Part shown: piece after piece, positions 1-64,000 of the stretch
Position numbering within the stretch: position 1 is the stretch's first letter
How the letters are laid out: each line of letters opens with the position of its first letter
NCBI GenBank assembly: GCA_963793305.1
Contig: CAWBZV010000002.1
Location: 480,001 to 544,000 of the forward strand
Reading direction: 5' to 3'
DNA length: 64,000 bases
DNA from: an uncultured Gemmatimonadales bacterium
GTDB lineage: Bacteria > Gemmatimonadota > Gemmatimonadetes > Gemmatimonadales > Gemmatimonadaceae
Position numbers and translations under genes: made by a program
The notes under the pieces: model-generated
Database searches by the model: none
Seen by the model: the letters and a program-made list of their open reading frames with translations, nothing else
What the model was told of the DNA's origin: nothing

Positions 1-548
1 TCGATCATGATTGCCCGGGCTTCCTTTTCCACCTCATACCGGCGGTCTTTCGTGAGCGCCAACCTATAGAGATTGTCCTGCGCGACCGCCTCGGTGCGGA
101 AATCGCAATACTGCACGCGGGCCAGTAGAACCTGGCTGGACTGTGTTGTGATCGAGCGGACCAGTGCGCCCGCCGTGGTAAGAATCGCTACTCCTTCGAC
201 TCCACTGGCGCCCGGACAGTACCAGGTCCAGGCCTCATCGGATTCTGTGGTGTCTAAGCGCCAGCAGTTCGCATATGTCGTCGACCGGAAAACCTTCGAG
301 AGGCGGTCGCCCCAGGAGCCAGGTCTCGGACGCAAGTCCTCCTCGCGAACTCCTACACTGCGGAAGTAGGCATTTCGGTCGTCGACATTTCGTTGGGGAA
401 AGGTGCCCTCGAGTTGATCTTCGAAATTGTCGATCCTTGAGAAGAAGAGATACCGGCCTAGGACCATCTGCTCATATCTTGAGTAAGGCAGATATCTCCA
501 AATAGTTTCATCGTCGCGCGCCTGCTCGTAGAACAAAGATTGAGACAT
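1..548 (-). CDS. DUF2971-like protein (5' part; runs off the window)
   Basis: Not in ORF track; manual translation from ATG 548: MSQSLFYEQARDDETIWRYLPYSRYEQMVLGRYLFFSRIDNFEDQLEG...ANCWRLDTTESDEAWTWYC...GVAILTT, matching the IWRY / F.R.D.FED..EG / CW....ES..W..Y pattern of this family. Confidence 0.6.
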   Translation of the reverse strand, partial: MSQSLFYEQARDDETIWRYLPYSRYEQMVLGRYLFFSRIDNFEDQLEGTFPQRNVDDRNAYFRSVGVREEDLRPRPGSWGDRLSKVFRSTTYANCWRLDTTESDEAWTWYCPGASGVEGVAILTTAGALVRSITTQSSQVLLARVQYCDFRTEAVAQDNLYRLALTKDRRYEVEKEARAIMI

Positions 549-699
549 GCCAATCGCTCGATTTTCGGTGCGTAGAGAACGGAGTCCTCAAGAGGCTGTG
601 ACGCCCACGCGGGTATGTGCGCTGCCACGCATTCGCAATAAATTACCCTGAGGTGGGTGGATCAGATCGGTCAACAAACCGGTGATATCGGAAGGGGTT

Positions 700-888
700 A
701 TGACAGTGAAAGAACGAGTGCTGGATGTTGTTCGCGACCTGCCAGATGATGCCACGATAGAGGACGCGATTTACAGATTGCATCTGCTTGCTAAGATCGA
801 CCAGGGTCTGGCCCAAGGTGCCGCTGGAGATACGCTGAGCCAAGAAGAAGTCCGCCGCCGCCTGGCGCCCTACCTGGCGCCTCGCTGA
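700..888 (+). CDS. Putative type II antitoxin
   Basis: 62 aa MTVKERVLDVVRDLPDDATIEDAIYRL...EEVRRRL, typical of ParE-associated antitoxins; GAAGGGG RBS; directly upstream of the toxin. Confidence 0.75.
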   Translation: MTVKERVLDVVRDLPDDATIEDAIYRLHLLAKIDQGLAQGAAGDTLSQEEVRRRLAPYLAPR

Positions 889-1223
889 CTAACCCTGAAA
901 GTCCGACCCCTGTCGGCGTTCGTTGGGCACTTCAGGCGGTCGATGACCTCGCGGCGATCTGCCAGTACATTGGGCGAGATTCGCCGTCAGCTGCTGCTGC
1001 GTTCGCAGAGCGCGTACTCCACGCTGTCAGTGGAGCTGCTCTCTTTCCGCTAGCCGGTCGTACGGTCCCTGAAGTAAGACGGTCGGACGTTCGTGAAGTG
1101 TTCGTACACAGCTACCGGGTGATTTATCAGGTTTCGGAGAATGCAGTCCTTATACTGACGGTATATCACGGCGCTCGTGCGTCCCTCCGCGAAACACTGG
1201 ACCCGCGACTCCCGTCACGTTGA
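885..1223 (+). CDS. RelE/ParE family toxin (probable CTG start)
   Basis: Not in ORF track; frame reads VRWALQAVDDLAAICQYIGRDSPSAA...FPLAGRTVPE...YRVIYQV...ILTVYHGAR, stop 1221-1223; only nearby start is CTG 885 overlapping the antitoxin TGA. Confidence 0.8.
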   Translation: MTNPESPTPVGVRWALQAVDDLAAICQYIGRDSPSAAAAFAERVLHAVSGAALFPLAGRTVPEVRRSDVREVFVHSYRVIYQVSENAVLILTVYHGARASLRETLDPRLPSR

Positions 1224-1321
1224 GACAGGTCAATGTGACCGGACTTGTGCTCGCTCGCCGCCGTTCGCACCCGGCTTCGAAATGAACAGTTAACCCAGGA
1301 GCGGGCGTCAGGGCGCCGGCT

Positions 1322-1640
1322 TCAGGATGGTCGCTCATACGCCGTTGAAAGAGCGCCCTGTGCGTCCAATAGTCGTTCCAGCTGCAGGGCCACGTTCACA
1401 TAGTCCGTAGTGTCAGCCTCGGAAAGCGCGAAGTCCGGCAAATGCACGGCCTTGTTTCGCAGGTCGCGTAGCTCCACGAGGAGTCGGCACTGATCGGAGG
1501 TCAAGATCTCCGCATCACGGAGTGCCTTTTCGATATTGCGCGGTGTCCGCATTATGACGGAGCCCATAACAAGGCCTCTCCGAGTCATTGCCCTGGCTGC
1601 TGTTCGTTCAACACCCAGCCAAGCGCCCGACGAGGCCACG
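1322..1640 (-). pseudogene. HEPN/DUF4145-like protein fragment
   Basis: AWLGVE...ELRDLRNKAVH contains an R-x4-H motif; no convincing N-terminus; 5' boundary approximate. Confidence 0.45.
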
Positions 1641-1799
1641 CAGCGCGCCGCGTTGGAGCAGCGCCAATCACTGCACGCCAGCGGTCTCACACGGCGCTAG
1701 TGAATTTGACACCAGATGTGACCCTGACGCCCCGAGCAGCAGAAAAAGAAAACCTCGCGCAGCGTTGCAACGCTAAGCGAAGTTGAGAGATCGAGAGTA

Positions 1800-1873
1800 T
1801 GGGCCGAGGAGGAGTTGAACCTCCGACCTCTCGCTTATCAGGCGAGCGCTCTAACCACCTGAGCTACCGGCCC
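1800..1873 (-). tRNA. tRNA-Ile(GAT)
   Basis: GGGCCGGTAGCTCAGGTGGTTAGAGC..CTGATAA..GGTTCAACTCC..CGGCCCA cloverleaf; CCA not encoded. Confidence 0.97.
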
Positions 1874-1913
1874 CAGTGACGCGCGGAGCAAAGTAAGGTA
1901 GCGGGAGCACCCG

Positions 1914-2375
1914 TTACACGCCACCGGCGAGGATGCGCTGGATCTGCGCGATGTGGTTGGCGTCGTGTCCAACCATGTGCGTCGCGAGAGAGCGCACGGT
2001 GAGGCGCCCGCGCTCGGCGTGCGTGCCGGAACGTTCCCACTCGGCGGGCGAAAGACGCGAGAGAACAGTGACGTTGGCTTGGCGCAAGAGACGGTACATG
2101 TCGAGCGCATCGCGCGCGGTCCATGATGCGTAGTCGCCGAGCCGCGCCCACAGTTCCTGGTCGAAGCCCGGCAACGCCACGCCGTCATTCTCGATCATCT
2201 GACGATAGCGCCAGCTGCTCGTGAGCTCGTCCTCGGCGAGATGCGCGATGATCTCGACGACTGACCACTTGCCGGGCGCCGGGCGGCGGCGAAGCGCTTC
2301 GTCGGATACGCCCGAGATGAGTTGCGCCAGCGTCGCAGGCGCGCTGCGTTGGGCCGCGAGTGTGTCGGTGGTCAT
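1914..2375 (-). CDS. DinB/YfiT family metal-dependent protein
   Basis: KWSVVEIIAHLAE...HMVGHDANH motifs; ATG 2375 overlaps the XRE gene stop. Confidence 0.85.
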   Translation of the reverse strand: MTTDTLAAQRSAPATLAQLISGVSDEALRRRPAPGKWSVVEIIAHLAEDELTSSWRYRQMIENDGVALPGFDQELWARLGDYASWTARDALDMYRLLRQANVTVLSRLSPAEWERSGTHAERGRLTVRSLATHMVGHDANHIAQIQRILAGGV

Positions 2376-2917
2376 GGCTTCGGACCAAGTGATGTGATGT
2401 CGATCCCGTCCTGGGCAAGCACGGACGTGATGTAGCGCCACATCGCCTCGATGTCCGCGAGCACCGACGCGGTCGTGCGATCGCGCGGCGCCGCGCGATG
2501 GAGTGCGGTGGATGCGGCACTGAGGAGCAACTGATCGGCTTCCTTGCGCTGGGCCGCCGAGACGCCGATCGCGATCAACCGCCCCTGGTAGCCGTGAATG
2601 AGCTCGTACGCCTCAGGCGGAATGCGCCGCTCGAGCGCCGCGCTCGCGCTCGCGTCGAATGGCGGAAACTCCGCGGGCGGGCGAATCGCGACGTCCTCGC
2701 CGGAGCCGACGAGGTATTCCATCGTCACGTGCAACACGTCGGCGAGCCGCGCGATAACCGCAGGGTCCTTGGGTCGAACACCACTGTTCTCCCAACGACT
2801 GACCGTGTTCCGCTCCACCCCGACTGCCTTGGCGAGGTCGCCCTGCGTCATCCGGGCCCCAGCTGGGGTCCGGATGCGCTGTCGAGCCTCCCGGAGCCGG
2901 TCGGCAAAGAGCGTCAT
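2372..2917 (-). CDS. XRE-family HTH regulator (CI-like)
   Basis: MTQGDLAKAVGVERNTVSRWEN HTH_3 plus a helical C-terminal domain. Confidence 0.85.
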   Translation of the reverse strand: MTLFADRLREARQRIRTPAGARMTQGDLAKAVGVERNTVSRWENSGVRPKDPAVIARLADVLHVTMEYLVGSGEDVAIRPPAEFPPFDASASAALERRIPPEAYELIHGYQGRLIAIGVSAAQRKEADQLLLSAASTALHRAAPRDRTTASVLADIEAMWRYITSVLAQDGIDITSLGPKP

Positions 2918-2933
2918 GTGCGTAGCGAAGTCA

Positions 2934-2975
2934 GTATCAGGTGACCCTTGACATGATACCTGAGGATATCATCTT
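2934..2975. promoter_or_regulatory. Divergent promoter/operator region
   Basis: TTGACA 2948-2953; inverted repeats ATGATA(2953)-N8-TATCAT(2967) and GTATCA(2934)...TGATAC(2954). Confidence 0.55.
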
Positions 2976-3027
2976 ATGCCATGACAAGACACACATACGT
3001 TCACTTTTCCACGGTGGACTGGCCAAA

Positions 3028-3243
3028 ATGGCTATGACCCCCAAGGAACGCAAGGCGGCCTTCCGCGCGGCGGCCACCATGCACGAGGTCACCATGGCCA
3101 ACGCGGCCCGTCGTCTCGGCGTCAGCTATAACCATCTGATGCTCGTCCTGAACGGCGACCGCAAAGGCAGTTCCGCGCTGAAATCCCGTATCGCCGACTT
3201 TCTCGGCTGTGCAGCACCAGAGGTATTCGAACAGGAGCGCTGA
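3028..3243 (+). CDS. Small Cro-like HTH protein
   Basis: 71 aa, TMANAARRLGVSYNHLMLVLNG...RIADFLG; divergent from the XRE gene. Confidence 0.8.
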   Translation: MAMTPKERKAAFRAAATMHEVTMANAARRLGVSYNHLMLVLNGDRKGSSALKSRIADFLGCAAPEVFEQER

Positions 3244-3261
3244 CGCTTAAGTTTGTGACCG

Positions 3262-4390
3262 ATGCCGACGACGCAGCCGAACGCCGCGCGCCGATATGCG
3301 CGCATCACGGCGGATACGCGTCGCCTGGCCGCGGTCCGCGCTACTGGACTGCCTGAAGGACGAGGGCCCCGAGATCGGTTCGAGCGACTCGCCGCTGTCG
3401 CCGCGCGGCTGCTCGATGCCCCAGTCGCCATCGTCTCCCTCGTCGACGCCCAACGCGACGTTCTGGGTCGGACTGACCGGCGTCCCACCCGCCGTCGCCG
3501 CCGCCGGCGGTACCACGATGCGCCCCTCCTTCTGCCAAGCCATCATCGCCTCCACCGGCGATGCGCTCGCCATCCCCGATGCGCGCGTCGACCCCGTCTT
3601 CTCGACGTTCCCGTCCGTCACCGCCCTCGGCGTCGTCGCCTGCCTCGGCGTCCCGCTCATCACCCGAGCCGGACTCCCCCTCGGCAGCTGCTGCGTCTAT
3701 GACATGAGACCCCGCGACTGGACCCGAGAGGACATCGAGACCCTGAGCGCCCTCGGCGCCGGCGCCGTCGCCGAGATGGAACGCCTGGCCGCCGTCACCG
3801 CCGGCGACGAGACCAGCGACGCCGTCGTGCGCTACCTCGGCGCCGCCATCGATACCATTGATACGCTCGCCCGCGTGATGCCATCCCAATGCGACACGAG
3901 TCGCATCACACGCGTGTCCCAAACCGCCGCCACGGTCGCACGCCAGTTCGGGACTCTCGCACGGGCGCTCCCCGCCACAGGCACGATCGACCTCGCCGTC
4001 ACCGCCCACGATATCTGGCGACTCCTCCAGATCGTCGCCGGCGAAGAAGCCTCCGTCACCCTCGATTTCACGGACGGACTTCCAGCCGTCGCCATCGATC
4101 ACACCCGCATGGTGCGGCTACTCGTGACGCTCGTCGCCGGCGCGCGCGACGCGCTCAATGGCCGCGGGTGGATACAGATCGCCGCCGAGCCCGGCGATAC
4201 GAATACGGTTCGCATGACCGTCCGCGCCGTCAACGCCAGCGCGCCCCTCGGCATTCCGCTCTCGGGCGGCGCCATCATCGCCGCCGACCAACTGCTCCGC
4301 GTGTGTGGCGCTACCGTCACCACACACGAGGAGAGCGTCGCTGTCGCCCTACTCCGCGCGGCGGATGGCCGCGCCGATCGTCTCGAATAG
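3262..4390 (+). CDS. GAF domain protein with degenerate histidine-kinase-like C-terminus (frameshift ~3461)
   Basis: RLAAVRATGL..FERLA..AARLLDAPVAIVSLVD joined to FCQAII...DAR.DP..GVPL..GS.CV.D.RPRDW by removing 1 nt. Confidence 0.75.
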
Positions 4391-5665
4391 CCGGTCGATC
4401 TGCTCCGGCTCGACGATGAGCGGCGGCGACACCGCGATCGTGTCGCCCGTCGTCCTGATCATCACGCCCTGCTCGAAGCAATCGAGGAAGACGTCGAACG
4501 CACGCGTCGTCGCGCCCGGCACACCGCGCGGCTCGAGCTCGATCGCCGCCACGAGACCAATGTTGCGAATGTCGATCACGTGCGGCAGCCCGCGCAGCGC
4601 ATGCGCCGCATCCCCAAACCGGTCGGCGAGCGATGCCGCACGGTCAAACAGCCCCTCGCTCTCGTAGACATCGAGCGCCGCCAATCCCGCCGCGGCCGCG
4701 AGCGGATGCCCCGAGTAGGTATAACCATGAAATAACTCGATGCCGCCATTGCTTGCGTCGATCAGCGCCTCGTAAATGCCCGAGCGAACAAAGGTGCCAC
4801 CCATAGGGACGCTGCCGTTCGTCATCCCCTTCGCCACCGTCATGATGTCCGGCACGACATTGAAATACTCGGCCGCGAACGGCGCACCCAACCGACCGAA
4901 CCCCGTGATCACCTCGTCAAAGATCAACAGAATCCCGTGCTCGGCCGTGATCGCGCGCAGACGCTCGAGATACCCAACCGGAGGAATGAGCACACCCGTG
5001 GAGCCCGCGACCGGCTCGACAATGACGGCAGCGATCGTCGACGCGCCGCGCTCCCGAATGACCCGCTCGAGGTCGTCGGCCAGATGCGCGCCGTGCTTCG
5101 GTTGACCGCGCGAGAATGCGTTCGTCGGATGGAGGTGGGTATCGACGATGTGATCGATCCCTGGCAGGCCCGAACCAAATTGCTTGCGATTGTTCTCGAT
5201 GCCGCCGACCGCCAGGCCGCCGAATCCCACGCCATGATAGGCGCGGTTCCGCCCGACGAAACGCGTACGCCCAGTCTCCCCACGCGCGTGATGGTAAGCG
5301 AGCGCGATCTTGAGCGCCGTGTCGACCGCCTCGGATCCCGAGTTCGAGAAGAACATGTGGTCGAGATCGCCGGGGGCAATCGCCGTCAGGCGAGCAGCCA
5401 GTTCGAACGCGAGCGGGTGACCGACTTGAAAACCGGGTGCGTAGTCGAGCTCGGCCGCCTCTTCCTGTATGGCGGCGACGATCGGCTCGCGGCAATGCCC
5501 CGCGTTCACGCACCACAGCCCGGCCGCACCATTGAGAATGCGGCGCCCGTCGGCCGCCGTGTAGTACATCCCCTTAGCCGAGACCAAGAGACGCGGCGCT
5601 CGCTTGAACGCCTTGTTCGCCGTGAACGGCATCCACAGCGCATCGAGTGTTACGGTTCCCGTCAT
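4349..5665 (-). CDS. Omega-amino acid:pyruvate aminotransferase (class III)
   Basis: WMPFTAN, GLWCVNAGH, NSGSEAVD, LIFDEVITGFGR, TVAKG, FHGYTYSGHP. Confidence 0.92.
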   Translation of the reverse strand: MTGTVTLDALWMPFTANKAFKRAPRLLVSAKGMYYTAADGRRILNGAAGLWCVNAGHCREPIVAAIQEEAAELDYAPGFQVGHPLAFELAARLTAIAPGDLDHMFFSNSGSEAVDTALKIALAYHHARGETGRTRFVGRNRAYHGVGFGGLAVGGIENNRKQFGSGLPGIDHIVDTHLHPTNAFSRGQPKHGAHLADDLERVIRERGASTIAAVIVEPVAGSTGVLIPPVGYLERLRAITAEHGILLIFDEVITGFGRLGAPFAAEYFNVVPDIMTVAKGMTNGSVPMGGTFVRSGIYEALIDASNGGIELFHGYTYSGHPLAAAAGLAALDVYESEGLFDRAASLADRFGDAAHALRGLPHVIDIRNIGLVAAIELEPRGVPGATTRAFDVFLDCFEQGVMIRTTGDTIAVSPPLIVEPEQIDRLFETIGAAIRRAE

Positions 5666-5717
5666 AATACCCGTATAATCGATGTTGCTCATATAACGGG
5701 GCAACTGTCTTATCCTT

Positions 5718-6770
5718 GTGCCGCCCACTGCTCAGGAAACACGTGCCTTGCCGTTGCTGGTCGTCGATGACGATGCGGCGGTCCGACGTTCCCTGGGGTC
5801 GGTTCTCGCCTCACTCGGCTACGCGGTAGAGACGGCCGAATCGGGCCAGGCCGCGCTGGCGCTGCTGGTCCGGGGCAAGTTCGCGGCGATGCTCTGCGAC
5901 GTGCGCATGCCCCAACTGAGCGGGCTCGAAGTGATCCCCAGCGCCCGCGACATCGACCCCGAGCTGGCGATCATCATGGTCAGTGCGGTCAACGAGGCCG
6001 AAACCGCCACCGAGGCGCTCAGGGCGGGGGCGGTCGACTACGTGACGAAGCCGATCGAGATCGATTCCATTAAGGGATCGATCGAGCGCGCGCTGAACGA
6101 ACGCGCCGCCGCTCGGCGCCGGTCCCAACGCGCGCTGCGCGAGGCCGTCGCGGCCCGAACCTCGGCGCTCGAACGCGAAAAGGCGGCCCTGCGGGGGCTG
6201 ACGATCAGTACGGCCGAGGCCCTCCTCAAAGCGATGGAAGCCAAAGACCCGTATCTCAAAGGCCACTCCACCCGCGTGTCCGAGCTCGCCGGTCAGGTCG
6301 CTCAGACACTCGGCCTCGACGCCGAGATGATCGAGAATGTCCACCTCGCCGGGCGGCTGGCGGACATCGGCAAGATCGGCACGCGGGAAGATGTCCTCCA
6401 CAAGAATGGCCCGCTGACGCCCGAAGAGTTCGACCACGTGCAAGACCACGTGCGCATCGGCCTCGAGATCCTCGCGCCGCTCAATCACCTCGGCGTCGTG
6501 CTCGACTACGTGCACGATCACCACGAGCACTACGACGGGACCGGGTATCCCCGAGCCCTCGAAGGCTCCGCGATCTCGATCGGCGGTCGAATCCTCGCGG
6601 CAGCCGATGCCTTTGTCGCGCTCACGTCACGACGCGCCTACCGCGAGCCGATGTCGGAGACCGACGCGATCGAACACTTGAGAGAAAGCGCCGGCTCGCT
6701 GCTCGACTGGACCGTGTACGCGGCGCTCCGCACCGTCATCGCCGAGAGGTTGGGAATAGCACTGGATTAG
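5718..6770 (+). CDS. Response regulator with HD-GYP-like domain (RpfG-like)
   Basis: LVVDDD/CDVRMP/KP receiver; KDPY..GHS.RV, DIGKIG, HHEHYDGTGYP. Confidence 0.9.
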   Translation: MPPTAQETRALPLLVVDDDAAVRRSLGSVLASLGYAVETAESGQAALALLVRGKFAAMLCDVRMPQLSGLEVIPSARDIDPELAIIMVSAVNEAETATEALRAGAVDYVTKPIEIDSIKGSIERALNERAAARRRSQRALREAVAARTSALEREKAALRGLTISTAEALLKAMEAKDPYLKGHSTRVSELAGQVAQTLGLDAEMIENVHLAGRLADIGKIGTREDVLHKNGPLTPEEFDHVQDHVRIGLEILAPLNHLGVVLDYVHDHHEHYDGTGYPRALEGSAISIGGRILAAADAFVALTSRRAYREPMSETDAIEHLRESAGSLLDWTVYAALRTVIAERLGIALD

Positions 6771-6799
6771 TGGCGCGGCGCTTGCTTCTTTATGTAATA

Positions 6800-8218
6800 G
6801 TGGAACTGCGAGAGCGCCTGCAAGCGGCGATCGGTACAGAATACGAAGTCGGCTCCGAGCTCGGTGGCGGCGTGCAGAGCCGCGTCTATGCCGCTCGGGA
6901 CACCGAGCTGGACCGTCCAGTCGTCATCAAAGTTCTTCCGCCCGAGCTCGCCGCAGGCGAGGGCATAGAGCGTTTCCGCCGCGAAATTCGACTCGTCGCG
7001 GGGCTGCAGCACCCACATATCGTCCCGTTGCTGGTCGCCGGCGAAGCCGATGGGCTGCTCTACTACACGATGCCGCTCGTCACTGGCGAGTCGCTTCGCG
7101 CCGTGCTCGACCGCGAAGGCCCGCGAGATATCGAGTTCGTCGCGACAGTCATGGCCGAGGTGGCGAGCGCACTGGTCTACGCGCATGGACGGAACATTGT
7201 CCACCGCGACGTCAAACCCGGCAACATCTTCGTTGAGGCCGAGTCCGGCCGGATCTTGCTCGCCGACTTCGGCGTCGCGCGACGCATCGGATTCGAGGGA
7301 ACGGTCACCGCGAGCGGCGTCGCGATCGGCACGCCAGCCTATATGTCGCCAGAGTCCCTCGACGGCGGACCCGTTGATGGCCGCAGCGACATTTTCAGCC
7401 TGGGCCTCGTCGCCTGGGAACTGCTCGTCGGCGAGCGGCCGTGGCAGAGCGAGACCCTGTACTCGCTGATCTACAGCCAGAAATGCGAGCCGACGCCATC
7501 GCTCGTCGATCGTCGGCCCGATGTCCCGAAGCGTCTCCGGATCGCGATCGAGCGCTGCTTGAAGAAAGACGCCGACGAACGGTGGGAGAGCGCCGACGTG
7601 CTCCTCGCCTATCTCTGCGATACCGAGGCCGACGAGCCTCGCCTCGTCCGCCGTCGGACGTTGGCCGCGGGTCCAGCCACCCAGCGGCCGGAGCCCTCGT
7701 TCCGTCCGCGCGCACCACGGACACTCTCGGCAGGGCGCCTCGAGGTTCGGTGGAACGGCGATCTGCCGGTCGTGATCCCGCCGCGACTCAAAGCCCGAGG
7801 CCGACGCCTGTGGCCGCCTGCCATCGTACTGGCCGCCGCTCTCGTGCTGGCCGTTGGACTGCGTTTTACCCAACACGTCAGCGCTTCGCCAGCCGTCGTC
7901 GCCGAGGCCAATGGAGACGTCCCGTCCCTCCCAGCTGTCGATGTAACGGCAAGCGCCCCGGTCGTGCCCGTGGTGGAAAGACGCACGACCTCGCAGTTGG
8001 ACCGCGTGTTCGCGTCGGTCGTCGTTGCGATGAGAAGGAGAGGCGGCGAGTCCGCCGTGCGCGAGCTCCAGCGCGCCGAAACCATGTGGGAGGCCGGCCG
8101 CCGTCGCGACTGCGCACGCCAGGTGAGCGACGATGCCCGAGCGCGCTGCTCGTCGCGGCTGGCGACGCTGCGCGCCGAAGAATTGTCGGAGCTGCTGGAG
8201 CGCACCCGGTCCCGTTAG
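6800..8218 (+). CDS. Hanks-type Ser/Thr protein kinase with TM segment
   Basis: VVIK, HRDVKPGN, DFG, GTPAYMSPE, D.RSDIFSLG; likely GTG start 6800. Confidence 0.92.
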   Translation: MELRERLQAAIGTEYEVGSELGGGVQSRVYAARDTELDRPVVIKVLPPELAAGEGIERFRREIRLVAGLQHPHIVPLLVAGEADGLLYYTMPLVTGESLRAVLDREGPRDIEFVATVMAEVASALVYAHGRNIVHRDVKPGNIFVEAESGRILLADFGVARRIGFEGTVTASGVAIGTPAYMSPESLDGGPVDGRSDIFSLGLVAWELLVGERPWQSETLYSLIYSQKCEPTPSLVDRRPDVPKRLRIAIERCLKKDADERWESADVLLAYLCDTEADEPRLVRRRTLAAGPATQRPEPSFRPRAPRTLSAGRLEVRWNGDLPVVIPPRLKARGRRLWPPAIVLAAALVLAVGLRFTQHVSASPAVVAEANGDVPSLPAVDVTASAPVVPVVERRTTSQLDRVFASVVVAMRRRGGESAVRELQRAETMWEAGRRRDCARQVSDDARARCSSRLATLRAEELSELLERTRSR

Positions 8219-8228
8219 CTTGGGGGTC

Positions 8229-8723
8229 ATGGCGGAAGACACGCCGGACCTCAGAAACTTGCCCAAGCGCGAGGCGTACCAAACCCTCGCCACGCACATC
8301 GATTCCGTCCTCGACGGTATCACCGACCCGATCGCCGCCATGGCGACGATCTCCGCTCTGGTGCACCACGGATTCGGCCACCTGTGGACCGGATTCTATC
8401 GCGTCGTCAACGACGGCAAACAGCTCCGCGTAGGACCGTATCAGGGCACACTCGGCTGCCTCGAGATCCACGTCGGCAAGGGCGTATGCGGAACGGCGGC
8501 GGCGAGCAAAGCGACGGTGATCGTCGAGGACGTCCACGCGTTCCCCGGGCACATCACCTGCGACGCCCGGTCGCGGTCCGAGATCGTGGTGCCCGTGTTC
8601 GATACGACCGGCGCGCTGATCGCCGTGTTCGATATCGACAGCGACCGCCCGGCGGCGTTCGATCGCGAAGATCAGATCGGACTCGAGGGCGCCCTCGGCT
8701 GGTTCGCCACTTCGTGCGATTGA
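8229..8723 (+). CDS. msrC: GAF-domain free methionine-(R)-sulfoxide reductase-like protein
   Basis: WTGFY, GPYQGTLGC, GKGVCG, HITCD..SRSEIVVP, DIDS. Confidence 0.8.
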   Translation: MAEDTPDLRNLPKREAYQTLATHIDSVLDGITDPIAAMATISALVHHGFGHLWTGFYRVVNDGKQLRVGPYQGTLGCLEIHVGKGVCGTAAASKATVIVEDVHAFPGHITCDARSRSEIVVPVFDTTGALIAVFDIDSDRPAAFDREDQIGLEGALGWFATSCD

Positions 8724-9476
8724 TGCTCGTGCTCGCCGCGCTCGCCCCACTCGGCGTCGCGGCCCAAGACAACTATGAGATACAGGTCTACGGCTCGCAG
8801 ACCATCGGGCGCGACACGACGATGTTCGAGCTCCACAGCAATTTCACCGCCGATGGGCGGAGAACGGTGCAAGAGGGGTTGTGGCCGACCGAGGACGTTC
8901 GAGCACGAGACCCTCGAGATCACGCACGGCTGGACGCCATGGTTCGAGACCGGGTTCTATCTCTTCACGTATGTCAGCGGCCACGAAGGATGGCAGTGGG
9001 TCGGCGATCACATCCGACCGCGCATCCGCGTGCCTGACTCGTGGGGATGGCCGATCGGCCTGAGTCTCTCGACCGAGATCGGGTATCAGCGGCCGAGGGT
9101 CTCGCAGGATACCTGGACCTGGGAGATCCGTCCGATCATCGACCAGACGATCGGTCGGTGGTACTGGTCGGTCAATCCGGCGCTCGAACGGTCGTGGAAA
9201 GGCGCGACGGTGAACCAGGGTCTCGTGTTCGCGCCGAACGTGACGGTGGGATACGACGTAACCCACTTTGTCAATCTGGCGGCCGAGTACTACGGGTCGT
9301 ACGGACCGATCACCAACTTCTCCCCGTACGACCAACAGCAGCATCAATTGTTCGGCTGCATCAATCTCGATTTCGGCCCGATGTGGGAATTCAACTTCGG
9401 CGTCGGCAACGGATGGACGCCCGCAACCGACCACGTGATCATCGAGATGATCCTTGGCCGCCGAATGGGATTCTAG
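8723..9476 (+). CDS. Putative outer-membrane beta-barrel protein (frameshift ~8898)
   Basis: Signal peptide, QDNYEIQVY, alternating aromatic strands, C-terminal Phe; two frames joined by removing 1 nt. Confidence 0.65.
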
Positions 9477-9970
9477 CGGGAATACCGTCGGCTGAGGTTG
9501 AAGCCGGTCGTCGCGCCGACACTCGGGAGGAGAATGATTCCCGCGAAGCTCACGGCGCACACGAAATGACACGGGCGCGACGTGTCCGTGTGATTGAGCC
9601 GGATGAGCGCAAAACTGCCCAGTCCCCCGACAGCAGTGCCGGCGAGCGCGGCGAGATAGGAGCCGGTCGCGTGTCGCCCGGCCTGTCCGATCAGCGTCGG
9701 CGGGACCGCGGTGGCAAACGCCGCGATGGTGTACCCGCCGACCAAACCGGCCGTGCTCGCGGCATCATCGCTCGCGCCGAAGCGACGCGCGACCCAACGC
9801 GTCGCGATGCCGCCGCCAATGAATCCTATCGGCAACGCCGCGGCGCCGGCCGCAACTTCGGCCGCGAACCGTCCGCCGGTGACTGCTGGTTGGCCACGGC
9901 GTTGCGCGGCCGCGGGTGTGCTGAGACACACCAGGAGCAGCGCTAGGCTTGCTCCGGCGTCCAGCCGCAT
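9473..9970 (-). CDS. Hypothetical secreted/membrane protein
   Basis: Signal-like N-terminus and Gly/Ala-rich hydrophobic helices. Confidence 0.55.
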   Translation of the reverse strand: MRLDAGASLALLLVCLSTPAAAQRRGQPAVTGGRFAAEVAAGAAALPIGFIGGGIATRWVARRFGASDDAASTAGLVGGYTIAAFATAVPPTLIGQAGRHATGSYLAALAGTAVGGLGSFALIRLNHTDTSRPCHFVCAVSFAGIILLPSVGATTGFNLSRRYSR

Positions 9971-10320
9971 TTCCGACACGGCCCGAACCCACCATGGACG
10001 ATGTCGGCGTGAATCAACGTGCCGCACTTGGGGCAGTGGTGCTCGACCTCGTGACCAGCTGCCACGGACGGTGTCTCGCTGATCATCGCGATGACCCGAG
10101 CTTGCTGCTCGGGTGTCATCGACGCACTGAGCGCTGCGACGGATCCCAGCGTGGTCGGTTTGGGACGGGGCTGCGTGAGCGCCGCGCCCCATGAGGCCCA
10201 TGAGCCCGGATCGCCGTTCTCCTGCACCTCGCGCGAGGCTCTGATCAGCCACGGGATGAGGCGCCAGGCGATAGTCAAGAAAATCCCCGCCTCGCCACCA
10301 TAGCGATAGCCCGGATCCAT
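9943..10320 (-). CDS. Hypothetical membrane protein with C-terminal zinc ribbon
   Basis: One TM segment; CPKCG...CRKCG. Confidence 0.55.
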   Translation of the reverse strand: MDPGYRYGGEAGIFLTIAWRLIPWLIRASREVQENGDPGSWASWGAALTQPRPKPTTLGSVAALSASMTPEQQARVIAMISETPSVAAGHEVEHHCPKCGTLIHADIVHGGFGPCRKCGWTPEQA

Positions 10321-10333
10321 ACTCCATGGACGA

Positions 10334-10924
10334 TCAGCCGAACAGCTTCGCCACGAAGAGCGCGGCTCCCACGGCGCCGATCGCCAATGAGGTCCCCAGA
10401 ACGCCCCTGGACCTCGTGAGCGCTGACACCGCACCGAGCGCAATCGCGACCTGTAGCAACGTCACCGAGAACGCAAAACCTTTGTGTTGCGTCATGAGAC
10501 GCTCGGCTTCGTCGATCTTCTCGTCGCGCTGGTGCTCGAGCACTTTGGCGCTGTCGCTGATGGCCTTCTGCTCATTCGCGTAGCGTTGCACCGTGGCATT
10601 GATGTCCGGCGGAGGCGTCTTTCCCACCGCGTGCCACGTCGCTTCGGATCCGGCGGCGATAGCGCCCTTGATCCCCTTGGCCTGGTAGTATGCCCACTCA
10701 TCCGAGGCCTGGGCTTGAAGGCCCGTCGCTTCGGTCTTCAAAAGAATCGCGTCGTTGACCGTCGCCCCGGCCTTGAGCGACGCGATCGCGGCCAGCGCCG
10801 CGAGCACCGCGGTCGAGAGCGCAGTGAAGCGAAGCATCCGGCCCTCGCCACCCTTCTTGGCCTCGATCTCCTCGTCGATCTTCTCGCGCAGCTTGTCGGT
10901 GTCGACTTCGATTTCTTCAGGCAT
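10334..10924 (-). CDS. DUF4337-like membrane protein
   Basis: ASDEWAYYQAKGIK and LLQVAIAL motifs, TM helices. Confidence 0.8.
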   Translation of the reverse strand: MPEEIEVDTDKLREKIDEEIEAKKGGEGRMLRFTALSTAVLAALAAIASLKAGATVNDAILLKTEATGLQAQASDEWAYYQAKGIKGAIAAGSEATWHAVGKTPPPDINATVQRYANEQKAISDSAKVLEHQRDEKIDEAERLMTQHKGFAFSVTLLQVAIALGAVSALTRSRGVLGTSLAIGAVGAALFVAKLFG

Positions 10925-11933
10925 CCGGGGAAGCTAGCATCGACAGGAACTCGAGCCCATTGGTCGTCCCGTAGTTTCCGTAGCAATTATTGAACACGAC
11001 GTGGACGCCCTGGAAGTGCGGCTCCTTCACCTGGGCCGCGGCCTCCTGTACTCGCGGCACCCATTCCTCCAGCTGGCTCCGGTCATAGAGATATCGATAT
11101 CGCTCGGCGACGGACACGCCGCGTTTCTCCCAGGTATCCGTCCGGCGTCCATGCATGCGCACGAGCGCCACAAAGGGCAATGTGACCGCCACATCTGGCG
11201 GCATACTGGATCGCATGCCCGGCGGCGCGTCGACCATCACGTACGCGAGCCAGTTTTTCTGGAGCAGTGCCAATGTGCGCTCGCGCAGCCGATCCGACAT
11301 CCACGCCCGATTTCTGAACTCGATGGCGAGCGGCAGATCGCCGAGTCCCTCCTTGGTCGCCGCAACCACCGCGGCGTTCTCCCGGGTCGGGCCGAACCAG
11401 GGCGGAAACTGGAACACGATCGCGCCGAGACGCCCCGCCGTCGCGAGAGGAGCCAGACCGTTGGCGAACCGTCGCCTGACTTCAGCCATCACCTCGCTCG
11501 GCAGATCGTGCGCATAGACTCGCGGCTTGTCGGCGAGTGCGGAGGGTAGCGCGTGATACAGATCGGCCGGTAGACGGCGCGGCTCGGATGGGTGCCCGGT
11601 CAGCAGCGCGTGCGCTTTCATACAGAACCGGAACGACTCGGGCGTCCGGTCGACCCAGTGCTGGACGACCACCGGCGGCTGCAGCGCATAAAACGTCGAG
11701 TCGACTTCGACCATCGCGAACCGACTCGCGTAGTACTTGAGCCGACCCTCAGCGGACGTCGCGCCGGGTGGATAGAATACACCGGGCGCAGTGAGCGTAC
11801 GATCGGTCCATCCCGCCGTGCCGACGTAGACCTTGCCGCCGGCCGGCAGGGAAACGGGCCCAGTCGTTACAGCGCCGAGCCGTTCCGCGCGGGCACGCGC
11901 CGCGTCACGGTCCGGGTCGTGCTCAGTGCTCAT
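10917..11933 (-). CDS. DUF72 family protein
   Basis: YVGTAGW, VEVDSTFY, FQFPPWF, EFR, RMHGR, FNN. Confidence 0.9.
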   Translation of the reverse strand: MSTEHDPDRDAARARAERLGAVTTGPVSLPAGGKVYVGTAGWTDRTLTAPGVFYPPGATSAEGRLKYYASRFAMVEVDSTFYALQPPVVVQHWVDRTPESFRFCMKAHALLTGHPSEPRRLPADLYHALPSALADKPRVYAHDLPSEVMAEVRRRFANGLAPLATAGRLGAIVFQFPPWFGPTRENAAVVAATKEGLGDLPLAIEFRNRAWMSDRLRERTLALLQKNWLAYVMVDAPPGMRSSMPPDVAVTLPFVALVRMHGRRTDTWEKRGVSVAERYRYLYDRSQLEEWVPRVQEAAAQVKEPHFQGVHVVFNNCYGNYGTTNGLEFLSMLASPDA

Positions 11934-11980
11934 GCGTTGGAACTCTATTTCGGGGTCTGTTCGGACGCCAGGGAGGAACG

Positions 11981-12160
11981 ATGGAAAGGGAAGACGAGGA
12001 GCAAGAGGAACAGGAGGAGCAGCAGGCGTTGGAGCGCGACGACCGTGAGGGGCTGATCGGCGACACGGACGAGAATCGGAATCTGAGCGGGTCGACGACT
12101 TGGGAAACCCTGCCCGATCAAGGCCCAGCCGACGACGACGAGGAAGACGCCGCAAGCTGA
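11981..12160 (+). CDS. Small acidic protein (59 aa)
   Basis: Below ORF-track cutoff; strong GGGAGG RBS; MEREDEEQEEQEEQQALERDDREGLIGDTDENRNLSGSTTWETLPDQGPADDDEEDAAS. Confidence 0.7.
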   Translation: MEREDEEQEEQEEQQALERDDREGLIGDTDENRNLSGSTTWETLPDQGPADDDEEDAAS

Positions 12161-12170
12161 AGATTGAACT

Positions 12171-12215
12171 CACCGGCCAGTCGCGGATAGTATGGTGATG
12201 ACCGACTGGCCGGTG
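12171..12215. promoter_or_regulatory. 13-bp perfect inverted repeat (terminator and/or operator)
   Basis: CACCGGCCAGTCG-N19-CGACTGGCCGGTG followed by TTGTTT; overlaps TTGAAC...TAGTAT. Confidence 0.55.
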
Positions 12216-12223
12216 TTGTTTAC

Positions 12224-13694
12224 ATGATGCACTGGTATTACAACCTTCGTTTACGCACGAAGTTGATCGCCGCCTTTGCGTTGGTGATCGGCGTGATGGC
12301 GGTCGACACCGTGCTCGTCGCCGGGGCCATAGGCGCGAGAGACTGGATACTCGCGAGAAACATGCTCTGGATCGGCGGGGGCCTGATCGTGCTCATCGCG
12401 GTCGGGAACTACTGGCTCATCGGCCAGAGCGTCGCCTGGCCCGTGCAAGAGCTCAAAAGCAAGATGGCCCTCGTGGCCCGCGGCGAGGTCGGCGTCGAGG
12501 TCTGGATCACGTCGCACGATGAGTTCGGTGAGCTCGCGCGCGGTCTCGAGCAGATCATCGCGTCGCAAAAGGCCATTGCCGGCGCCGCGAGCGCGCTCGC
12601 CGCGGGCGATGTCGCCTCACCGCTCCAGCCTCGCAGCGACAAGGACGTCACCGGAAACGCGGTCGCTCATTTGCAGGATACCGTGCGATCGCTCCTGGAA
12701 CGTCATGGCGCGGCTCATCGCATCGGCCAAGGCCGGTCGGCTCACCGAGCGCGGCTCGGCCGCCGAGTACGAGGGCGCCTGGCACGATCTCGTGCACGGC
12801 ATGAACGACACGCTCGACGCCATCGTGCGCCCACTGACCGAAGCCTCCACCGTGCTCCGCCGCGCGGCGTCGCGCGATGTCACGGCGCGCATGATCGAGA
12901 CGTATGCCGGCGATATGGCGGAGTTCAAGACGACCCTCAACACCGCCGTCGTCAACCTCGACGAAGCGCTGGCCCAGGTCTCCGGCGCCGCCGACCAGGT
13001 CGCTGCGGCGTCCGATCAGATTCGCATCGGGAGCGAATCACTCGCCGAAGGAGCAGGGGAGCAAGCGACGGCGATCGCGACCATCTTCGAAGAGTTGCAG
13101 GAGCTCGCCATCGTCACGCGAACGAACGCCGAGCACGCGAATGCCGCGCGCGGGCTCAACGAGGCGGTCGGCATGCGCGAATTGAGCGAGGCGATGCAGC
13201 GCATTGAGGCCTCATCGAGCGCCATCGCCTCGATCGTGCACGCGATGGACGACGTCGCGACCCAGACGAACGTGCTCGCGCTCAACGCCGCCATCGAGGC
13301 GGCGCGCGCGGGCGAATACGGAAAAGGATTTGCGGTCGTCGCGCAGGAAGTGCGCAGCCTGTCGACGCGAAGCGCCGAGGCGGCGCAGAGCACCGCGCGC
13401 CTCATCGAGGAGGCGCGGCGGCACGCCGAGGCCGGCGCGGCCATCGCATCACAGGTCACGGGCGTCATGGATGAGATGGCAAAGGCCAGTGATCGCCAGC
13501 TCGAGGGCGTCGAGCACATTCGCGTGGCCATGGAGCAGGTCAACCACGCGACGCAGAACGTCGCTGCCAGCTCCGAGGAATCCGCCGCCGCGGCCGAAGA
13601 GTTACAAAGCCAGGCCGAAGAAATGCGCGGCCTCGTCAACTCGTTCCATCTGAGTGGGCGTGATACCCGCGGCAATTTCGCAAAAGCAAGTTAA
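12224..13694 (+). CDS. Methyl-accepting chemotaxis protein (frameshift ~12700)
   Basis: 2 TM, HAMP domains, [31 protein letters not shown]. Confidence 0.9.
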
Positions 13695-13792
13695 GCGATC
13701 GTTGAGGTCGTTGGGTCTCGACATCTGACCCCACCTGCAGCCGACGAGTCGACGAAGTCGACGAGTTCGGCTGCTCTGTCTATAATTCAAGC

Positions 13793-14290
13793 GTGACCGA
13801 AGCCTGGTTGCGCGGACCGGTGTACGGCGTCGACCCCTTGGTCATGCCGGCAGTCCACGCATTGATGCAAGCGAGCGACGAGATCACGCGGGCCGCTCCG
13901 GGACTGACGCCGGCGCAGCTGTGGGCGACGCCGGGCGGAGCAGGGTCGGTCGGATTCCACCTCCGCCATATCACGGGCAGCATTGACCGCTTGTTGGCAT
14001 ACGCCCACGGCCAAGCGCTCAATCCCCAACAATTCGCGACGCTCCGGGAAGAAGCGATACCCGGCGATCCGCCGGCCGAAGCCGCCCCGCTCGTGGACGA
14101 GGCGAGAAGCGCGATCAAGCGGGCGATCGCCGAGATCAAGGCAACGCCGGTCGCGACACTGCCGGAGCCACGCACGGTCGGACGGGCCGCGTTGCCGACA
14201 ACGCTCTTCGGACTCCTGTTTCATATCGGCGAGCACACCGAGCGTCATGCCGGTCAGATCATCACGCTCTCCAAGGTCGTGCGGGGATGA
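13793..14290 (+). CDS. DinB family protein
   Basis: EAWLRGP, SVGFHLRHI, HIGEHTERHAGQ. Confidence 0.85.
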   Translation: MTEAWLRGPVYGVDPLVMPAVHALMQASDEITRAAPGLTPAQLWATPGGAGSVGFHLRHITGSIDRLLAYAHGQALNPQQFATLREEAIPGDPPAEAAPLVDEARSAIKRAIAEIKATPVATLPEPRTVGRAALPTTLFGLLFHIGEHTERHAGQIITLSKVVRG

Positions 14291-14946
14291 CCGAGCAAGA
14301 CCTCGGCTTCGTGCACCGCTGGGTGCCCGGCCACGGGTCGCCGTTGACCGCGCTCGTGCTCCACGGCACGGGTGGCGACGAAAGCGACCTCCTTCCACTG
14401 GGCGCCGCGGTCGCGCCCGGCGCGGCTCTCTTGAGCCCACGCGGCAAGGTGCGCGAGAACGGCGCGCCCCGCTTCTTCAAGCGCGTTGCGCTCGGCGTCT
14501 TCGACCAAGCGGACCTCGCCGCTCGAACCGACGAGCTCGTGACGTTCGTTCACCGCGCAGCAGCGGCCTATGGGTTCGATCCCACGAAGATCGTCGCCGT
14601 CGGCTACTCCAACGGCGCGAACATCGCCTCGAGCGCGTTGCTCCGGCACCCGGGCGTGTTCGCCCGCGCCGTGCTGTTCCGGCCGATGGTGCCGTTCGTG
14701 CCGGATCCATCGCCGACGCTCAACGGAATGCCCGTATACATCTCGGCCGGTCGCGTCGATCCGATCGTTCGGCGTGACAATACGGAGGAGCTCGTGCGCG
14801 TGCTCACTGGGGCCGGGGCCTCAGTGACCGTGCGCTGGGAAGAAGCCGGACATGCCCTGACCTCCGGCGAAGTGCAAGGCGCCTCCGACTGGCTGTCCGA
14901 TCTGGACCGCCCGCCCAAGCGGCCGCGGCGTTACACTACGCCGTGA
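14287..14946 (+). CDS. Alpha/beta hydrolase (phospholipase/carboxylesterase)
   Basis: LHGTGGDE, GYSNGA, D, GH catalytic elements. Confidence 0.9.
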   Translation: MTEQDLGFVHRWVPGHGSPLTALVLHGTGGDESDLLPLGAAVAPGAALLSPRGKVRENGAPRFFKRVALGVFDQADLAARTDELVTFVHRAAAAYGFDPTKIVAVGYSNGANIASSALLRHPGVFARAVLFRPMVPFVPDPSPTLNGMPVYISAGRVDPIVRRDNTEELVRVLTGAGASVTVRWEEAGHALTSGEVQGASDWLSDLDRPPKRPRRYTTP

Positions 14947-15380
14947 TGCGACTCGCTATCCTGATCCTGCTGGTGGCACTTCGCGTCGAGGCGCAGAACG
15001 CCGACTCGATTCGCGCCGGCACCCGTGTCCGTGTGTGGGAGTCGCCATCTGTCGAGTTGATCGGCCGCGTCCAGTCCACCGACGCGAAAGCGATCACGCT
15101 CGATGTCCCTGATGGACCCATGGTCGTCGATTGGCAGCGCGTGAGCCACGTCGACGTGAGCGGCGGACCACGCAGCGGGCCACGCTGGCGGAGTGGCCTC
15201 ATCGGCGGCCTGGCGGGCGCCGTTGGCGGAGGATTGCTCGGCGTGATCATTGGCAATGCCACCAATCACAACGCCCCGAAATTCGGCGCCGCGGGCATCG
15301 TCGCCGGCGGCGTCCTCGGCGCGATCATCGGAACGACTCAGCCCGGCGAGCGCTGGACCCCCGCGACCGTCACGCGCTGA
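14946..15380 (+). CDS. Hypothetical secreted protein with glycine-zipper helices
   Basis: Signal peptide; GGLAGAVGGG and AGGVLGAIIG. Confidence 0.65.
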   Translation: MRLAILILLVALRVEAQNADSIRAGTRVRVWESPSVELIGRVQSTDAKAITLDVPDGPMVVDWQRVSHVDVSGGPRSGPRWRSGLIGGLAGAVGGGLLGVIIGNATNHNAPKFGAAGIVAGGVLGAIIGTTQPGERWTPATVTR

Positions 15381-18300
15381 GCTGCGACTCGTCCTTCGGC
15401 TCCGCGTACGACAACCGGAAGAGCACGGGCAACAAGAGGAGCGTCAGCAGCGTCGACGTCATGAGACCACCGACGATGACCGATGCGAACGGTCGCGTGG
15501 TCTCGGCGCCGACGCCGTGCGAGAACGCGGCGGGCAGGAGACCGAGCGCGGCCATCGACGCGGTCATGACGACGGGGCGCAAACGATTCGTCGTGCCTTG
15601 CCTCACGACCCGGTCGATGGGCAAACCCTCTTTTCTGAGCCGAATAAATTCGGAGATCAAAATAATTCCGTTCTGCACGGCGATGCCGAACAACGCCACG
15701 AACCCGACGGCGGCCGAGACGCTCAAATTCAGGTGCCGGAAGAAGAGCATCAAGATGCCGCCGATGAGCGCGAACGGCAGGTTGATCATGATGAGCCCGG
15801 CGTACTTCACGGAGCCGAACGCGCCGAATAAGAGGATGAAGATGAGGACGAGGCTCGTCGGCACGATGACCTCGAGGCGCTTCGTGGCGCGCCGCTGGTT
15901 TTCGAACTGCCCACCCCAGGTCATGCGATAGCCGGGCGGCAGGTGAATCTGCGCGGCCACCTTTTCCTGCGCCTCGGCGACCCAGCTCCCTTGGTCGCGC
16001 CCACGCACTGAGCACTTGATCGCGATGCGCCGCTCGTTCAGCTCGCGCGAGATGCGCGAGGCACCCTCGCCGGAGATCTGCTGCGCCAGCTCGCCGAGTG
16101 GCACGACGCGCCCATCGGGCGTGTTGACCGCCAGTCCGGCCAGCCGGTCGGCGCTCGACCGCGCGTCGGACACGTAGCGAATGCTCACGTCGAACAGCCG
16201 CTCGCCTTCCTGGAACTGCGTGACCGCGTTGCCGCCGATCGCCGTGGTGATGGCGTCTTCGACATCGCTCACGTTGAGCCCGTAGCGCGAGAGCGCGTTG
16301 CGATCGATGACGAAGCGCATCTGCGGCTGGCCGAACTGATTCTCGACGCCGAGGTCGGCGACGCCGCGGACCGTGGCCATCACGCGCATGGTCGCGTCGG
16401 CCTGTTCCTGCAGCGCGGTGAGGTCGGATCCGAAGATCTTCACCACGAGCTCACCTTTCACGCCGGACAGCGCTTCTTCGACGTTGTCCTTGATGTACTG
16501 GGAGAAATTGAGCTCGATGCCCGGTAACGCGTCACCCAGCTTCTTCGACATATCGTCGATCATCAGGTCTTTGTTTTCGTTGAACGCGCCCCACGTCCCA
16601 TGGGGTTTGAGATTGGCGAGGATCTCGACGTTGTTGGGGCCCTTCGGGTCCGTTCCATCGTCCGGCCGGCCGACCTGCGTGACGATCTCGGTAACTTCCG
16701 GGTACGTGTGAAGAATCTGACGGACCTGGCGTTCGTAGACTTTGCTCTCATCGATGTTGATGCCAACGGGCATCGTCACCGTAAGCCAGATATTCCCTTC
16801 GTCGAGCTCGGGAATGAACTCGCTGCCGAGGGTCGCGCCGATGCCCAACGCGATGACCAGCGCCGTGACGGCGATCCCCACGACCCACTTCCCGTGGTCG
16901 AGCGCCCACTCGAGAGTCGGCGCGAAGATCTTATGCAGCCAGCGCGAGGCGCGCGTTTCCTGCGCTCCGGGCTTCGGATTGATAAGGAAGCTGGCGAGCA
17001 CGGGGATCAGCGTCATCGACAACACCAGCGATCCGAGCAGCGTGAACGTCAGGGTGTACGCCATTGGCGAGAAGATCCGCCGCTCGACGCGCTGGAACGT
17101 GAAGATGGGCAAGAACGCGGTAACGACGCAGCACACCGAGAACAGCATGGGATGTCCCATGGTCTCCGTGATCTCGGCGATCAACGACCGCTTCTCGACC
17201 GACGCCCAATGCTCCCAATCGTGCGTGTGCGTCTTCTGTGCGTCGATGCCCTCGCGGAACTCGAGCGGCGCCGAGTCGTGTCGTTGCTCCAGTTCCTCGG
17301 CGGTGAGCGGCGGGGTCAACGCCATGCGGACCAGGTACGCCTCGACCATCACGACCGCCGCATCGACAATGAGCCCGAAATCGACGGCGCCGAGCGAGAT
17401 CAGGTTCGCGTCGACGTGCCGCCAGGACATGAGGGTGAAGGCGATGAGCAGCGAGAACGGAATGACCGTGGCGACGACGAGCGCGCTTTTGAGATCGCCG
17501 ACGAAGATGAGCAGGATGACGATGACCAGGAATGCGCCCGTGGCCAGGTTCTCGCGGACGGTGCCGACGGTATGATTGATGAGGTCCGACCGCCGATAGA
17601 AGGGAATCAGCTTGACGCCCTTCGGCAGCCGGAAACTCTGGATCTCGGCGGTCTTCGCCTCGATGCGCTTGATGACGTTGAGCGCGTTCTCGCCTTTGCG
17701 CAGCAGCACGATGCCTTCCACGACGTCGTCGGCCGTGTCCTTGGCGACGATGCCTTCCCGCGGTGCGCCACCGATGTGGGCCGTGCCGAGGTCCGAGACG
17801 CGAACCGGGATGCCATTCCGGGTCGTCACCGTCACATTGGCGATGTCAGTGACCGAGGAGAAGACGCCGACGCCGCGCACGATCTGCCGCTCGTAGCCGT
17901 GCATCAGGTAGCCGCCGCCCGCGTTGGCGTTGGCGTTGGCGACCGCCTGCTCGACCATCGGCAGCGTGACCCCGTAGGCCTGCAGGCGCGCGGGATCGAC
18001 ATCCACCTGGTACTGTTTCTCCTGCCCGCCAAACGAGACGATGTCGGCGACGCCCGGCACGGACCGATACGCGGGATCGACGACCCAATCGTCGATCGCC
18101 TTCATTTCGGTCCGGGGCAGGGTCCCCTGCAGCGTGTAGCGATACACCTCGCTCAGCGAGTTCGTGAGCGGTTGCATGCTGGGGTTCACGCCCGCGGGCA
18201 TGGTGATGCCCTGCAGCCGTTCCAGCGTTTGCTGCCGCACGAAGTACTCGTCGGTGCCATCGGCGAACGTCATGATGAGATCGGACAGGCCGAACATCGA

Positions 18301-18555
18301 GGTCGACCGCGTATCCGTCAGACTCGGCATGCCGTTCAGCGCCCGCTCGAGCGGCAAGCTGACCAGCCGCTCCATCTCCTCGGCCGCGTGCCCGGGCCAG
18401 AGGGTAATGATCTCGACGTGCACATCCTCGACATCGGGGAACGCTTCGACGTCGAGTCCCAAGAACGCGTTGACGCCGAGGACCGCGATCAGCGCCGCGC
18501 CGCCGAGAATGAGCAACCGCTGGCGGAGCGCGAAGCGAATGATGCGACGCAGCAC
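15370..18555 (-). CDS. czcA: CusA/CzcA family heavy-metal RND permease
   Basis: 1061 aa; NLISLGAVDFGLIVDAAVVMVE, RLRPVVMTA. Confidence 0.92.
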   Translation of the reverse strand: MLRRIIRFALRQRLLILGGAALIAVLGVNAFLGLDVEAFPDVEDVHVEIITLWPGHAAEEMERLVSLPLERALNGMPSLTDTRSTSMFGLSDLIMTFADGTDEYFVRQQTLERLQGITMPAGVNPSMQPLTNSLSEVYRYTLQGTLPRTEMKAIDDWVVDPAYRSVPGVADIVSFGGQEKQYQVDVDPARLQAYGVTLPMVEQAVANANANAGGGYLMHGYERQIVRGVGVFSSVTDIANVTVTTRNGIPVRVSDLGTAHIGGAPREGIVAKDTADDVVEGIVLLRKGENALNVIKRIEAKTAEIQSFRLPKGVKLIPFYRRSDLINHTVGTVRENLATGAFLVIVILLIFVGDLKSALVVATVIPFSLLIAFTLMSWRHVDANLISLGAVDFGLIVDAAVVMVEAYLVRMALTPPLTAEELEQRHDSAPLEFREGIDAQKTHTHDWEHWASVEKRSLIAEITETMGHPMLFSVCCVVTAFLPIFTFQRVERRIFSPMAYTLTFTLLGSLVLSMTLIPVLASFLINPKPGAQETRASRWLHKIFAPTLEWALDHGKWVVGIAVTALVIALGIGATLGSEFIPELDEGNIWLTVTMPVGINIDESKVYERQVRQILHTYPEVTEIVTQVGRPDDGTDPKGPNNVEILANLKPHGTWGAFNENKDLMIDDMSKKLGDALPGIELNFSQYIKDNVEEALSGVKGELVVKIFGSDLTALQEQADATMRVMATVRGVADLGVENQFGQPQMRFVIDRNALSRYGLNVSDVEDAITTAIGGNAVTQFQEGERLFDVSIRYVSDARSSADRLAGLAVNTPDGRVVPLGELAQQISGEGASRISRELNERRIAIKCSVRGRDQGSWVAEAQEKVAAQIHLPPGYRMTWGGQFENQRRATKRLEVIVPTSLVLIFILLFGAFGSVKYAGLIMINLPFALIGGILMLFFRHLNLSVSAAVGFVALFGIAVQNGIILISEFIRLRKEGLPIDRVVRQGTTNRLRPVVMTASMAALGLLPAAFSHGVGAETTRPFASVIVGGLMTSTLLTLLLLPVLFRLSYAEPKDESQLSA

Positions 18556-18558
18556 GAG

Positions 18559-19692
18559 TCAGGACCCCGTGCTCAGACGGCCTTGCAGCAGGATGCTCCC
18601 GCGCGAGACCACGAGCTCGCCGGCCTTGAGACCGTCGGTGATCGACGCCATCTCGCCGTCGTCGTCGCCGACGCTGACCGGCGTGCGGAGGAACCGCGTC
18701 GGGCCGGTCTGCACGAACACGACCGTCTGCTGGCCCAATGTGACGAGGGCCGTCACGGGCACCGCGACGACGTGCGAGGTGTCCGGCGCGTACAACCGGA
18801 CATCGCCGAAGGTCGCGGCCTTGAGGACGCGGCCCGGGTTCGCGAGCGTGGCGCGGACGATCGCGGTGCGCGTCGTCGAGTCGAGCGCACCGCCGACATA
18901 GGTCACGACGGCGTCGTAGCGATGATCCGGCATCGCCGCGGTCGTGAACACGAGGTGCTGTCCCCGGTGCACGTGCGTCAAGTTCTGCTCGTAGGCCTGG
19001 GCGGTGACCCAGAGCGTCTCGAGCGCCGAGATCGTGAACAGCGGATTCCCGGCATCGGCGCTGACCTCCTCGCCCGGGTTCGCCTGGCGATCCACGACCT
19101 CGCCGGCGATCGGCGAGCGCAACACGAAATCACCCGGCGCGCTGTGCTCGTCACCCTGACCGCCCGCCAACTGCCGCACCCGTTGCCCGGCGCGCTCGGC
19201 CTCGGCTCGATCCTGCGCGGCCTGGGCGCGCGCGTCTTCGAGGTCTTTGAGCGCGATGACCTTGTGGACGTAGAGACTCTCGGATCGCACGAGCTGCGTG
19301 GTGCTTTGCAGCGACGCGGCGTCGGCTTTCAGCTTGTCGCTCTGCGCCTGCGCGAGGTCGCTCGACACAATGTGGAGCAGCGGTTGTCCCGCGGCGATAT
19401 CGTCGCCCGGTCTCGCGTCGAGCGTGCGGACGCGACCGGTGACCGGCGACAGGACGCGAACCGTCTTGTCTTCGTCCAGCAGTAACTGCGCGGGGAGGGT
19501 CGCGACCACGCGCTGCTTCCGCTCGCGGACCGTGTCGATCGAGAGAGCGGCCATCTCGGGCGGCTCGAGTTGGACGGTTCCCGGTGGCAACGATGGGGTC
19601 GAGGACGACGGCGGCGTGTCGGCGGACGCGCCCTTATTGCACGCGACCGGGACAGCCAGCACGAGGCCCAACCATATACGACGAGCGGTCAT
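18559..19692 (-). CDS. czcB: RND efflux periplasmic adaptor (lipoprotein)
   Basis: VAC lipobox, SPVTGRV, LRSPIAGEV. Confidence 0.88.
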   Translation of the reverse strand: MTARRIWLGLVLAVPVACNKGASADTPPSSSTPSLPPGTVQLEPPEMAALSIDTVRERKQRVVATLPAQLLLDEDKTVRVLSPVTGRVRTLDARPGDDIAAGQPLLHIVSSDLAQAQSDKLKADAASLQSTTQLVRSESLYVHKVIALKDLEDARAQAAQDRAEAERAGQRVRQLAGGQGDEHSAPGDFVLRSPIAGEVVDRQANPGEEVSADAGNPLFTISALETLWVTAQAYEQNLTHVHRGQHLVFTTAAMPDHRYDAVVTYVGGALDSTTRTAIVRATLANPGRVLKAATFGDVRLYAPDTSHVVAVPVTALVTLGQQTVVFVQTGPTRFLRTPVSVGDDDGEMASITDGLKAGELVVSRGSILLQGRLSTGS

Positions 19693-20946
19693 TGGGGTGA
19701 CGCCTCATCTGGGATCAGATCGCGGCCGAGGGCCCGGTCAAGCGAATAGGCCGCGACCCAATAGTCGTGCACAGCGGTGAGGTATTCCGTGCGAATGTCT
19801 TGGTTCGTCCGAATCGCGTCCAGTACGTCGAGCAGCGAGCTCGCGCCGCGCTCGTAGGCGTACCGGGCGTTGGCGACTGCTTGGGCAGTCTTGTCCAACA
19901 GCCCACCCTGATACTTGCGTGCCAGAATAGTTGCCGACCGGAGCGAGTCGGCGGCTTGGATGACGTCGGAGATCGCTTGTCGGCGCGCTTCGTTATCGGC
20001 CAGTTGCGCGACCGCGACGCCGGCCTTCGCCTTTTCGCGCTCGCCGCCGTACCAATCCCAGAGTGGGATGGGCATCGAGATGCCGAGGCTGAAGCGCGAG
20101 GTCCTGCCGAACGGAAACGAGAATGTCGTAAGGCTGAGTCGGCTGCCAGCCAAGCAACAGGGTCGGGTACGGCAGGAGCAACCAGTCTTGCTGGCCTTGA
20201 ATGGCGTGGCTCTGGTCGAGCTGCGTATCGGCCGCCTTGAGGTCGGGTCGATCCGCAAGCGCGACAGCGAGGAGACTGTCAGGGCGATCGACCGGGACGC
20301 CCACGGTCTCGAACCGCAGGGTGCCGACAACCTTGAAGGCGGTGTCGGGCTGTTTGACGCCGATCAGAAGTTGCAGCGCGAGGCGGGCGGATCGAACGGT
20401 TGCCTGTGCATGCGCGAGCGCCGCGTCGGCCCGAGCGAGATTGAGCTCGCTCGTGACGACATCGGCCTCGGCGGCGGCGCCGTTCTTGAGGCGAGCCGAG
20501 TCGGCGGCAAGCAACTGGACGAGGATGTCGCGCTCATCACTGGCGAGCGACGCCAGCGCGTCATCGAGTATCAGGTCGTAGAACGCCGAGCGGACGTTGA
20601 AGACGACCGTCCGCTGCGTGTCGTAGAGGGAGAACCGCGTGGCGCCGAGTCCCAAGCGCGCGGCCTTGATGCGGTAATAGCGATTCGGGCCGATGTCGAG
20701 ATCGGACGAGAGCGCGTACTGGAATGGGAGGCCCGGTTGCACGGCCGCGGTGGGGTTCGTGAACGCGCGCGCGATGCCGAGCTCGCCGTGCGCCGAGTCG
20801 ACGTGTAATCGCGCCGTGACGATGTCCGGGTTCTTCGCGAGCGCATACTGGACGACCGCGTGTAACGTCGGCGGTCCGGCCGAGTCCGGCCGCTGCGCCG
20901 TGGCGACGATCGGGAAGGCGACCAGCCAGAAGAGACGCGTGCGCAC
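19689..20946 (-). CDS. czcC: TolC family outer-membrane channel (frameshift ~20123)
   Basis: ALAKNPDI, ALADRPDL, YERGASSLLDVLDA; two frames joined. Confidence 0.85.
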
Positions 20947-21111
20947 GTGCGAAGGATGGGAATCGGATCGGAGGGCGACGACACCCGTCGTGGGGTTGTT
21001 ACACTCGGCCGTAGGTATAACAGCGGGACTGGCAGTCCCACGAGTGGCTTGGGTAATCTGGCAGATCGTCCCCGTCATTCGCGTCATCGTGATGATAAAT
21101 CGGCTATATCG

Positions 21112-21182
21112 TGCAAAATGCGCTCACTTTTGTGCACATTTTGCATTTTTTGATTGACACGGCCGCCGGCCAGTGTCATTAT
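21112..21182 (+). promoter_or_regulatory. Sigma70-type promoter of the APC permease with two inverted repeats
   Basis: TTGACA(21154)-17-CATTAT(21177); IR TGCAAAATGCGC/GCACATTTTGCA 21112-21145; IR TGACAC...GTGTCA 21155-21178. Confidence 0.65.
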
Positions 21183-21189
21183 GCCGATA

Positions 21190-22611
21190 ATGCCTGACCG
21201 CGATCCCGCCCAATCGCTCGGCCTGACCGGAGCGACCGTCAATGCCATGGCGCTGATAGCGCCAGGCGCTTTCCTGTGGATCACGTATCAGCTCCAGGCC
21301 GCCGCCACGGCCCCGGATGGCTCGTCGGTCGCCACCGACATGTGGCCCGGCATCCTGCTCGCGCTCGTGATCGCGCTGCTCAGTGCCGTGTCCTACGCGG
21401 AGTTGGCGCGAAAGTACCCTGAGGCTGGATTCGGCAGTTGCTACTACTTCGCCGGCCAGGCTCTCGTCGGCACCAAACGCTGGGCCAGGCTGGCGAAGCT
21501 GGCGACCGGTTGGGCGGCACACCTCTACTACTGGGTCTACCCGGGTACGATGGTCGCCTTCATGGCGACCCTGGTCGGCTACATCTACACCCAGGTGACC
21601 GGCGGGACGATGTCCACGCTGGCGCTCGTCCTGTTCTCCATCGCGTTCGCGCTCCTCGCCGGGTTCGTCGCCGTCCGCGGAATCACCGGGTCGACCCTCA
21701 CGTCGCTCGTCATCAACGTCGTGCAACTCGTGACGCTGGTCGGATTCTCGGTGCTGGCTTTTCTGTACCGCGCTACCCACACCGGAACCTGGGTGTTCCA
21801 GCATGCCGTGGATGTCGTCCGGCCGCACAGCATCCAGGGCGTGCTCATGCAGTCCACGCTGGCGATCCTCATTCTCGTCGGATTCGAGAGCTGCACGGCG
21901 TTCGCGGCCGAGACGCGGGATGCGCATCGCAACGTCCCGCGCGCGGTGATTCTGTCGCTCGTGATTCAAGGCGCGTTCGCCTATCTCCTCGAGTATTTCG
22001 CGGCGAACTATGTCCAGACGAACATGACGGCGGCCGCGGCATCCACGGCCCCATTGGGCGACCTCGCCATTCTCATCGGGAGTCGAGCCCTCATGCTCTC
22101 GATTGCCGTCACCGTGGTCCTCGCGCTCCTCGGCACGACGCTGTCCTGCATCAACACCGCCGCGCGGGTGAGCTATGCGATGGCCAAGGATCGCGAAATG
22201 CCCGAGCTCCTGGGGGCGCTCCACGGCCGATTCGCGTCGCCGGCCCGAGCCGTGTGGGCGCTCGTCGCGTTCTCATGCGTGATCGCCGCGATCGGTGTGC
22301 AATCGGTCATCGGACTGACCGGGATTACGCTGGCCTCGAACTTCGGGACGTTCGCCCTCTACGGGATGACGTGCCTGTGGACCTACATGGCGTTTGCGCG
22401 CGACGAGCAGCGACGGTTTGTCCGGCATATGCTCGTGCCGGTGCTGGGACTCGCCGCCAACGCCGCCATGCTGCTCGCGATTCTCTACTTCGCGGGAAAG
22501 GAGAAGTACATATGCTTCGGGATCGCTGGCGGGTGGGCGCTCGTGAGCATCGCGTACGTGAGCGTCACGAGCCTGCGCGACCGGCGTCCGCTGCTCCCGG
22601 AGGCCGGCTGA
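21190..22611 (+). CDS. APC family amino acid permease
   Basis: About 12 TM; YAELA..YPEAG, GFES...AAE..D..RNVPRA. Confidence 0.9.
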   Translation: MPDRDPAQSLGLTGATVNAMALIAPGAFLWITYQLQAAATAPDGSSVATDMWPGILLALVIALLSAVSYAELARKYPEAGFGSCYYFAGQALVGTKRWARLAKLATGWAAHLYYWVYPGTMVAFMATLVGYIYTQVTGGTMSTLALVLFSIAFALLAGFVAVRGITGSTLTSLVINVVQLVTLVGFSVLAFLYRATHTGTWVFQHAVDVVRPHSIQGVLMQSTLAILILVGFESCTAFAAETRDAHRNVPRAVILSLVIQGAFAYLLEYFAANYVQTNMTAAAASTAPLGDLAILIGSRALMLSIAVTVVLALLGTTLSCINTAARVSYAMAKDREMPELLGALHGRFASPARAVWALVAFSCVIAAIGVQSVIGLTGITLASNFGTFALYGMTCLWTYMAFARDEQRRFVRHMLVPVLGLAANAAMLLAILYFAGKEKYICFGIAGGWALVSIAYVSVTSLRDRRPLLPEAG

Positions 22612-23300
22612 CCGTCTCGTTCGCGGAATTGACGGATGTCGGGCACCGGCGGCAGGTCAACGACGATGCGATCGTGTCGGCGCCCGCTGCCGGCGGCCTG
22701 CTGTTCGCCGTCGCCGATGGGGTCAGTGGTCTGCCCGGCGCGCGCCGTGCGAGTCAGACCGCCTTGGGGAGCTTCATCGGCGCGCTGGCTGGGGTGGCTG
22801 GGCTGGCTGGGGTGGCTGACCGAAAACCGATTCATAAGCGCCTGCGCGCGGCGGCCCAGCAGGCGAACCTCGACGTGCACGATCAAGCGCGGGCGGATCC
22901 GGCGCTCCGCTCCATGCGCACGACGTTGACCGCGAGCGCCATCGTCGGCGACACGCTCGCCGCGGTGCACGTCGGTGACTGCCGACTCTACTTGCTGCGC
23001 CGCTCACGCCTCGAATGCTTGACGCGCGATCATCGGTCTGTCTGGCAGCACCACGTGCTCACCCGTTGCCTCGGCGCGGACCCCATCGTGCGCGTCGACG
23101 TCGTACGCAAGCGTCTGCAGTACGGCGACGTGGTCCTGCAGTGCAGCAATGGTCTCTACAATGCCGTCTCGGCGCCACGCATCGCCATGGTGCTCGCCTC
23201 CGAACCTCCAGCGGCCGCGTGTCACACGCTCGCCCGCCTCGCCCGCGCTGGCGTGGGTGGTGATGACGTCAGTGTCCAAGTCGCGCTGCTACATGCGTAA
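22608..23300 (+). CDS. PP2C/PPM Ser/Thr phosphatase (probable CTG start)
   Basis: TDVGHRRQVNDD, VADG, MRTTLT, HVGDCRLY, LTRDH, CS(N)GL, GDDVSV. Confidence 0.85.
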   Translation: MTVSFAELTDVGHRRQVNDDAIVSAPAAGGLLFAVADGVSGLPGARRASQTALGSFIGALAGVAGLAGVADRKPIHKRLRAAAQQANLDVHDQARADPALRSMRTTLTASAIVGDTLAAVHVGDCRLYLLRRSRLECLTRDHRSVWQHHVLTRCLGADPIVRVDVVRKRLQYGDVVLQCSNGLYNAVSAPRIAMVLASEPPAAACHTLARLARAGVGGDDVSVQVALLHA

Positions 23301-24267
23301 GAACCCATCCAATGATGGCCGCGCCGCCGAGCACGCTGAGTGAAATCATCGCTACCCGAAGCCACTCCGGCACATCCCAGCGTGCGCGCTGCCGCGGAGC
23401 GGCGTGCGCAAGGTGAATTGACTCGGGATTGGCGAGCAATTCCCGAAACACCGCCGCCGTTTGGATGCGATTCCGAGGATCCCGCTCCAGCGCCCGCATG
23501 ACGATGGTTTCAACGTCCACCGGAATGTCGCCCCGAATGCGGCGCAGAGGCTTGATGTGATCGTGCAACTTGGCCTGGATGGCCGCGTACACGTTCTCGC
23601 GAGGGAAGGGCACGACGCCGGTGAGCATCTCGTACAGAATGGCGCCCAGGCTGTAAACGTCCGTGCGGGCGTCGCCTCGGCGCCCTTTGATCTGCTCGGG
23701 CGCCATGTAGTCAGGCGTGCCCCCGGCGCCCGGAGAGAGAGCGGCCCATGTCATGCGACGCTGTGTCGTATCGAGCGCGATGCCGAAGTCCATGATTTTG
23801 ATGTGCCCATCGGGCCGCACCATGACGTTTTCCGGCTTGAGATCCCGATGCACAACGCCATTCGCATGCAAATACGCCAGGGCGTCGGCGATCTCCACGC
23901 CGAACGCCAGCGCCGTCTCGACCGGCAGACGCGGGGCGACCCGGATCTCGCCCTCGCGCTCCAGCACGTCGCGCAACCGGACGCCCTCGACGTACTCCAT
24001 CGCGAGATACACGCGACTCTTGTTCTGCGGGAACAAGACCTTGATGACCGCCGGATGGCTCAAGCGCTGCCCGATCTCCTCCTCACGCCGGAACCGCTCG
24101 TGAAAGACGACATCGCTCTCGAACTGGAGGTGCGGTACTTTGAGCACGACGGTTCGGCCGGTGCTCACGTCGCGCGCGCGGAAGATCGTCGCCATCCCGC
24201 TCCGGGCGATCACGTCGACGATCTGGTACTGGTCGAGCGTCTGGCCGCTCAGCAGTGTTTCCACCAC
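23269..24267 (-). CDS. Hanks-type Ser/Thr protein kinase with C-terminal TM
   Basis: SGMATIF, VLK, HRDLKPEN, DFG, GTPDYMAPEQ. Confidence 0.92.
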   Translation of the reverse strand: MVETLLSGQTLDQYQIVDVIARSGMATIFRARDVSTGRTVVLKVPHLQFESDVVFHERFRREEEIGQRLSHPAVIKVLFPQNKSRVYLAMEYVEGVRLRDVLEREGEIRVAPRLPVETALAFGVEIADALAYLHANGVVHRDLKPENVMVRPDGHIKIMDFGIALDTTQRRMTWAALSPGAGGTPDYMAPEQIKGRRGDARTDVYSLGAILYEMLTGVVPFPRENVYAAIQAKLHDHIKPLRRIRGDIPVDVETIVMRALERDPRNRIQTAAVFRELLANPESIHLAHAAPRQRARWDVPEWLRVAMISLSVLGGAAIIGWVLTHVAARLGH

Positions 24268-24300
24268 GGCGTACGATATTATGCAGCCTGAGAGAACGCT

Positions 24301-25621
24301 ATGACTGAGCGTGGGCCTGATGCGGCGGCGACCCTGCGCGAGCTCGAAGCGCAGGGCGTTCGCTTTCTGCTCTTGCAATTCACCGATCTGCTCGGCGTGA
24401 ACAAAGCCGTCGAGCTGCCGCTCGCGCAGGCGCCGAAGGCGCTCGCCGAGGGCGTCCTCTTCGATGGATCCGCGCTGGAAGGGTTCGCGCGGACCGAGGA
24501 GGCGGACGCGCTCCTCGTGCCGGATCTCGCCACGTTTCGCGTGTTCCCCTGGACCGAGCCGCCCGAACGTCATGGCCCGGCTCATCTGCGACATCCGGTA
24601 TCCGGATGGCCGGTCATTCGAGGGCTGCCCGCGCACCGCGCTCAAGCGACAAATCGAGTCCGCCGGCCGGCTCGGCTATGCACCACTCGTTAGCGCCGAG
24701 GTGGAGTTCTTTCTGTTCGAGCAAGGCACGGAGACGCGGGACGCCGGGAGCTACTTCGACCTCGGTGGCATCGACGAGGGCGAACGGACCCGGCGCACGA
24801 TATCCGGCATCATCGAGGACATGAAGCTCGGGCCGGCCGCGTCGCACCACGAGGTTGGACGTGGCCAACATGAAATCGACTTAGGTCTGACTGATCCGCT
24901 CTCGCTGGCCGACAATATCGTCACGCTGCGGTTCGTCCTGCGCAGCATTGCGCGTCGGTCGGGACTCATTGCCACCGTGATGCCAAAGCCCACATACGGT
25001 CGGAGTGGCTCGGGCATGCACACGCATCAGACGCTCATGTCGAAGGGGAAGAATGCGTTCTTCGACCCAAAGGGCCCGGAGAAATTATCAGACACCAGCC
25101 GGCGCTATATCGCCGGTCTCTTGCGCCACGCCCGCGGCTATAGCGCCGTCACGAACCCGCTCGTGAACTCGTACAAGCGGCTCGTCGGTGGCTTCGAGGC
25201 TCCAGTGGATGTGTCGTGGTCGACACAAAATGTGTCCCCGCTGATCAGAGTTCCCGCCGAACGCGGCGACGCCACGCGCTGCGAGAACCGCCTGCCGGAT
25301 CCCGCCGCCAATCCTTACCTCGCGCTCCTCGTGCAGCTCGCCGCTGGCCTCAATGGCATCACCGAGAAGCTCGATCCGGGAGATCCGATCAACAAGAACA
25401 TCGCGCGCATGTCATATCGTGAGCGCCGCCGCTACCGGATCGACCAGCTGCCGCGCGATCTGCACGAAGCGCTCGACTATCTGGAGAAGGACCGCGTCAT
25501 TCGCGATGCACTCGGCGAGCATATCTACGAGCGCTACCTCGAGGCGAAGCACGAGGAGTGGTCGGAGTACATCGAACACGTCAGCGCGTGGGAGATCGAC
25601 CGCTACCTGGGCCGCTACTAG
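24301..25621 (+). CDS. glnA: Glutamine synthetase family protein (frameshift ~24567)
   Basis: FDGS, EVEFFLF, HHEV..GQHEI, MPKP..G.SGSGMHTH, NSYKRL, RVP, ENRLPD..ANPYL. Confidence 0.88.
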
Positions 25622-28056
25622 GGCGATTTTACGTGCACCTTGGCCGTCCCTTTCTTGCTCTCGACGGTCGCGGTGATGGTCACGAACCCGGTATCGCTCG
25701 CGGGCTGGACGAGACCCATCGGCGAAACCGTCGCGATCGCGGTGTCGCTGGAGGCCCAAGTCACCGTGCGTCCGAGGAGCGTGTCCCCCTGCGCATCCTT
25801 CACGGTGTCCGTGAGCTGAACATGCTGACCCTTCTTCGTCGTTATCGTTGAGCTGTCGGGATCGACAATGACCGTCGCCACGGGCGCGAGCTTCACGGTG
25901 ACGGCGGCGCCGCCCGTCACACCCTGACTCGACGCGAACGCGGAGTCGCTGCCCGGCGCCACGCCGGTCACGATCCCGGTTTGAGCGACGCGCGCGATCG
26001 AGCCACCGGACTTGGTCGTCCAGGTGAACGTGACGCCGGAGATCGGATGATCATTGACGTCGAACGCCTGCGCCGTGACCTGTTGCGTGGCGTGCGTGTT
26101 CAGCGTGAACTGGTTTGGCGACAGCACGATGTGATTGATGGCGCTCGACACCGTGACCTTCGCGCTGCCATGGACGTTGTTCGACGACGTCGCGGTCACC
26201 GTCACGGGACCACCGGTCGCGATACCGGTCACGGTCGCCGTATCGAGCTGCGAGCTCGGGTCAACGCCACCAGTGCTGACCGTCGCGGTGCCAGTCGCGC
26301 CCGACGACCACGTGACCGCGCGTCCATAGAGGACATTCCCGCTGCCATCTTTCGACGTCGCCGTCACGACGCTCGTGCCTCCGACCGCGATGGTCGACGA
26401 TCCGATCGACACGGTCACGGACGCGACTGGCGCTTGGATCACAACGGTCGTATTCGTGTCGGCCTTTGTGCCGCTCTGGGCGATGATCTGCGCCGTGCCC
26501 GCGGTGACCCCTTGGATGAGCCCAGTGCTCGTCACCGTCGCGACACCATTGCTCGTCGACGACCAGGTGACGGTCGGATTGTTGATGGGATGCCCCAGCG
26601 AATCGATCACCGTCACGCTCAGCTGCTTTTGCGCGCCCACCGTAATCGTGTCTCGCCTCGGCGAAATCGTGACCGAGCCGACGGGCACTTGGAGCACGGT
26701 GACGGTGGCGAGTCCCGTCTGACCACCACTCGTGGCGCTGATCACGGTACTGCCGACGCCCACCGACTTCACGAGGCCAGTGGCCGATACCGTCGCGATG
26801 CTCGTGCTGAGCGACGTCCACGTGACGGTGCGTCCGGAGAGCACGTTGCCCGCGGTGTCTTTCACCGTCGCCGCGAGTTGCACCGTGCCACCGAGCGTCA
26901 CGCTCGCGCTCGGCGGCGTGATGGTCACGGAGCCTACCGGGACCTGCGCGACATTGATGGTGGCTGATCCCGTCTTGCCACCGCTCGTGCCAGTGATAGT
27001 CGCTTGTCCGGCGCTGACGGCGGTCACGGTCGCCGTAAGCGGTCCCGTTGCCGCAACCGTCGCGACACCGGGGGCGTTGCTCGAGAACGTCACCGTCGCA
27101 CCCGGAATCGGACTACCCGTGTTATCCGTCACTTCGGCCGTTAACGTCACCGTTTGGCCAACGAGCAGGTTGGATGACTGTGGCGAGATGGCCACGGCGT
27201 TGATGGGCACTGCCTGCACGGTGAGCGTCGTCGTGGCCGACACGCCTTCGGACGTGGCGGTGATCGTGACCGACCCGGCTTTGAGGCCAGTCGCGATGCC
27301 GCTCTGATTGATCTTCGCCGTCGTCGTATCGGATGAGGCCCAGGTGATGACGCGGCCGGTCAATGGGTCTCCGACCGAGTCTTCGGGCGTCGCGAGGAGC
27401 TGTGTGGTCTGGCCGACGATCACCGTTGGATTCTTCGGGGTGATCACGATTTTCGCGACGGGCACGGCCGTGACTGTCACCGCGGCATTCGCGCTGACCG
27501 AACCCGACGCGACGGTGATCGTCAGCGAGCCCTGTTTCTTCGCGATGACGAGCCCGGCCTGATCGACGGTCGCCACCGTCGTGTCACTGCTGGACCACAT
27601 GACCGCGCGGCCGGTCAGTACGTGGCCAGCCGCATCTTTCGTCGTGTCCGTGAACTGAAACGTGGCGCCGATACGGAGCGTGACCGTCGTCGGCGCAATG
27701 ACGATCGATGCCACCGGCACGCCGACGACGGTGACGCGGGCGGGTTGCCTCGGTGACACGCCCGCGTAGCTGGCATCGATGGTCGCCGTGCCGGCCGCGA
27801 CGGCTTTGACCGTGCCTTGCTGATCGACCGTGGCAATTGACGGGTCGCTCGTGGACCAAAAGAGCGTGACGCCGCTGATGGACGCGCCGCTGGCGGTCAC
27901 GGGCTGCGCCTGAATGGTCGCCGAGTCGCCGACGGCGACCGTCAGCGTGTCCGGCGTCATGACGATATCGGCTACGCCATGCGCATTCGGGCCGGTCGTG
28001 CTCGAGGAGCACGCCGCCAGGATGAGGGCGTAGGCACAGCGACGAGGTATCGCCAT
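25618..28056 (-). CDS. Lipoprotein with 9 tandem Ig-like (Big_2) domains
   Basis: LAAC lipobox; repeated W.SS...ATV...G.V....G.A.ITA units. Confidence 0.88.
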   Translation of the reverse strand: MAIPRRCAYALILAACSSSTTGPNAHGVADIVMTPDTLTVAVGDSATIQAQPVTASGASISGVTLFWSTSDPSIATVDQQGTVKAVAAGTATIDASYAGVSPRQPARVTVVGVPVASIVIAPTTVTLRIGATFQFTDTTKDAAGHVLTGRAVMWSSSDTTVATVDQAGLVIAKKQGSLTITVASGSVSANAAVTVTAVPVAKIVITPKNPTVIVGQTTQLLATPEDSVGDPLTGRVITWASSDTTTAKINQSGIATGLKAGSVTITATSEGVSATTTLTVQAVPINAVAISPQSSNLLVGQTVTLTAEVTDNTGSPIPGATVTFSSNAPGVATVAATGPLTATVTAVSAGQATITGTSGGKTGSATINVAQVPVGSVTITPPSASVTLGGTVQLAATVKDTAGNVLSGRTVTWTSLSTSIATVSATGLVKSVGVGSTVISATSGGQTGLATVTVLQVPVGSVTISPRRDTITVGAQKQLSVTVIDSLGHPINNPTVTWSSTSNGVATVTSTGLIQGVTAGTAQIIAQSGTKADTNTTVVIQAPVASVTVSIGSSTIAVGGTSVVTATSKDGSGNVLYGRAVTWSSGATGTATVSTGGVDPSSQLDTATVTGIATGGPVTVTATSSNNVHGSAKVTVSSAINHIVLSPNQFTLNTHATQQVTAQAFDVNDHPISGVTFTWTTKSGGSIARVAQTGIVTGVAPGSDSAFASSQGVTGGAAVTVKLAPVATVIVDPDSSTITTKKGQHVQLTDTVKDAQGDTLLGRTVTWASSDTAIATVSPMGLVQPASDTGFVTITATVESKKGTAKVHVKSP

Positions 28057-28086
28057 GCCCTGCTGACGTGCAGAAGTGATGCCGTG

Positions 28087-29208
28087 TTAGCGGAACTCGA
28101 GCCCGAGTCCGATGCCCACTTGCCCGTGGCTGGCAACGACGGTTGGCACGCTGAAACGCGGGGGAAGGGAACCGGATGTCGTCGTAGCCGTTGTGTCGGT
28201 GAGGCGGGAGAGTCCACTGGACCGGTTATGGGCGACAATGGCGGCCTCAATTGCCCCTAACAGCGTCACGCCGGCCGCCGCCCCGATCCCCGCCGCCAGA
28301 TTCTTCTGCTCGCTCGTCTGGAAAGTCTGTGTGTACGGGTGTCCGTTCCTGTCCGTGAAAGTCGCTGTCTTGGTGACCGTCTGGGACTGTACCCCCCAGA
28401 CCACTGCGCCCGCCGCAGCGCCGGTCACCAGGACGCCAAGTACGGGTTGGTGCGTGTAGTACTGGCCGCCCCCGGGGATCAGGCCCACCCAGAACGCCAC
28501 CGTGGCGCTCGGCAACTCGCGGCGGAGGGCGAGTTGGCGCTGGTGCACGGCGTCGCTATCACTCGCGGCGGGCGTCAAGCGAAGATATTGGTCGAAGTCG
28601 CGAATGGCCGCGGGTTGGTGGTGTTGGTGCGCGAGAGCGAGCGCACGATCGTAGAACGCGGGCGCGAAGCCAGGGGCCGCGCTAACCACCTCGGTGAACG
28701 CCTGCACCGCGTCACCCCAATTTGACCCGTCGTACGCCGCGACGCCTGCGCGAAAACGCTCGACCATCGTCGTGCCCCGGCTCAAGTCGGGACCTGGCAA
28801 GATCGCCGTCAGCTTGTCGCGAATCTGCCCGGCGTCGCTAGCGCCTGGCGACAAGAACAAGTAGCGACAGTACTCGCGGATAGCGGCCGGCTTGTCGCCC
28901 ATCTCCGCGTCCTCGCGACCGAGCCGGTTGGCGAGACCGGCATCGACTTGGTTGAGCAGCGCCGCTTGCTGAAACAAATCGCGCGCCGACTTGTGATCGC
29001 CCTCGAGGGCCGCTTCGGCACCGAGGGTGGCGAGGCGGTTGGCTTCGTCGACCTGGGCGCGGACGGGGGATATCGGTGCGGGGAACGCCGGGCACGCGAC
29101 GACGGTCGCCGCCGGCAGTGTGCGCTTGAGCGGCAGCTCCTGCGCCGAGATCGACGCGAGCGGCACTCCGATCACGAGGCCGCACCAGAGAACAGTCGCG
29201 CGTCTCAT
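28087..29208 (-). CDS. Secreted TPR protein with hydrophobic C-terminal domain (paralog A)
   Basis: Signal peptide, TPR helices, GLIPGGGQYY, ends GIGLGLEFR. Confidence 0.8.
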   Translation of the reverse strand: MRRATVLWCGLVIGVPLASISAQELPLKRTLPAATVVACPAFPAPISPVRAQVDEANRLATLGAEAALEGDHKSARDLFQQAALLNQVDAGLANRLGREDAEMGDKPAAIREYCRYLFLSPGASDAGQIRDKLTAILPGPDLSRGTTMVERFRAGVAAYDGSNWGDAVQAFTEVVSAAPGFAPAFYDRALALAHQHHQPAAIRDFDQYLRLTPAASDSDAVHQRQLALRRELPSATVAFWVGLIPGGGQYYTHQPVLGVLVTGAAAGAVVWGVQSQTVTKTATFTDRNGHPYTQTFQTSEQKNLAAGIGAAAGVTLLGAIEAAIVAHNRSSGLSRLTDTTATTTSGSLPPRFSVPTVVASHGQVGIGLGLEFR

Positions 29209-32200
29209 GGCAGCACCGTGATGACAGTCGTGCCCACCATGCCATCACTCGATGTCGCGGTGATCGTCACCGTCAAGCTATTGTTGGCTATCGCCGTCAA
29301 GGTGACTGGTGTCGTCGCAAGAACGGGTCCGGCGGTGCTGATCGTGACGCTCGTCGGGTCCGACGTAGCCCACGTGACCATTCGCTGGCTCGAGACATCG
29401 GTGCCGAACGAATCGATCAATTGCGCGGTCACGGTCGTGGTAGTCGGCTGAATGGATCCACTCACGCTCAAGATCGTCGTGCCCGGATTGACGTTCACCG
29501 TCTGGATGTGACCGAGGACGACAACGGTAGCGGTCCCGGTCGCGGTTCCCCCCGGTGGGCTCGTCGCGGTGATCGTAGCGGTACCTGCCGCGGTACCGGT
29601 CGGCGTGACAACTCCGGTCCCGCTCACGGTTGCGACCGCCGTGTTGTTGTTGGACCACGCAACCGGAACGCCGGCTGGCGTCGTCGTCGCCGTAAGATTG
29701 ACGGGTCCGGCGTTCGGCGATGTCGCGTAGATCGTATCCGGCGACGGCGTCACCGAAACGTTGGTCACCGTCGGATACACGACGTGTACGGTCGCCGTAC
29801 CATTTGCGCTGCCGCTCGTCGCCGTGATGGTGACCATGCCGGTATCCGGGCTCGCGGTCCCGGGTTGCACGAGACCGGTGGCCGACACCGTCGCGATCGT
29901 ATTGTCGCTCGACTTCCACGTGACCGTACGATTGAGAAGCGTATCGCCGGCCGCGTCTTTGACCGTGTCTCCCAACGGCAGGGACGAGTTGTTCGGCATG
30001 GTCGAGCTGGCCGGTACTATGATGACCGTCGCCGCCGGAACCTGATTGACGGTAACGGTGGCGCTCCCAGTCACGCCCTGCGCGGAAGCATAGACCGAGT
30101 CATTACCGGGACCGACGCCGCTCACATTGCCGTTCGCATCGACAGCCGCGATGGTACCGCCAGACTTCGTCGTCCACGTGAATACGACGCCCGAGATCGG
30201 GCCACCACTGACCGGGAAGGCTTGCGCGGTGACTTGCCGCGTGCTGTGTGTATTGATGGTGAATTGGTTCGGGGTCAGCTGGATGTGATTGATCGCCGTC
30301 GCCACGGTCACCTGCGCGCTGCCTTGGACGTTGTTCGACGACGTTGCCGTGATCGACACGGGGCCGCCGATCGCGACGCCGGTCACCGTCGCGGTGTCGA
30401 GCTGCGTCGTAGGATCGACGCCTCCGGCGCTGACGCTCGCGGTGCCGGTCCCGCCAGAGGACCATACGACGGTCCGTCCGGGCAAGACATTGCTATTGCC
30501 GTCCTTTGACGTCGCCGTCACGATCGTCGTGCCTCCGACCGCGATCGTTGACGATCCGATCGACACGTTCACGGTCGCGACCGTTGCCGGGACGACGAGC
30601 GTCGTGTTCGTATCCGCCTTGCCGCCGCTCGCGGCGATGATCTGCGCGGTGCCCGTCGCCACGCCTTGCACGAGCCCTGTGCTCGACACGATGGCGATGC
30701 CGGGGGTCGGCGAGCTCCACGTGACTGCCGGGTTCGTGATCGTATGCCCGTTCGCGTCGACGACCGTCGCGGTGAGTTGCTTCTGTGCGCCAATGCTAAC
30801 CGTGTCGTTCTGCGGCGAGATCGTCACCGAGCCGACCGGCACCTGATTGACGGTGACCTCGGCCAAGCCCTGACTGCCACCGCTCGTGGCCTTGATGACC
30901 GCCGTGCCGACGTTGACGGACGTCACGAGTCCCGTTGCGGAGACCGTGGCGACGCCGGTGTTCAACGATTGCCACGTCACCGTGCGGCCCGTGAGCGTGT
31001 TGCCGGCGGAATCCTTGAGGGTCGCTGTGAGTTGAACGGTGCCGCCGAGCGTGACCGTGTCAGTGGTCGGCGTCACCGTCACCGATGCGACAGGGACGAT
31101 CGCGACATTGATCGTCGCGGTTCCGGATTTCGTGCCGCTCGTGCCGGTAATCGTAGCCTGTCCCGATCCGATGGCCGTAACCGTCGCGGTCAACGGGCCG
31201 GTTGCCGTCACCGTCGCCACCCCGGTAGCACCGCTGGAAAACGTGACGGTGGATCCGGCGATCGGATTCCCCGAGTTGTCCGTGACTTCGGCGGTCAGGG
31301 TCTGTTGCTGCCCGACGAGCAGGTTCGACGACTGCGGTGAGATGACGACCGCGTTGATCGGCACTGCCTGCACGGTAAATGGGACCGAAGCGGTCGCGCT
31401 GCCACTCGTGGCCGTGATCGTATCGACGCCGACCTTGACGCCGGTCACCACGCCGTTCGCGTCAACGGTCGAGACGGCGGCATTCGACGACGACCAGGTG
31501 ATCACGCGGCCCGTGAGCACGTTGCCGACCGAGTCCTCGGTGGTCGCCGACAGCTGCGTCGAGTCGTGGACGATCACCGAGGGGCTCGACGGCGCGATCA
31601 GGATCTTCTTGACTGGGACGAGACTGACCGTCACGCTGCCGGTGCCGCTGGCCTTCCCGGAGGACGCGGTGATCGTCACGGTGCCGAGGGCTTTGGCGAG
31701 CACGAGGCCAGCCTGGTCGACGGGGGCGATCGTGGTGTCACTGCTCGACCACACCACCGTGCGGCCGGTGAGGACATTGCCGGACGCGTCCTTCGTGGTA
31801 TCGGTAAACTGGAACGCGTCGCCGACGCGCATCGTGACCGAGGATGGGGCGACGATGACCTTCGCGACCGGTACGGAGACGACGACGACCCGCGCCGGGT
31901 GCGTGGGAGAAACGCCCGCGGTGCTGGCGTCGATGTTGACGGCGCCGACGGCAACGCCCGTGACTTTGCCGCCCTGGGTGACCGTCGCGATCGTGGGGTC
32001 ACTGGTCGACCAGAACAGCGTCTGGCCAGTGACGTGTGACCCGCTGGCGGTCACGGGTTGCGCCTGGACCGTCGCCGTGTCGCCGATCGCGAGGTTCAAT
32101 GTATCGGGGGTCATCACAATGTCCGTGATGCCCTGGGAATTCGGGCCGGTCGCCTCGTGGGAACAGGCGACGGCAATCCCGATGGCAATGATGGCGACTG

Positions 32201-32222
32201 CTGACCACAGCACGAATCTCAC
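29205..32222 (-). CDS. Lipoprotein with 11 tandem Big_2 domains
   Basis: AVAC lipobox; colinear with 25618-28056 plus two extra domains. Confidence 0.88.
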   Translation of the reverse strand: MRFVLWSAVAIIAIGIAVACSHEATGPNSQGITDIVMTPDTLNLAIGDTATVQAQPVTASGSHVTGQTLFWSTSDPTIATVTQGGKVTGVAVGAVNIDASTAGVSPTHPARVVVVSVPVAKVIVAPSSVTMRVGDAFQFTDTTKDASGNVLTGRTVVWSSSDTTIAPVDQAGLVLAKALGTVTITASSGKASGTGSVTVSLVPVKKILIAPSSPSVIVHDSTQLSATTEDSVGNVLTGRVITWSSSNAAVSTVDANGVVTGVKVGVDTITATSGSATASVPFTVQAVPINAVVISPQSSNLLVGQQQTLTAEVTDNSGNPIAGSTVTFSSGATGVATVTATGPLTATVTAIGSGQATITGTSGTKSGTATINVAIVPVASVTVTPTTDTVTLGGTVQLTATLKDSAGNTLTGRTVTWQSLNTGVATVSATGLVTSVNVGTAVIKATSGGSQGLAEVTVNQVPVGSVTISPQNDTVSIGAQKQLTATVVDANGHTITNPAVTWSSPTPGIAIVSSTGLVQGVATGTAQIIAASGGKADTNTTLVVPATVATVNVSIGSSTIAVGGTTIVTATSKDGNSNVLPGRTVVWSSGGTGTASVSAGGVDPTTQLDTATVTGVAIGGPVSITATSSNNVQGSAQVTVATAINHIQLTPNQFTINTHSTRQVTAQAFPVSGGPISGVVFTWTTKSGGTIAAVDANGNVSGVGPGNDSVYASAQGVTGSATVTVNQVPAATVIIVPASSTMPNNSSLPLGDTVKDAAGDTLLNRTVTWKSSDNTIATVSATGLVQPGTASPDTGMVTITATSGSANGTATVHVVYPTVTNVSVTPSPDTIYATSPNAGPVNLTATTTPAGVPVAWSNNNTAVATVSGTGVVTPTGTAAGTATITATSPPGGTATGTATVVVLGHIQTVNVNPGTTILSVSGSIQPTTTTVTAQLIDSFGTDVSSQRMVTWATSDPTSVTISTAGPVLATTPVTLTAIANNSLTVTITATSSDGMVGTTVITVLP

Positions 32223-33209
32223 TCAGAGCGCTCTGTGCAGGAGTGATACCACCGCGGCTTCAATCGCCCCCAGGAGGGTTACGCCGGCCGCAGCCGCGAT
32301 GCCAGCCCCCAGATTCTTCTGGTCGGTCGTCTGGTAATTCTGCATGTACGGGTGCCCGTTGCGGTCCGTATAGGTCGCCGTCTTGGTGACCGTCCGCGAC
32401 TGCACCCCCCAAACGACCGCACCCGCCGAGGCGCCGGTTACGAGGACGCCGAGGAGGGGCTGCCGTGTATAGTACTGGCCTCCCCCCGGGATCAGGCCCA
32501 GCCAGAACGCGGCCGTGGCGCTCGGCAACTCGCGGTGGAGGGCGAGCTCGCGCTGGCTCACGGCGTCGCTATCGCCTGCGGCGGGCGTCAGGCGGATGTA
32601 TTGGTCGAAGTCGCGAATGGCCGCCAGCTGGTGGTGCTGGTGCGCGAGGGCCAGCGCGTGATCGTAGAATCCGGGGGCAAATCCAGGTTCAGCGGCGATC
32701 ACGTCTGAGAACGCCTGCTCGGCACTGCCCCAATCAGATCGATCATAGGCCTGCACGCCGTCTCTAAACCGCTCGACGAGAGTTGTGCCGCGCGCCAGTT
32801 CGGGACCTGGCACGATCTCCGCTATCTTGTCGCGGATCCGCGCGGCGTCGCCGGCGGTCGGGGACAGAAATAGGTAGCGGCAGTACTCGAGAATGGCGTC
32901 CGGCTTGTCGCCCATCTCCTCGTTCTCGCGACCGAGGCGATAGGCGAGACTCGCGTCGCCTTGGCTGAGTTGGGCCGCTTGCAGCAACAAATCGCGCGCC
33001 GACTTGTGGTCGCCCTCGAGGGCGGCTTCGGCGCCCAAAGCAGCCATGCGGTTGGCTTCGTCGGTCTGCGCGCGGACCGGGCCAATGGGCGCGATGAAGG
33101 CCGGGCAGGCGATGACGATGGCTGCCGGCGCGGTGCGCTTGAGCGGCAGCTCTTGTGCGACGAGCGGTACGATCGGGACCACGGACCAAACGAGAACGCG
33201 ACCGTTCAT
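32223..33209 (-). CDS. Secreted TPR protein (paralog B, lacks C-terminal tail)
   Basis: Clear paralog of 28087-29208 (AQELPLKRT...GLIPGGGQYY...LLGAIEAA). Confidence 0.8.
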   Translation of the reverse strand: MNGRVLVWSVVPIVPLVAQELPLKRTAPAAIVIACPAFIAPIGPVRAQTDEANRMAALGAEAALEGDHKSARDLLLQAAQLSQGDASLAYRLGRENEEMGDKPDAILEYCRYLFLSPTAGDAARIRDKIAEIVPGPELARGTTLVERFRDGVQAYDRSDWGSAEQAFSDVIAAEPGFAPGFYDHALALAHQHHQLAAIRDFDQYIRLTPAAGDSDAVSQRELALHRELPSATAAFWLGLIPGGGQYYTRQPLLGVLVTGASAGAVVWGVQSRTVTKTATYTDRNGHPYMQNYQTTDQKNLGAGIAAAAGVTLLGAIEAAVVSLLHRAL

Positions 33210-36200
33210 GGACCGACCATGATCGTCACGGAGCCCTGCGCTCCATCATCGGTCGTGGCCGTGATCGTCACCAATGCGCTGTTCGTCGACACCGCCTGCA
33301 GGGTGATCACCGTCGTCGCGGGGTTGGCGACGAACGGCCCCGAGCTGCCGTTGATCGTCACCGTCGACCCATCGGACGACGTCCACGTGACCTCGCGTTG
33401 CGATGAGACATCGGTGCCGAATGTATCGAGCAACTGCGCCGACGCGGTAGTGCTGTTCGCGCCGGACAGACTGAGGGTCGTCGTGCCGGCGTTCACGTTG
33501 ACCGTTCCCACGTGGCCGATCACGGTGATGGCCGACGAGCCGGATGCCGAGCTGTTCGTGCTCGTCGCCGTGATCGTCACCGGACCTGCCGCCGTACCCG
33601 CCGCCGTCACGAGCCCGTTGCCATCCACATTCGCGATAGCCGAGCCGCCGTTCGACCACGTGACGGCGATGCCAGCCGGTGTCGTCGTCGCGCCCAACTG
33701 AATCTGGTTACTCGGCGACGTGGCGAAGATCGTCGCGCTCGACGGATTGACGCCGACCGACGTCACGGCTGGGTTCGTAATGTCGACCGTCGCGGTGCCG
33801 TTCGCGCTGCCGCTCGCCGCGGTAAAGGTCACCGTGCCGGTGTCGTTCACCACACCGACGGGTTGCACGAGGCCCGTGTTCGATATCGTCGCGACTCCGG
33901 TATTGCTCGACGTCCAGGTCACCGTTCTCCCGGTGAGCACCGTGCCACCCGCGTCTTTCAGTGTCGCGGTCAGCTGCTGGGTCTGTGCCGTCGTAATCGT
34001 GGAGGTGGGCGGTGCGACGGTCACGCTCGCGACCGGATCCTGCGTGATGGTCACCGTCGCGGTCCCGTTCACACCACCACTGGTCGCGGTGATCGTCACG
34101 GTTCCGGTGTCATTTGGTCCCGTGGGCGACACGAGCCCGGTATTGGACACCGTCGCGATCGTCGGGTCGCTGGTTGTCCATGTCACCGGCCTCCCCGTGA
34201 GCACCGTGCCGCCCGCGTCCTTGAGCGTCGGGGTCAGCTGCTGGGTCTGGGTCGCGCTGATCGTCGAAGTCGGCGGCGCGACGGCGACGCTCGCGACTGG
34301 GTCTGGTGTGATCGTGACCATTGCGGTCCCATTCACACCACCGCTCGTCGCGGTGATGGTGACGGTGCCGCTGTCATTCGCGCCCGTTGGAGAGACGAGC
34401 CCGGTGTTCGACACGGTCGCGATCGCCGTATTGCTCGATGACCACGTGACCGGTCGACCCGTGAGCACCGTTCCGCCGGCGTCTTTCAACGTCGCGTTCA
34501 GTTGCTGAGTCTGCGTAGCGTTGATCGTCGATGTCGGCGGCGCGACCGTGACGCTCGCGACGGGGTCCTGGGTAATCGCGACCGTCGCCGTCCCATTCAC
34601 GCCGCCACTCGTCGCGGTGATCGTGACAGTGCCGCTGTCGTTCGCTCCGGTTGGCGATACCAGGCCCGTGTTCGACACCGTCGCGACCGCCGTATTGCTC
34701 GACGACCACGTGACCGCTCGACCCGTGAGCACCGTTCCGCCGGCGTCTTTCAGTGTCGCGGTGAGTTGCTGCGTCTGAGTCGAAGAGATCGTGGAAGACA
34801 GGGGAGCGACCGCTACGCTCGCGACTGGGTCTTGAGTGATCGCGACGGTTGCGGTCCCGTTCACGCCACCACTGGTCGCGGTGATCGTGACGGTGCCGCT
34901 GTCGTTCGCGCCGGTCGGCGAGACCAGGCCCGTGTTCGACACCGTCGCGACCGCGGTATTGCTCGACGACCACGTGATGGCGCGACCTGTGAGCACCGTT
35001 CCGCCAGCGTCTTTCAACGTTGCGGTGAGCTGCTGGGTCTGCGTAGCCGAGATGCTGGAAGACGAGGGCGCTACGGTGACGTTCGCGATGGGGTCCTGCG
35101 CAATGGCGACGGTCGCCGTACCACTCTTCCCGCCGCTCGACGCCGTGATGGTCACCGTCCCGCTGTCGTTGACTCCTGTTGGAGACACGAGACCCGTGCT
35201 CGACACCGTCGCGACCGCGGTATTGCTCGACGACCACGTCACCGGCCGGCCGGTAATCACGGTCCCGCCCGCGTCCTTCAATGTCGCGGTGAGCTGCTGC
35301 GTCTGGGTCGCCGAGATAGCGGAAGACGGAGGCGCGACGGTGACGGTTGCGACGGGATCTTGCGCGATCGAGACCGTTGCCGTCCCGCTCGCACTGCCGC
35401 TGGTCGCGGTGATGGTCACGGTACCGCTGTCGTTCGCTCCGGTCGGAGAGACGAGGCCCGTGTTCGAGACCGTCGCGACCCCTGTATTGCTGGACGACCA
35501 CGTGACCGTTCGTCCGGTGAGCGTCGCGCCACTTGCGTCCGTGAGCGTCGCGGTCAGTTGCTGCGTCTGAGTGGCCGAGATGTTGGAAGACGGCGGTGTC
35601 ACCACCACGTTGGCGACCGGATCGGGCACGACAGCGACAGTGGCAGTGCCGCTCTTGCCGCCGGTCGTGGCGGAGATGGTCACGGTACCGCTATCGTTCG
35701 CGCCGGTCGGAGAGACGAGGCCGGTGTTCGAGACCGTCGCGATGCTTGGGTTACTCGACGTCCAGGTCACGACTCGCCCGCTGAGCACTGTTCCACCACC
35801 GTCTTTCACTGTGGCGGTCAGCTGCTGCGTCTGCGAGGCGTTGATCGTCGACGACGTTGGCGCGACGGAAACGCTTCCGACAGGATCCTGTCCGATCGTG
35901 ACGGTCGCCGTCCCGGCGCCGCTGCCGCTCGTCGCGGTGATGGTGACGGTGCCGCTGTCGTTCGTGCCGGTGGGAGAGACGAGACCTGTGTTCGAGACCG
36001 TCGCGACCGACGGATTGCTCGAGGACCACGCGATCGGCCGGCCGGTGAGATTCGCGCCACCCGCATCGGTGAGCGTCGCGGTCAGCTGCTGCGTCTGACT
36101 CGCGTTGATCGTGGAGGATGGCGGGCTGACGGCGATCGTAGCGACGGGATCCTGGACGATCGTGACCGTGGCCGACGCGCTCTTGCCGCCGCTGCTCACG

Positions 36201-38595
36201 GTGATGGTGACCGTCCCGCTGTCATTGAGGCCGCCGACCGGCCGCACGAGCCCCGTGTTGGAAACCGTGGCCACGCCGGGTTTGCTGGACGTCCATGTGA
36301 CGGGCCGCTGGAGCGTATCGCCCTGCGAATCGTCCAGCGTATCGGACATTTGCAGCGTCTGCGCCGCGGTAATCGTCGCGGTCGTGGGCACGATGACCAC
36401 GCTCGAGACGGGTGCCAGCGTGACGGTGATGCCACCCCCGCCCGTCTTGCCGCCGGTCGATGCGTAGACCGAGTCCGAACCGGCGGCCACGCCGGTCACG
36501 ACTCCGGTCTGATCGACGCTGGCGATGCTGCCGCCGGACTTCGTGATCCACGTGAACTGGCGGCCCGCGAGAAGATTGTTGTTGGCGTCGTACGCCTTCG
36601 CGACCACCGTGCTGGTGAAGCGGACGTTGACCGTGAACAGATTTGGCGTCAGCACGACGAACGCGACGGGAACATTGCTCACCGTCACCTGGGTCGTGCC
36701 ATTCACATTGTTGCCCGAGCTCGCGGTGACCGTGATCGGGCCGCCGGATGCGACGCCGGTCGCGGTGCAGGTGTCGAGCTGCGTGACCGGATCGACACCG
36801 CCGGCACTCACGGTCACGTTGCCGGTTGCCGCCGATTGCCAGGTCACGCTGCGGCCGGACAACACGTTGCCGCTCCCATCCTTCTGCGTTGCCGTGAGGA
36901 TCGCGGTCTGTCCGACGATGATGGTGACGGGATTGGGCGTCACGGTCACCGACGCCGTCGGCGCGGCGATGACGGTCGTCGTGTTCGTATCCGCTTTCGC
37001 GCCGCTCTGCGCGATGACCTGCGCGACGCCGGGCGCCACGCCTTGAACGAGGCCCGTGCTCGACACGAATGCGATCCCGTTGTTCGTCGAGCTCCAGGCC
37101 ACCGCGGGGTTCGTGATCACGTTCCCCAACGAGTCCGTCACCGTAACGGTCAGTTGGGTCTGTGTCCCCGCGGTGACCGTCACGGTCTTCGGTGAGATCG
37201 CGACCGAGCCGACTGGAATGGGTTTCACGGTCACCGTTGCGGCGGCTACCTTGCCGCCGCTCGTCGCGACAATGGCGACGGTGCCGGCGCCGACGCCCGC
37301 GACCAATCCCGAGGTCGAGACGGTCGCGACCGCGCTATTGCTCGAAGACCACGCCACCGTCCGTCCGCTCAGCGTATTCCCCGCCGAATCTTTCACGGTC
37401 GCCGTGAGCTGCGCGGTTCCGCCGATCGTGATCGAGTCGAGCGTCGGCGCGATGCTGATCGACCCGACCGGCACCAAGGCGACATTCACGGTCGCCGTGC
37501 CGGATTTCGTGCCGCTGGTTCCAGTGATCTGCGCCTGTCCCGACCCCACGGCGGTCAACATTGCGGTCAACGGACCGGTGGCCGTGACGGTCGCGACGCC
37601 GGGCGTGTTCGAAACGAATGCCACCGTCGCGCCCGCGATCGGGTTCCCCTGATTATCGGTCACTTCCGCGGTGAGCGCTTGGCTTTGCCCGACGAGCAGA
37701 TTCGAGAGCGCGGGCGACATGACGACGGTGTTGATCGGCACCGCCTGCACGGTGAGCGTGGCGGTCGACGTGACGCCGCCGCTCGTCGCGCCGACGGTCA
37801 CCGAGGCGACGCGCTTGCCGGTCACCGTCCCGGTCTGGTCGATCGTCGCGATCGTCGTATCGCGCGAGAACCATGTGAGGCTTCGGCCCGTGAGCACATT
37901 GCCCGCCGAGTCCTTCGTGGTCGCCGACAGCTGCGTTGTTTGCCCGACGATTACACTCGGGCTGTTGGGCGAGAGCACGATCGTCGCCACGGGGACGAGG
38001 GTCACCGTGACCGTGGCGGTGCCAACGATCGAGCCCGATGCTGCTTGGACGGTTGCCATGCCCGGCCTCCGCGCGATCACGAAGCCGGATTGGTCGACCC
38101 CCGCGATGGTCGTGTCACTGATCGACCAGATCACCGGTCGTCCCGTGAGCGCGTGGCCCGTCGCGTCCTTCGTGGTGTCGGTATACTGCGTCGCGGTGCC
38201 GACGCGCAGCAGGGCAGTGCTGGGCGCCACGACGACCGACGCGACGGGAACGGGGAGAACGGTGATCTGCGCCGGGTGACTGGGCGAGACGCCGGCGGTG
38301 CTCGCATCGATGGTGGCCGTGCCGACGGCGATGGCGGTGACGACACCGCCCTGGGTAATCGTCGCGACACTGGTGTTGCTCGAACTCCAGAAGATCGGCA
38401 GGTTGTTGACCGGTCCTCCGCCCGAACGTCACGGGTTGCGCTGAAAACGTCTTCATGGCGCCAAGGACAATCGACACCGTGTCGGGGGTGATGATGATGT
38501 CCGCGACGTGGTGCGCATTCGGCCCGGTGACGTCGCTCGCGCACGCGGCCAACAGGATGGCCGCGGCGATTCTACCGTGGAATCGTAATAGCCAC
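33206..38595 (-). CDS. Giant lipoprotein with ~20 Big_2 domains (frameshift ~38426; start uncertain)
   Basis: LLAAC-ASDVTGPN N-terminus in one frame, joined to the 1674-aa ORF by removing 1 nt. Confidence 0.8.
33775..36152 (-). repeat. Nine tandem 264-bp (88-aa) intragenic repeats
   Basis: DPVA.V.VAP..STI...QTQQLTATL.DAGG..LTGR.VTW.SSN..ATVSNTGLVSPTG.NDSGTVTITA units at 264-nt spacing; boundaries approximate. Confidence 0.85.
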
Positions 38596-41136
38596 CGGTT
38601 CGGACCGATGCGTCGTCGTGCCGTCGCCCAGCTGGCCGTCACTGTTGTAGCCCCAGCAGAGCGTGGCGCTGGTCGATGTCATCGCGCACGTGTGCGAACC
38701 GCTGGCGTGAATGGCCGCCAACGACTGCGTAGACGTGACGCGCACCGGCGCTGTACGATCGAGCGTCGTACCATCGCCCAGCTGCCCGTAAGTGTTCCGT
38801 CCCCAGCAATACGCGTCGCCACCGGTCGTGAGTGCGCAGGAGTGAACCAGCCCGGCGGCCAACGACATATACGTCGCGGTCGTTTTCACCGGGGTCGGCG
38901 TATCGTGTTCCTGCAGGTCGCCGACACCGAGCTGTCCATAGCTATTCCGACCCCAGCAATATGGTTGACCCGCGGTCGTCAACGCGCAAGAGTGATAGCC
39001 ACCGGCGGCGATCGCTCGAAACGCGACGCCTCCGAGGAGCGGTCCCGGGACGGCCCGGACGATGTGCGTACCGTCGCCCAATTGGCCATATGAATTCTGA
39101 CCCCAGCAGTACGCTTGCCCGACTTGATCAAGCGCGCACGCGTGGTGGGCGCCCGCGGTCAGTACCACGAAGTGAACGAGGCTGGCGACTTTGGCCGGCG
39201 TGCTACTGTTGCTCGTGCTTCCGTTTCCGAGCTCGCCGTACAGGTTTCGGCCCCAGCACCATGCCTCTCCGGCGGCAGTCAACGCGCACGAGTACCCGGC
39301 GCCCGCCACGATGGTGTGAAACACATGGTCGCCGGCGACCTTCGTGGGCGTCGAGTGATCGCTCGCATCGCCGGTCCCGAGCTGGCCGAACGTGTTGCCC
39401 CCCCAGCAGTACGCGGCGCCGGTGCGGCTGACGGCGCACGTGTGATCCTCGCCTGACGCAATTTGCGAGAATGCGACATCGGCGTTGGCTCGCATCACGG
39501 CCTGCTCGCGCGCCGTCGATCCCACGCCGAGCTGGCCTCGGTCGTTGTTGCCCCAACACAGTGCGGTCCCTTGCCCATCGAGCTCGCAGGTGTGCAGCCC
39601 GCCGCCTGATATCGGTGAGGTGGCCGGCGGATGGATGATCGCCCCCGTCACGAGCGCCGATGGTTTGGCGCTCGACTCGGAGACGGTAGGCGTAGGCGCC
39701 GGAGGTGCAGGTTTTTGCACGGTCGCCGGCGGAGGCGGCGTAGGTGTGCTCTTCGCCGCGAGCAGCTTCGCCGCGGAATCGCGCTGGGCAAACAACTGCA
39801 TAGCGGCGCCAGAGTCTGCCGCCGCCGTTGCCGCCGCCGCGCTATCCGCGGCCCGCCGGATTGCCTCCTGACCCGCCCGCGCCAGCGAGTCTCGGTACGC
39901 CGCAATTGATGCCTGCTGCTCGCTATCCGCCCGATGCGAGACGTTGGCCGATGATCCCGAAAACGCCCGCGCACTCGGCGTGTGCTTCCAGAGCAGATCC
40001 GGATTGATGAGAAACGTCAGCAGCGCACCGACAACCAGCGCGCCCCCGGCGAGGATGAGCCCGATCGGTCCATTGCGCCGGCGCGTCGGTACCGGGATGA
40101 GCGACAGATCCGGGAGGCCGCCGTCGAACGACGGATGCGCGGCGTTCGGCACGTCGTCCTGGCCTCGACGGTATTGCATCGTGTGCAGCGCCGTCGACCC
40201 GGCGTTCATGGTGCTGCCGGCGAGCGGTGGCAGGTGCTGGGCCAGGCGATTGGTTGTCGTCGCCGCGGAAGCCTGGGACGTCCGATCACGCACCCACTCG
40301 TCGTCCGACAACGCGCTCAGGAACGCTTGCGCGCTTTCCCAGCGCGCGTCGCGATTTTTCTCCAGCGCGCGCTCGGTCACCGCCATGAGCCGCGGCGGGA
40401 CATCACCTCGAGCGCCAGCGATGGCGGGCAGGGGATCGAACTTCTGGCGGTACATGACGTCCGCGACGTTCATGTCGACCCAGGGCCGTACGCCGAGCAA
40501 CATCTCGTAGCCGACGAGGCCGAGCGAGAAGAGATCGCTCCGTCCATCGAGCGCCAGCCCGTCGATCTGCTCCGGCGACATGTACGCCGGCGTTCCCACG
40601 AGGAGATCGGCCGACGGGGTCTGACGTCTCATCTCTGCGGATAGGGCTATCCCGAAGTCCGACAATAACGCGCGGCCGGTCTCGTCGTTCAAGAAGATGT
40701 TCTCGGGCTTAACGTCCCGGTGCACGACGCCGCGCGCATGCGCATACGCCAACGCCGCCGCGATATCAATGAGGACGGCCTCGGCGCGCTCCGGCGCGAA
40801 CGGCCCGTCCTCATGAATCGCGCGCTCCAGGCTCCGTCCGGGGATATACTGCATCACCAACGCGAGCCCGCGCGTCGAGAGTCGCTTGACGGCGTGGATC
40901 GCGACGACGTTCGGATGCTGCAGTTGCGCGACCGTGCGCGCTTCGTTCAGCTGCCGGGCGATCGTCTCGTCGTCGATCCCACTGGCCGTGTGGATGACTT
41001 TGATCGCCACATCGCGACCGAGCTCCCGATCGCGCGCCAAATAGACGATCGACATCCCCCCGCGGCCGAGCTCACCCAGAATCTCGTAATCGGCCTCGAG
41101 CTCTCGAATCTCGACGAGGGTCGCTTCTTCGGCCAA
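38572..41136 (-). CDS. Transmembrane Ser/Thr kinase with extracytoplasmic RCC1 beta-propeller
   Basis: GRGGMS, HRDVKPEN, DFG; TM; Pro-rich linker; repeated H.C.L...G.AYCWG.N.YGQLG; likely TTG start 41136. Confidence 0.9.
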   Translation of the reverse strand: MAEEATLVEIRELEADYEILGELGRGGMSIVYLARDRELGRDVAIKVIHTASGIDDETIARQLNEARTVAQLQHPNVVAIHAVKRLSTRGLALVMQYIPGRSLERAIHEDGPFAPERAEAVLIDIAAALAYAHARGVVHRDVKPENIFLNDETGRALLSDFGIALSAEMRRQTPSADLLVGTPAYMSPEQIDGLALDGRSDLFSLGLVGYEMLLGVRPWVDMNVADVMYRQKFDPLPAIAGARGDVPPRLMAVTERALEKNRDARWESAQAFLSALSDDEWVRDRTSQASAATTTNRLAQHLPPLAGSTMNAGSTALHTMQYRRGQDDVPNAAHPSFDGGLPDLSLIPVPTRRRNGPIGLILAGGALVVGALLTFLINPDLLWKHTPSARAFSGSSANVSHRADSEQQASIAAYRDSLARAGQEAIRRAADSAAAATAAADSGAAMQLFAQRDSAAKLLAAKSTPTPPPPATVQKPAPPAPTPTVSESSAKPSALVTGAIIHPPATSPISGGGLHTCELDGQGTALCWGNNDRGQLGVGSTAREQAVMRANADVAFSQIASGEDHTCAVSRTGAAYCWGGNTFGQLGTGDASDHSTPTKVAGDHVFHTIVAGAGYSCALTAAGEAWCWGRNLYGELGNGSTSNSSTPAKVASLVHFVVLTAGAHHACALDQVGQAYCWGQNSYGQLGDGTHIVRAVPGPLLGGVAFRAIAAGGYHSCALTTAGQPYCWGRNSYGQLGVGDLQEHDTPTPVKTTATYMSLAAGLVHSCALTTGGDAYCWGRNTYGQLGDGTTLDRTAPVRVTSTQSLAAIHASGSHTCAMTSTSATLCWGYNSDGQLGDGTTTHRSEPVAITIPR

Positions 41137-41140
41137 TCGG

Positions 41141-41920
41141 CTACCGCTCTCGGAACCGGAAGAGGACGTCGCCCATCTCGATTTGGTCGCCATCGTGCAG
41201 CACACGCTGGCCGTGGGCCGTGTCCAACGCTTCCCCGTTGATCACGACGGGGTTCGTCTGAGAGAGATTCGTGATCTTCCAGCGGCCTTCCACGTACTGC
41301 ATGCGGGCGTGCTGGCGACTGATCGTCTGCGAGCGCAACTGGACATGCCGATAGGGCGGCCCCGCGACGCGACCGAATGTCACCTCGGGAATCTCTCCCC
41401 AGGTCCGAACGAATCGGATGTCCCGTCCCGGCACATCGCCGTCGAGCACTTCCAATCGACCCGGCAAAAACTGCAATGTGCCTTCGGCCGGCGCGACGCT
41501 CTGCACGATTTTCCCGTTACCGTTGGCGCCATTGACGCCATTCAGCGACCGGCCCGTGCCGTTCGAGTGCGGTGGATCCGTCGATGGAGGTGTCGGCGGT
41601 GCCACCGTTTGCACGTGACTGCGCACGTCCGGCTGCGGCGAGAACGCCGTGGGTTGCGGCATGGCGGTCGCCGGGGTCGTCGGCCCTTCGATGGCCGCGC
41701 CGCGCAACGAATCGCGCAAAGGCTGTAATGGGAGCTCGGCCATCCCACGGCGGTGAACCGGGATGACGAGTGGCACCGGCTCAGGAACGTCGAGCTCGCG
41801 CTCGATCCGCCGCGACTTGACGATCGCTAACACCGCCCAGATCACAAGGGTAGCGCCAGCGATGATCGCCGCGGCAATCAACCACATCGGATCGATAGTT
41901 GTATTTGTCAGACTAGGCAT
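41141..41920 (-). CDS. Membrane-anchored FHA domain protein
   Basis: N-terminal TM, Pro-rich linker, FGR...SRQHA...NLSQTNP..ING...LHDGDQIEMG. Confidence 0.9.
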   Translation of the reverse strand: MPSLTNTTIDPMWLIAAAIIAGATLVIWAVLAIVKSRRIERELDVPEPVPLVIPVHRRGMAELPLQPLRDSLRGAAIEGPTTPATAMPQPTAFSPQPDVRSHVQTVAPPTPPSTDPPHSNGTGRSLNGVNGANGNGKIVQSVAPAEGTLQFLPGRLEVLDGDVPGRDIRFVRTWGEIPEVTFGRVAGPPYRHVQLRSQTISRQHARMQYVEGRWKITNLSQTNPVVINGEALDTAHGQRVLHDGDQIEMGDVLFRFRER

Positions 41921-42042
41921 GGCACACACCGGCCCGGCGGTGTGGCCGCCAGGCTACAGGAAGATCCACAGAACCACTGTAAGAAACGTTCCGCCGGCTT
42001 CTGCGGCAATGCAGTGGCGCTTGTGTAACCAGGCTCAGCCTT

Positions 42043-43986
42043 CTAGAAGCTGGGTGCGGCGATCTCGGGCTTCTTCTTCGTCTTAGTCGTCGAATCGATC
42101 ACCTTCGTCGCCTGGTCGAGATTGATATTAACCGCAGGCGCCGACGGCAGCGCGACGTCCGGCTGAGCTGGTGCTGCCCCAGCGCCACGAGATAGTCGGA
42201 TCGGTGGAGCATGTGGTGTCGCCTTCACTGCATTCGAATCGGACTCTTCCGCGGGCGGAGGAGCCGCCGGGCCCATGTGCGCCGAGAAGCCTTCGTGGGT
42301 TTGCGTGGGAGCCGGAGTGGGTGTCTCTGGCGCCTGCGCTACCGGTGTGGGCGTCTCCTGGGCGGGTGCTGGAGCGGGCGCGGCCGCGACGGGAGTTGGA
42401 GCCTGCGCCGGTGCCGGAGTCTGGACAGCTGGCGCGGATGCGGTCGCGTGCTTAGTCGGCGTCGCGGGAGCCGAATGACCCATCTTCGGCACGACGACTA
42501 TGGCGCCGACTATAAGAACGGCCGCAATCGCGCCTACCGCGATCCCGATCATCTTGCCATTCGAGGCTTCCTTGCCGAAGCCGATGCGCGGCTGCTTCCG
42601 CTCAGGTTCCTCCTCGACAAGCGCAACCGGCGGAGGCGTCGGCGTCCTCGGGACCACGGCCGGCATTGGTGGCGGCGTCGGCTTCGGGCGCTGGAACACC
42701 TGTGTGACGCCGAGCTGCACGTCATTCGTGCTCGGCTCGACGACCTTCGGCTCGGGCTTCCGTTCAGGCGCGATATTCGAGTCGAATTTGAGCTCCCCGG
42801 TCGGAGGCTCGACCGGAATGGCGATCACTTGCGAGACGCGTCTTATCGGCTCGGACACCCGATTCGGCTTCGGCGCCGGAAGCTCTGGATCGTCTGCCCA
42901 GGCCTCGGTGATCCCCAGGTCGTTCTTCGCCGGCGACTCGGGCTCTTTGGCCAGCGGCGCCGGAGGCGGAGCGGCCGGGGGCGGTGCAGCCGGCTTTGGC
43001 GCCGTCGGAGTCGGGATGCGCACAGACGAAGCGGCGGGCGTGAGCCCGGTCCGCGGGGCCTGAATCGGCATTGCCATCGTTGGCGTGAGGCCACTCGCTA
43101 CCGGCTTGATCTCCGCGGAACGGCGCACGCGAATTGGGACGGTCGTTGTTGCCACCGCCGCGGCGGCCGCGGCACGAGCCTCATCGACCCGGGCTCGCTG
43201 TTGCGTCACAGTGGGGTGGTCCGCCCCCATCGTGTCTTCACGCGCTTTGAGCCCTCGTTCACGCAAGTCGAGCGCTGCGACGTGCTTACCAAGCGCCGCC
43301 AGCGAATCCGACAGTCCATCCATGGCCTGGAGAACCGCGGGGTCGCTCGCCGGCAACTGCCGCTCGCGTACGATCAGCACGCGCCGCCAGAGCCGCTCGG
43401 CCTGGTCCGGCTTTCCAAGTGCGTGCCGTACTTTCGCCAGGCTAACGAGAACGGTCGCGACTTCAGGGTGCTCGGGCCCATACGGCCGCTTGAGCGTGAG
43501 CAACTGCGTCAGAAGGGGTTCGGCCTGCCGATAATCGCCGCGTTTGAAGTACAGCCGCGCGAGGTTATTCAGGTTGACGCCAAGGTCGGTCTGCGCGGAT
43601 TCGACGCGCTTCGCGCTGGCTCCCATGGCCCGCTTGAGGAGCGGTTCGGCCTCGTCCAAGGCGCCACGCGAGACGTACAAGGCGGCCAGGTTGTTGATGC
43701 TGGTGAGAACGCTCGGATGCTCGGACCCGAGGCTCTGCTCCCGAAGCTCCAGGGAGCGCCGGAAGAGCTCTTCGGCGCGTAAGTGGTCTTTTTGCTGATA
43801 CTTGAGCTGCGCTAAGTTGCCAAGACTCGATGCCAGCTGCAGCGGGTCCCCACCCCCGCGCTCGGCCTCGGCGATGGCCGCGACAAAGGCGTCCTCGGCT
43901 CCCGCCAGGTCGCCTTCCGCGAACAAACGGCGCCCCGTTTCGTTATACTGCTCCCAAGTGATCGAAGACGCCGCAGTGGCAGTCAT
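42043..43986 (-). CDS. TPR (kinesin-light-chain-like) protein with Pro-rich region and TM
   Basis: SLGNLAQL / EHPSVLTSINNLAALY repeats; AAGGAG RBS before ATG 43986. Confidence 0.85.
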   Translation of the reverse strand: MTATAASSITWEQYNETGRRLFAEGDLAGAEDAFVAAIAEAERGGGDPLQLASSLGNLAQLKYQQKDHLRAEELFRRSLELREQSLGSEHPSVLTSINNLAALYVSRGALDEAEPLLKRAMGASAKRVESAQTDLGVNLNNLARLYFKRGDYRQAEPLLTQLLTLKRPYGPEHPEVATVLVSLAKVRHALGKPDQAERLWRRVLIVRERQLPASDPAVLQAMDGLSDSLAALGKHVAALDLRERGLKAREDTMGADHPTVTQQRARVDEARAAAAAAVATTTVPIRVRRSAEIKPVASGLTPTMAMPIQAPRTGLTPAASSVRIPTPTAPKPAAPPPAAPPPAPLAKEPESPAKNDLGITEAWADDPELPAPKPNRVSEPIRRVSQVIAIPVEPPTGELKFDSNIAPERKPEPKVVEPSTNDVQLGVTQVFQRPKPTPPPMPAVVPRTPTPPPVALVEEEPERKQPRIGFGKEASNGKMIGIAVGAIAAVLIVGAIVVVPKMGHSAPATPTKHATASAPAVQTPAPAQAPTPVAAAPAPAPAQETPTPVAQAPETPTPAPTQTHEGFSAHMGPAAPPPAEESDSNAVKATPHAPPIRLSRGAGAAPAQPDVALPSAPAVNINLDQATKVIDSTTKTKKKPEIAAPSF

Positions 43987-44019
43987 GATGGTTCGCTCCT
44001 TATTCCGAGGGACGCCCGG

Positions 44020-46243
44020 TTGGCTGGCCGCGTAACCGTTCAGCTCGTCTTGATTAGCGCCCTCGTTGCCTGTCACAATGACCACCCAACTACACCGGCT
44101 TTGCCGGCCGCGAGTGCGGTCATTTTCACCCTGCCGAGCACGCATCTGGTGGTCGGCGATTCGGTCCCGGCGACCGCAACGGTTCTCGACGCCAACGGGG
44201 TGGTGATCGATAGTGCGCCAGTTGTTTGGAGCACACTGAATCCCTCCGTTACGACGGTCAGCAATTACGGCGAGGTGTACGGAAAAGGAGCCGGCATCGG
44301 CCGGATCGTTGCCAAGTCCGGCGCCGTGGCTGATACCGTGGTGGTTACCGTCGACGTGGCGGGCACGATCACGATCGATTCTATCACGCCACATCAGCTA
44401 ATTGCTGGGCAACCAGCGACACTATACGGCCATCAATTCAGCAGTATACCGACTGCCACGGTCATATTGATCGGCGTGGATTCGCTCGCTCCGACGGCGG
44501 CCGATTCTACGCATCTGGTCTTTGTCCTGCCCGATACCAGCTGCTCGCCAGCCGGTACTCGGACGATCACCGTCAAGTCTCGCGGCTCGGCCGCCCAGCT
44601 CCTCGAGCGCTTCGCTCCCGGCACCCCACCCATCTCCCTCGCTGTCGGCGGCGTCCAGGCCATCAATGCCAGTACGACTGGCTGCCTCCAGTTCGCCGCA
44701 AACGCGTCAGCCGCGACCTATATCGTGATTGTTGGCAACGTCACGAGCTCGCTCGATGCTGGATTTGGGTTTGAGCTCACTCAGGTCGTCGGAGACAGCG
44801 CGCCGCTCGGTTTTCACGGCTACTCGCGTGTGCGCGCCGCGCTTCGCGCGAACGCTTCCCGCGCCATCAGCCCCCGCGCCGCTCTCGCACGAACGGCCCG
44901 ACGCACTCCGTCGTACCGGACCGCCGAACTCGGTCGCACTGGCTCCGCCGCATCGGTCGCACTCCCGGTACGCCAGTCGCGCAGTCGAGCCGCGGAGTCC
45001 GGCAATCACGAGACCGGTAATCGCGGGACCAGTGTCCCCGACTCCGAGCATCACGCGGTCGCGAGCGAAGCGAGCGCTGTGCACAAAGCCGCCGTTGGCG
45101 ATGCCGTCACGTACAACGTCCCGCTGCACGGCTGTGATAGCGCAGTCGTGACGCATGGCCACGTGATGGCCGTGGCGTACGCACGCGATCATCGCCCAAG
45201 ACGACTCGGCGCCGAGCAGCGGCGTCGACTTCGCCGGGATCTCAGCCGATGTCGACGCGTCGATCTACCCGACGGACTCGTCGCATTTCGGCACCCCATC
45301 CGACATCGACGCCAACGGCCACGTCATCCTGTACTACACGCCGCGGGTGGCGGCCCTCGCCAGCGGCGACGCCTCGATCGTCGGCGGCTTCTTCTTCCGC
45401 GGCGATCTCTTCCCAACCAGCACCTGCGGCGCAAGCAACCAGGCCGAGATCCTGTATCTATCTCCGCCAACCTCAACGCGCGGAACAATCGCCCACGTGC
45501 TGGAGCATTTGATCAACGCCAGTAATCACATTCGCACGAACGCGACCGCCTTCGAAGACCCGTGGCTGGACGAGGCCCTCGCGCACGCCGCCGAGGACTT
45601 TGTGGGACGCGCCGTCGACGGCTACTCGGACACGCAGCTGCTGTCATTCGCTGACATAAGCAACGGCCCAAACGCGAACGCCTACGCATCTTACTTTCAA
45701 GGCAACGCCGGCCGCTACGCGTCGTGGCTCGGCGCGCCGCAGCTATTCGGCGGCGCCGACACGACCGCCGATACGTCAGCCGCCGCGCGCGGCGCCGCGT
45801 GGACGTTGCTGCGCTACACGTTCGATCAGTACGCGAACGGGTCGCCCGCGGCGCTCGCGCGCGCTCTCGCCGCTGGACCCAACGCCGGCATCTACAATCT
45901 GGTGAGCGCCAGCGGCACGTCGCTGGATTCGCTGATCGAAGGGTGGCTCGTCGCGACCTACGCGACCGGATTTGCGATCCCCGGCGTCGCGCCACGCTAC
46001 ACGTTCACGAGCTACAACTGGCAGGACATCGAGACGCAGCTCACCCAAGGGTTCGGCCTGTCCACGACGCCGTTCGCGGCCGGCGCGACCGGGATCGCGG
46101 ACAGCGTGCAGGCGAACAGCGGATTCTACTTGACGATGGCGAATCTGGCGCCGACCGTGGCGTTCTCGACTCGGCTACTGAGCTCGGCCGGGACAGTCGT
46201 AACGCTGCCCGGGGCTCGCCTGTATATCCTACGAATCCAATAA
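44020..46243 (+). CDS. Lipoprotein with Ig/IPT domains and metallopeptidase-like domain (frameshift ~45178)
   Basis: LVAC lipobox; FG.PSDIDANGHV, GGFF...DL, SNQAEILYL, AHVLEHLIN, WLDEALAH. Confidence 0.7.
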
Positions 46244-46250
46244 GAAAAAG

Positions 46251-46322
46251 AGCCGGCGCTCGGGATTGAACCGAGGACCTTTCGATTACGAATCGAGTGC
46301 TCTACCACTGAGCTACGCCGGC
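46251..46322 (-). tRNA. tRNA-Thr(CGT)
   Basis: GCCGGCGTAGCTCAG..TTCGTAA..GGTTCAATCC. Confidence 0.93.
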
Positions 46323-46323
46323 A

Positions 46324-46405
46324 TGCCCTGGCGCGGACTCGAACCGCGACGCCTTACGGCACCACCCCCTCAAGATGGCGTGTCTACCAATTTCACCACC
46401 AGGGC
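46324..46405 (-). tRNA. tRNA-Leu(GAG)
   Basis: Long variable arm; anticodon loop TTGAGGG. Confidence 0.95.
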
Positions 46406-46410
46406 AAAAA

Positions 46411-46484
46411 CGGGACTGACGGGGCTCGAACCCGCGACCTCCGGTGTGACAGACCGGCACTCTAACCAGCTGAGCTACAGTCCC
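46411..46484 (-). tRNA. tRNA-Asp(GTC)
   Basis: Loop CTGTCAC; cloverleaf. Confidence 0.96.
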
Positions 46485-46574
46485 TCAAATCACTTCGTGA
46501 TTTTCGTAGTTTATTCCCTCCGGGGGACAAACCCCAACTGCGCCCCCCGGACCCCCCAAACACGCTCCTCAAAA

Positions 46575-46646
46575 TAGCCCCAACGGGAGTCGAACCCGTC
46601 TCTCCACCTTGAAAGGGTGACGTCCTAACCGATAGACCATGGGGCC
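46575..46646 (-). tRNA. tRNA-Glu(TTC)
   Basis: Loop CTTTCAA; cloverleaf. Confidence 0.96.
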
Positions 46647-46653
46647 GGGCTGA

Positions 46654-46726
46654 TAGCGGTAACGGGATTCGAACCCGTGTTTGAGCCTTGAGAGGGCTCC
46701 GTCCTAGTCCCCTAGACGATACCGCC
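46654..46726 (-). tRNA. tRNA-Glu(CTC)
   Basis: Loop CTCTCAA; cloverleaf. Confidence 0.96.
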
Positions 46727-46743
46727 GTTTCTTTGTTGCCCCA

Positions 46744-46816
46744 CAGGCGCGGAGGGACTTGAACCCCCAGCCGCTGGTTTTGGAGACCAGTGCTCTACCA
46801 ATTGAGCTACGCGCCT
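46744..46816 (-). tRNA. tRNA-Trp(CCA)
   Basis: Loop CTCCAAA; cloverleaf. Confidence 0.96.
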
Positions 46817-46820
46817 AAAG

Positions 46821-46895
46821 GGTGGCTGATGGGAATTGAACCCACAACCCCCGGAGCCACAGTCCGGTGCTCTAACCAATTGAGCTACAGCCACC
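46821..46895 (-). tRNA. tRNA-His(GTG)
   Basis: Loop CTGTGGC; encoded G-1 and C discriminator. Confidence 0.96.
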
Positions 46896-46903
46896 ATGGA
46901 GCG

Positions 46904-47464
46904 CTAGGCCCTATCTACGTATTCCCCCGTCTGCGGATTCACGCGCACCTTTTCGCCCGTCTTGACGAATTCCGGCACGTTCACCGTCACGCCATTCTCG
47001 AGCGTCGCCGGTTTGGTCGATGCCGTCTTCGTCGCGCTCTTCATGACCGGCGCTGTCTCCGTCACCTCGAGCGTCAACGAGTTGGGCAACTGAATGCCGA
47101 TCGGCCGCCCATTGTAGTACTCGGCCTGAATCCGCATACCTGCTTGCATCCACTGCGCGGAATCGCCGAGCGCCTCCTCGTCCATCTCGAGCTGGTCATA
47201 GTTTTCGGTGTTCATGAAATGGTACGTGTCGCCACCCTTGTACATGAACTCGAGATCGTGCGTCTCCATCGACGCCCGCTCGACGGAGTCCGCCGCGCGG
47301 AATCGATGCTCGAACGTCGATCCCGTCCTCAGGTTCTTGAGTTTTGCCTGCACCATAGCGCGCAAATTTCCCGGGGTGTGGTGTCGAAATTCGATCACCC
47401 GCACCGGGTCGCCCTCGAACACGAGGACCATGCCGCGCCGGATCTGAGTTGCTGAGAAAGCCAT
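46904..47464 (-). CDS. efp: Elongation factor P
   Basis: HHTPGNLRAMVQAKLKNLRTG, KPATLENG..V.VPEF, NPQTGEYVDR. Confidence 0.95.
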   Translation of the reverse strand: MAFSATQIRRGMVLVFEGDPVRVIEFRHHTPGNLRAMVQAKLKNLRTGSTFEHRFRAADSVERASMETHDLEFMYKGGDTYHFMNTENYDQLEMDEEALGDSAQWMQAGMRIQAEYYNGRPIGIQLPNSLTLEVTETAPVMKSATKTASTKPATLENGVTVNVPEFVKTGEKVRVNPQTGEYVDRA

Positions 47465-47475
47465 AGCCCCAAAAA

Positions 47476-48136
47476 CTATCGCGATTCGGCGAGAAGTGGT
47501 AGCATCGCCCTCCACTCGGTAGCAGCGGCCACGCGCGAGCCGGCGACGTTCGGATGCATGCGGTCGGCCTGATTCAATGCGGGGCGCCCGGCCACACTAT
47601 CGAGGAGAAACGGCAGCAACGTCGCGTTCTCGGCCTTGGCCGCCTGCCCATACACCGCGTGAAAACGCGACGCGTAGTCGACGCCCAGGTTCGGCGGCGC
47701 CTCCATCTGAACCACCGCCAACCGGGCCGCCGGCCGCTCCGCATGCACCTTGGCCAGGATCGCCTCGAGGTTCGCCCGCAACGAATCCGTGTCCAGCCCA
47801 CGCAGTCCGTCATTCGCGCCGGTTTCCAACACGAACACGTCGACCGGACCTCGCAGCAACCAATCGATGCGCCGAAGCGCCCCGGCGGAATGTCTCGCCG
47901 GACAACCCCGCATTGACGACGCGATACGGCAGCCCGGCTGAGTCGATCTTCGCCTGAATGAGCGCCGGCCACGCATCTTCGGGATCGAGTCCGAGCCCCG
48001 CCGTCAAACTCGTCCCGACGATAAGCACCGTCCGGCGCGCCGTCGTGTCCGCGTGCACCAATGTAGTTTGGACCGACGGTGATCGCTCACGCGAACAGGC
48101 CGTCAGCACCATCACACACGCGACCGTCAGTCTCAT
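47476..48136 (-). CDS. tesA: GDSL/SGNH arylesterase lipoprotein (frameshift ~47890)
   Basis: GTSLTAG, NAGLSGET|SAGA, ETGANDGLRG, DRMHPN. Confidence 0.85.
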
Positions 48137-48800
48137 GCTCGTCGCCCGCGAATTGACAAAAGAATACCAGAGCGGCTCTCGGACCCTTACTGTCCTGGAC
48201 GCCGTTTCGTTCGATATCCCGCAAGGGACCTTCGTCTCCATCGTCGGACCCTCCGGAAGCGGGAAGACGACGCTCCTGGGTCTCCTGGCAGGGCTCGATA
48301 CCCCAACCAGCGGATCGGTGATCCTCGACGGCGCCGATCTGGCCACCCTCAACGAGGACCGCCGCGCCAAGCTCCGTGGCGAGAAAGTCGGGTTCGTCTT
48401 CCAGAGTTTCCAGCTCATTCCCACGCTCACCGCGTTGGAAAATGTCAGCGTGCCGCTCGAGTTGCGCGGGGAGCGCGAGTCGCAGTCGGCCGAGCGCGCC
48501 CGCGACGTGCTCGACCGCGTCGGACTCGGCGACCGTGTGGGGCATTTTCCCGCCCAGCTGTCGGGTGGCGAGCAGCAGCGCGTCGCGATTGCGCGGGCGT
48601 TCGCCAACCAGCCGCGAATCCTGTTCGCCAATGAGCCGACTGGCAACCTCGATGCTGCCACCGGTCTTCGCATCGTCGAGCTTCTCGAATCACTGAACGG
48701 CGAATCGGGTTCGACCATCGTGCTCGTGACGCACGACCTCGGTCTGGCGGGTCGTGCGCAACGCATGATCAAGCTGGCTGACGGCCGCGTCGTGCCATGA
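48135..48800 (+). CDS. ybbA: ABC transporter ATP-binding protein (YbbA/LolD-like)
   Basis: GPSGSGKT, LSGGEQQR, ILFA(N)EPTGNLD, VTHD; divergent from tesA. Confidence 0.88.
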   Translation: MLVARELTKEYQSGSRTLTVLDAVSFDIPQGTFVSIVGPSGSGKTTLLGLLAGLDTPTSGSVILDGADLATLNEDRRAKLRGEKVGFVFQSFQLIPTLTALENVSVPLELRGERESQSAERARDVLDRVGLGDRVGHFPAQLSGGEQQRVAIARAFANQPRILFANEPTGNLDAATGLRIVELLESLNGESGSTIVLVTHDLGLAGRAQRMIKLADGRVVP

Positions 48801-51292
48801 GTCTCGCGAGAATTGCCTGGCGAGAAAGTCGCACCACCCGTCGCCGTTTGTTCCTGTACATGGGATCGATCGCGTTCGGCGTCGCCGCGCTCGTCGCCAT
48901 CGACTCGTTCGCCGCGAACGTCACGCAGTCCGTCCGTGAGCAATCCCGATCTCTCATCGGCGGCGATCTCTCCCTGACCTCCCGCGGCCCTCTCCCGCCG
49001 CTCGCCCACACGATCGTCGACTCACTCCGCACCAAGGGGGCACGAGAGGCTCGCGTGACGAGCTTCGCGTCGATGGCCGTCGATCGCCGCACCGGCCTCA
49101 CACGCCTCGTCCAAGTCCGCGCCGTCACCTCGAACTTCCCACTCTATGGCGCCGTACTCACGGATCCGTCGACTGCCTGGGGAGCTCTTCGAACACAGGC
49201 AGCGGTGGTCGTAGACCCCGCGCTCCTCGTGGCGATCGACGGCCACGTGGGCGACACCTTGGCACTTGGGTACGGCCGATTCGTCATCACGGGCACCCTG
49301 CAAACAGTCCCGGGTGACGCGGCCATTGCCGCCGCCATCGGCCCACGCGTGTTCATCCCCGAGGCCGATCTCGTGCTCACGCAGTTGCTGACGTTCGGCA
49401 GCCGCGCCGAGTACAAGACCGTCCTCGGCGTCAACGCAACGCCGGCGCTCGAAGCACGCCTCCGGAACCGACTCGACACGCTGCACGTGCGCGTACAGAG
49501 CGCCACGGATACCGACACGGGTCTCACCGACGCCGTCAAGCGGCTGCGCAACTTTCTCGGGGTCGTCGCGCTCGTCTCACTGCTGCTCGGCGGCATCGGC
49601 GTCGCCTCCGGCGTCCGCGCATTCGTGCGCCGCAAGATCGACACCGTCGCCGTCTTGCGCTGCCTCGGCGCGACGACCCGGCAGATCCTCTTGATCTACG
49701 TCGGCCAGGCGGCAGCCATGGGTCTCATTGGAGCCGCGGCTGGCGCGCTCCTCGGCGTCGGACTGCAGTTCGGACTGCCGCTCGCGATTCGAGACTTTCT
49801 TCCGGTCGACGTTGATCCGCACCTCGTGCCCGGCGCGATCGGCTTCGGGCTGCTCCTCGGACTCTGGGTGGCGTTGTGGTTCGCGCTCCGCCCGCTGCTC
49901 GCACTCAGCTCCATCTCTCCACTCGCCGCGCTGCGTCGCGAATACGGTGACGAGAACGTGCGCGAAGGTCGCGCCATCATCCCCGCGCTCGTCCTCGGTG
50001 CCACGGTTCTCGCGCTCTCGGTTGCTCGCGCGCCCCGGCCTCGCCTCGGCGTCGGCATCGCGATCGGGATTGGCGTCGTCCTGCTCGCTTTGTGGGCGGG
50101 CGCGGTCGCGCTCTCTTGGTTGGCCCGCCGGATCACGCGCTCCGGCTGGCCATATGTGATTCGCCAAGGCGTCGCGAATCTATATCGTCCGGCGAACCAA
50201 ACGCGCGCCGTCGTCCTGTCGCTGGGATTCGGCGCATTTCTCATCGCGACGTTGTACCTGGTACAAACCAACGTCCTGCGCGAGTTGAACGTCGCCACCG
50301 ACGCCTCGCGCGGAAACGCGCTGTTCTTCGACGTTCAATCGGACCAAGCGCCGGGACTCGACAGCATGGTCGGCCGATCAGTCGTCGAGACGGCGCCACT
50401 GGTCACGATGCGCATCGCGTCGATCAACGGCGTATCCGTCGGCGAGCTCCAACGCGCCAAGAAGGGGGCTACATGGGCGCTGCGCCGCGAGTACCGGTCG
50501 ACGTACCGCGACACGCTCGTCGGATCCGAACATGTCGTCGCCGGCAAATGGTTCGGCAAAGATCCGCCGGGTGACACGGCCGAGCTCTCGCTGGAGGCCG
50601 ATGTGGCGAAAGAGCTCGGAGTTGGGATCGGATCGCGCATCATCTGGGACGTCCAGGGCGTACCCGTGCCGACCCGACTCACCAGTACGCGCGATGTCGA
50701 CTGGGCCCGGTTCGAGCCGAACTTCTTCGCCGTGTTCCCGAACGGCGTGTTGGAGCACGCGCCGCATCAGGTCGTGGTACTGGCCAACGTGCCGGATCCC
50801 GCGGCGCTATCGCGTCTCCAGCGCGCGGTCGTCGACCGCTACCCGAATGTGTCGACCGTCGATCTCACGCTCGTGCGCGACACGATCGGCCGGATCGTGC
50901 GCAAAGTGACGTTCGCGATACGCTTTCTCGCGCTCTTCAGCCTCGCGCTCGCCATCCCCGTCCTTTTTAGCTCGGTATCCACCAGCAGGCGCGATCGCGT
51001 GCGCGAAGGCGTGCTCTTGAAGACACTCGGCGCGAGTCGCGCGCAGATCCAAGCGATCATGCTGGCCGAATACGCCGCCTTGGGCCTCGTGGGCGCGCTG
51101 ACGGGCGTCCTGCTGTCGTTCGCCGGCGCGTGGGCCCTATTACGATTCGCGTTCGAGAGCTCATTCACGCCGGCAGTAATTCCCGCCCTCGGCATCGCGC
51201 TCGTCTGCGCCGCACTGGCGATTCTCATTGGCGTCCTCGGCGGACGCGATGTCTTCGCCGAGACGCCGATTACCGCCCTTCGGGCAGAGTGA
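48797..51292 (+). CDS. ybbP: FtsX-like ABC permease (YbbP-like)
   Basis: 831 aa with two permease halves; FFDVQ, FEPNFF. Confidence 0.88.
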   Translation: MSLARIAWRESRTTRRRLFLYMGSIAFGVAALVAIDSFAANVTQSVREQSRSLIGGDLSLTSRGPLPPLAHTIVDSLRTKGAREARVTSFASMAVDRRTGLTRLVQVRAVTSNFPLYGAVLTDPSTAWGALRTQAAVVVDPALLVAIDGHVGDTLALGYGRFVITGTLQTVPGDAAIAAAIGPRVFIPEADLVLTQLLTFGSRAEYKTVLGVNATPALEARLRNRLDTLHVRVQSATDTDTGLTDAVKRLRNFLGVVALVSLLLGGIGVASGVRAFVRRKIDTVAVLRCLGATTRQILLIYVGQAAAMGLIGAAAGALLGVGLQFGLPLAIRDFLPVDVDPHLVPGAIGFGLLLGLWVALWFALRPLLALSSISPLAALRREYGDENVREGRAIIPALVLGATVLALSVARAPRPRLGVGIAIGIGVVLLALWAGAVALSWLARRITRSGWPYVIRQGVANLYRPANQTRAVVLSLGFGAFLIATLYLVQTNVLRELNVATDASRGNALFFDVQSDQAPGLDSMVGRSVVETAPLVTMRIASINGVSVGELQRAKKGATWALRREYRSTYRDTLVGSEHVVAGKWFGKDPPGDTAELSLEADVAKELGVGIGSRIIWDVQGVPVPTRLTSTRDVDWARFEPNFFAVFPNGVLEHAPHQVVVLANVPDPAALSRLQRAVVDRYPNVSTVDLTLVRDTIGRIVRKVTFAIRFLALFSLALAIPVLFSSVSTSRRDRVREGVLLKTLGASRAQIQAIMLAEYAALGLVGALTGVLLSFAGAWALLRFAFESSFTPAVIPALGIALVCAALAILIGVLGGRDVFAETPITALRAE

Positions 51293-51737
51293 AATCCAGC
51301 GCGATTTCGGCGTCGGGCGGCAGCGCCCGCCATCGCGCGATGAGCTCCTGCGCGAGCGCCCGTGATCGCGCGATCTCGTCGTCCGTGAGGGTCCGCCAGG
51401 CCTCGCCGCAGAAACTCGCCCCTTGCGCATTGATCTCGTCCGCCGTGCAATCCTGATTGAGGCAGCCCACCAGAAACTCGGCGACTTCCGCCTCGGCCGG
51501 CAGTCGGCCGCGCGGCCATGGCGTGCCGAAGTCGCTCAGGTCCCAGCCGCGTGCGACGAGGCCATAAAACGCCTCATGGAGGCCCAGGGTGGTCTCCACC
51601 GCGTAGTGGGTGAGATCATGCGGGGGAAAGAAGCGACTATTTTTTTCGGGGTGCCGCTGCCACGTCACCGATCCGTCCGCGCGTTCGCAGCGCAACACCG
51701 CGAGGCCGTCGACCCGATTGTGAATTCGAATCCGCAT
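51270..51737 (-). CDS. Conserved hypothetical protein
   Basis: C.RADGS.TW, HDLTHYAVE, FYGLVA.GWD; GC-frame plausible. Confidence 0.7.
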   Translation of the reverse strand: MRIRIHNRVDGLAVLRCERADGSVTWQRHPEKNSRFFPPHDLTHYAVETTLGLHEAFYGLVARGWDLSDFGTPWPRGRLPAEAEVAEFLVGCLNQDCTADEINAQGASFCGEAWRTLTDDEIARSRALAQELIARWRALPPDAEIALDFTLPEGR

Positions 51738-52668
51738 GATGATATCTCGTGAGTCGATCGAAGCCGCGGCATCGCGGATCCGGCCCTATATCCGCGAGAC
51801 CCCGGTCGAACCGTCGGACAACAATGTCTGGCTCAAATGCGAGCAGATGCAACGGTCGGGCTCATTCAAGTTACGCGGAGCCCTGAACAGTATTCTATCG
51901 CTGTCGCCGGACGCGCTCGCCCGCGGCGTCGTGACCGCGTCCACTGGCAACCATGGTCGCGCCGTGGCGACGGCGCTCGCCGCCGTCGGTGCGCGCGGCA
52001 CGGTGTACCTCCCGCACAGCGCGCCCGCCGTGAAAGTGCGGGCCTTGCGCCGGTTCTCGAATGTCGAATTGGTGTTCGAGGGCGAAGAGGGTGGCGCGAC
52101 GGAGCTCGCTGCCCGGTCGGTCGCCGAACGCGAGGGTCGCCCGTATATCTCTCCCTACAACGATGCCACGGTCATTGCGGGGCAGGGGACCCTCGGCCTC
52201 GAGTTCGCCGCTCAATGCCCGTCGCTCGACGCCGTGTTCGTCGCCGTCGGCGGTGGAGGCTTGATCTCGGGCATCGCTTCGGCGATGCGTTGCCAGATCG
52301 TCGGGTGCTGGCCCGAGCACTCCGTCGCGATGTACGAGAGCATGCGAGCCGGCGAGATCGTCGCGCCGCCCGAGCGACCAACGCTGTCCGACGCGACCGC
52401 CGGCAGCGTGGAGCCGGGCGCCATCACCCTCGATCTCTGCCGCTCGCTGATCGATGAGTGCGTCCTCGTGAGCGAAGCCGAGATCGCCGACGCCATTCGA
52501 TTCATGGTCGCCGAGCATCAGATGATCATCGAGGGCGCCGCGGGCGTCGCCGTCGCGGCATTTCGCAAGACGGCGTCACGCTACGCCGGCCGCTCGGTCG
52601 GCATCGTGCTCTGCGGTGGCAACATCGGCTTCGACACGCTCCGAACCATTATCTGCGAGACACCATGA
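51736..52668 (+). CDS. PLP-dependent threonine/serine dehydratase
   Basis: KCEQMQRSGSFKLRGA, ASTGNHG, VGGGGLISG, CGGN. Confidence 0.92.
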   Translation: MMISRESIEAAASRIRPYIRETPVEPSDNNVWLKCEQMQRSGSFKLRGALNSILSLSPDALARGVVTASTGNHGRAVATALAAVGARGTVYLPHSAPAVKVRALRRFSNVELVFEGEEGGATELAARSVAEREGRPYISPYNDATVIAGQGTLGLEFAAQCPSLDAVFVAVGGGGLISGIASAMRCQIVGCWPEHSVAMYESMRAGEIVAPPERPTLSDATAGSVEPGAITLDLCRSLIDECVLVSEAEIADAIRFMVAEHQMIIEGAAGVAVAAFRKTASRYAGRSVGIVLCGGNIGFDTLRTIICETP

Positions 52669-52955
52669 TTCTCCTCGCGCTATCTCTCCTGGTCACGGTC
52701 CAGACCCGTGCGCTGCCGCCACAACCCGCGTCTACCGTCACCGTCGCCGCGCCCGCGACCGCGCCACAGGGTGTCCTCGAACCGCCCATCGTGCCGCCGC
52801 GCACGGCGGTGGGCGCAAGCGCCTCGCCACCCGAGCCACCCGACCCGTCCGTCTATCCGGAAACGACGCGCATGACGCGCATAGCCCGGCGCATGCTGGC
52901 GACGATCGCTGTTGGCGGGGGTGTCGCCCTGCTCGTCCATACATGCGCGGGTTAG
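52665..52955 (+). CDS. Small Pro-rich membrane protein
   Basis: Signal peptide, Pro-rich core, C-terminal TM; ATGA overlap with upstream gene. Confidence 0.55.
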   Translation: MILLALSLLVTVQTRALPPQPASTVTVAAPATAPQGVLEPPIVPPRTAVGASASPPEPPDPSVYPETTRMTRIARRMLATIAVGGGVALLVHTCAG

Positions 52956-53668
52956 CCGGCAAGCGTGTACTCGTCACGGGCGGGACGAGTGGGATCGGCG
53001 CGGCGACCGCCGAACGGTTCGTCGAGGAGGGCGCCCACGTGTGGATTCTCGGCCGCACGGCCGATGCGAACGCTCCGCGCTCGATCGTGGCCGATGTCGC
53101 CGACGCCGCGGACGTGGCGCGGGCGTTCGAGCGAATGGACGCCGAGGCAGGCGGAATCGACGTGGTGATCAACAACGCCGGCGTCGGCTCTCGCCACGAG
53201 TTTGTGGAGATGCCGCTCGACGAATGGCGCCGCGTGCTCGACATAAACCTCACGGGTGCCATGCACGTGGCCCAGCAGGCCGCGCGGCGTATGCTCGCCC
53301 AGGGCGGTGGCGTGATCCTGAACAATGGCTCGACCAACGGGATCGTCGGCTATCGGGGATACGCGCACTACAACTCGTCCAAGGCCGCGCTCATCGAGCT
53401 CACCAAGACGCTCGCGCTCGAGTTGGCGCCGACGATTCGAGTCAACGTCGTTTGCCCGGGCTACATCCTGACGCCGATGCAGGAGGCCGAGTACACCCCG
53501 GCCATGATGCGCGAGCTCGAGGCGAAGATCCCGTTGCGCCGCCAAGGACGCCCGGCCGAGGTGGCAGCGCTGTTCGCCTTCCTCGCGTCGGACGATGCGG
53601 AGTTCTTGACGGGGCAGACCTACGTGATTGACGGTGGCGAGACCGCCGGCGGCCTAGCGAGTCGCTAG
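52943..53668 (+). CDS. SDR family oxidoreductase
   Basis: TGGTSGIG, NNAG, YNSSK, IRVN.VCPG. Confidence 0.92.
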   Translation: MRGLAGKRVLVTGGTSGIGAATAERFVEEGAHVWILGRTADANAPRSIVADVADAADVARAFERMDAEAGGIDVVINNAGVGSRHEFVEMPLDEWRRVLDINLTGAMHVAQQAARRMLAQGGGVILNNGSTNGIVGYRGYAHYNSSKAALIELTKTLALELAPTIRVNVVCPGYILTPMQEAEYTPAMMRELEAKIPLRRQGRPAEVAALFAFLASDDAEFLTGQTYVIDGGETAGGLASR

Positions 53669-54145
53669 CGGCTGCGTCGCGGCGTGCGTGGCCATGATCT
53701 GCGCGGTCGGCCGCACGACGGCGTCGACATTGACGGGTTGCCCATTGGCGAGAATCACGGTCACTCGCACGTGCTCCCCTTGGCGCAGCTCACGTTGAAG
53801 ACCAGCGAGCATGACGTGTGGCCCAGGCGGCGCGAACGTGCTGCTCGCCCCACCCGGGATCGCGAGTCGCCGCAAGAGGGCAGTGCGGACCGTGTCGCCA
53901 TCGCGAAAGTGCTGGAAGATCGCGACCGTTCGCGCCGACGAGGACAGCACATCGACGATGTCGACCGGGTGCGCATCATGGTTCGTGAGTGTCATCGACA
54001 GCACCGCCGTGTCGCCGACCGGTGCGGCATTGACCCATGCCGTCTGTGCCACCACCTGCTGGTGACTCGGACCACACACGGCCAGCGTGGCGACAACGGC
54101 AACGAAAGCGGCCGCTGTGAGATAGACCGATCGCGAACGGCGCAC
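53654..54145 (-). CDS. PCu(A)C-like copper chaperone lipoprotein (degenerate)
   Basis: LAVC; M.LTN, IPGG...FAPPGPHVML.GL. Confidence 0.75.
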   Translation of the reverse strand: MRRSRSVYLTAAAFVAVVATLAVCGPSHQQVVAQTAWVNAAPVGDTAVLSMTLTNHDAHPVDIVDVLSSSARTVAIFQHFRDGDTVRTALLRRLAIPGGASSTFAPPGPHVMLAGLQRELRQGEHVRVTVILANGQPVNVDAVVRPTAQIMATHAATQPLATR

Positions 54146-54282
54146 GATGTTGAGAACCCCCAAACCTCGATAACGTTCCCGCCACATGTGACGGGTTGAC
54201 ACTATAAGATACGCGTAACCGGTCTCCGCCGTTATCGGTCTGCCAGACGGGCAACTTCGGGGCGCCTTGATAGATTAGCCGT

Positions 54283-56191
54283 ATGCCTCTCCTCCCCCTC
54301 CTTTCGGCGCTCCTGACGTTAGTCCCGCCTTCGCATTCCGCGCGGCGGTTCTCCAACGTGTCGATCTCCCCGGATGGACACCTGGTCGCCTGGGTAGGCC
54401 CAGGCCCCTCGGACACTTCCGGCGGCACGCCAGGCGTTGTGATCGTCGACCGCCGGCGTCCAACAGCGGCTCTCCGCACGCTTGGCGCGGGGTATGACCT
54501 GGCCTGGTCGCCCGATAGTCGCTCGCTCGCTTTCCTGGGGGCCGGAGGCACCCTGATGCTCGTGACCGTCGCGGATGGCCAGTCGCGCGTGGTAGCGACC
54601 ATCCCAGGGGAGATGCACGACGCCCGCTTCTCACCGGACGGAAAAAGCATCGCGGTGCTCTATTCGAGACCTGAGGAGATCGCGTTTGGCCCAACCCAGG
54701 CCGCCCCGCGCGACACCGGTGTGATCGGCGATCAAGTCGACCGCCAGCACCTCGGCGTGATCGATCTCGCAACGGGGCGCCTCAAGGTCGCGACTCCAGC
54801 GGATCTCTATGTCTACGAATACGATTGGGCTCCCGACGCTCACAGGCTCGTGATCAGCGCCGCCACCGGTTCCGGCAACAACAATTGGTGGACTGCGCGC
54901 CTCTACACGGTGTCGGCGGACTCCGGCTCCCCGACCGAGATCGCCCGACCCTCGACGCAAATCGCCGTGCCGCGCTGGTCAACGGACGGCTCCGAGATCG
55001 CCTATATCGGCGGCATCATGAGCGACCAGGGGTCGACCGGCGGAGACGTCTGGGTCGTCGCGGCCTCAGGCGGAACACCCAAGGATCTGACTCCATCCGC
55101 TACGATCAGCCCGTCAGATTTGGCATGGACCGTTACGCCGCACCAGCTCGTCGTATCGGCTTGGGCCAGCGGCGCATCGGATATCGTATCGCTCGACACC
55201 CGGACAGGCGATGCGCATACGCTCGCTCACATCAACGCCCACGTGACCGGCGGCGCATTCGTTCCCTCGGTCTCGGTGTCGCATGATGGCCAAACGGTAG
55301 CAGCAGCACGCGAATCTCTAGGAGAGCCGCCGGAAGTCTGGGCGGGGCCGCCGGCACATCTGGAGCAAGTGACGCATGCGAACGCCGGCGTGACGCCCGC
55401 CTACGGGCGTGCCGAAAGCGTCGAGTGGAAGAGCGACGCGTTCACCGTGCAGGGCTGGCTCATTTACCCGGCTGACTTCAAGCCGGGCACTCGCTATCCG
55501 ATGATCGTGCAGGTTCATGGCGGTCCGGCCGCCGCGGTCCCGGCGCGTTGGATGTCTGAGCAATCGACGTCATCGGTGCTCTCGCGCGACGGTTACTTCG
55601 TGTTCATGCCGAACCCGCGCGGCAGCTATGGGCAAGGCGAGGCGTTCACGAAAGCCAACGTGAAGGATTTCGGCTACGGCGATCTCCGTGACGTGATGGC
55701 CGGCGTCGACACGGTGCTGCGTCGATTCCCGGTCGACAGCGCGCGCCTGGGTCTCACCGGCTGGAGCTACGGTGGGTACATGACGATGTGGGGCGTCACC
55801 CAGACCAACCGCTTCAAGGCCGCGGTCGCCGGCGCCGGCATCTCCGATTGGCTGAGCTACACGGGTGAGAACGGCATCGACGAATGGATGCTTCCCATAC
55901 TTCGGCGCCACCGCGTACGACGATCCGGCGGTGTACGCGAAGAGCTCGCCGATCAATTACATCCGGCGAGCCCACACGCCGACACTCGTCGTCGTCGGCG
56001 AGCGCGACGTCGAGTGTCCCGCGCCGCAGTCGTATGAGTTCTGGCGCGGGCTCGAACGCAACGGCGTGACCACGCAGCTCGTCGTCTACCCCGACGAAGG
56101 GCATGGCATCCGGAATCCCGCCCATACGCGCGATCTCCAGGAGCGCACGATCCGGTGGTTTGATCAATACTTAAAAGCTCCGGCTATGTAG
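54283..56191 (+). CDS. S9 family (prolyl oligopeptidase-like) peptidase (frameshift ~55895)
   Basis: SPDG propeller repeats, VHGGP, PNPRGS.G.G, GWSYGG, GERD, EGH. Confidence 0.9.
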
Positions 56192-56346
56192 GAGGTCGAA
56201 AGCGGGCTCATCGCATTGATAGGGGTCGTGCGTATTGGTCCAGCAGGCGCTGCCAGTACGCGATGTACTCCTAAACAGTTCGAACGAGGCCCGCTTGCCG
56301 AAAAACGGTTGCCTGCACACCGTTGGAGTCATCTGTGTAGTGACAC

Positions 56347-58806
56347 GTGGATAAGATACTCCAGTCCATCGCGCCGCTCCTCGATGCCACGAGCGACGCC
56401 ATCATAGTAGTCGATGACGCGGGGCGCTTCGTGTATTCCAACAGAGCCGCCGCGGAAGCACTCGGACGTACGCCCGAGGCGCTCATCGGCAGGCCCATCG
56501 CCGAATTCTACCCAGCGCCACTCGGCGCGGTGCTCAAGCGCGTCACCGAGAACGGACCCGAGGTTGTCGAAGGCCTGCGCACGCCGTCCGGTCGCATCTA
56601 TGATGTCACCGTAGTTCCCGTACGAGGCGGGATGGCGATCCAGTCTCGCGACGTGACCAACCGCGTTCGCGCCGACGAGTCACGGCGCGAAAGCGAGGCG
56701 CGGTTCCGCCTCGTGACAGAATCCGCACCCGTTGGCGTTTTCTTGGCAGACCCGCGCGGACAGATCGTCTACGTCAACCCGTTCCTTCGCGAGGTCCTGG
56801 GCCGGGGTGACACGGAGCTGATCGGCCGTGATTGGGTGCAGTGGGTCCACCCCGATGATGCACATCGCGTAGGCGTCGAGTGGAGCGTCTTCCGAAAGGG
56901 CGACGTGCGCTTGCTCGACCACGTCTATCGTTTTTCCCGTTCCACGGGTGAAATCCGATGGGTACGGGGACAGGTGCACCGCTTGCGACTGGCGAGCTCG
57001 GCGCCGACGGGGTTCGTCGGCACGGTCGAGGATGTCACACTCCGTCGGACGGCGGCTGAGCGGCAGCATGTACTGGCGGCGACGGTCGAGGCCAGCGCCG
57101 ATTTCGTCGTGCTCGCCGACGAGGCGATGCGCGTCACGCATATCAATCCGGCCGGTCTCTCGCTCATTGGCCTGACGGACGCCGGACCGGCCCTGCATCG
57201 TCCACTCTGCGACCTCATCGTCGGCGATGGCATCGCGTCGGTTCTCGCCAACACCGATCGGTGGACCGGCGAACTGGCGCTGCGCCATTGGACGTTGAGC
57301 GAGCCGATCGAAACCGAGGCCCACATCTTCGCCGTCCGCGAGGCGCCCGGCGGCCCGCGCACGGCGGTCGCCATGGTCGCGCGCGACATCCGGGAGCGGC
57401 GCCGGCACGAGGCGCGGCTCGAGGGGATCATTGCGTCGGCCATGGACGCGATCATCGGCATCGACAGCGCGGGCTGTATCGTGGTCTTTAATCAGGCCGC
57501 CGAAGCAATGTTGCGCGTGACCGCGGCCGAGGCCACTGGCACGCCGATCCATCGCTACATCCGGTACCTGCCCGCGAGCTCGGGTCGCCTCACCGTCCAT
57601 CGTGCCGATGGCACCGAATTCAGCGCCGAGGTGTCGGTCTCTCGCGTCGATGTCGGCGGGGAGCAGATCGCGACCGTCATGGTGCGAGACGTCACGGGCC
57701 GGCTCCAGATGGAAGAGCAGTTGCGGCAGGCGTCGAAGATGGAGGCAGTCGGCCAGCTCGCCGGGGGCATCGCGCATGACTTCAACAATCTGCTGACGGT
57801 CATCACGGCCTACAGCGGCATCTTGATGGAGACATTGGGCGATGCCACCGGCGAGTTGAAGGAGATCTCCGCGGCGGCGCGCCGTGCGGCGACGTTGACT
57901 CGACAGCTGCTGGCGTTCAGCCGCAAGCAGCTGCTCCAGCCGAAGGTGCTCGACATCAATGCCGTGATCGCCGATGTCGAGCCGATGCTCCAGCGCCTCA
58001 TTGGCGAGGACATTGAGATCGCCCTCTCGCTCGACGCGTCCATCGCGCCGGTGCGCATCGACCCCGGGCAGATCGAGCAGGTGTTGCTCAATCTCGCCGT
58101 GAACGCGCGCGACGCGATGCCACGCGGTGGTGTGCTGCGCATTGAAACGCATACGAAAGGGACGTTTGTGAGCCTGGTCGTTCGCGACACGGGGGTCGGG
58201 ATGGATGCGACCACCCAGTCGCGGGTGTTCGAGCCCTTCTTCACAACAAAGGAGCCGGGTCGCGGTACGGGACTTGGGCTAGCGACTGTCCAGGGCATCA
58301 TGCAGCAGTGCGGCGGCTCCGTCTCGGTAGAAAGCGCGCCTGGGGCAGGGGCAGCGTTCCACATCGTGTTTCCGGCGGTATCGGGCGGTCACGTCGCGGC
58401 GGAAACCCTGGAGGCCGGCGTCGTGGCGCAGCGTGGTACCGAGACGGTGCTGATCGCCGAGGACGATCCAGCCGTTCGGGAGCTCATGTGCACGCTGCTG
58501 GCGGCGAACGGCTACTCGGTGCTGCTGGCGTCGAATGGCGCCGAGGCGCTGGCGGTTGCATCGGCGACCAACGGGACGATCCAGCTCATTGTGACCGACG
58601 TGGTCATGCCGTCCCTCGGCGGCCGGGCGCTGGTCGACCGGCTTCGGGGGACGCGGCCGAACATTCGGGTGCTCTACGCCACGGGTTACGTTGGCGACGA
58701 GGTCGTCCGCCGGGGTGGCCTCGACCCATCGGCCAACCTCCTGCACAAGCCGTTCACGGCCGACCAACTTCTCACGGCAGTCCGCCGGGCCCTGGACTCA
58801 CAATAG
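56347..58806 (+). CDS. Multi-PAS hybrid sensor histidine kinase
   Basis: [36 protein letters not shown], receiver TDVVMP. Confidence 0.93.
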
Positions 58807-58817
58807 ATTAACGACCT

Positions 58818-59738
58818 ATGAGTGGGTCGTTCGTTCCGGTCCTCCTACCGGAGCCCCAGCCTGCGCCCATGCCCGTCGCGACCGACTTGCGCGTGGCATT
58901 CCAGGGCGAGGCAGGCTCGTTCAGCGAGCAGGCCGTTGTCCAACTGTGGCGTGGGACGGCGCAGCCGGTCTCGATGCGAACGTTCGACGACGTCATGGAC
59001 GCCGCCGAGAGCGGTGAGGTCGACTACGGGATTGTTCCAATCGAGAGTACCCTCGTGGGAGGGGTCAACGTCGCGTACGATCTGCTGGCCATGCACGAAG
59101 GTCTCGCGGTGGTTGCCGAGACCATCGTGCCGATTCACCTGAGCCTCTTGGGACTGCCGGGCGCTTCTATAGGTCGACTCAAGTCGCTGCTCAGCCACCC
59201 GATCATGCTCGCCCAGTGCGCGTACTTCTTGGACGCCCACCGGCATATATACCCCGAGCCAGCGTGGGACACCGCGGGCGCCGCGCGCACGGTGGTCGAG
59301 CGTGGGGATCCCACGGTAGCCGCGGCGGCCGCGCCGCTGGCGGCGGAGCGGTTCGGGCTCGAGGTGCTCAAGGAGCACATCGAGGATCGGCTGGATACGA
59401 TGATGCGATTCTTGGCCGTGGCGACCGACCCGGAGTCTCCCGCGGCCGGCGTTCCGTCGCGCACCGCGGTGTTGTTCGCGGTGCCGGACAACGCGGGCGC
59501 GCTTCTCTCCGTCGTCGCACCACTCGCGGCCGCGGGATTCAACGTCAGCCACCTGACCTCGCGCCCGACGCGCGAGCCGTGGCGGTATCAGTTCTTCATG
59601 GAGTTCGACCACGTCGGACGCGATGCGCGCGCGGCCGAAGCCATCGGCGAGATTCGTCGCGTCTCGACGGTGTCCCGACTGCTCGGCACGTTCGCGCGCT
59701 GGCCGGCCCCCACCCGTGACACGTCCTCGCTGGCCTGA
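58818..59738 (+). CDS. pheA: Prephenate dehydratase
   Basis: AFQGE.GSFSEQA, VPIES, SHP..LAQC, DTAGAA, ACT domain with SRP. Confidence 0.85.
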   Translation: MSGSFVPVLLPEPQPAPMPVATDLRVAFQGEAGSFSEQAVVQLWRGTAQPVSMRTFDDVMDAAESGEVDYGIVPIESTLVGGVNVAYDLLAMHEGLAVVAETIVPIHLSLLGLPGASIGRLKSLLSHPIMLAQCAYFLDAHRHIYPEPAWDTAGAARTVVERGDPTVAAAAAPLAAERFGLEVLKEHIEDRLDTMMRFLAVATDPESPAAGVPSRTAVLFAVPDNAGALLSVVAPLAAAGFNVSHLTSRPTREPWRYQFFMEFDHVGRDARAAEAIGEIRRVSTVSRLLGTFARWPAPTRDTSSLA

Positions 59739-60852
59739 CACGGCGCTGACCGCACGGCTCGGTCTTCGCTATCCGGTCATCCTCGCGCCCATGGCCGGCG
59801 GGCCGTCGACGCCGGAGCTCGTCGCCGCGGTATCGAACGAGGGCGGCCTGGGCATGCTGGGCGCGGGGTACCTCGCTCCCGATGCCATTCGCTCCGCGAT
59901 TCGCTCGATTCGCGCGCTGACGGACCGTCCGTTCGGCGTCAACCTGTTCGTTCCGGATCCGGCTCGGGACCCCGATGCCGTCGTCGAAGCAGTCGCGCGT
60001 TCCCGAGCGCTGCTCGAACCCTTCGCCGTGGAACTAGGAGTAACCCTCCCGTCTGAATTGTACCCGGTCGATTTCGACGCCCAAGCCGCCGTGCTCGTCG
60101 AAGAACGCGTCGCAGTGGTCAGTGTCACGTTCGGCGTCATGAGCGCGCGTTGGATCGCGGCGTTCCAATGGATCGGCACAGTTGTCATTGGCACCGCGTC
60201 GACGGTGGCCGAGGGCAAGGCACTGGAAGACAGTGGCGTAGACTTCGTCGTCGCGCAGGGGTCTGAAGCCGGAGCCCACCGCGCGACGTTTCTCGCGCCA
60301 GTCGCCCGATCCTTGATCGGCACCATGGCCCTCGTGCCGATGATGGTCGACGCGCTCACCGTGCCGGTCATCGCATCAGGCGGCATCATGGACGGCCGCG
60401 GCGTCGCTGCCGCCCACATGCTTGGCGCCGTGGGAACGCAGCTCGGCACGGCATTTCTCGCCACACCCGAGAGCGGTGCGCCGGCGCCCCACAAGGCCGC
60501 GGTGCTGACGGCGACCGAGGAGAGCACGGGCGTCACGCGCGTCTATTCAGGTCGTGCGGCTCGCGGCGTGCTCAATCGTCTCGCGCGCGAGCTCGAGCCG
60601 CACGAGGCCGAGTTACCCCCGTATCCGTTGCAGAACGCCCTCACGCGCGATATCCGCATCGCGGCCGCGCGCGCGGGCAACCCTGATCTAATGTCGTTAT
60701 TCGCGGGGCAGGGCACTCGGCTTGCCACCGACCTGCCCGCGGCCCATGTCTTTCGCCGAATCGTCCGCGAGACCGTCGATCTCTTCGATGCGCTGGAGGT
60801 GCCGCCCGCCCTCGAAGGGAGTCGTAAGCCAGGTGTTGAGGATGTCCCGTAG
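59716..60852 (+). CDS. Nitronate monooxygenase family flavoprotein
   Basis: APMAGG, QGSEAGAHR, SGGIMDGRG, QLGTAFL; GTG start 59716. Confidence 0.9.
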   Translation: MTRPRWPDTALTARLGLRYPVILAPMAGGPSTPELVAAVSNEGGLGMLGAGYLAPDAIRSAIRSIRALTDRPFGVNLFVPDPARDPDAVVEAVARSRALLEPFAVELGVTLPSELYPVDFDAQAAVLVEERVAVVSVTFGVMSARWIAAFQWIGTVVIGTASTVAEGKALEDSGVDFVVAQGSEAGAHRATFLAPVARSLIGTMALVPMMVDALTVPVIASGGIMDGRGVAAAHMLGAVGTQLGTAFLATPESGAPAPHKAAVLTATEESTGVTRVYSGRAARGVLNRLARELEPHEAELPPYPLQNALTRDIRIAAARAGNPDLMSLFAGQGTRLATDLPAAHVFRRIVRETVDLFDALEVPPALEGSRKPGVEDVP

Positions 60853-61198
60853 CATCGCCTCTGGAATCAACCGCTCTCCGAGCGACAAGACGTTCGAGTC
60901 GTTATGCGCGCGCGCGAAGCGCGCCGCATCGACATTCCAGCAGATGGTGCACCGTATGCCGCGGATGCGATTGGCGACGATGGCCTCGCCATTACCGGAC
61001 CCACCGAGCACGATCCCGCGCTCGTAATCCCCGATGGCCACGGCTTCCGCGACCGGCCGGATGAACAACGGATAGTCGACGGATTCAATCGAATTCGTTC
61101 CGAAATCGTCGAACGTCGTGTCCCGCTTCGCGAAGCCAGCCGATGATGAGCCCTTTGTATCGAAAGCCGGCGTGGTCCGAACCGATCGCGATTTTCAC
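60697..61198 (-). CDS. rpiB: Ribose 5-phosphate isomerase B (frameshift ~61113)
   Basis: MKIAIGSDHAGF, VDYP, GGSGNGE, HNDSNVLSLG, FEGGRH. Confidence 0.9.
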
Positions 61199-61208
61199 GG
61201 ATGTCGCC

Positions 61209-61751
61209 TCACACCGCGGGTGCGCCGAACCGGGTCACGTATCGCTCGATCGACCGATTGATCTCGACGAAGGCCGCCTCGTGTCCTTGCCAACCGAGAA
61301 TCTGTACGCGCTTGCCTTCGAGATCCTTGTAGATCTCGAAAAAGTGCGCGATCTCGCGCAGGGTGTGCGGCGGAATGTCGGCGAGGTCGAAGAACTCGTT
61401 CTGGGTCGGATCTTCGGCGGGCACGCCGAGGATCTTATCGTCGGGGTCTCCCCGGTCCAGCATCTTGAGCACGCCGATGGGCCGCACGTCGATGCGGCAG
61501 CCGGGGAACGTCGGTTCTTTGATCAGGACAAGGACGTCACACGGATCGCCATCTTCCGCCAGCGTCCGTGGAATGAACCCATAATCACCGGGATAGTGCA
61601 CGGCGGAGTACAGGACGCGGTCGAGGCTGAACAAACCGGTGTCCTTGTCCAACTCGTACTTGTTGCGGCTGCGACTGGGTATCTCGATCACGGCCGAGAC
61701 CTCGCGCGGAACGTCTTTGCCGACGGCGAGATCGTGCCAGGGATGTATCAT
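61209..61751 (-). CDS. ppa: Inorganic pyrophosphatase
   Basis: NKYELDK, YGFIPRT, DGDPCDVLV, HFFEIYKDLE. Confidence 0.95.
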   Translation of the reverse strand: MIHPWHDLAVGKDVPREVSAVIEIPSRSRNKYELDKDTGLFSLDRVLYSAVHYPGDYGFIPRTLAEDGDPCDVLVLIKEPTFPGCRIDVRPIGVLKMLDRGDPDDKILGVPAEDPTQNEFFDLADIPPHTLREIAHFFEIYKDLEGKRVQILGWQGHEAAFVEINRSIERYVTRFGAPAV

Positions 61752-61825
61752 GGAACGCATGCTATGAGGTGTCGCTGTGCGGCGCCAGGTCTGGACAGTC
61801 GCGCACGGTGTTACTATATCGGGCC

Positions 61826-62308
61826 ATGCCTGCCGAGCTATCTATCATCATCGAGCGCTTGGGTTTGGCGACGCTCACGGGCGCCGCCATCGGTCTCAAC
61901 CGCAAGCTGCACGGCAAGCCCGTCGGCATTCGGACGCACTCGCTCGTGGCGTTAGCCTCGGCCATGCTCGTCTACGTGAGCTACGGTGCTGCGGGCCTGA
62001 TCAATGGCCCCCCGGTGCCGCAGACGGTGCAGGGCATCGTGACCGGTATTGGTTTCGTCGGTGCGGGCGTGATCTTGCACCGGTCGGGGAGCAAGAACCG
62101 GATCACCGGCTTGACGACGGCCAGCGCCCTGTGGTTTACGGCAGCCCTTGGTGTGGCGTGTGGCGCGGGTCTTTTCATCCCAGCGATCGTGGCAACCGTC
62201 ATCGCTTTGGTCGTACTTATCATCGGTGGCCCCATCGAGGGGTACATCGAGACCCATTTTCGCAAAACGGAATCGATCCCACCGCCACCGGAGCCGCCCG
62301 TCGAGTGA
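61826..62308 (+). CDS. MgtC/SapB family membrane protein
   Basis: GIRTH.LV, GIVTGIGFVGAG.I, GLTTASALW. Confidence 0.9.
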   Translation: MPAELSIIIERLGLATLTGAAIGLNRKLHGKPVGIRTHSLVALASAMLVYVSYGAAGLINGPPVPQTVQGIVTGIGFVGAGVILHRSGSKNRITGLTTASALWFTAALGVACGAGLFIPAIVATVIALVVLIIGGPIEGYIETHFRKTESIPPPPEPPVE

Positions 62309-62357
62309 TATATTGGGTGGCGCGATCGTCTTGAAAACGGAGAGCATAGGAGACGTC

Positions 62358-62519
62358 ATGGACGACAAGAAGCTTCTCGCGCTGGCGAAGAAAAACGCGG
62401 CGAAGGCGCAGCCGAAGAAGCCAGCTGTCCCGAAGTACGACTCGACGCTTCCGCCGGAGCCAGAGGGCGCCGAGGACGTCAAGCGCTTTTTCAAGGAAAT
62501 GAAGAAACGGGATTTTTAA
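62358..62519 (+). CDS. Small basic protein (53 aa)
   Basis: AGGAG RBS; MDDKKLLALAKKNAAKAQPKKPAVPKYDSTLPPEPEGAEDVKRFFKEMKKRDF. Confidence 0.65.
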   Translation: MDDKKLLALAKKNAAKAQPKKPAVPKYDSTLPPEPEGAEDVKRFFKEMKKRDF

Positions 62520-62520
62520 C

Positions 62521-63294
62521 ATGCCCCCTGCGCGCGTGATGCGCTGGGCATCGGTGCTGAGCGCCGCCGTGATCGTATCGGCGTGGCGCCCGCTCACGAT
62601 TCCGACGGGGGCAGAGATCGTGCGGTCGATGCACGACAAGTACGCCGGCAAGTGGTTCAAGACGTTGACGTTCGTTCAACAAACCACGCGGCCTACGAAA
62701 GACGGCAAGGACACGGTCCAAACCTGGTACGAGAGCGCGTCGCTCCCAGGTCGCCTTCGTATCGATGTCGGCAAGCCGTCCGAGGGCAATGGTGTCCTCT
62801 ACCGGAACGACTCGACGTACCAGATAACGGCCGGTTCGCTCGACAAAGCCGCGGCGGGCGGTAACCCACTGCTCCCACTGCTGTTCGACGTCTACGTCGT
62901 GCCAGTTCACCAGACGATCGCCGACGTCCAGAACACTCTCAAGATCGACCTCTCCAAGGTCCGACAATCCACCTTCGATGGCCGTCCGGTCTACGTCATT
63001 GGCGCCGATTCGGGCAACGAGCACGCGCCTCAAGTCTGGATCGACACCGAGCGCCTCGTCGTGCTCCGCCAGATCTTCGCGTTCGGCAGCGACTCGAACG
63101 CCACCTACATCGACGGCCAGCTCAAGCAATACCGCCCGATCGGCAAGAGCTGGATCGCGCCGCGGTGCGAGTTCTACATCGCCGGCAAGCTGTTGCAGCG
63201 CGAGGACTACTCAGAGATCAAGGCCGACGTGCCACTGAGCGAGGCCCTGTTCGATCCGGCCCAGTGGAAGACCGCGCCGCACTGGTTACATTAG
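62521..63294 (+). CDS. Secreted hypothetical protein (possible LolA-like fold)
   Basis: Signal peptide; PGRLRID, VWIDTERL, LFDP. Confidence 0.65.
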   Translation: MPPARVMRWASVLSAAVIVSAWRPLTIPTGAEIVRSMHDKYAGKWFKTLTFVQQTTRPTKDGKDTVQTWYESASLPGRLRIDVGKPSEGNGVLYRNDSTYQITAGSLDKAAAGGNPLLPLLFDVYVVPVHQTIADVQNTLKIDLSKVRQSTFDGRPVYVIGADSGNEHAPQVWIDTERLVVLRQIFAFGSDSNATYIDGQLKQYRPIGKSWIAPRCEFYIAGKLLQREDYSEIKADVPLSEALFDPAQWKTAPHWLH

Positions 63295-63303
63295 GGTAAC
63301 GTC

Positions 63304-63376
<73 letters not shown>

Positions 63377-63381
63377 TGTGA

Positions 63382-63417
63382 AAAAGACGCCGGGACCTTC
63401 GGGTCCCGGCGTCTTTT
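63382..63417. terminator. Bidirectional intrinsic terminator
   Basis: AAAAGACGCCGGGACC-TTCG-GGTCCCGGCGTCTTTT perfect hairpin between convergent genes. Confidence 0.9.
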
Positions 63418-63424
63418 GCCGTCG

Positions 63425-64000
63425 TCAGCGGTTCTTGCGCGGTGGTTGTTGGCGCGCTTTGAGTGTCTGGGTTTGTCTCGCGTGCTTCGCCGCCAAAGCC
63501 TGGGTCTGTTGTTGATGGCGCTGCTCCAGTTGCTGAACTTTCGCGGGGGCAGCGTTCTGTTGGGATAGCCGCTGGTGTTCTTGTTGCTGCCGCTGTTGAA
63601 GATCTTGCCGCTCTTGCGTCTGTTTCGCCGCGAGTTGGTCTTGCTCGCCCTTGTATCGCTGATCGAGGCCCGCGTCTCCCGTGTTGGGAGTCGCATGCTC
63701 GGTCCGCGGCAGATCATTTGGATGCACGGCCGCTCGCGACTGGGGGTTGGAGCGAGCGAGGCGGGCTCGATCGGTCTGTGCGGCGACCGGGCCAACATGT
63801 CTCGCTTGGGCGGCTGCCTCCTCGTCCGCCGTCGCGCGCTCGGTGATGCCGCCGCGACCCCCATTGTAGCTGACACGGGTCACGTTGTTGTTCACGATCG
63901 TCGTGCTGTTGTAGACGTTGTGAACGACCGTGACATTCACGTTGGTGACCGTGCGGTTATAGAAGAAGTGTCCGCCATCCCAGTGGCCTCCGTCATACCC
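63425..64000 (-). CDS. YXWGXW-repeat-type protein, C-terminal part
   Basis: GY.GGHWDGGHFFYNRTVTNVNVTVVHNVYN...VSYNGGRGG, Gln-rich tail. Confidence 0.7.
   Translation of the reverse strand, partial: GYDGGHWDGGHFFYNRTVTNVNVTVVHNVYNSTTIVNNNVTRVSYNGGRGGITERATADEEAAAQARHVGPVAAQTDRARLARSNPQSRAAVHPNDLPRTEHATPNTGDAGLDQRYKGEQDQLAAKQTQERQDLQQRQQQEHQRLSQQNAAPAKVQQLEQRHQQQTQALAAKHARQTQTLKARQQPPRKNR

Follow-up and report, generated by a model that had tools for sequence, protein, structure and literature searches.

Extra bases at a recurrent motif

The stretch of DNA analysed here, a window of 64,000 nucleotides from an uncultured member of the Gemmatimonadaceae (genome G000), raises the question of why the reading frames of unrelated genes break at one short motif, and whether the base that breaks them belongs to the chromosome or to the way in which it was read. 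The initial annotation had counted ten frameshifts and assigned eight of them to a single +1 insertion, GAYGTC read as GAAYGTC. GAAYGTC or its complement GACRTTC is found at 8/8 of these frame-break coordinates in the 64-kb window, and removal of the extra base reproduces all of the restored peptides (QRDVWV, EDVEH, LLDVMA, YDISF, PPDVMA, VTSGGG, GETSAG and HDVDDF). A ninth frameshift, lacking the motif, was also located, but the tenth was not identified.

Of the eight sites, six belong to GACGTC and two to GATG. On the minus strand, extra bases in GACGTC split a GAF-domain gene (3457..3463; Pfam GAF) and a gene at 8894..8900; on the plus strand, they split the MCP gene (12698..12704), glnA (24565..24571) and rpiB (61111..61117), and a further one is close to the start of a giant Big_2-repeat gene (38424..38430). 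The GATG sites, both on the plus strand, split an OEP/TolC gene (20121..20127, in the context AGATG) and a GDSL (TesA-like) gene (47888..47894). Profile searches bear out the earlier gene names GAF, MCP, OEP/TolC, GlnA, Big_2, GDSL/TesA-like and RpiB, but not the "OM barrel" at 8894, which has no Pfam match. The effect is partial, as had been noted, because only eight of the 44 GAAYGTC/GACRTTC words in the window are insertions and 44 copies of GACGTC are intact. The ninth, isolated +1 base (55892..55892, plus strand) follows a GATG by two bases within the gene of an S9 peptidase; it is absent from the relative G001 described below and is not of the GA>GAA form, and its link to the motif is uncertain.

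Absence of the base from other sequences

The same-genus genome G001, which is ~92% identical, has one base fewer at 8/8 window sites, and at glnA so does G004. Near-identical public contigs (X1, X2 and X5, all from one study, X1 possibly being the source sample) were compared over a stretch that covers four of the eight sites, with 38424, 47888 and 61111 outside it; contigs of X3 cover none of the four. In the X1 contigs the base is missing at 4/4 positions (8898, 12699, 20122 and 24566), and these are the sole gaps in the three long pieces of X1; X2 lacks it at 3/3 covered sites (in the MCP, OEP/TolC and glnA genes) and X5 at 1/1 (MCP).

X1 differs from the window at 33 other letters in ~19.9 kb. 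Eight of the 32 listed substitutions (5533..23512, unstranded) are single-letter miscalls in which the G before an A is written as A, at GATG/CATC (5533, 10600, 11179, 17208, 18737 and 23148) or at GACGTC (7662 and 23512). This G>A substitution, which the initial annotation overlooked, is the commoner error at both motifs. X1 also differs at 24 further listed letters outside the eight motif miscalls and therefore may be another strain.

In 1.19 Mb compared between G000 and G001, 105 of the 170 clean one-base insertions are of the form GAYG>GAAYG, whereas none of the 66 deletions is (Fisher p=3e-20), an excess that chance does not explain. Coding frames contain 93/117 of the motif-type insertions but 24/119 of other indels, and dnaA, cysS and metG are each split at a motif in their sole close copies in G000. 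An ab initio test (232 calls; recall 46/105, precision 46/51) called frameshifts at 133 of 2,499 GAACGTC words in G000 and at 0 of 594 in G001. Extrapolation from the 105 insertions in 1.19 Mb gives ~500 false frameshifts genome-wide, including those in dnaA, cysS and metG, and extrapolation from the eight miscalls in ~19.9 kb gives roughly two thousand false substitutions.

A base truly present in the chromosome, put there by motif-directed recoding or editing or by a mutator that, in this strain, targets methylated sites, could be reconciled with these comparisons to the extent that X1 is a different strain. However, the base is absent from X1, X2, X5 and G001 wherever they cover a site, its absence from relatives is at odds with programmed frameshifting or editing, the ~500 breaks fall in unrelated genes, and G>A changes of a known artefact form occur alongside. 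Recoding of housekeeping genes, which had been raised earlier, finds no support in the X1 contigs at any of the four sites tested, and a chromosomal base is very improbable. The extra bases are almost certainly an artefact of sequencing or assembly; the earlier proposal of an artefact at modified bases accords with their absence from G001 (8/8) and X1 (4/4 tested), the modification itself being what we infer.

Two error motifs

The errors point to host methyltransferase motifs, as had been supposed, but GAYGTC fuses two motifs, GACGTC and GATG. The 105 insertions comprise 60 at GACGTC, eight at GATGTC, 36 at GATG followed by other letters, and one at another GACG. GACGTC is altered at 143/674 strand-sites against 9/540 in the reverse control; GATG without a following TC is altered at 375/6,542 against 192/6,359, with 28 insertions against none. 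GACG without a following TC is at background (222/10,749; reverse control 202/10,728), which rejects a general GAYG motif, and GATC gives 232/11,783 against 219/11,771. Errors at GATG occur at CGATG and AGATG and are few at GGATG. At both motifs the position directly before the A is affected in one of two ways, by a G>A substitution or by the gain of a base (GA>GAA), and the miscalled G prefers C upstream.

A single methyltransferase with the motif GAYGTC would fit all eight window sites, and GATGTC has the most substitution errors of any GATG hexamer (70/657). Against this, 36 of the 44 GATG-type insertions lack a following TC, the 28 insertions at such sites have no counterpart in the control, and the relative G003 (see below) shows the GATG error without the GACGTC error, so that this reading is largely refuted and has very little probability left.

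Within 12 bases no further conserved flank position was found beyond near-neighbour preferences. A bipartite motif of Type I or BREX-like kind was considered and rejected, there being no distant flank signal (the best gapped context reached p=5e-4 among 683 tested). The genome has no PF01420 (HsdS) match, and its BREX locus yields no detectable error motif.

The initial annotation had also pointed to Dnd phosphorothioation at GAAC/GTTC, as the called sequence does contain GAAC after insertion at GACGTC sites. That GAAC is the product of the error itself, however, and GATG accounts for half of the errors; insertions are not enriched at true GAAC words, with 0 A-insertions in 5,321 intact sites; and a search for Dnd genes, as distinct from Ssp-type ones, gave no dndC match and no dndD above cut-off in a genome that is 92% complete. 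Phosphorothioation is thus hardly credible as the cause.

Probable nature of the modified base

Methylation-induced consensus errors of nanopore sequencing have been described (PMC12016153; PMC11610573; PMC11610603), and in them the G before a methylated A is miscalled as A in the context CRAY on the methylated strand only (PMC12016153), or errors fall at RACG/CGTY and are lost after PCR (PMC11610573). The errors in G000 share with these the G>A change before adenine, the preference for C on the upstream and Y on the downstream side (CRAY, RACG), incomplete penetrance, motifs specific to the strain and absence from other sequence data. They differ in that the cases described there are substitutions in cultured isolates, whereas an environmental genome here shows ~500 +1 insertions as well, and in that the motifs here come from the comparison of a finished consensus with a relative, no reads being used. 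No description of a +1 insertion form of methylation error was found in the literature. The platform is presumably nanopore, and the modified base is most probably the A, given the agreement with the published miscall of G as A before 6mA in CRAY; N6-methyladenine in both GACGTC and GATG is accordingly very likely.

The same artefact could arise from other chemistry, namely a mark on the strand that reads CATC/CGTC, whether 4mC or 5mC at its final C or a C(m6A)TC made by a gamma-class methyltransferase, with a C>T error on that strand, since the misread strand is indistinguishable in a consensus. The genome has a C5 methyltransferase, a beta-class enzyme whose family includes 4mC writers, and a gamma-class methyltransferase shared with G003; the supposed CATC writers in REBASE are solitary gamma-group enzymes (PMC12898733), and PMC12016153 considers, for GAAGAC, a 4mC across from the miscalled G. 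On the other hand, both motifs err at a G directly before A with C upstream, as in CRAY, both candidate enzymes carry DPPY, and GACGTC is a known 6mA motif, which makes other chemistry unlikely.

Under the favoured reading, marks on adenine, basecalling would err next to N6-methyladenine in G(m6A)CGTC and G(m6A)TG, and the methylated strand would be misread in a share of reads, with the consensus affected only where such reads win; therefore 5-25% of sites would be hit, depending on flanks. This explanation as a whole, nanopore errors beside 6mA in two motifs with two solitary host methyltransferases as likely writers, has a high probability.

Candidate methyltransferases

The search of the genome for a matching enzyme, which the first reading of the window had suggested, gave two solitary candidate adenine methyltransferases that fit, both with DPPY. 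A beta-class N6/N4 methyltransferase (G000:C2:48215-49120; PF01555) has catalytic and SAM-binding motifs (DPPY and DPFMGSGS) and an intact frame of 302 codons, and probably marks GACGTC on both strands. Its best PADLOC model is PDLC03215 (Type II methyltransferase, 331 positions; 322 bits), the length of which agrees, indirectly, with that of M.AatII as deduced from plasmid sizes (PMC3287169) and the length of Dam; no match named AatII is among the 120 homologues or the 25 plasmid matches listed. An alpha-class D12 methyltransferase (G000:C4:116398-117492), a stand-alone single domain and the one PF02086 match in the genome, probably marks GATG on one strand. In both G000 and G003 its gene stands between those of an LpxR-like protein and an ECF sigma factor. 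Over a length of 343 aa the protein shares 33% identity with the N-terminal half of a methyltransferase of 651 aa that adjoins a FokI-domain endonuclease; no solved structure was matched by sequence, and named homologues that would fix the specificity of either enzyme were not found.

Two NPP/DPP motif matches on contig C5 were discarded as methyltransferases, the ORF context placing them in a shadow frame and an ABC permease, and a phage-type Dam was not found in the genome. The gamma-class methyltransferase, beside an SNF2 helicase, is common to G000 and G003 and present in 29/31 genomes. The pairing of GATG with D12 is accordingly not unique, the gamma-class enzyme being likewise shared by these two.

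Relatives as a natural experiment

The D12 gene was found in 12/31 genomes searched; the 31-genome tallies include the unpublished G012, one of the 12 carriers, on which no conclusion rests, and G006, G020, G026, G028 and G029 were compared by whole-genome word counts only. In G003 a D12 orthologue (73% identity) occupies the syntenic position, and the beta methyltransferase has no match. G003 shows the GATG error (CAATGT/CGATGT 0.42, as compared with 0.18 in G001) without the GACGTC error (0/99 GAACGTC words called frameshifts). The beta gene and the GACGTC signal are thus both in G000 and neither in G003, two informative genomes only. G016 carries the D12 gene and lacks the GATG error, but is uninformative on the pairing because it has no frameshift locus of any kind in 200 kb; G007, with four such loci in 200 kb, has too few to inform it; and G026 has the beta gene with D12 absent. 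That both pairings, beta methyltransferase with GACGTC and D12 with GATG, hold together is somewhat favoured.

In G003, CAATGT is found 1,436 times on the forward and 616 times on the reverse written strand, CGATGT 2,019 and 2,843 times, with sums of 3,455 and 3,459, and forward exceeds reverse in 20/20 stretches around the contig. The error thus tracks the written strand of the contig, which points to software; such tracking around a whole chromosome is unexpected for a biological process and is a further argument against a base that is truly chromosomal. In G000 the two written strands do not clearly differ (70 vs 63; 44 vs 55).

Significance

The artefact is of a known kind, and it brings to light a probable mark on one strand of GATG in Gemmatimonadaceae. 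In G000 and G003, broken genes, seeming pseudogenes, changes such as Asp>Asn and the avoidance of motifs are not to be taken as biology. The errors themselves supply, at no cost, part of the methylome of an uncultured soil lineage of this family, and methylomes may be readable in this way from the error spectrum of finished public nanopore-only genomes, without raw signal or reads. The lead that follows is a solitary candidate enzyme for GATG, a motif virtually unknown before its first experimental validation in 2026 (PMC12898733); a literature search, REBASE aside, found no paper on a GATG-type motif in this phylum. A D12 enzyme at one locus across the genus may mark G(m6A)TG on one strand without a restriction partner, as an orphan and possibly a regulatory mark; CGATG and AGATG alone make up more than 40,000 sites. 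This reading, together with the readability of such methylomes from finished genomes, has about an even chance.

Relation to known systems

M.AatII makes G(m6A)CGTC (PMC3287169), and the beta candidate, an N6/N4 (PF01555) enzyme, would share with it the identical palindrome and the identical modified A. Unlike the setting of M.AatII, no endonuclease is seen adjoining the beta candidate in the ORF list, and the likeness comes from a model rather than from the M.AatII sequence. The D12 enzyme resembles the N-terminal domain of M.FokI, which recognises GGATG (PMC3985630), and FokI-type fused methyltransferases in its D12/alpha class, its homologous domain and the common GATG core, but its locus has neither the second (CATCC) methyltransferase domain nor a cognate endonuclease, and its probable motif GATG lacks the first G of GGATG. 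The same four-base non-palindromic motif is that of MhoVII of Mycoplasma hominis, which makes G(m6A)TG / C(m6A)TC (PMC12898733); however, MhoVII is a full restriction-modification system that marks both strands and writes GATG with a beta-class domain, whereas the writer in Gemmatimonadaceae is likely an alpha-class orphan.

The extra base in the window

A GAAYGTC or GACRTTC word is indeed present in the window at 3457, 8894, 12698, 20121, 24565, 38424, 47888 and 61111; one base of it is absent from the same-genus genome G001 (about 92% identical) at all eight, and deleting that base recovers the peptides predicted in the initial annotation. The gene names given there are matched by profile for GAF, MCP, OEP, GlnA, Big_2, GDSL and RpiB, but the gene at 8894 gave no match in the Pfam search. 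In total the window holds 44 seven-letter words of this kind beside 44 GACGTC left intact. A ninth isolated +1, at 55892 in an S9 peptidase gene, is absent in G001 and lacks the motif, lying two bases behind GATG and not of the GA>GAA form; further candidates at 3016 and 45176, with divergent flanks, were left out of the count. At 33206-41205 the Big_2 gene, whose giant product is of surface type and has 17 Big_2 matches, lies next to a gene for a Ser/Thr kinase with fused RCC1 repeats.

Window positions 5000-24999, containing four of the eight sites, were compared with contigs (library type unrecorded) from four public runs, of which X1, X2 and X5 come from one study. X1 may derive from the source sample itself or from a different strain. 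Its three long pieces span ~19.9 kb and show 33 differing letters plus 4 gaps, which fall exactly at 8898, 12699, 20122 and 24566. The base is also absent at 3/3 sites spanned by X2 and at the single site spanned by X5; X3 spans none of the four. Recoding of the genes by a truly genomic base is therefore not supported, given its absence from these contigs and from G001. In 8 of the 32 listed X1 substitutions the window has A for the G preceding the A, 6 in GATG and 2 in GACGTC.

Genome-wide insertions

The source genome, G000 (5.72 Mb, 26 contigs, 65% GC, 92% complete), is taken to be Gemmatimonadaceae from the label on a close homologue of one of its proteins. It was compared with 79 stretches of G001, 1.52 of its 5.4 Mb, with 1.19 Mb aligned at 92.0%. 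GAYG>GAAYG accounts for 105 of 170 isolated one-base insertions in G000 versus 0 of 66 deletions (p=3e-20): 60 in GACGTC, 8 in GATGTC, 36 in other GATG and 1 in other GACG; of the remainder, 12 are less specific in form, carrying an additional G upstream (a class that also takes in 5 deletions), and 53 have none. Coding frames hold 93/117 motif-type insertions versus 24/119 other indels. Of the 93 G001 segments affected, 85 were scanned with NCBIfam profiles; they include dnaA, cysS, metG, transaldolase and kdpB, and by tblastn the sole close copies of dnaA, cysS and metG lie in two frames, broken at the motif. A reference-free frame test (recall 46/105, precision 46/51) called frameshifts in 133/2,499 GAACGTC and 99/9,102 GAATG words of G000, with four control words at 0-0.4%; the same test in G001 gave 0/594 and 0/2,318. 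The alignment and frame-test routes agree on about 500 insertions genome-wide.

Word composition was also surveyed. No hexamer pair in G000 is more over-represented than AACGTC/GACGTT, and GACGTC is among the most depleted; the CAACGTCG/CGACGTCG ratio of 1.76 is the highest of 31 genomes, followed by G006 at 1.48, with other members of the genus at 0.58-0.83. In G000, taken without its relatives, AGCGCT, AACGCT, CTCGAG, TTCGAA and AAGCTT are also under-represented (O/E 0.53-0.77), possibly from old restriction-site avoidance.

Two motifs

The proposal that host modification motifs are revealed holds, but the GAYGTC motif put forward was a blend, because only eight examples were at hand. In the G000/G001 map, with the same count in reversed roles as control, GACGTC is altered at 143/674 strand-sites (110 G>A, 33 insertions) versus 9/540, and GACG without TC at 222/10,749 versus 202/10,728. 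GATGTC is altered at 74/657 versus 9/592, GATG without TC at 375/6,542 (28 insertions) versus 192/6,359 (0 insertions), and GATC at 232/11,783 versus 219/11,771. There are therefore two motifs, GACGTC and GATG. Flanking context determines the form of the error: CGATG yields substitutions (276/3,581 versus 93/3,395) and AGATG insertions (28 versus 0), with GGATG and TGATG close to background. These tests found no conserved distant flank position. With both motifs masked there is a mild excess of G in G001/C in G000 in the CGC_A context (317 versus 200, p=3e-7 with 5,821 contexts compared), which probably reflects lineage drift.

The nature of the error

An assembly error, probably at modified bases, is borne out, the base being absent from G001 and from the contigs wherever they cover the sites, and the errors clustering in two motifs. 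The kind of artefact is already known: according to PMC12016153, basecallers misread G before a methylated A as A, in CRAY context and on the methylated strand only; PMC11610573 gives RACG/CGTY ambiguity falling from 2,357 to 44 positions once DNA was PCR-amplified, and PMC11610603 describes motif discovery from strand-specific errors. Since the G000 substitutions have the form published in PMC12016153, we infer that the modified base is 6mA at the A of both motifs. The insertion would be the same position with both letters read, a form of which literature searches found no published description. The mark may instead lie on the CATC/CGTC strand, because a consensus cannot reveal which strand was misread. 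The suggested phosphorothioate (Dnd) modification is not supported, a dndC search of the 92% complete G000 giving no match.

G003, a same-genus genome in one contig, has the GATG error, and the GACGTC error was not seen there: over 400 kb the frame test called 7/516 GAATG and 0/99 GAACGTC words, control ratios being similar across G000, G001 and G003. Across its whole genome CAATGT occurs 1,436 times forward and 616 reverse and CGATGT 2,019 and 2,843, the sums being 3,455 and 3,459 (p=1e-105); forward exceeds reverse in 20/20 stretches round the contig. Some 800 CGATGT words seem to have become CAATGT, and only on the written strand. Because the change tracks the strand in which the assembly is written, consensus software is the indicated origin. 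No such bias is seen in G000; G003 therefore favours an explanation of this kind but does not test G000 directly. G003 shares the GATG artefact, and its false substitutions probably number in the thousands.

Candidate methyltransferases

Family searches of G000 found one C5 methyltransferase beside vsr, one beta-class N6/N4 enzyme (C2:48215-49120), one D12 enzyme (C4:116398-117492), one gamma-class enzyme adjoining an SNF2 helicase, and PglX within a BREX locus; HsdS and phage-type Dam gave no match. At C3:725000-742300 the BREX locus (BrxC, PglX and PglZ by PADLOC), several of whose genes appear in two ORFs, is followed by the C5 methyltransferase (DruM-like profile) and vsr.

The D12 protein resembles the N-terminal half of 644-651-aa methyltransferases beside FokI-domain endonucleases (33% over 343 aa), and the N-terminal M.FokI domain recognizes GGATG according to PMC3985630. 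The gene is stand-alone, syntenic in G003 and found in 12/31 genomes. The three highest CAATGT/CGATGT ratios (G006 0.49, G003 0.42, G000 0.39) all belong to D12 carriers, G006 differing in composition; nine other carriers have low ratios, as expected if assembled by other means. In G006 (150 contigs), which carries D12 and has no beta-gene match, both error products show high ratios, 1.48 and 0.49; base composition or the same artefact may account for them.

The gamma-class enzyme could write GATG/CATC instead of D12: it too is common to G000 and G003, and REBASE's supposed CATC writers are, in PMC12898733, solitary gamma enzymes. Its 1,087-codon frame precedes the helicase, in two ORFs, at C4:73529-78868; it occurs in 29/31 genomes in three families, a conservation unusual for a defence-like gene. 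MhoVII, whose GATG writer is beta-class (PMC12898733), also speaks against the D12 pairing. The G000 beta enzyme, the candidate writer of GACGTC, is found in 6/31 genomes and has no match in G003, which has another PF01555 gene. Its top PADLOC model has 331 positions, the length of M.AatII as estimated from plasmid sizes in PMC3287169 and the length of Dam, a lead only; M.AatII produces G(m6A)CGTC (PMC3287169).

Relation to known systems

A one-strand G(m6A)TG mark made by the orphan FokI-N-like D12 enzyme is probable. Literature searches found no report of a GATG mark in Gemmatimonadota, and the preprint 10.64898/2026.06.24.734251 states that earlier work gave no motifs for marine members. 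This probable mark, a by-product of the artefact, falls on a motif described in PMC12898733 as virtually unknown until validated in that study.
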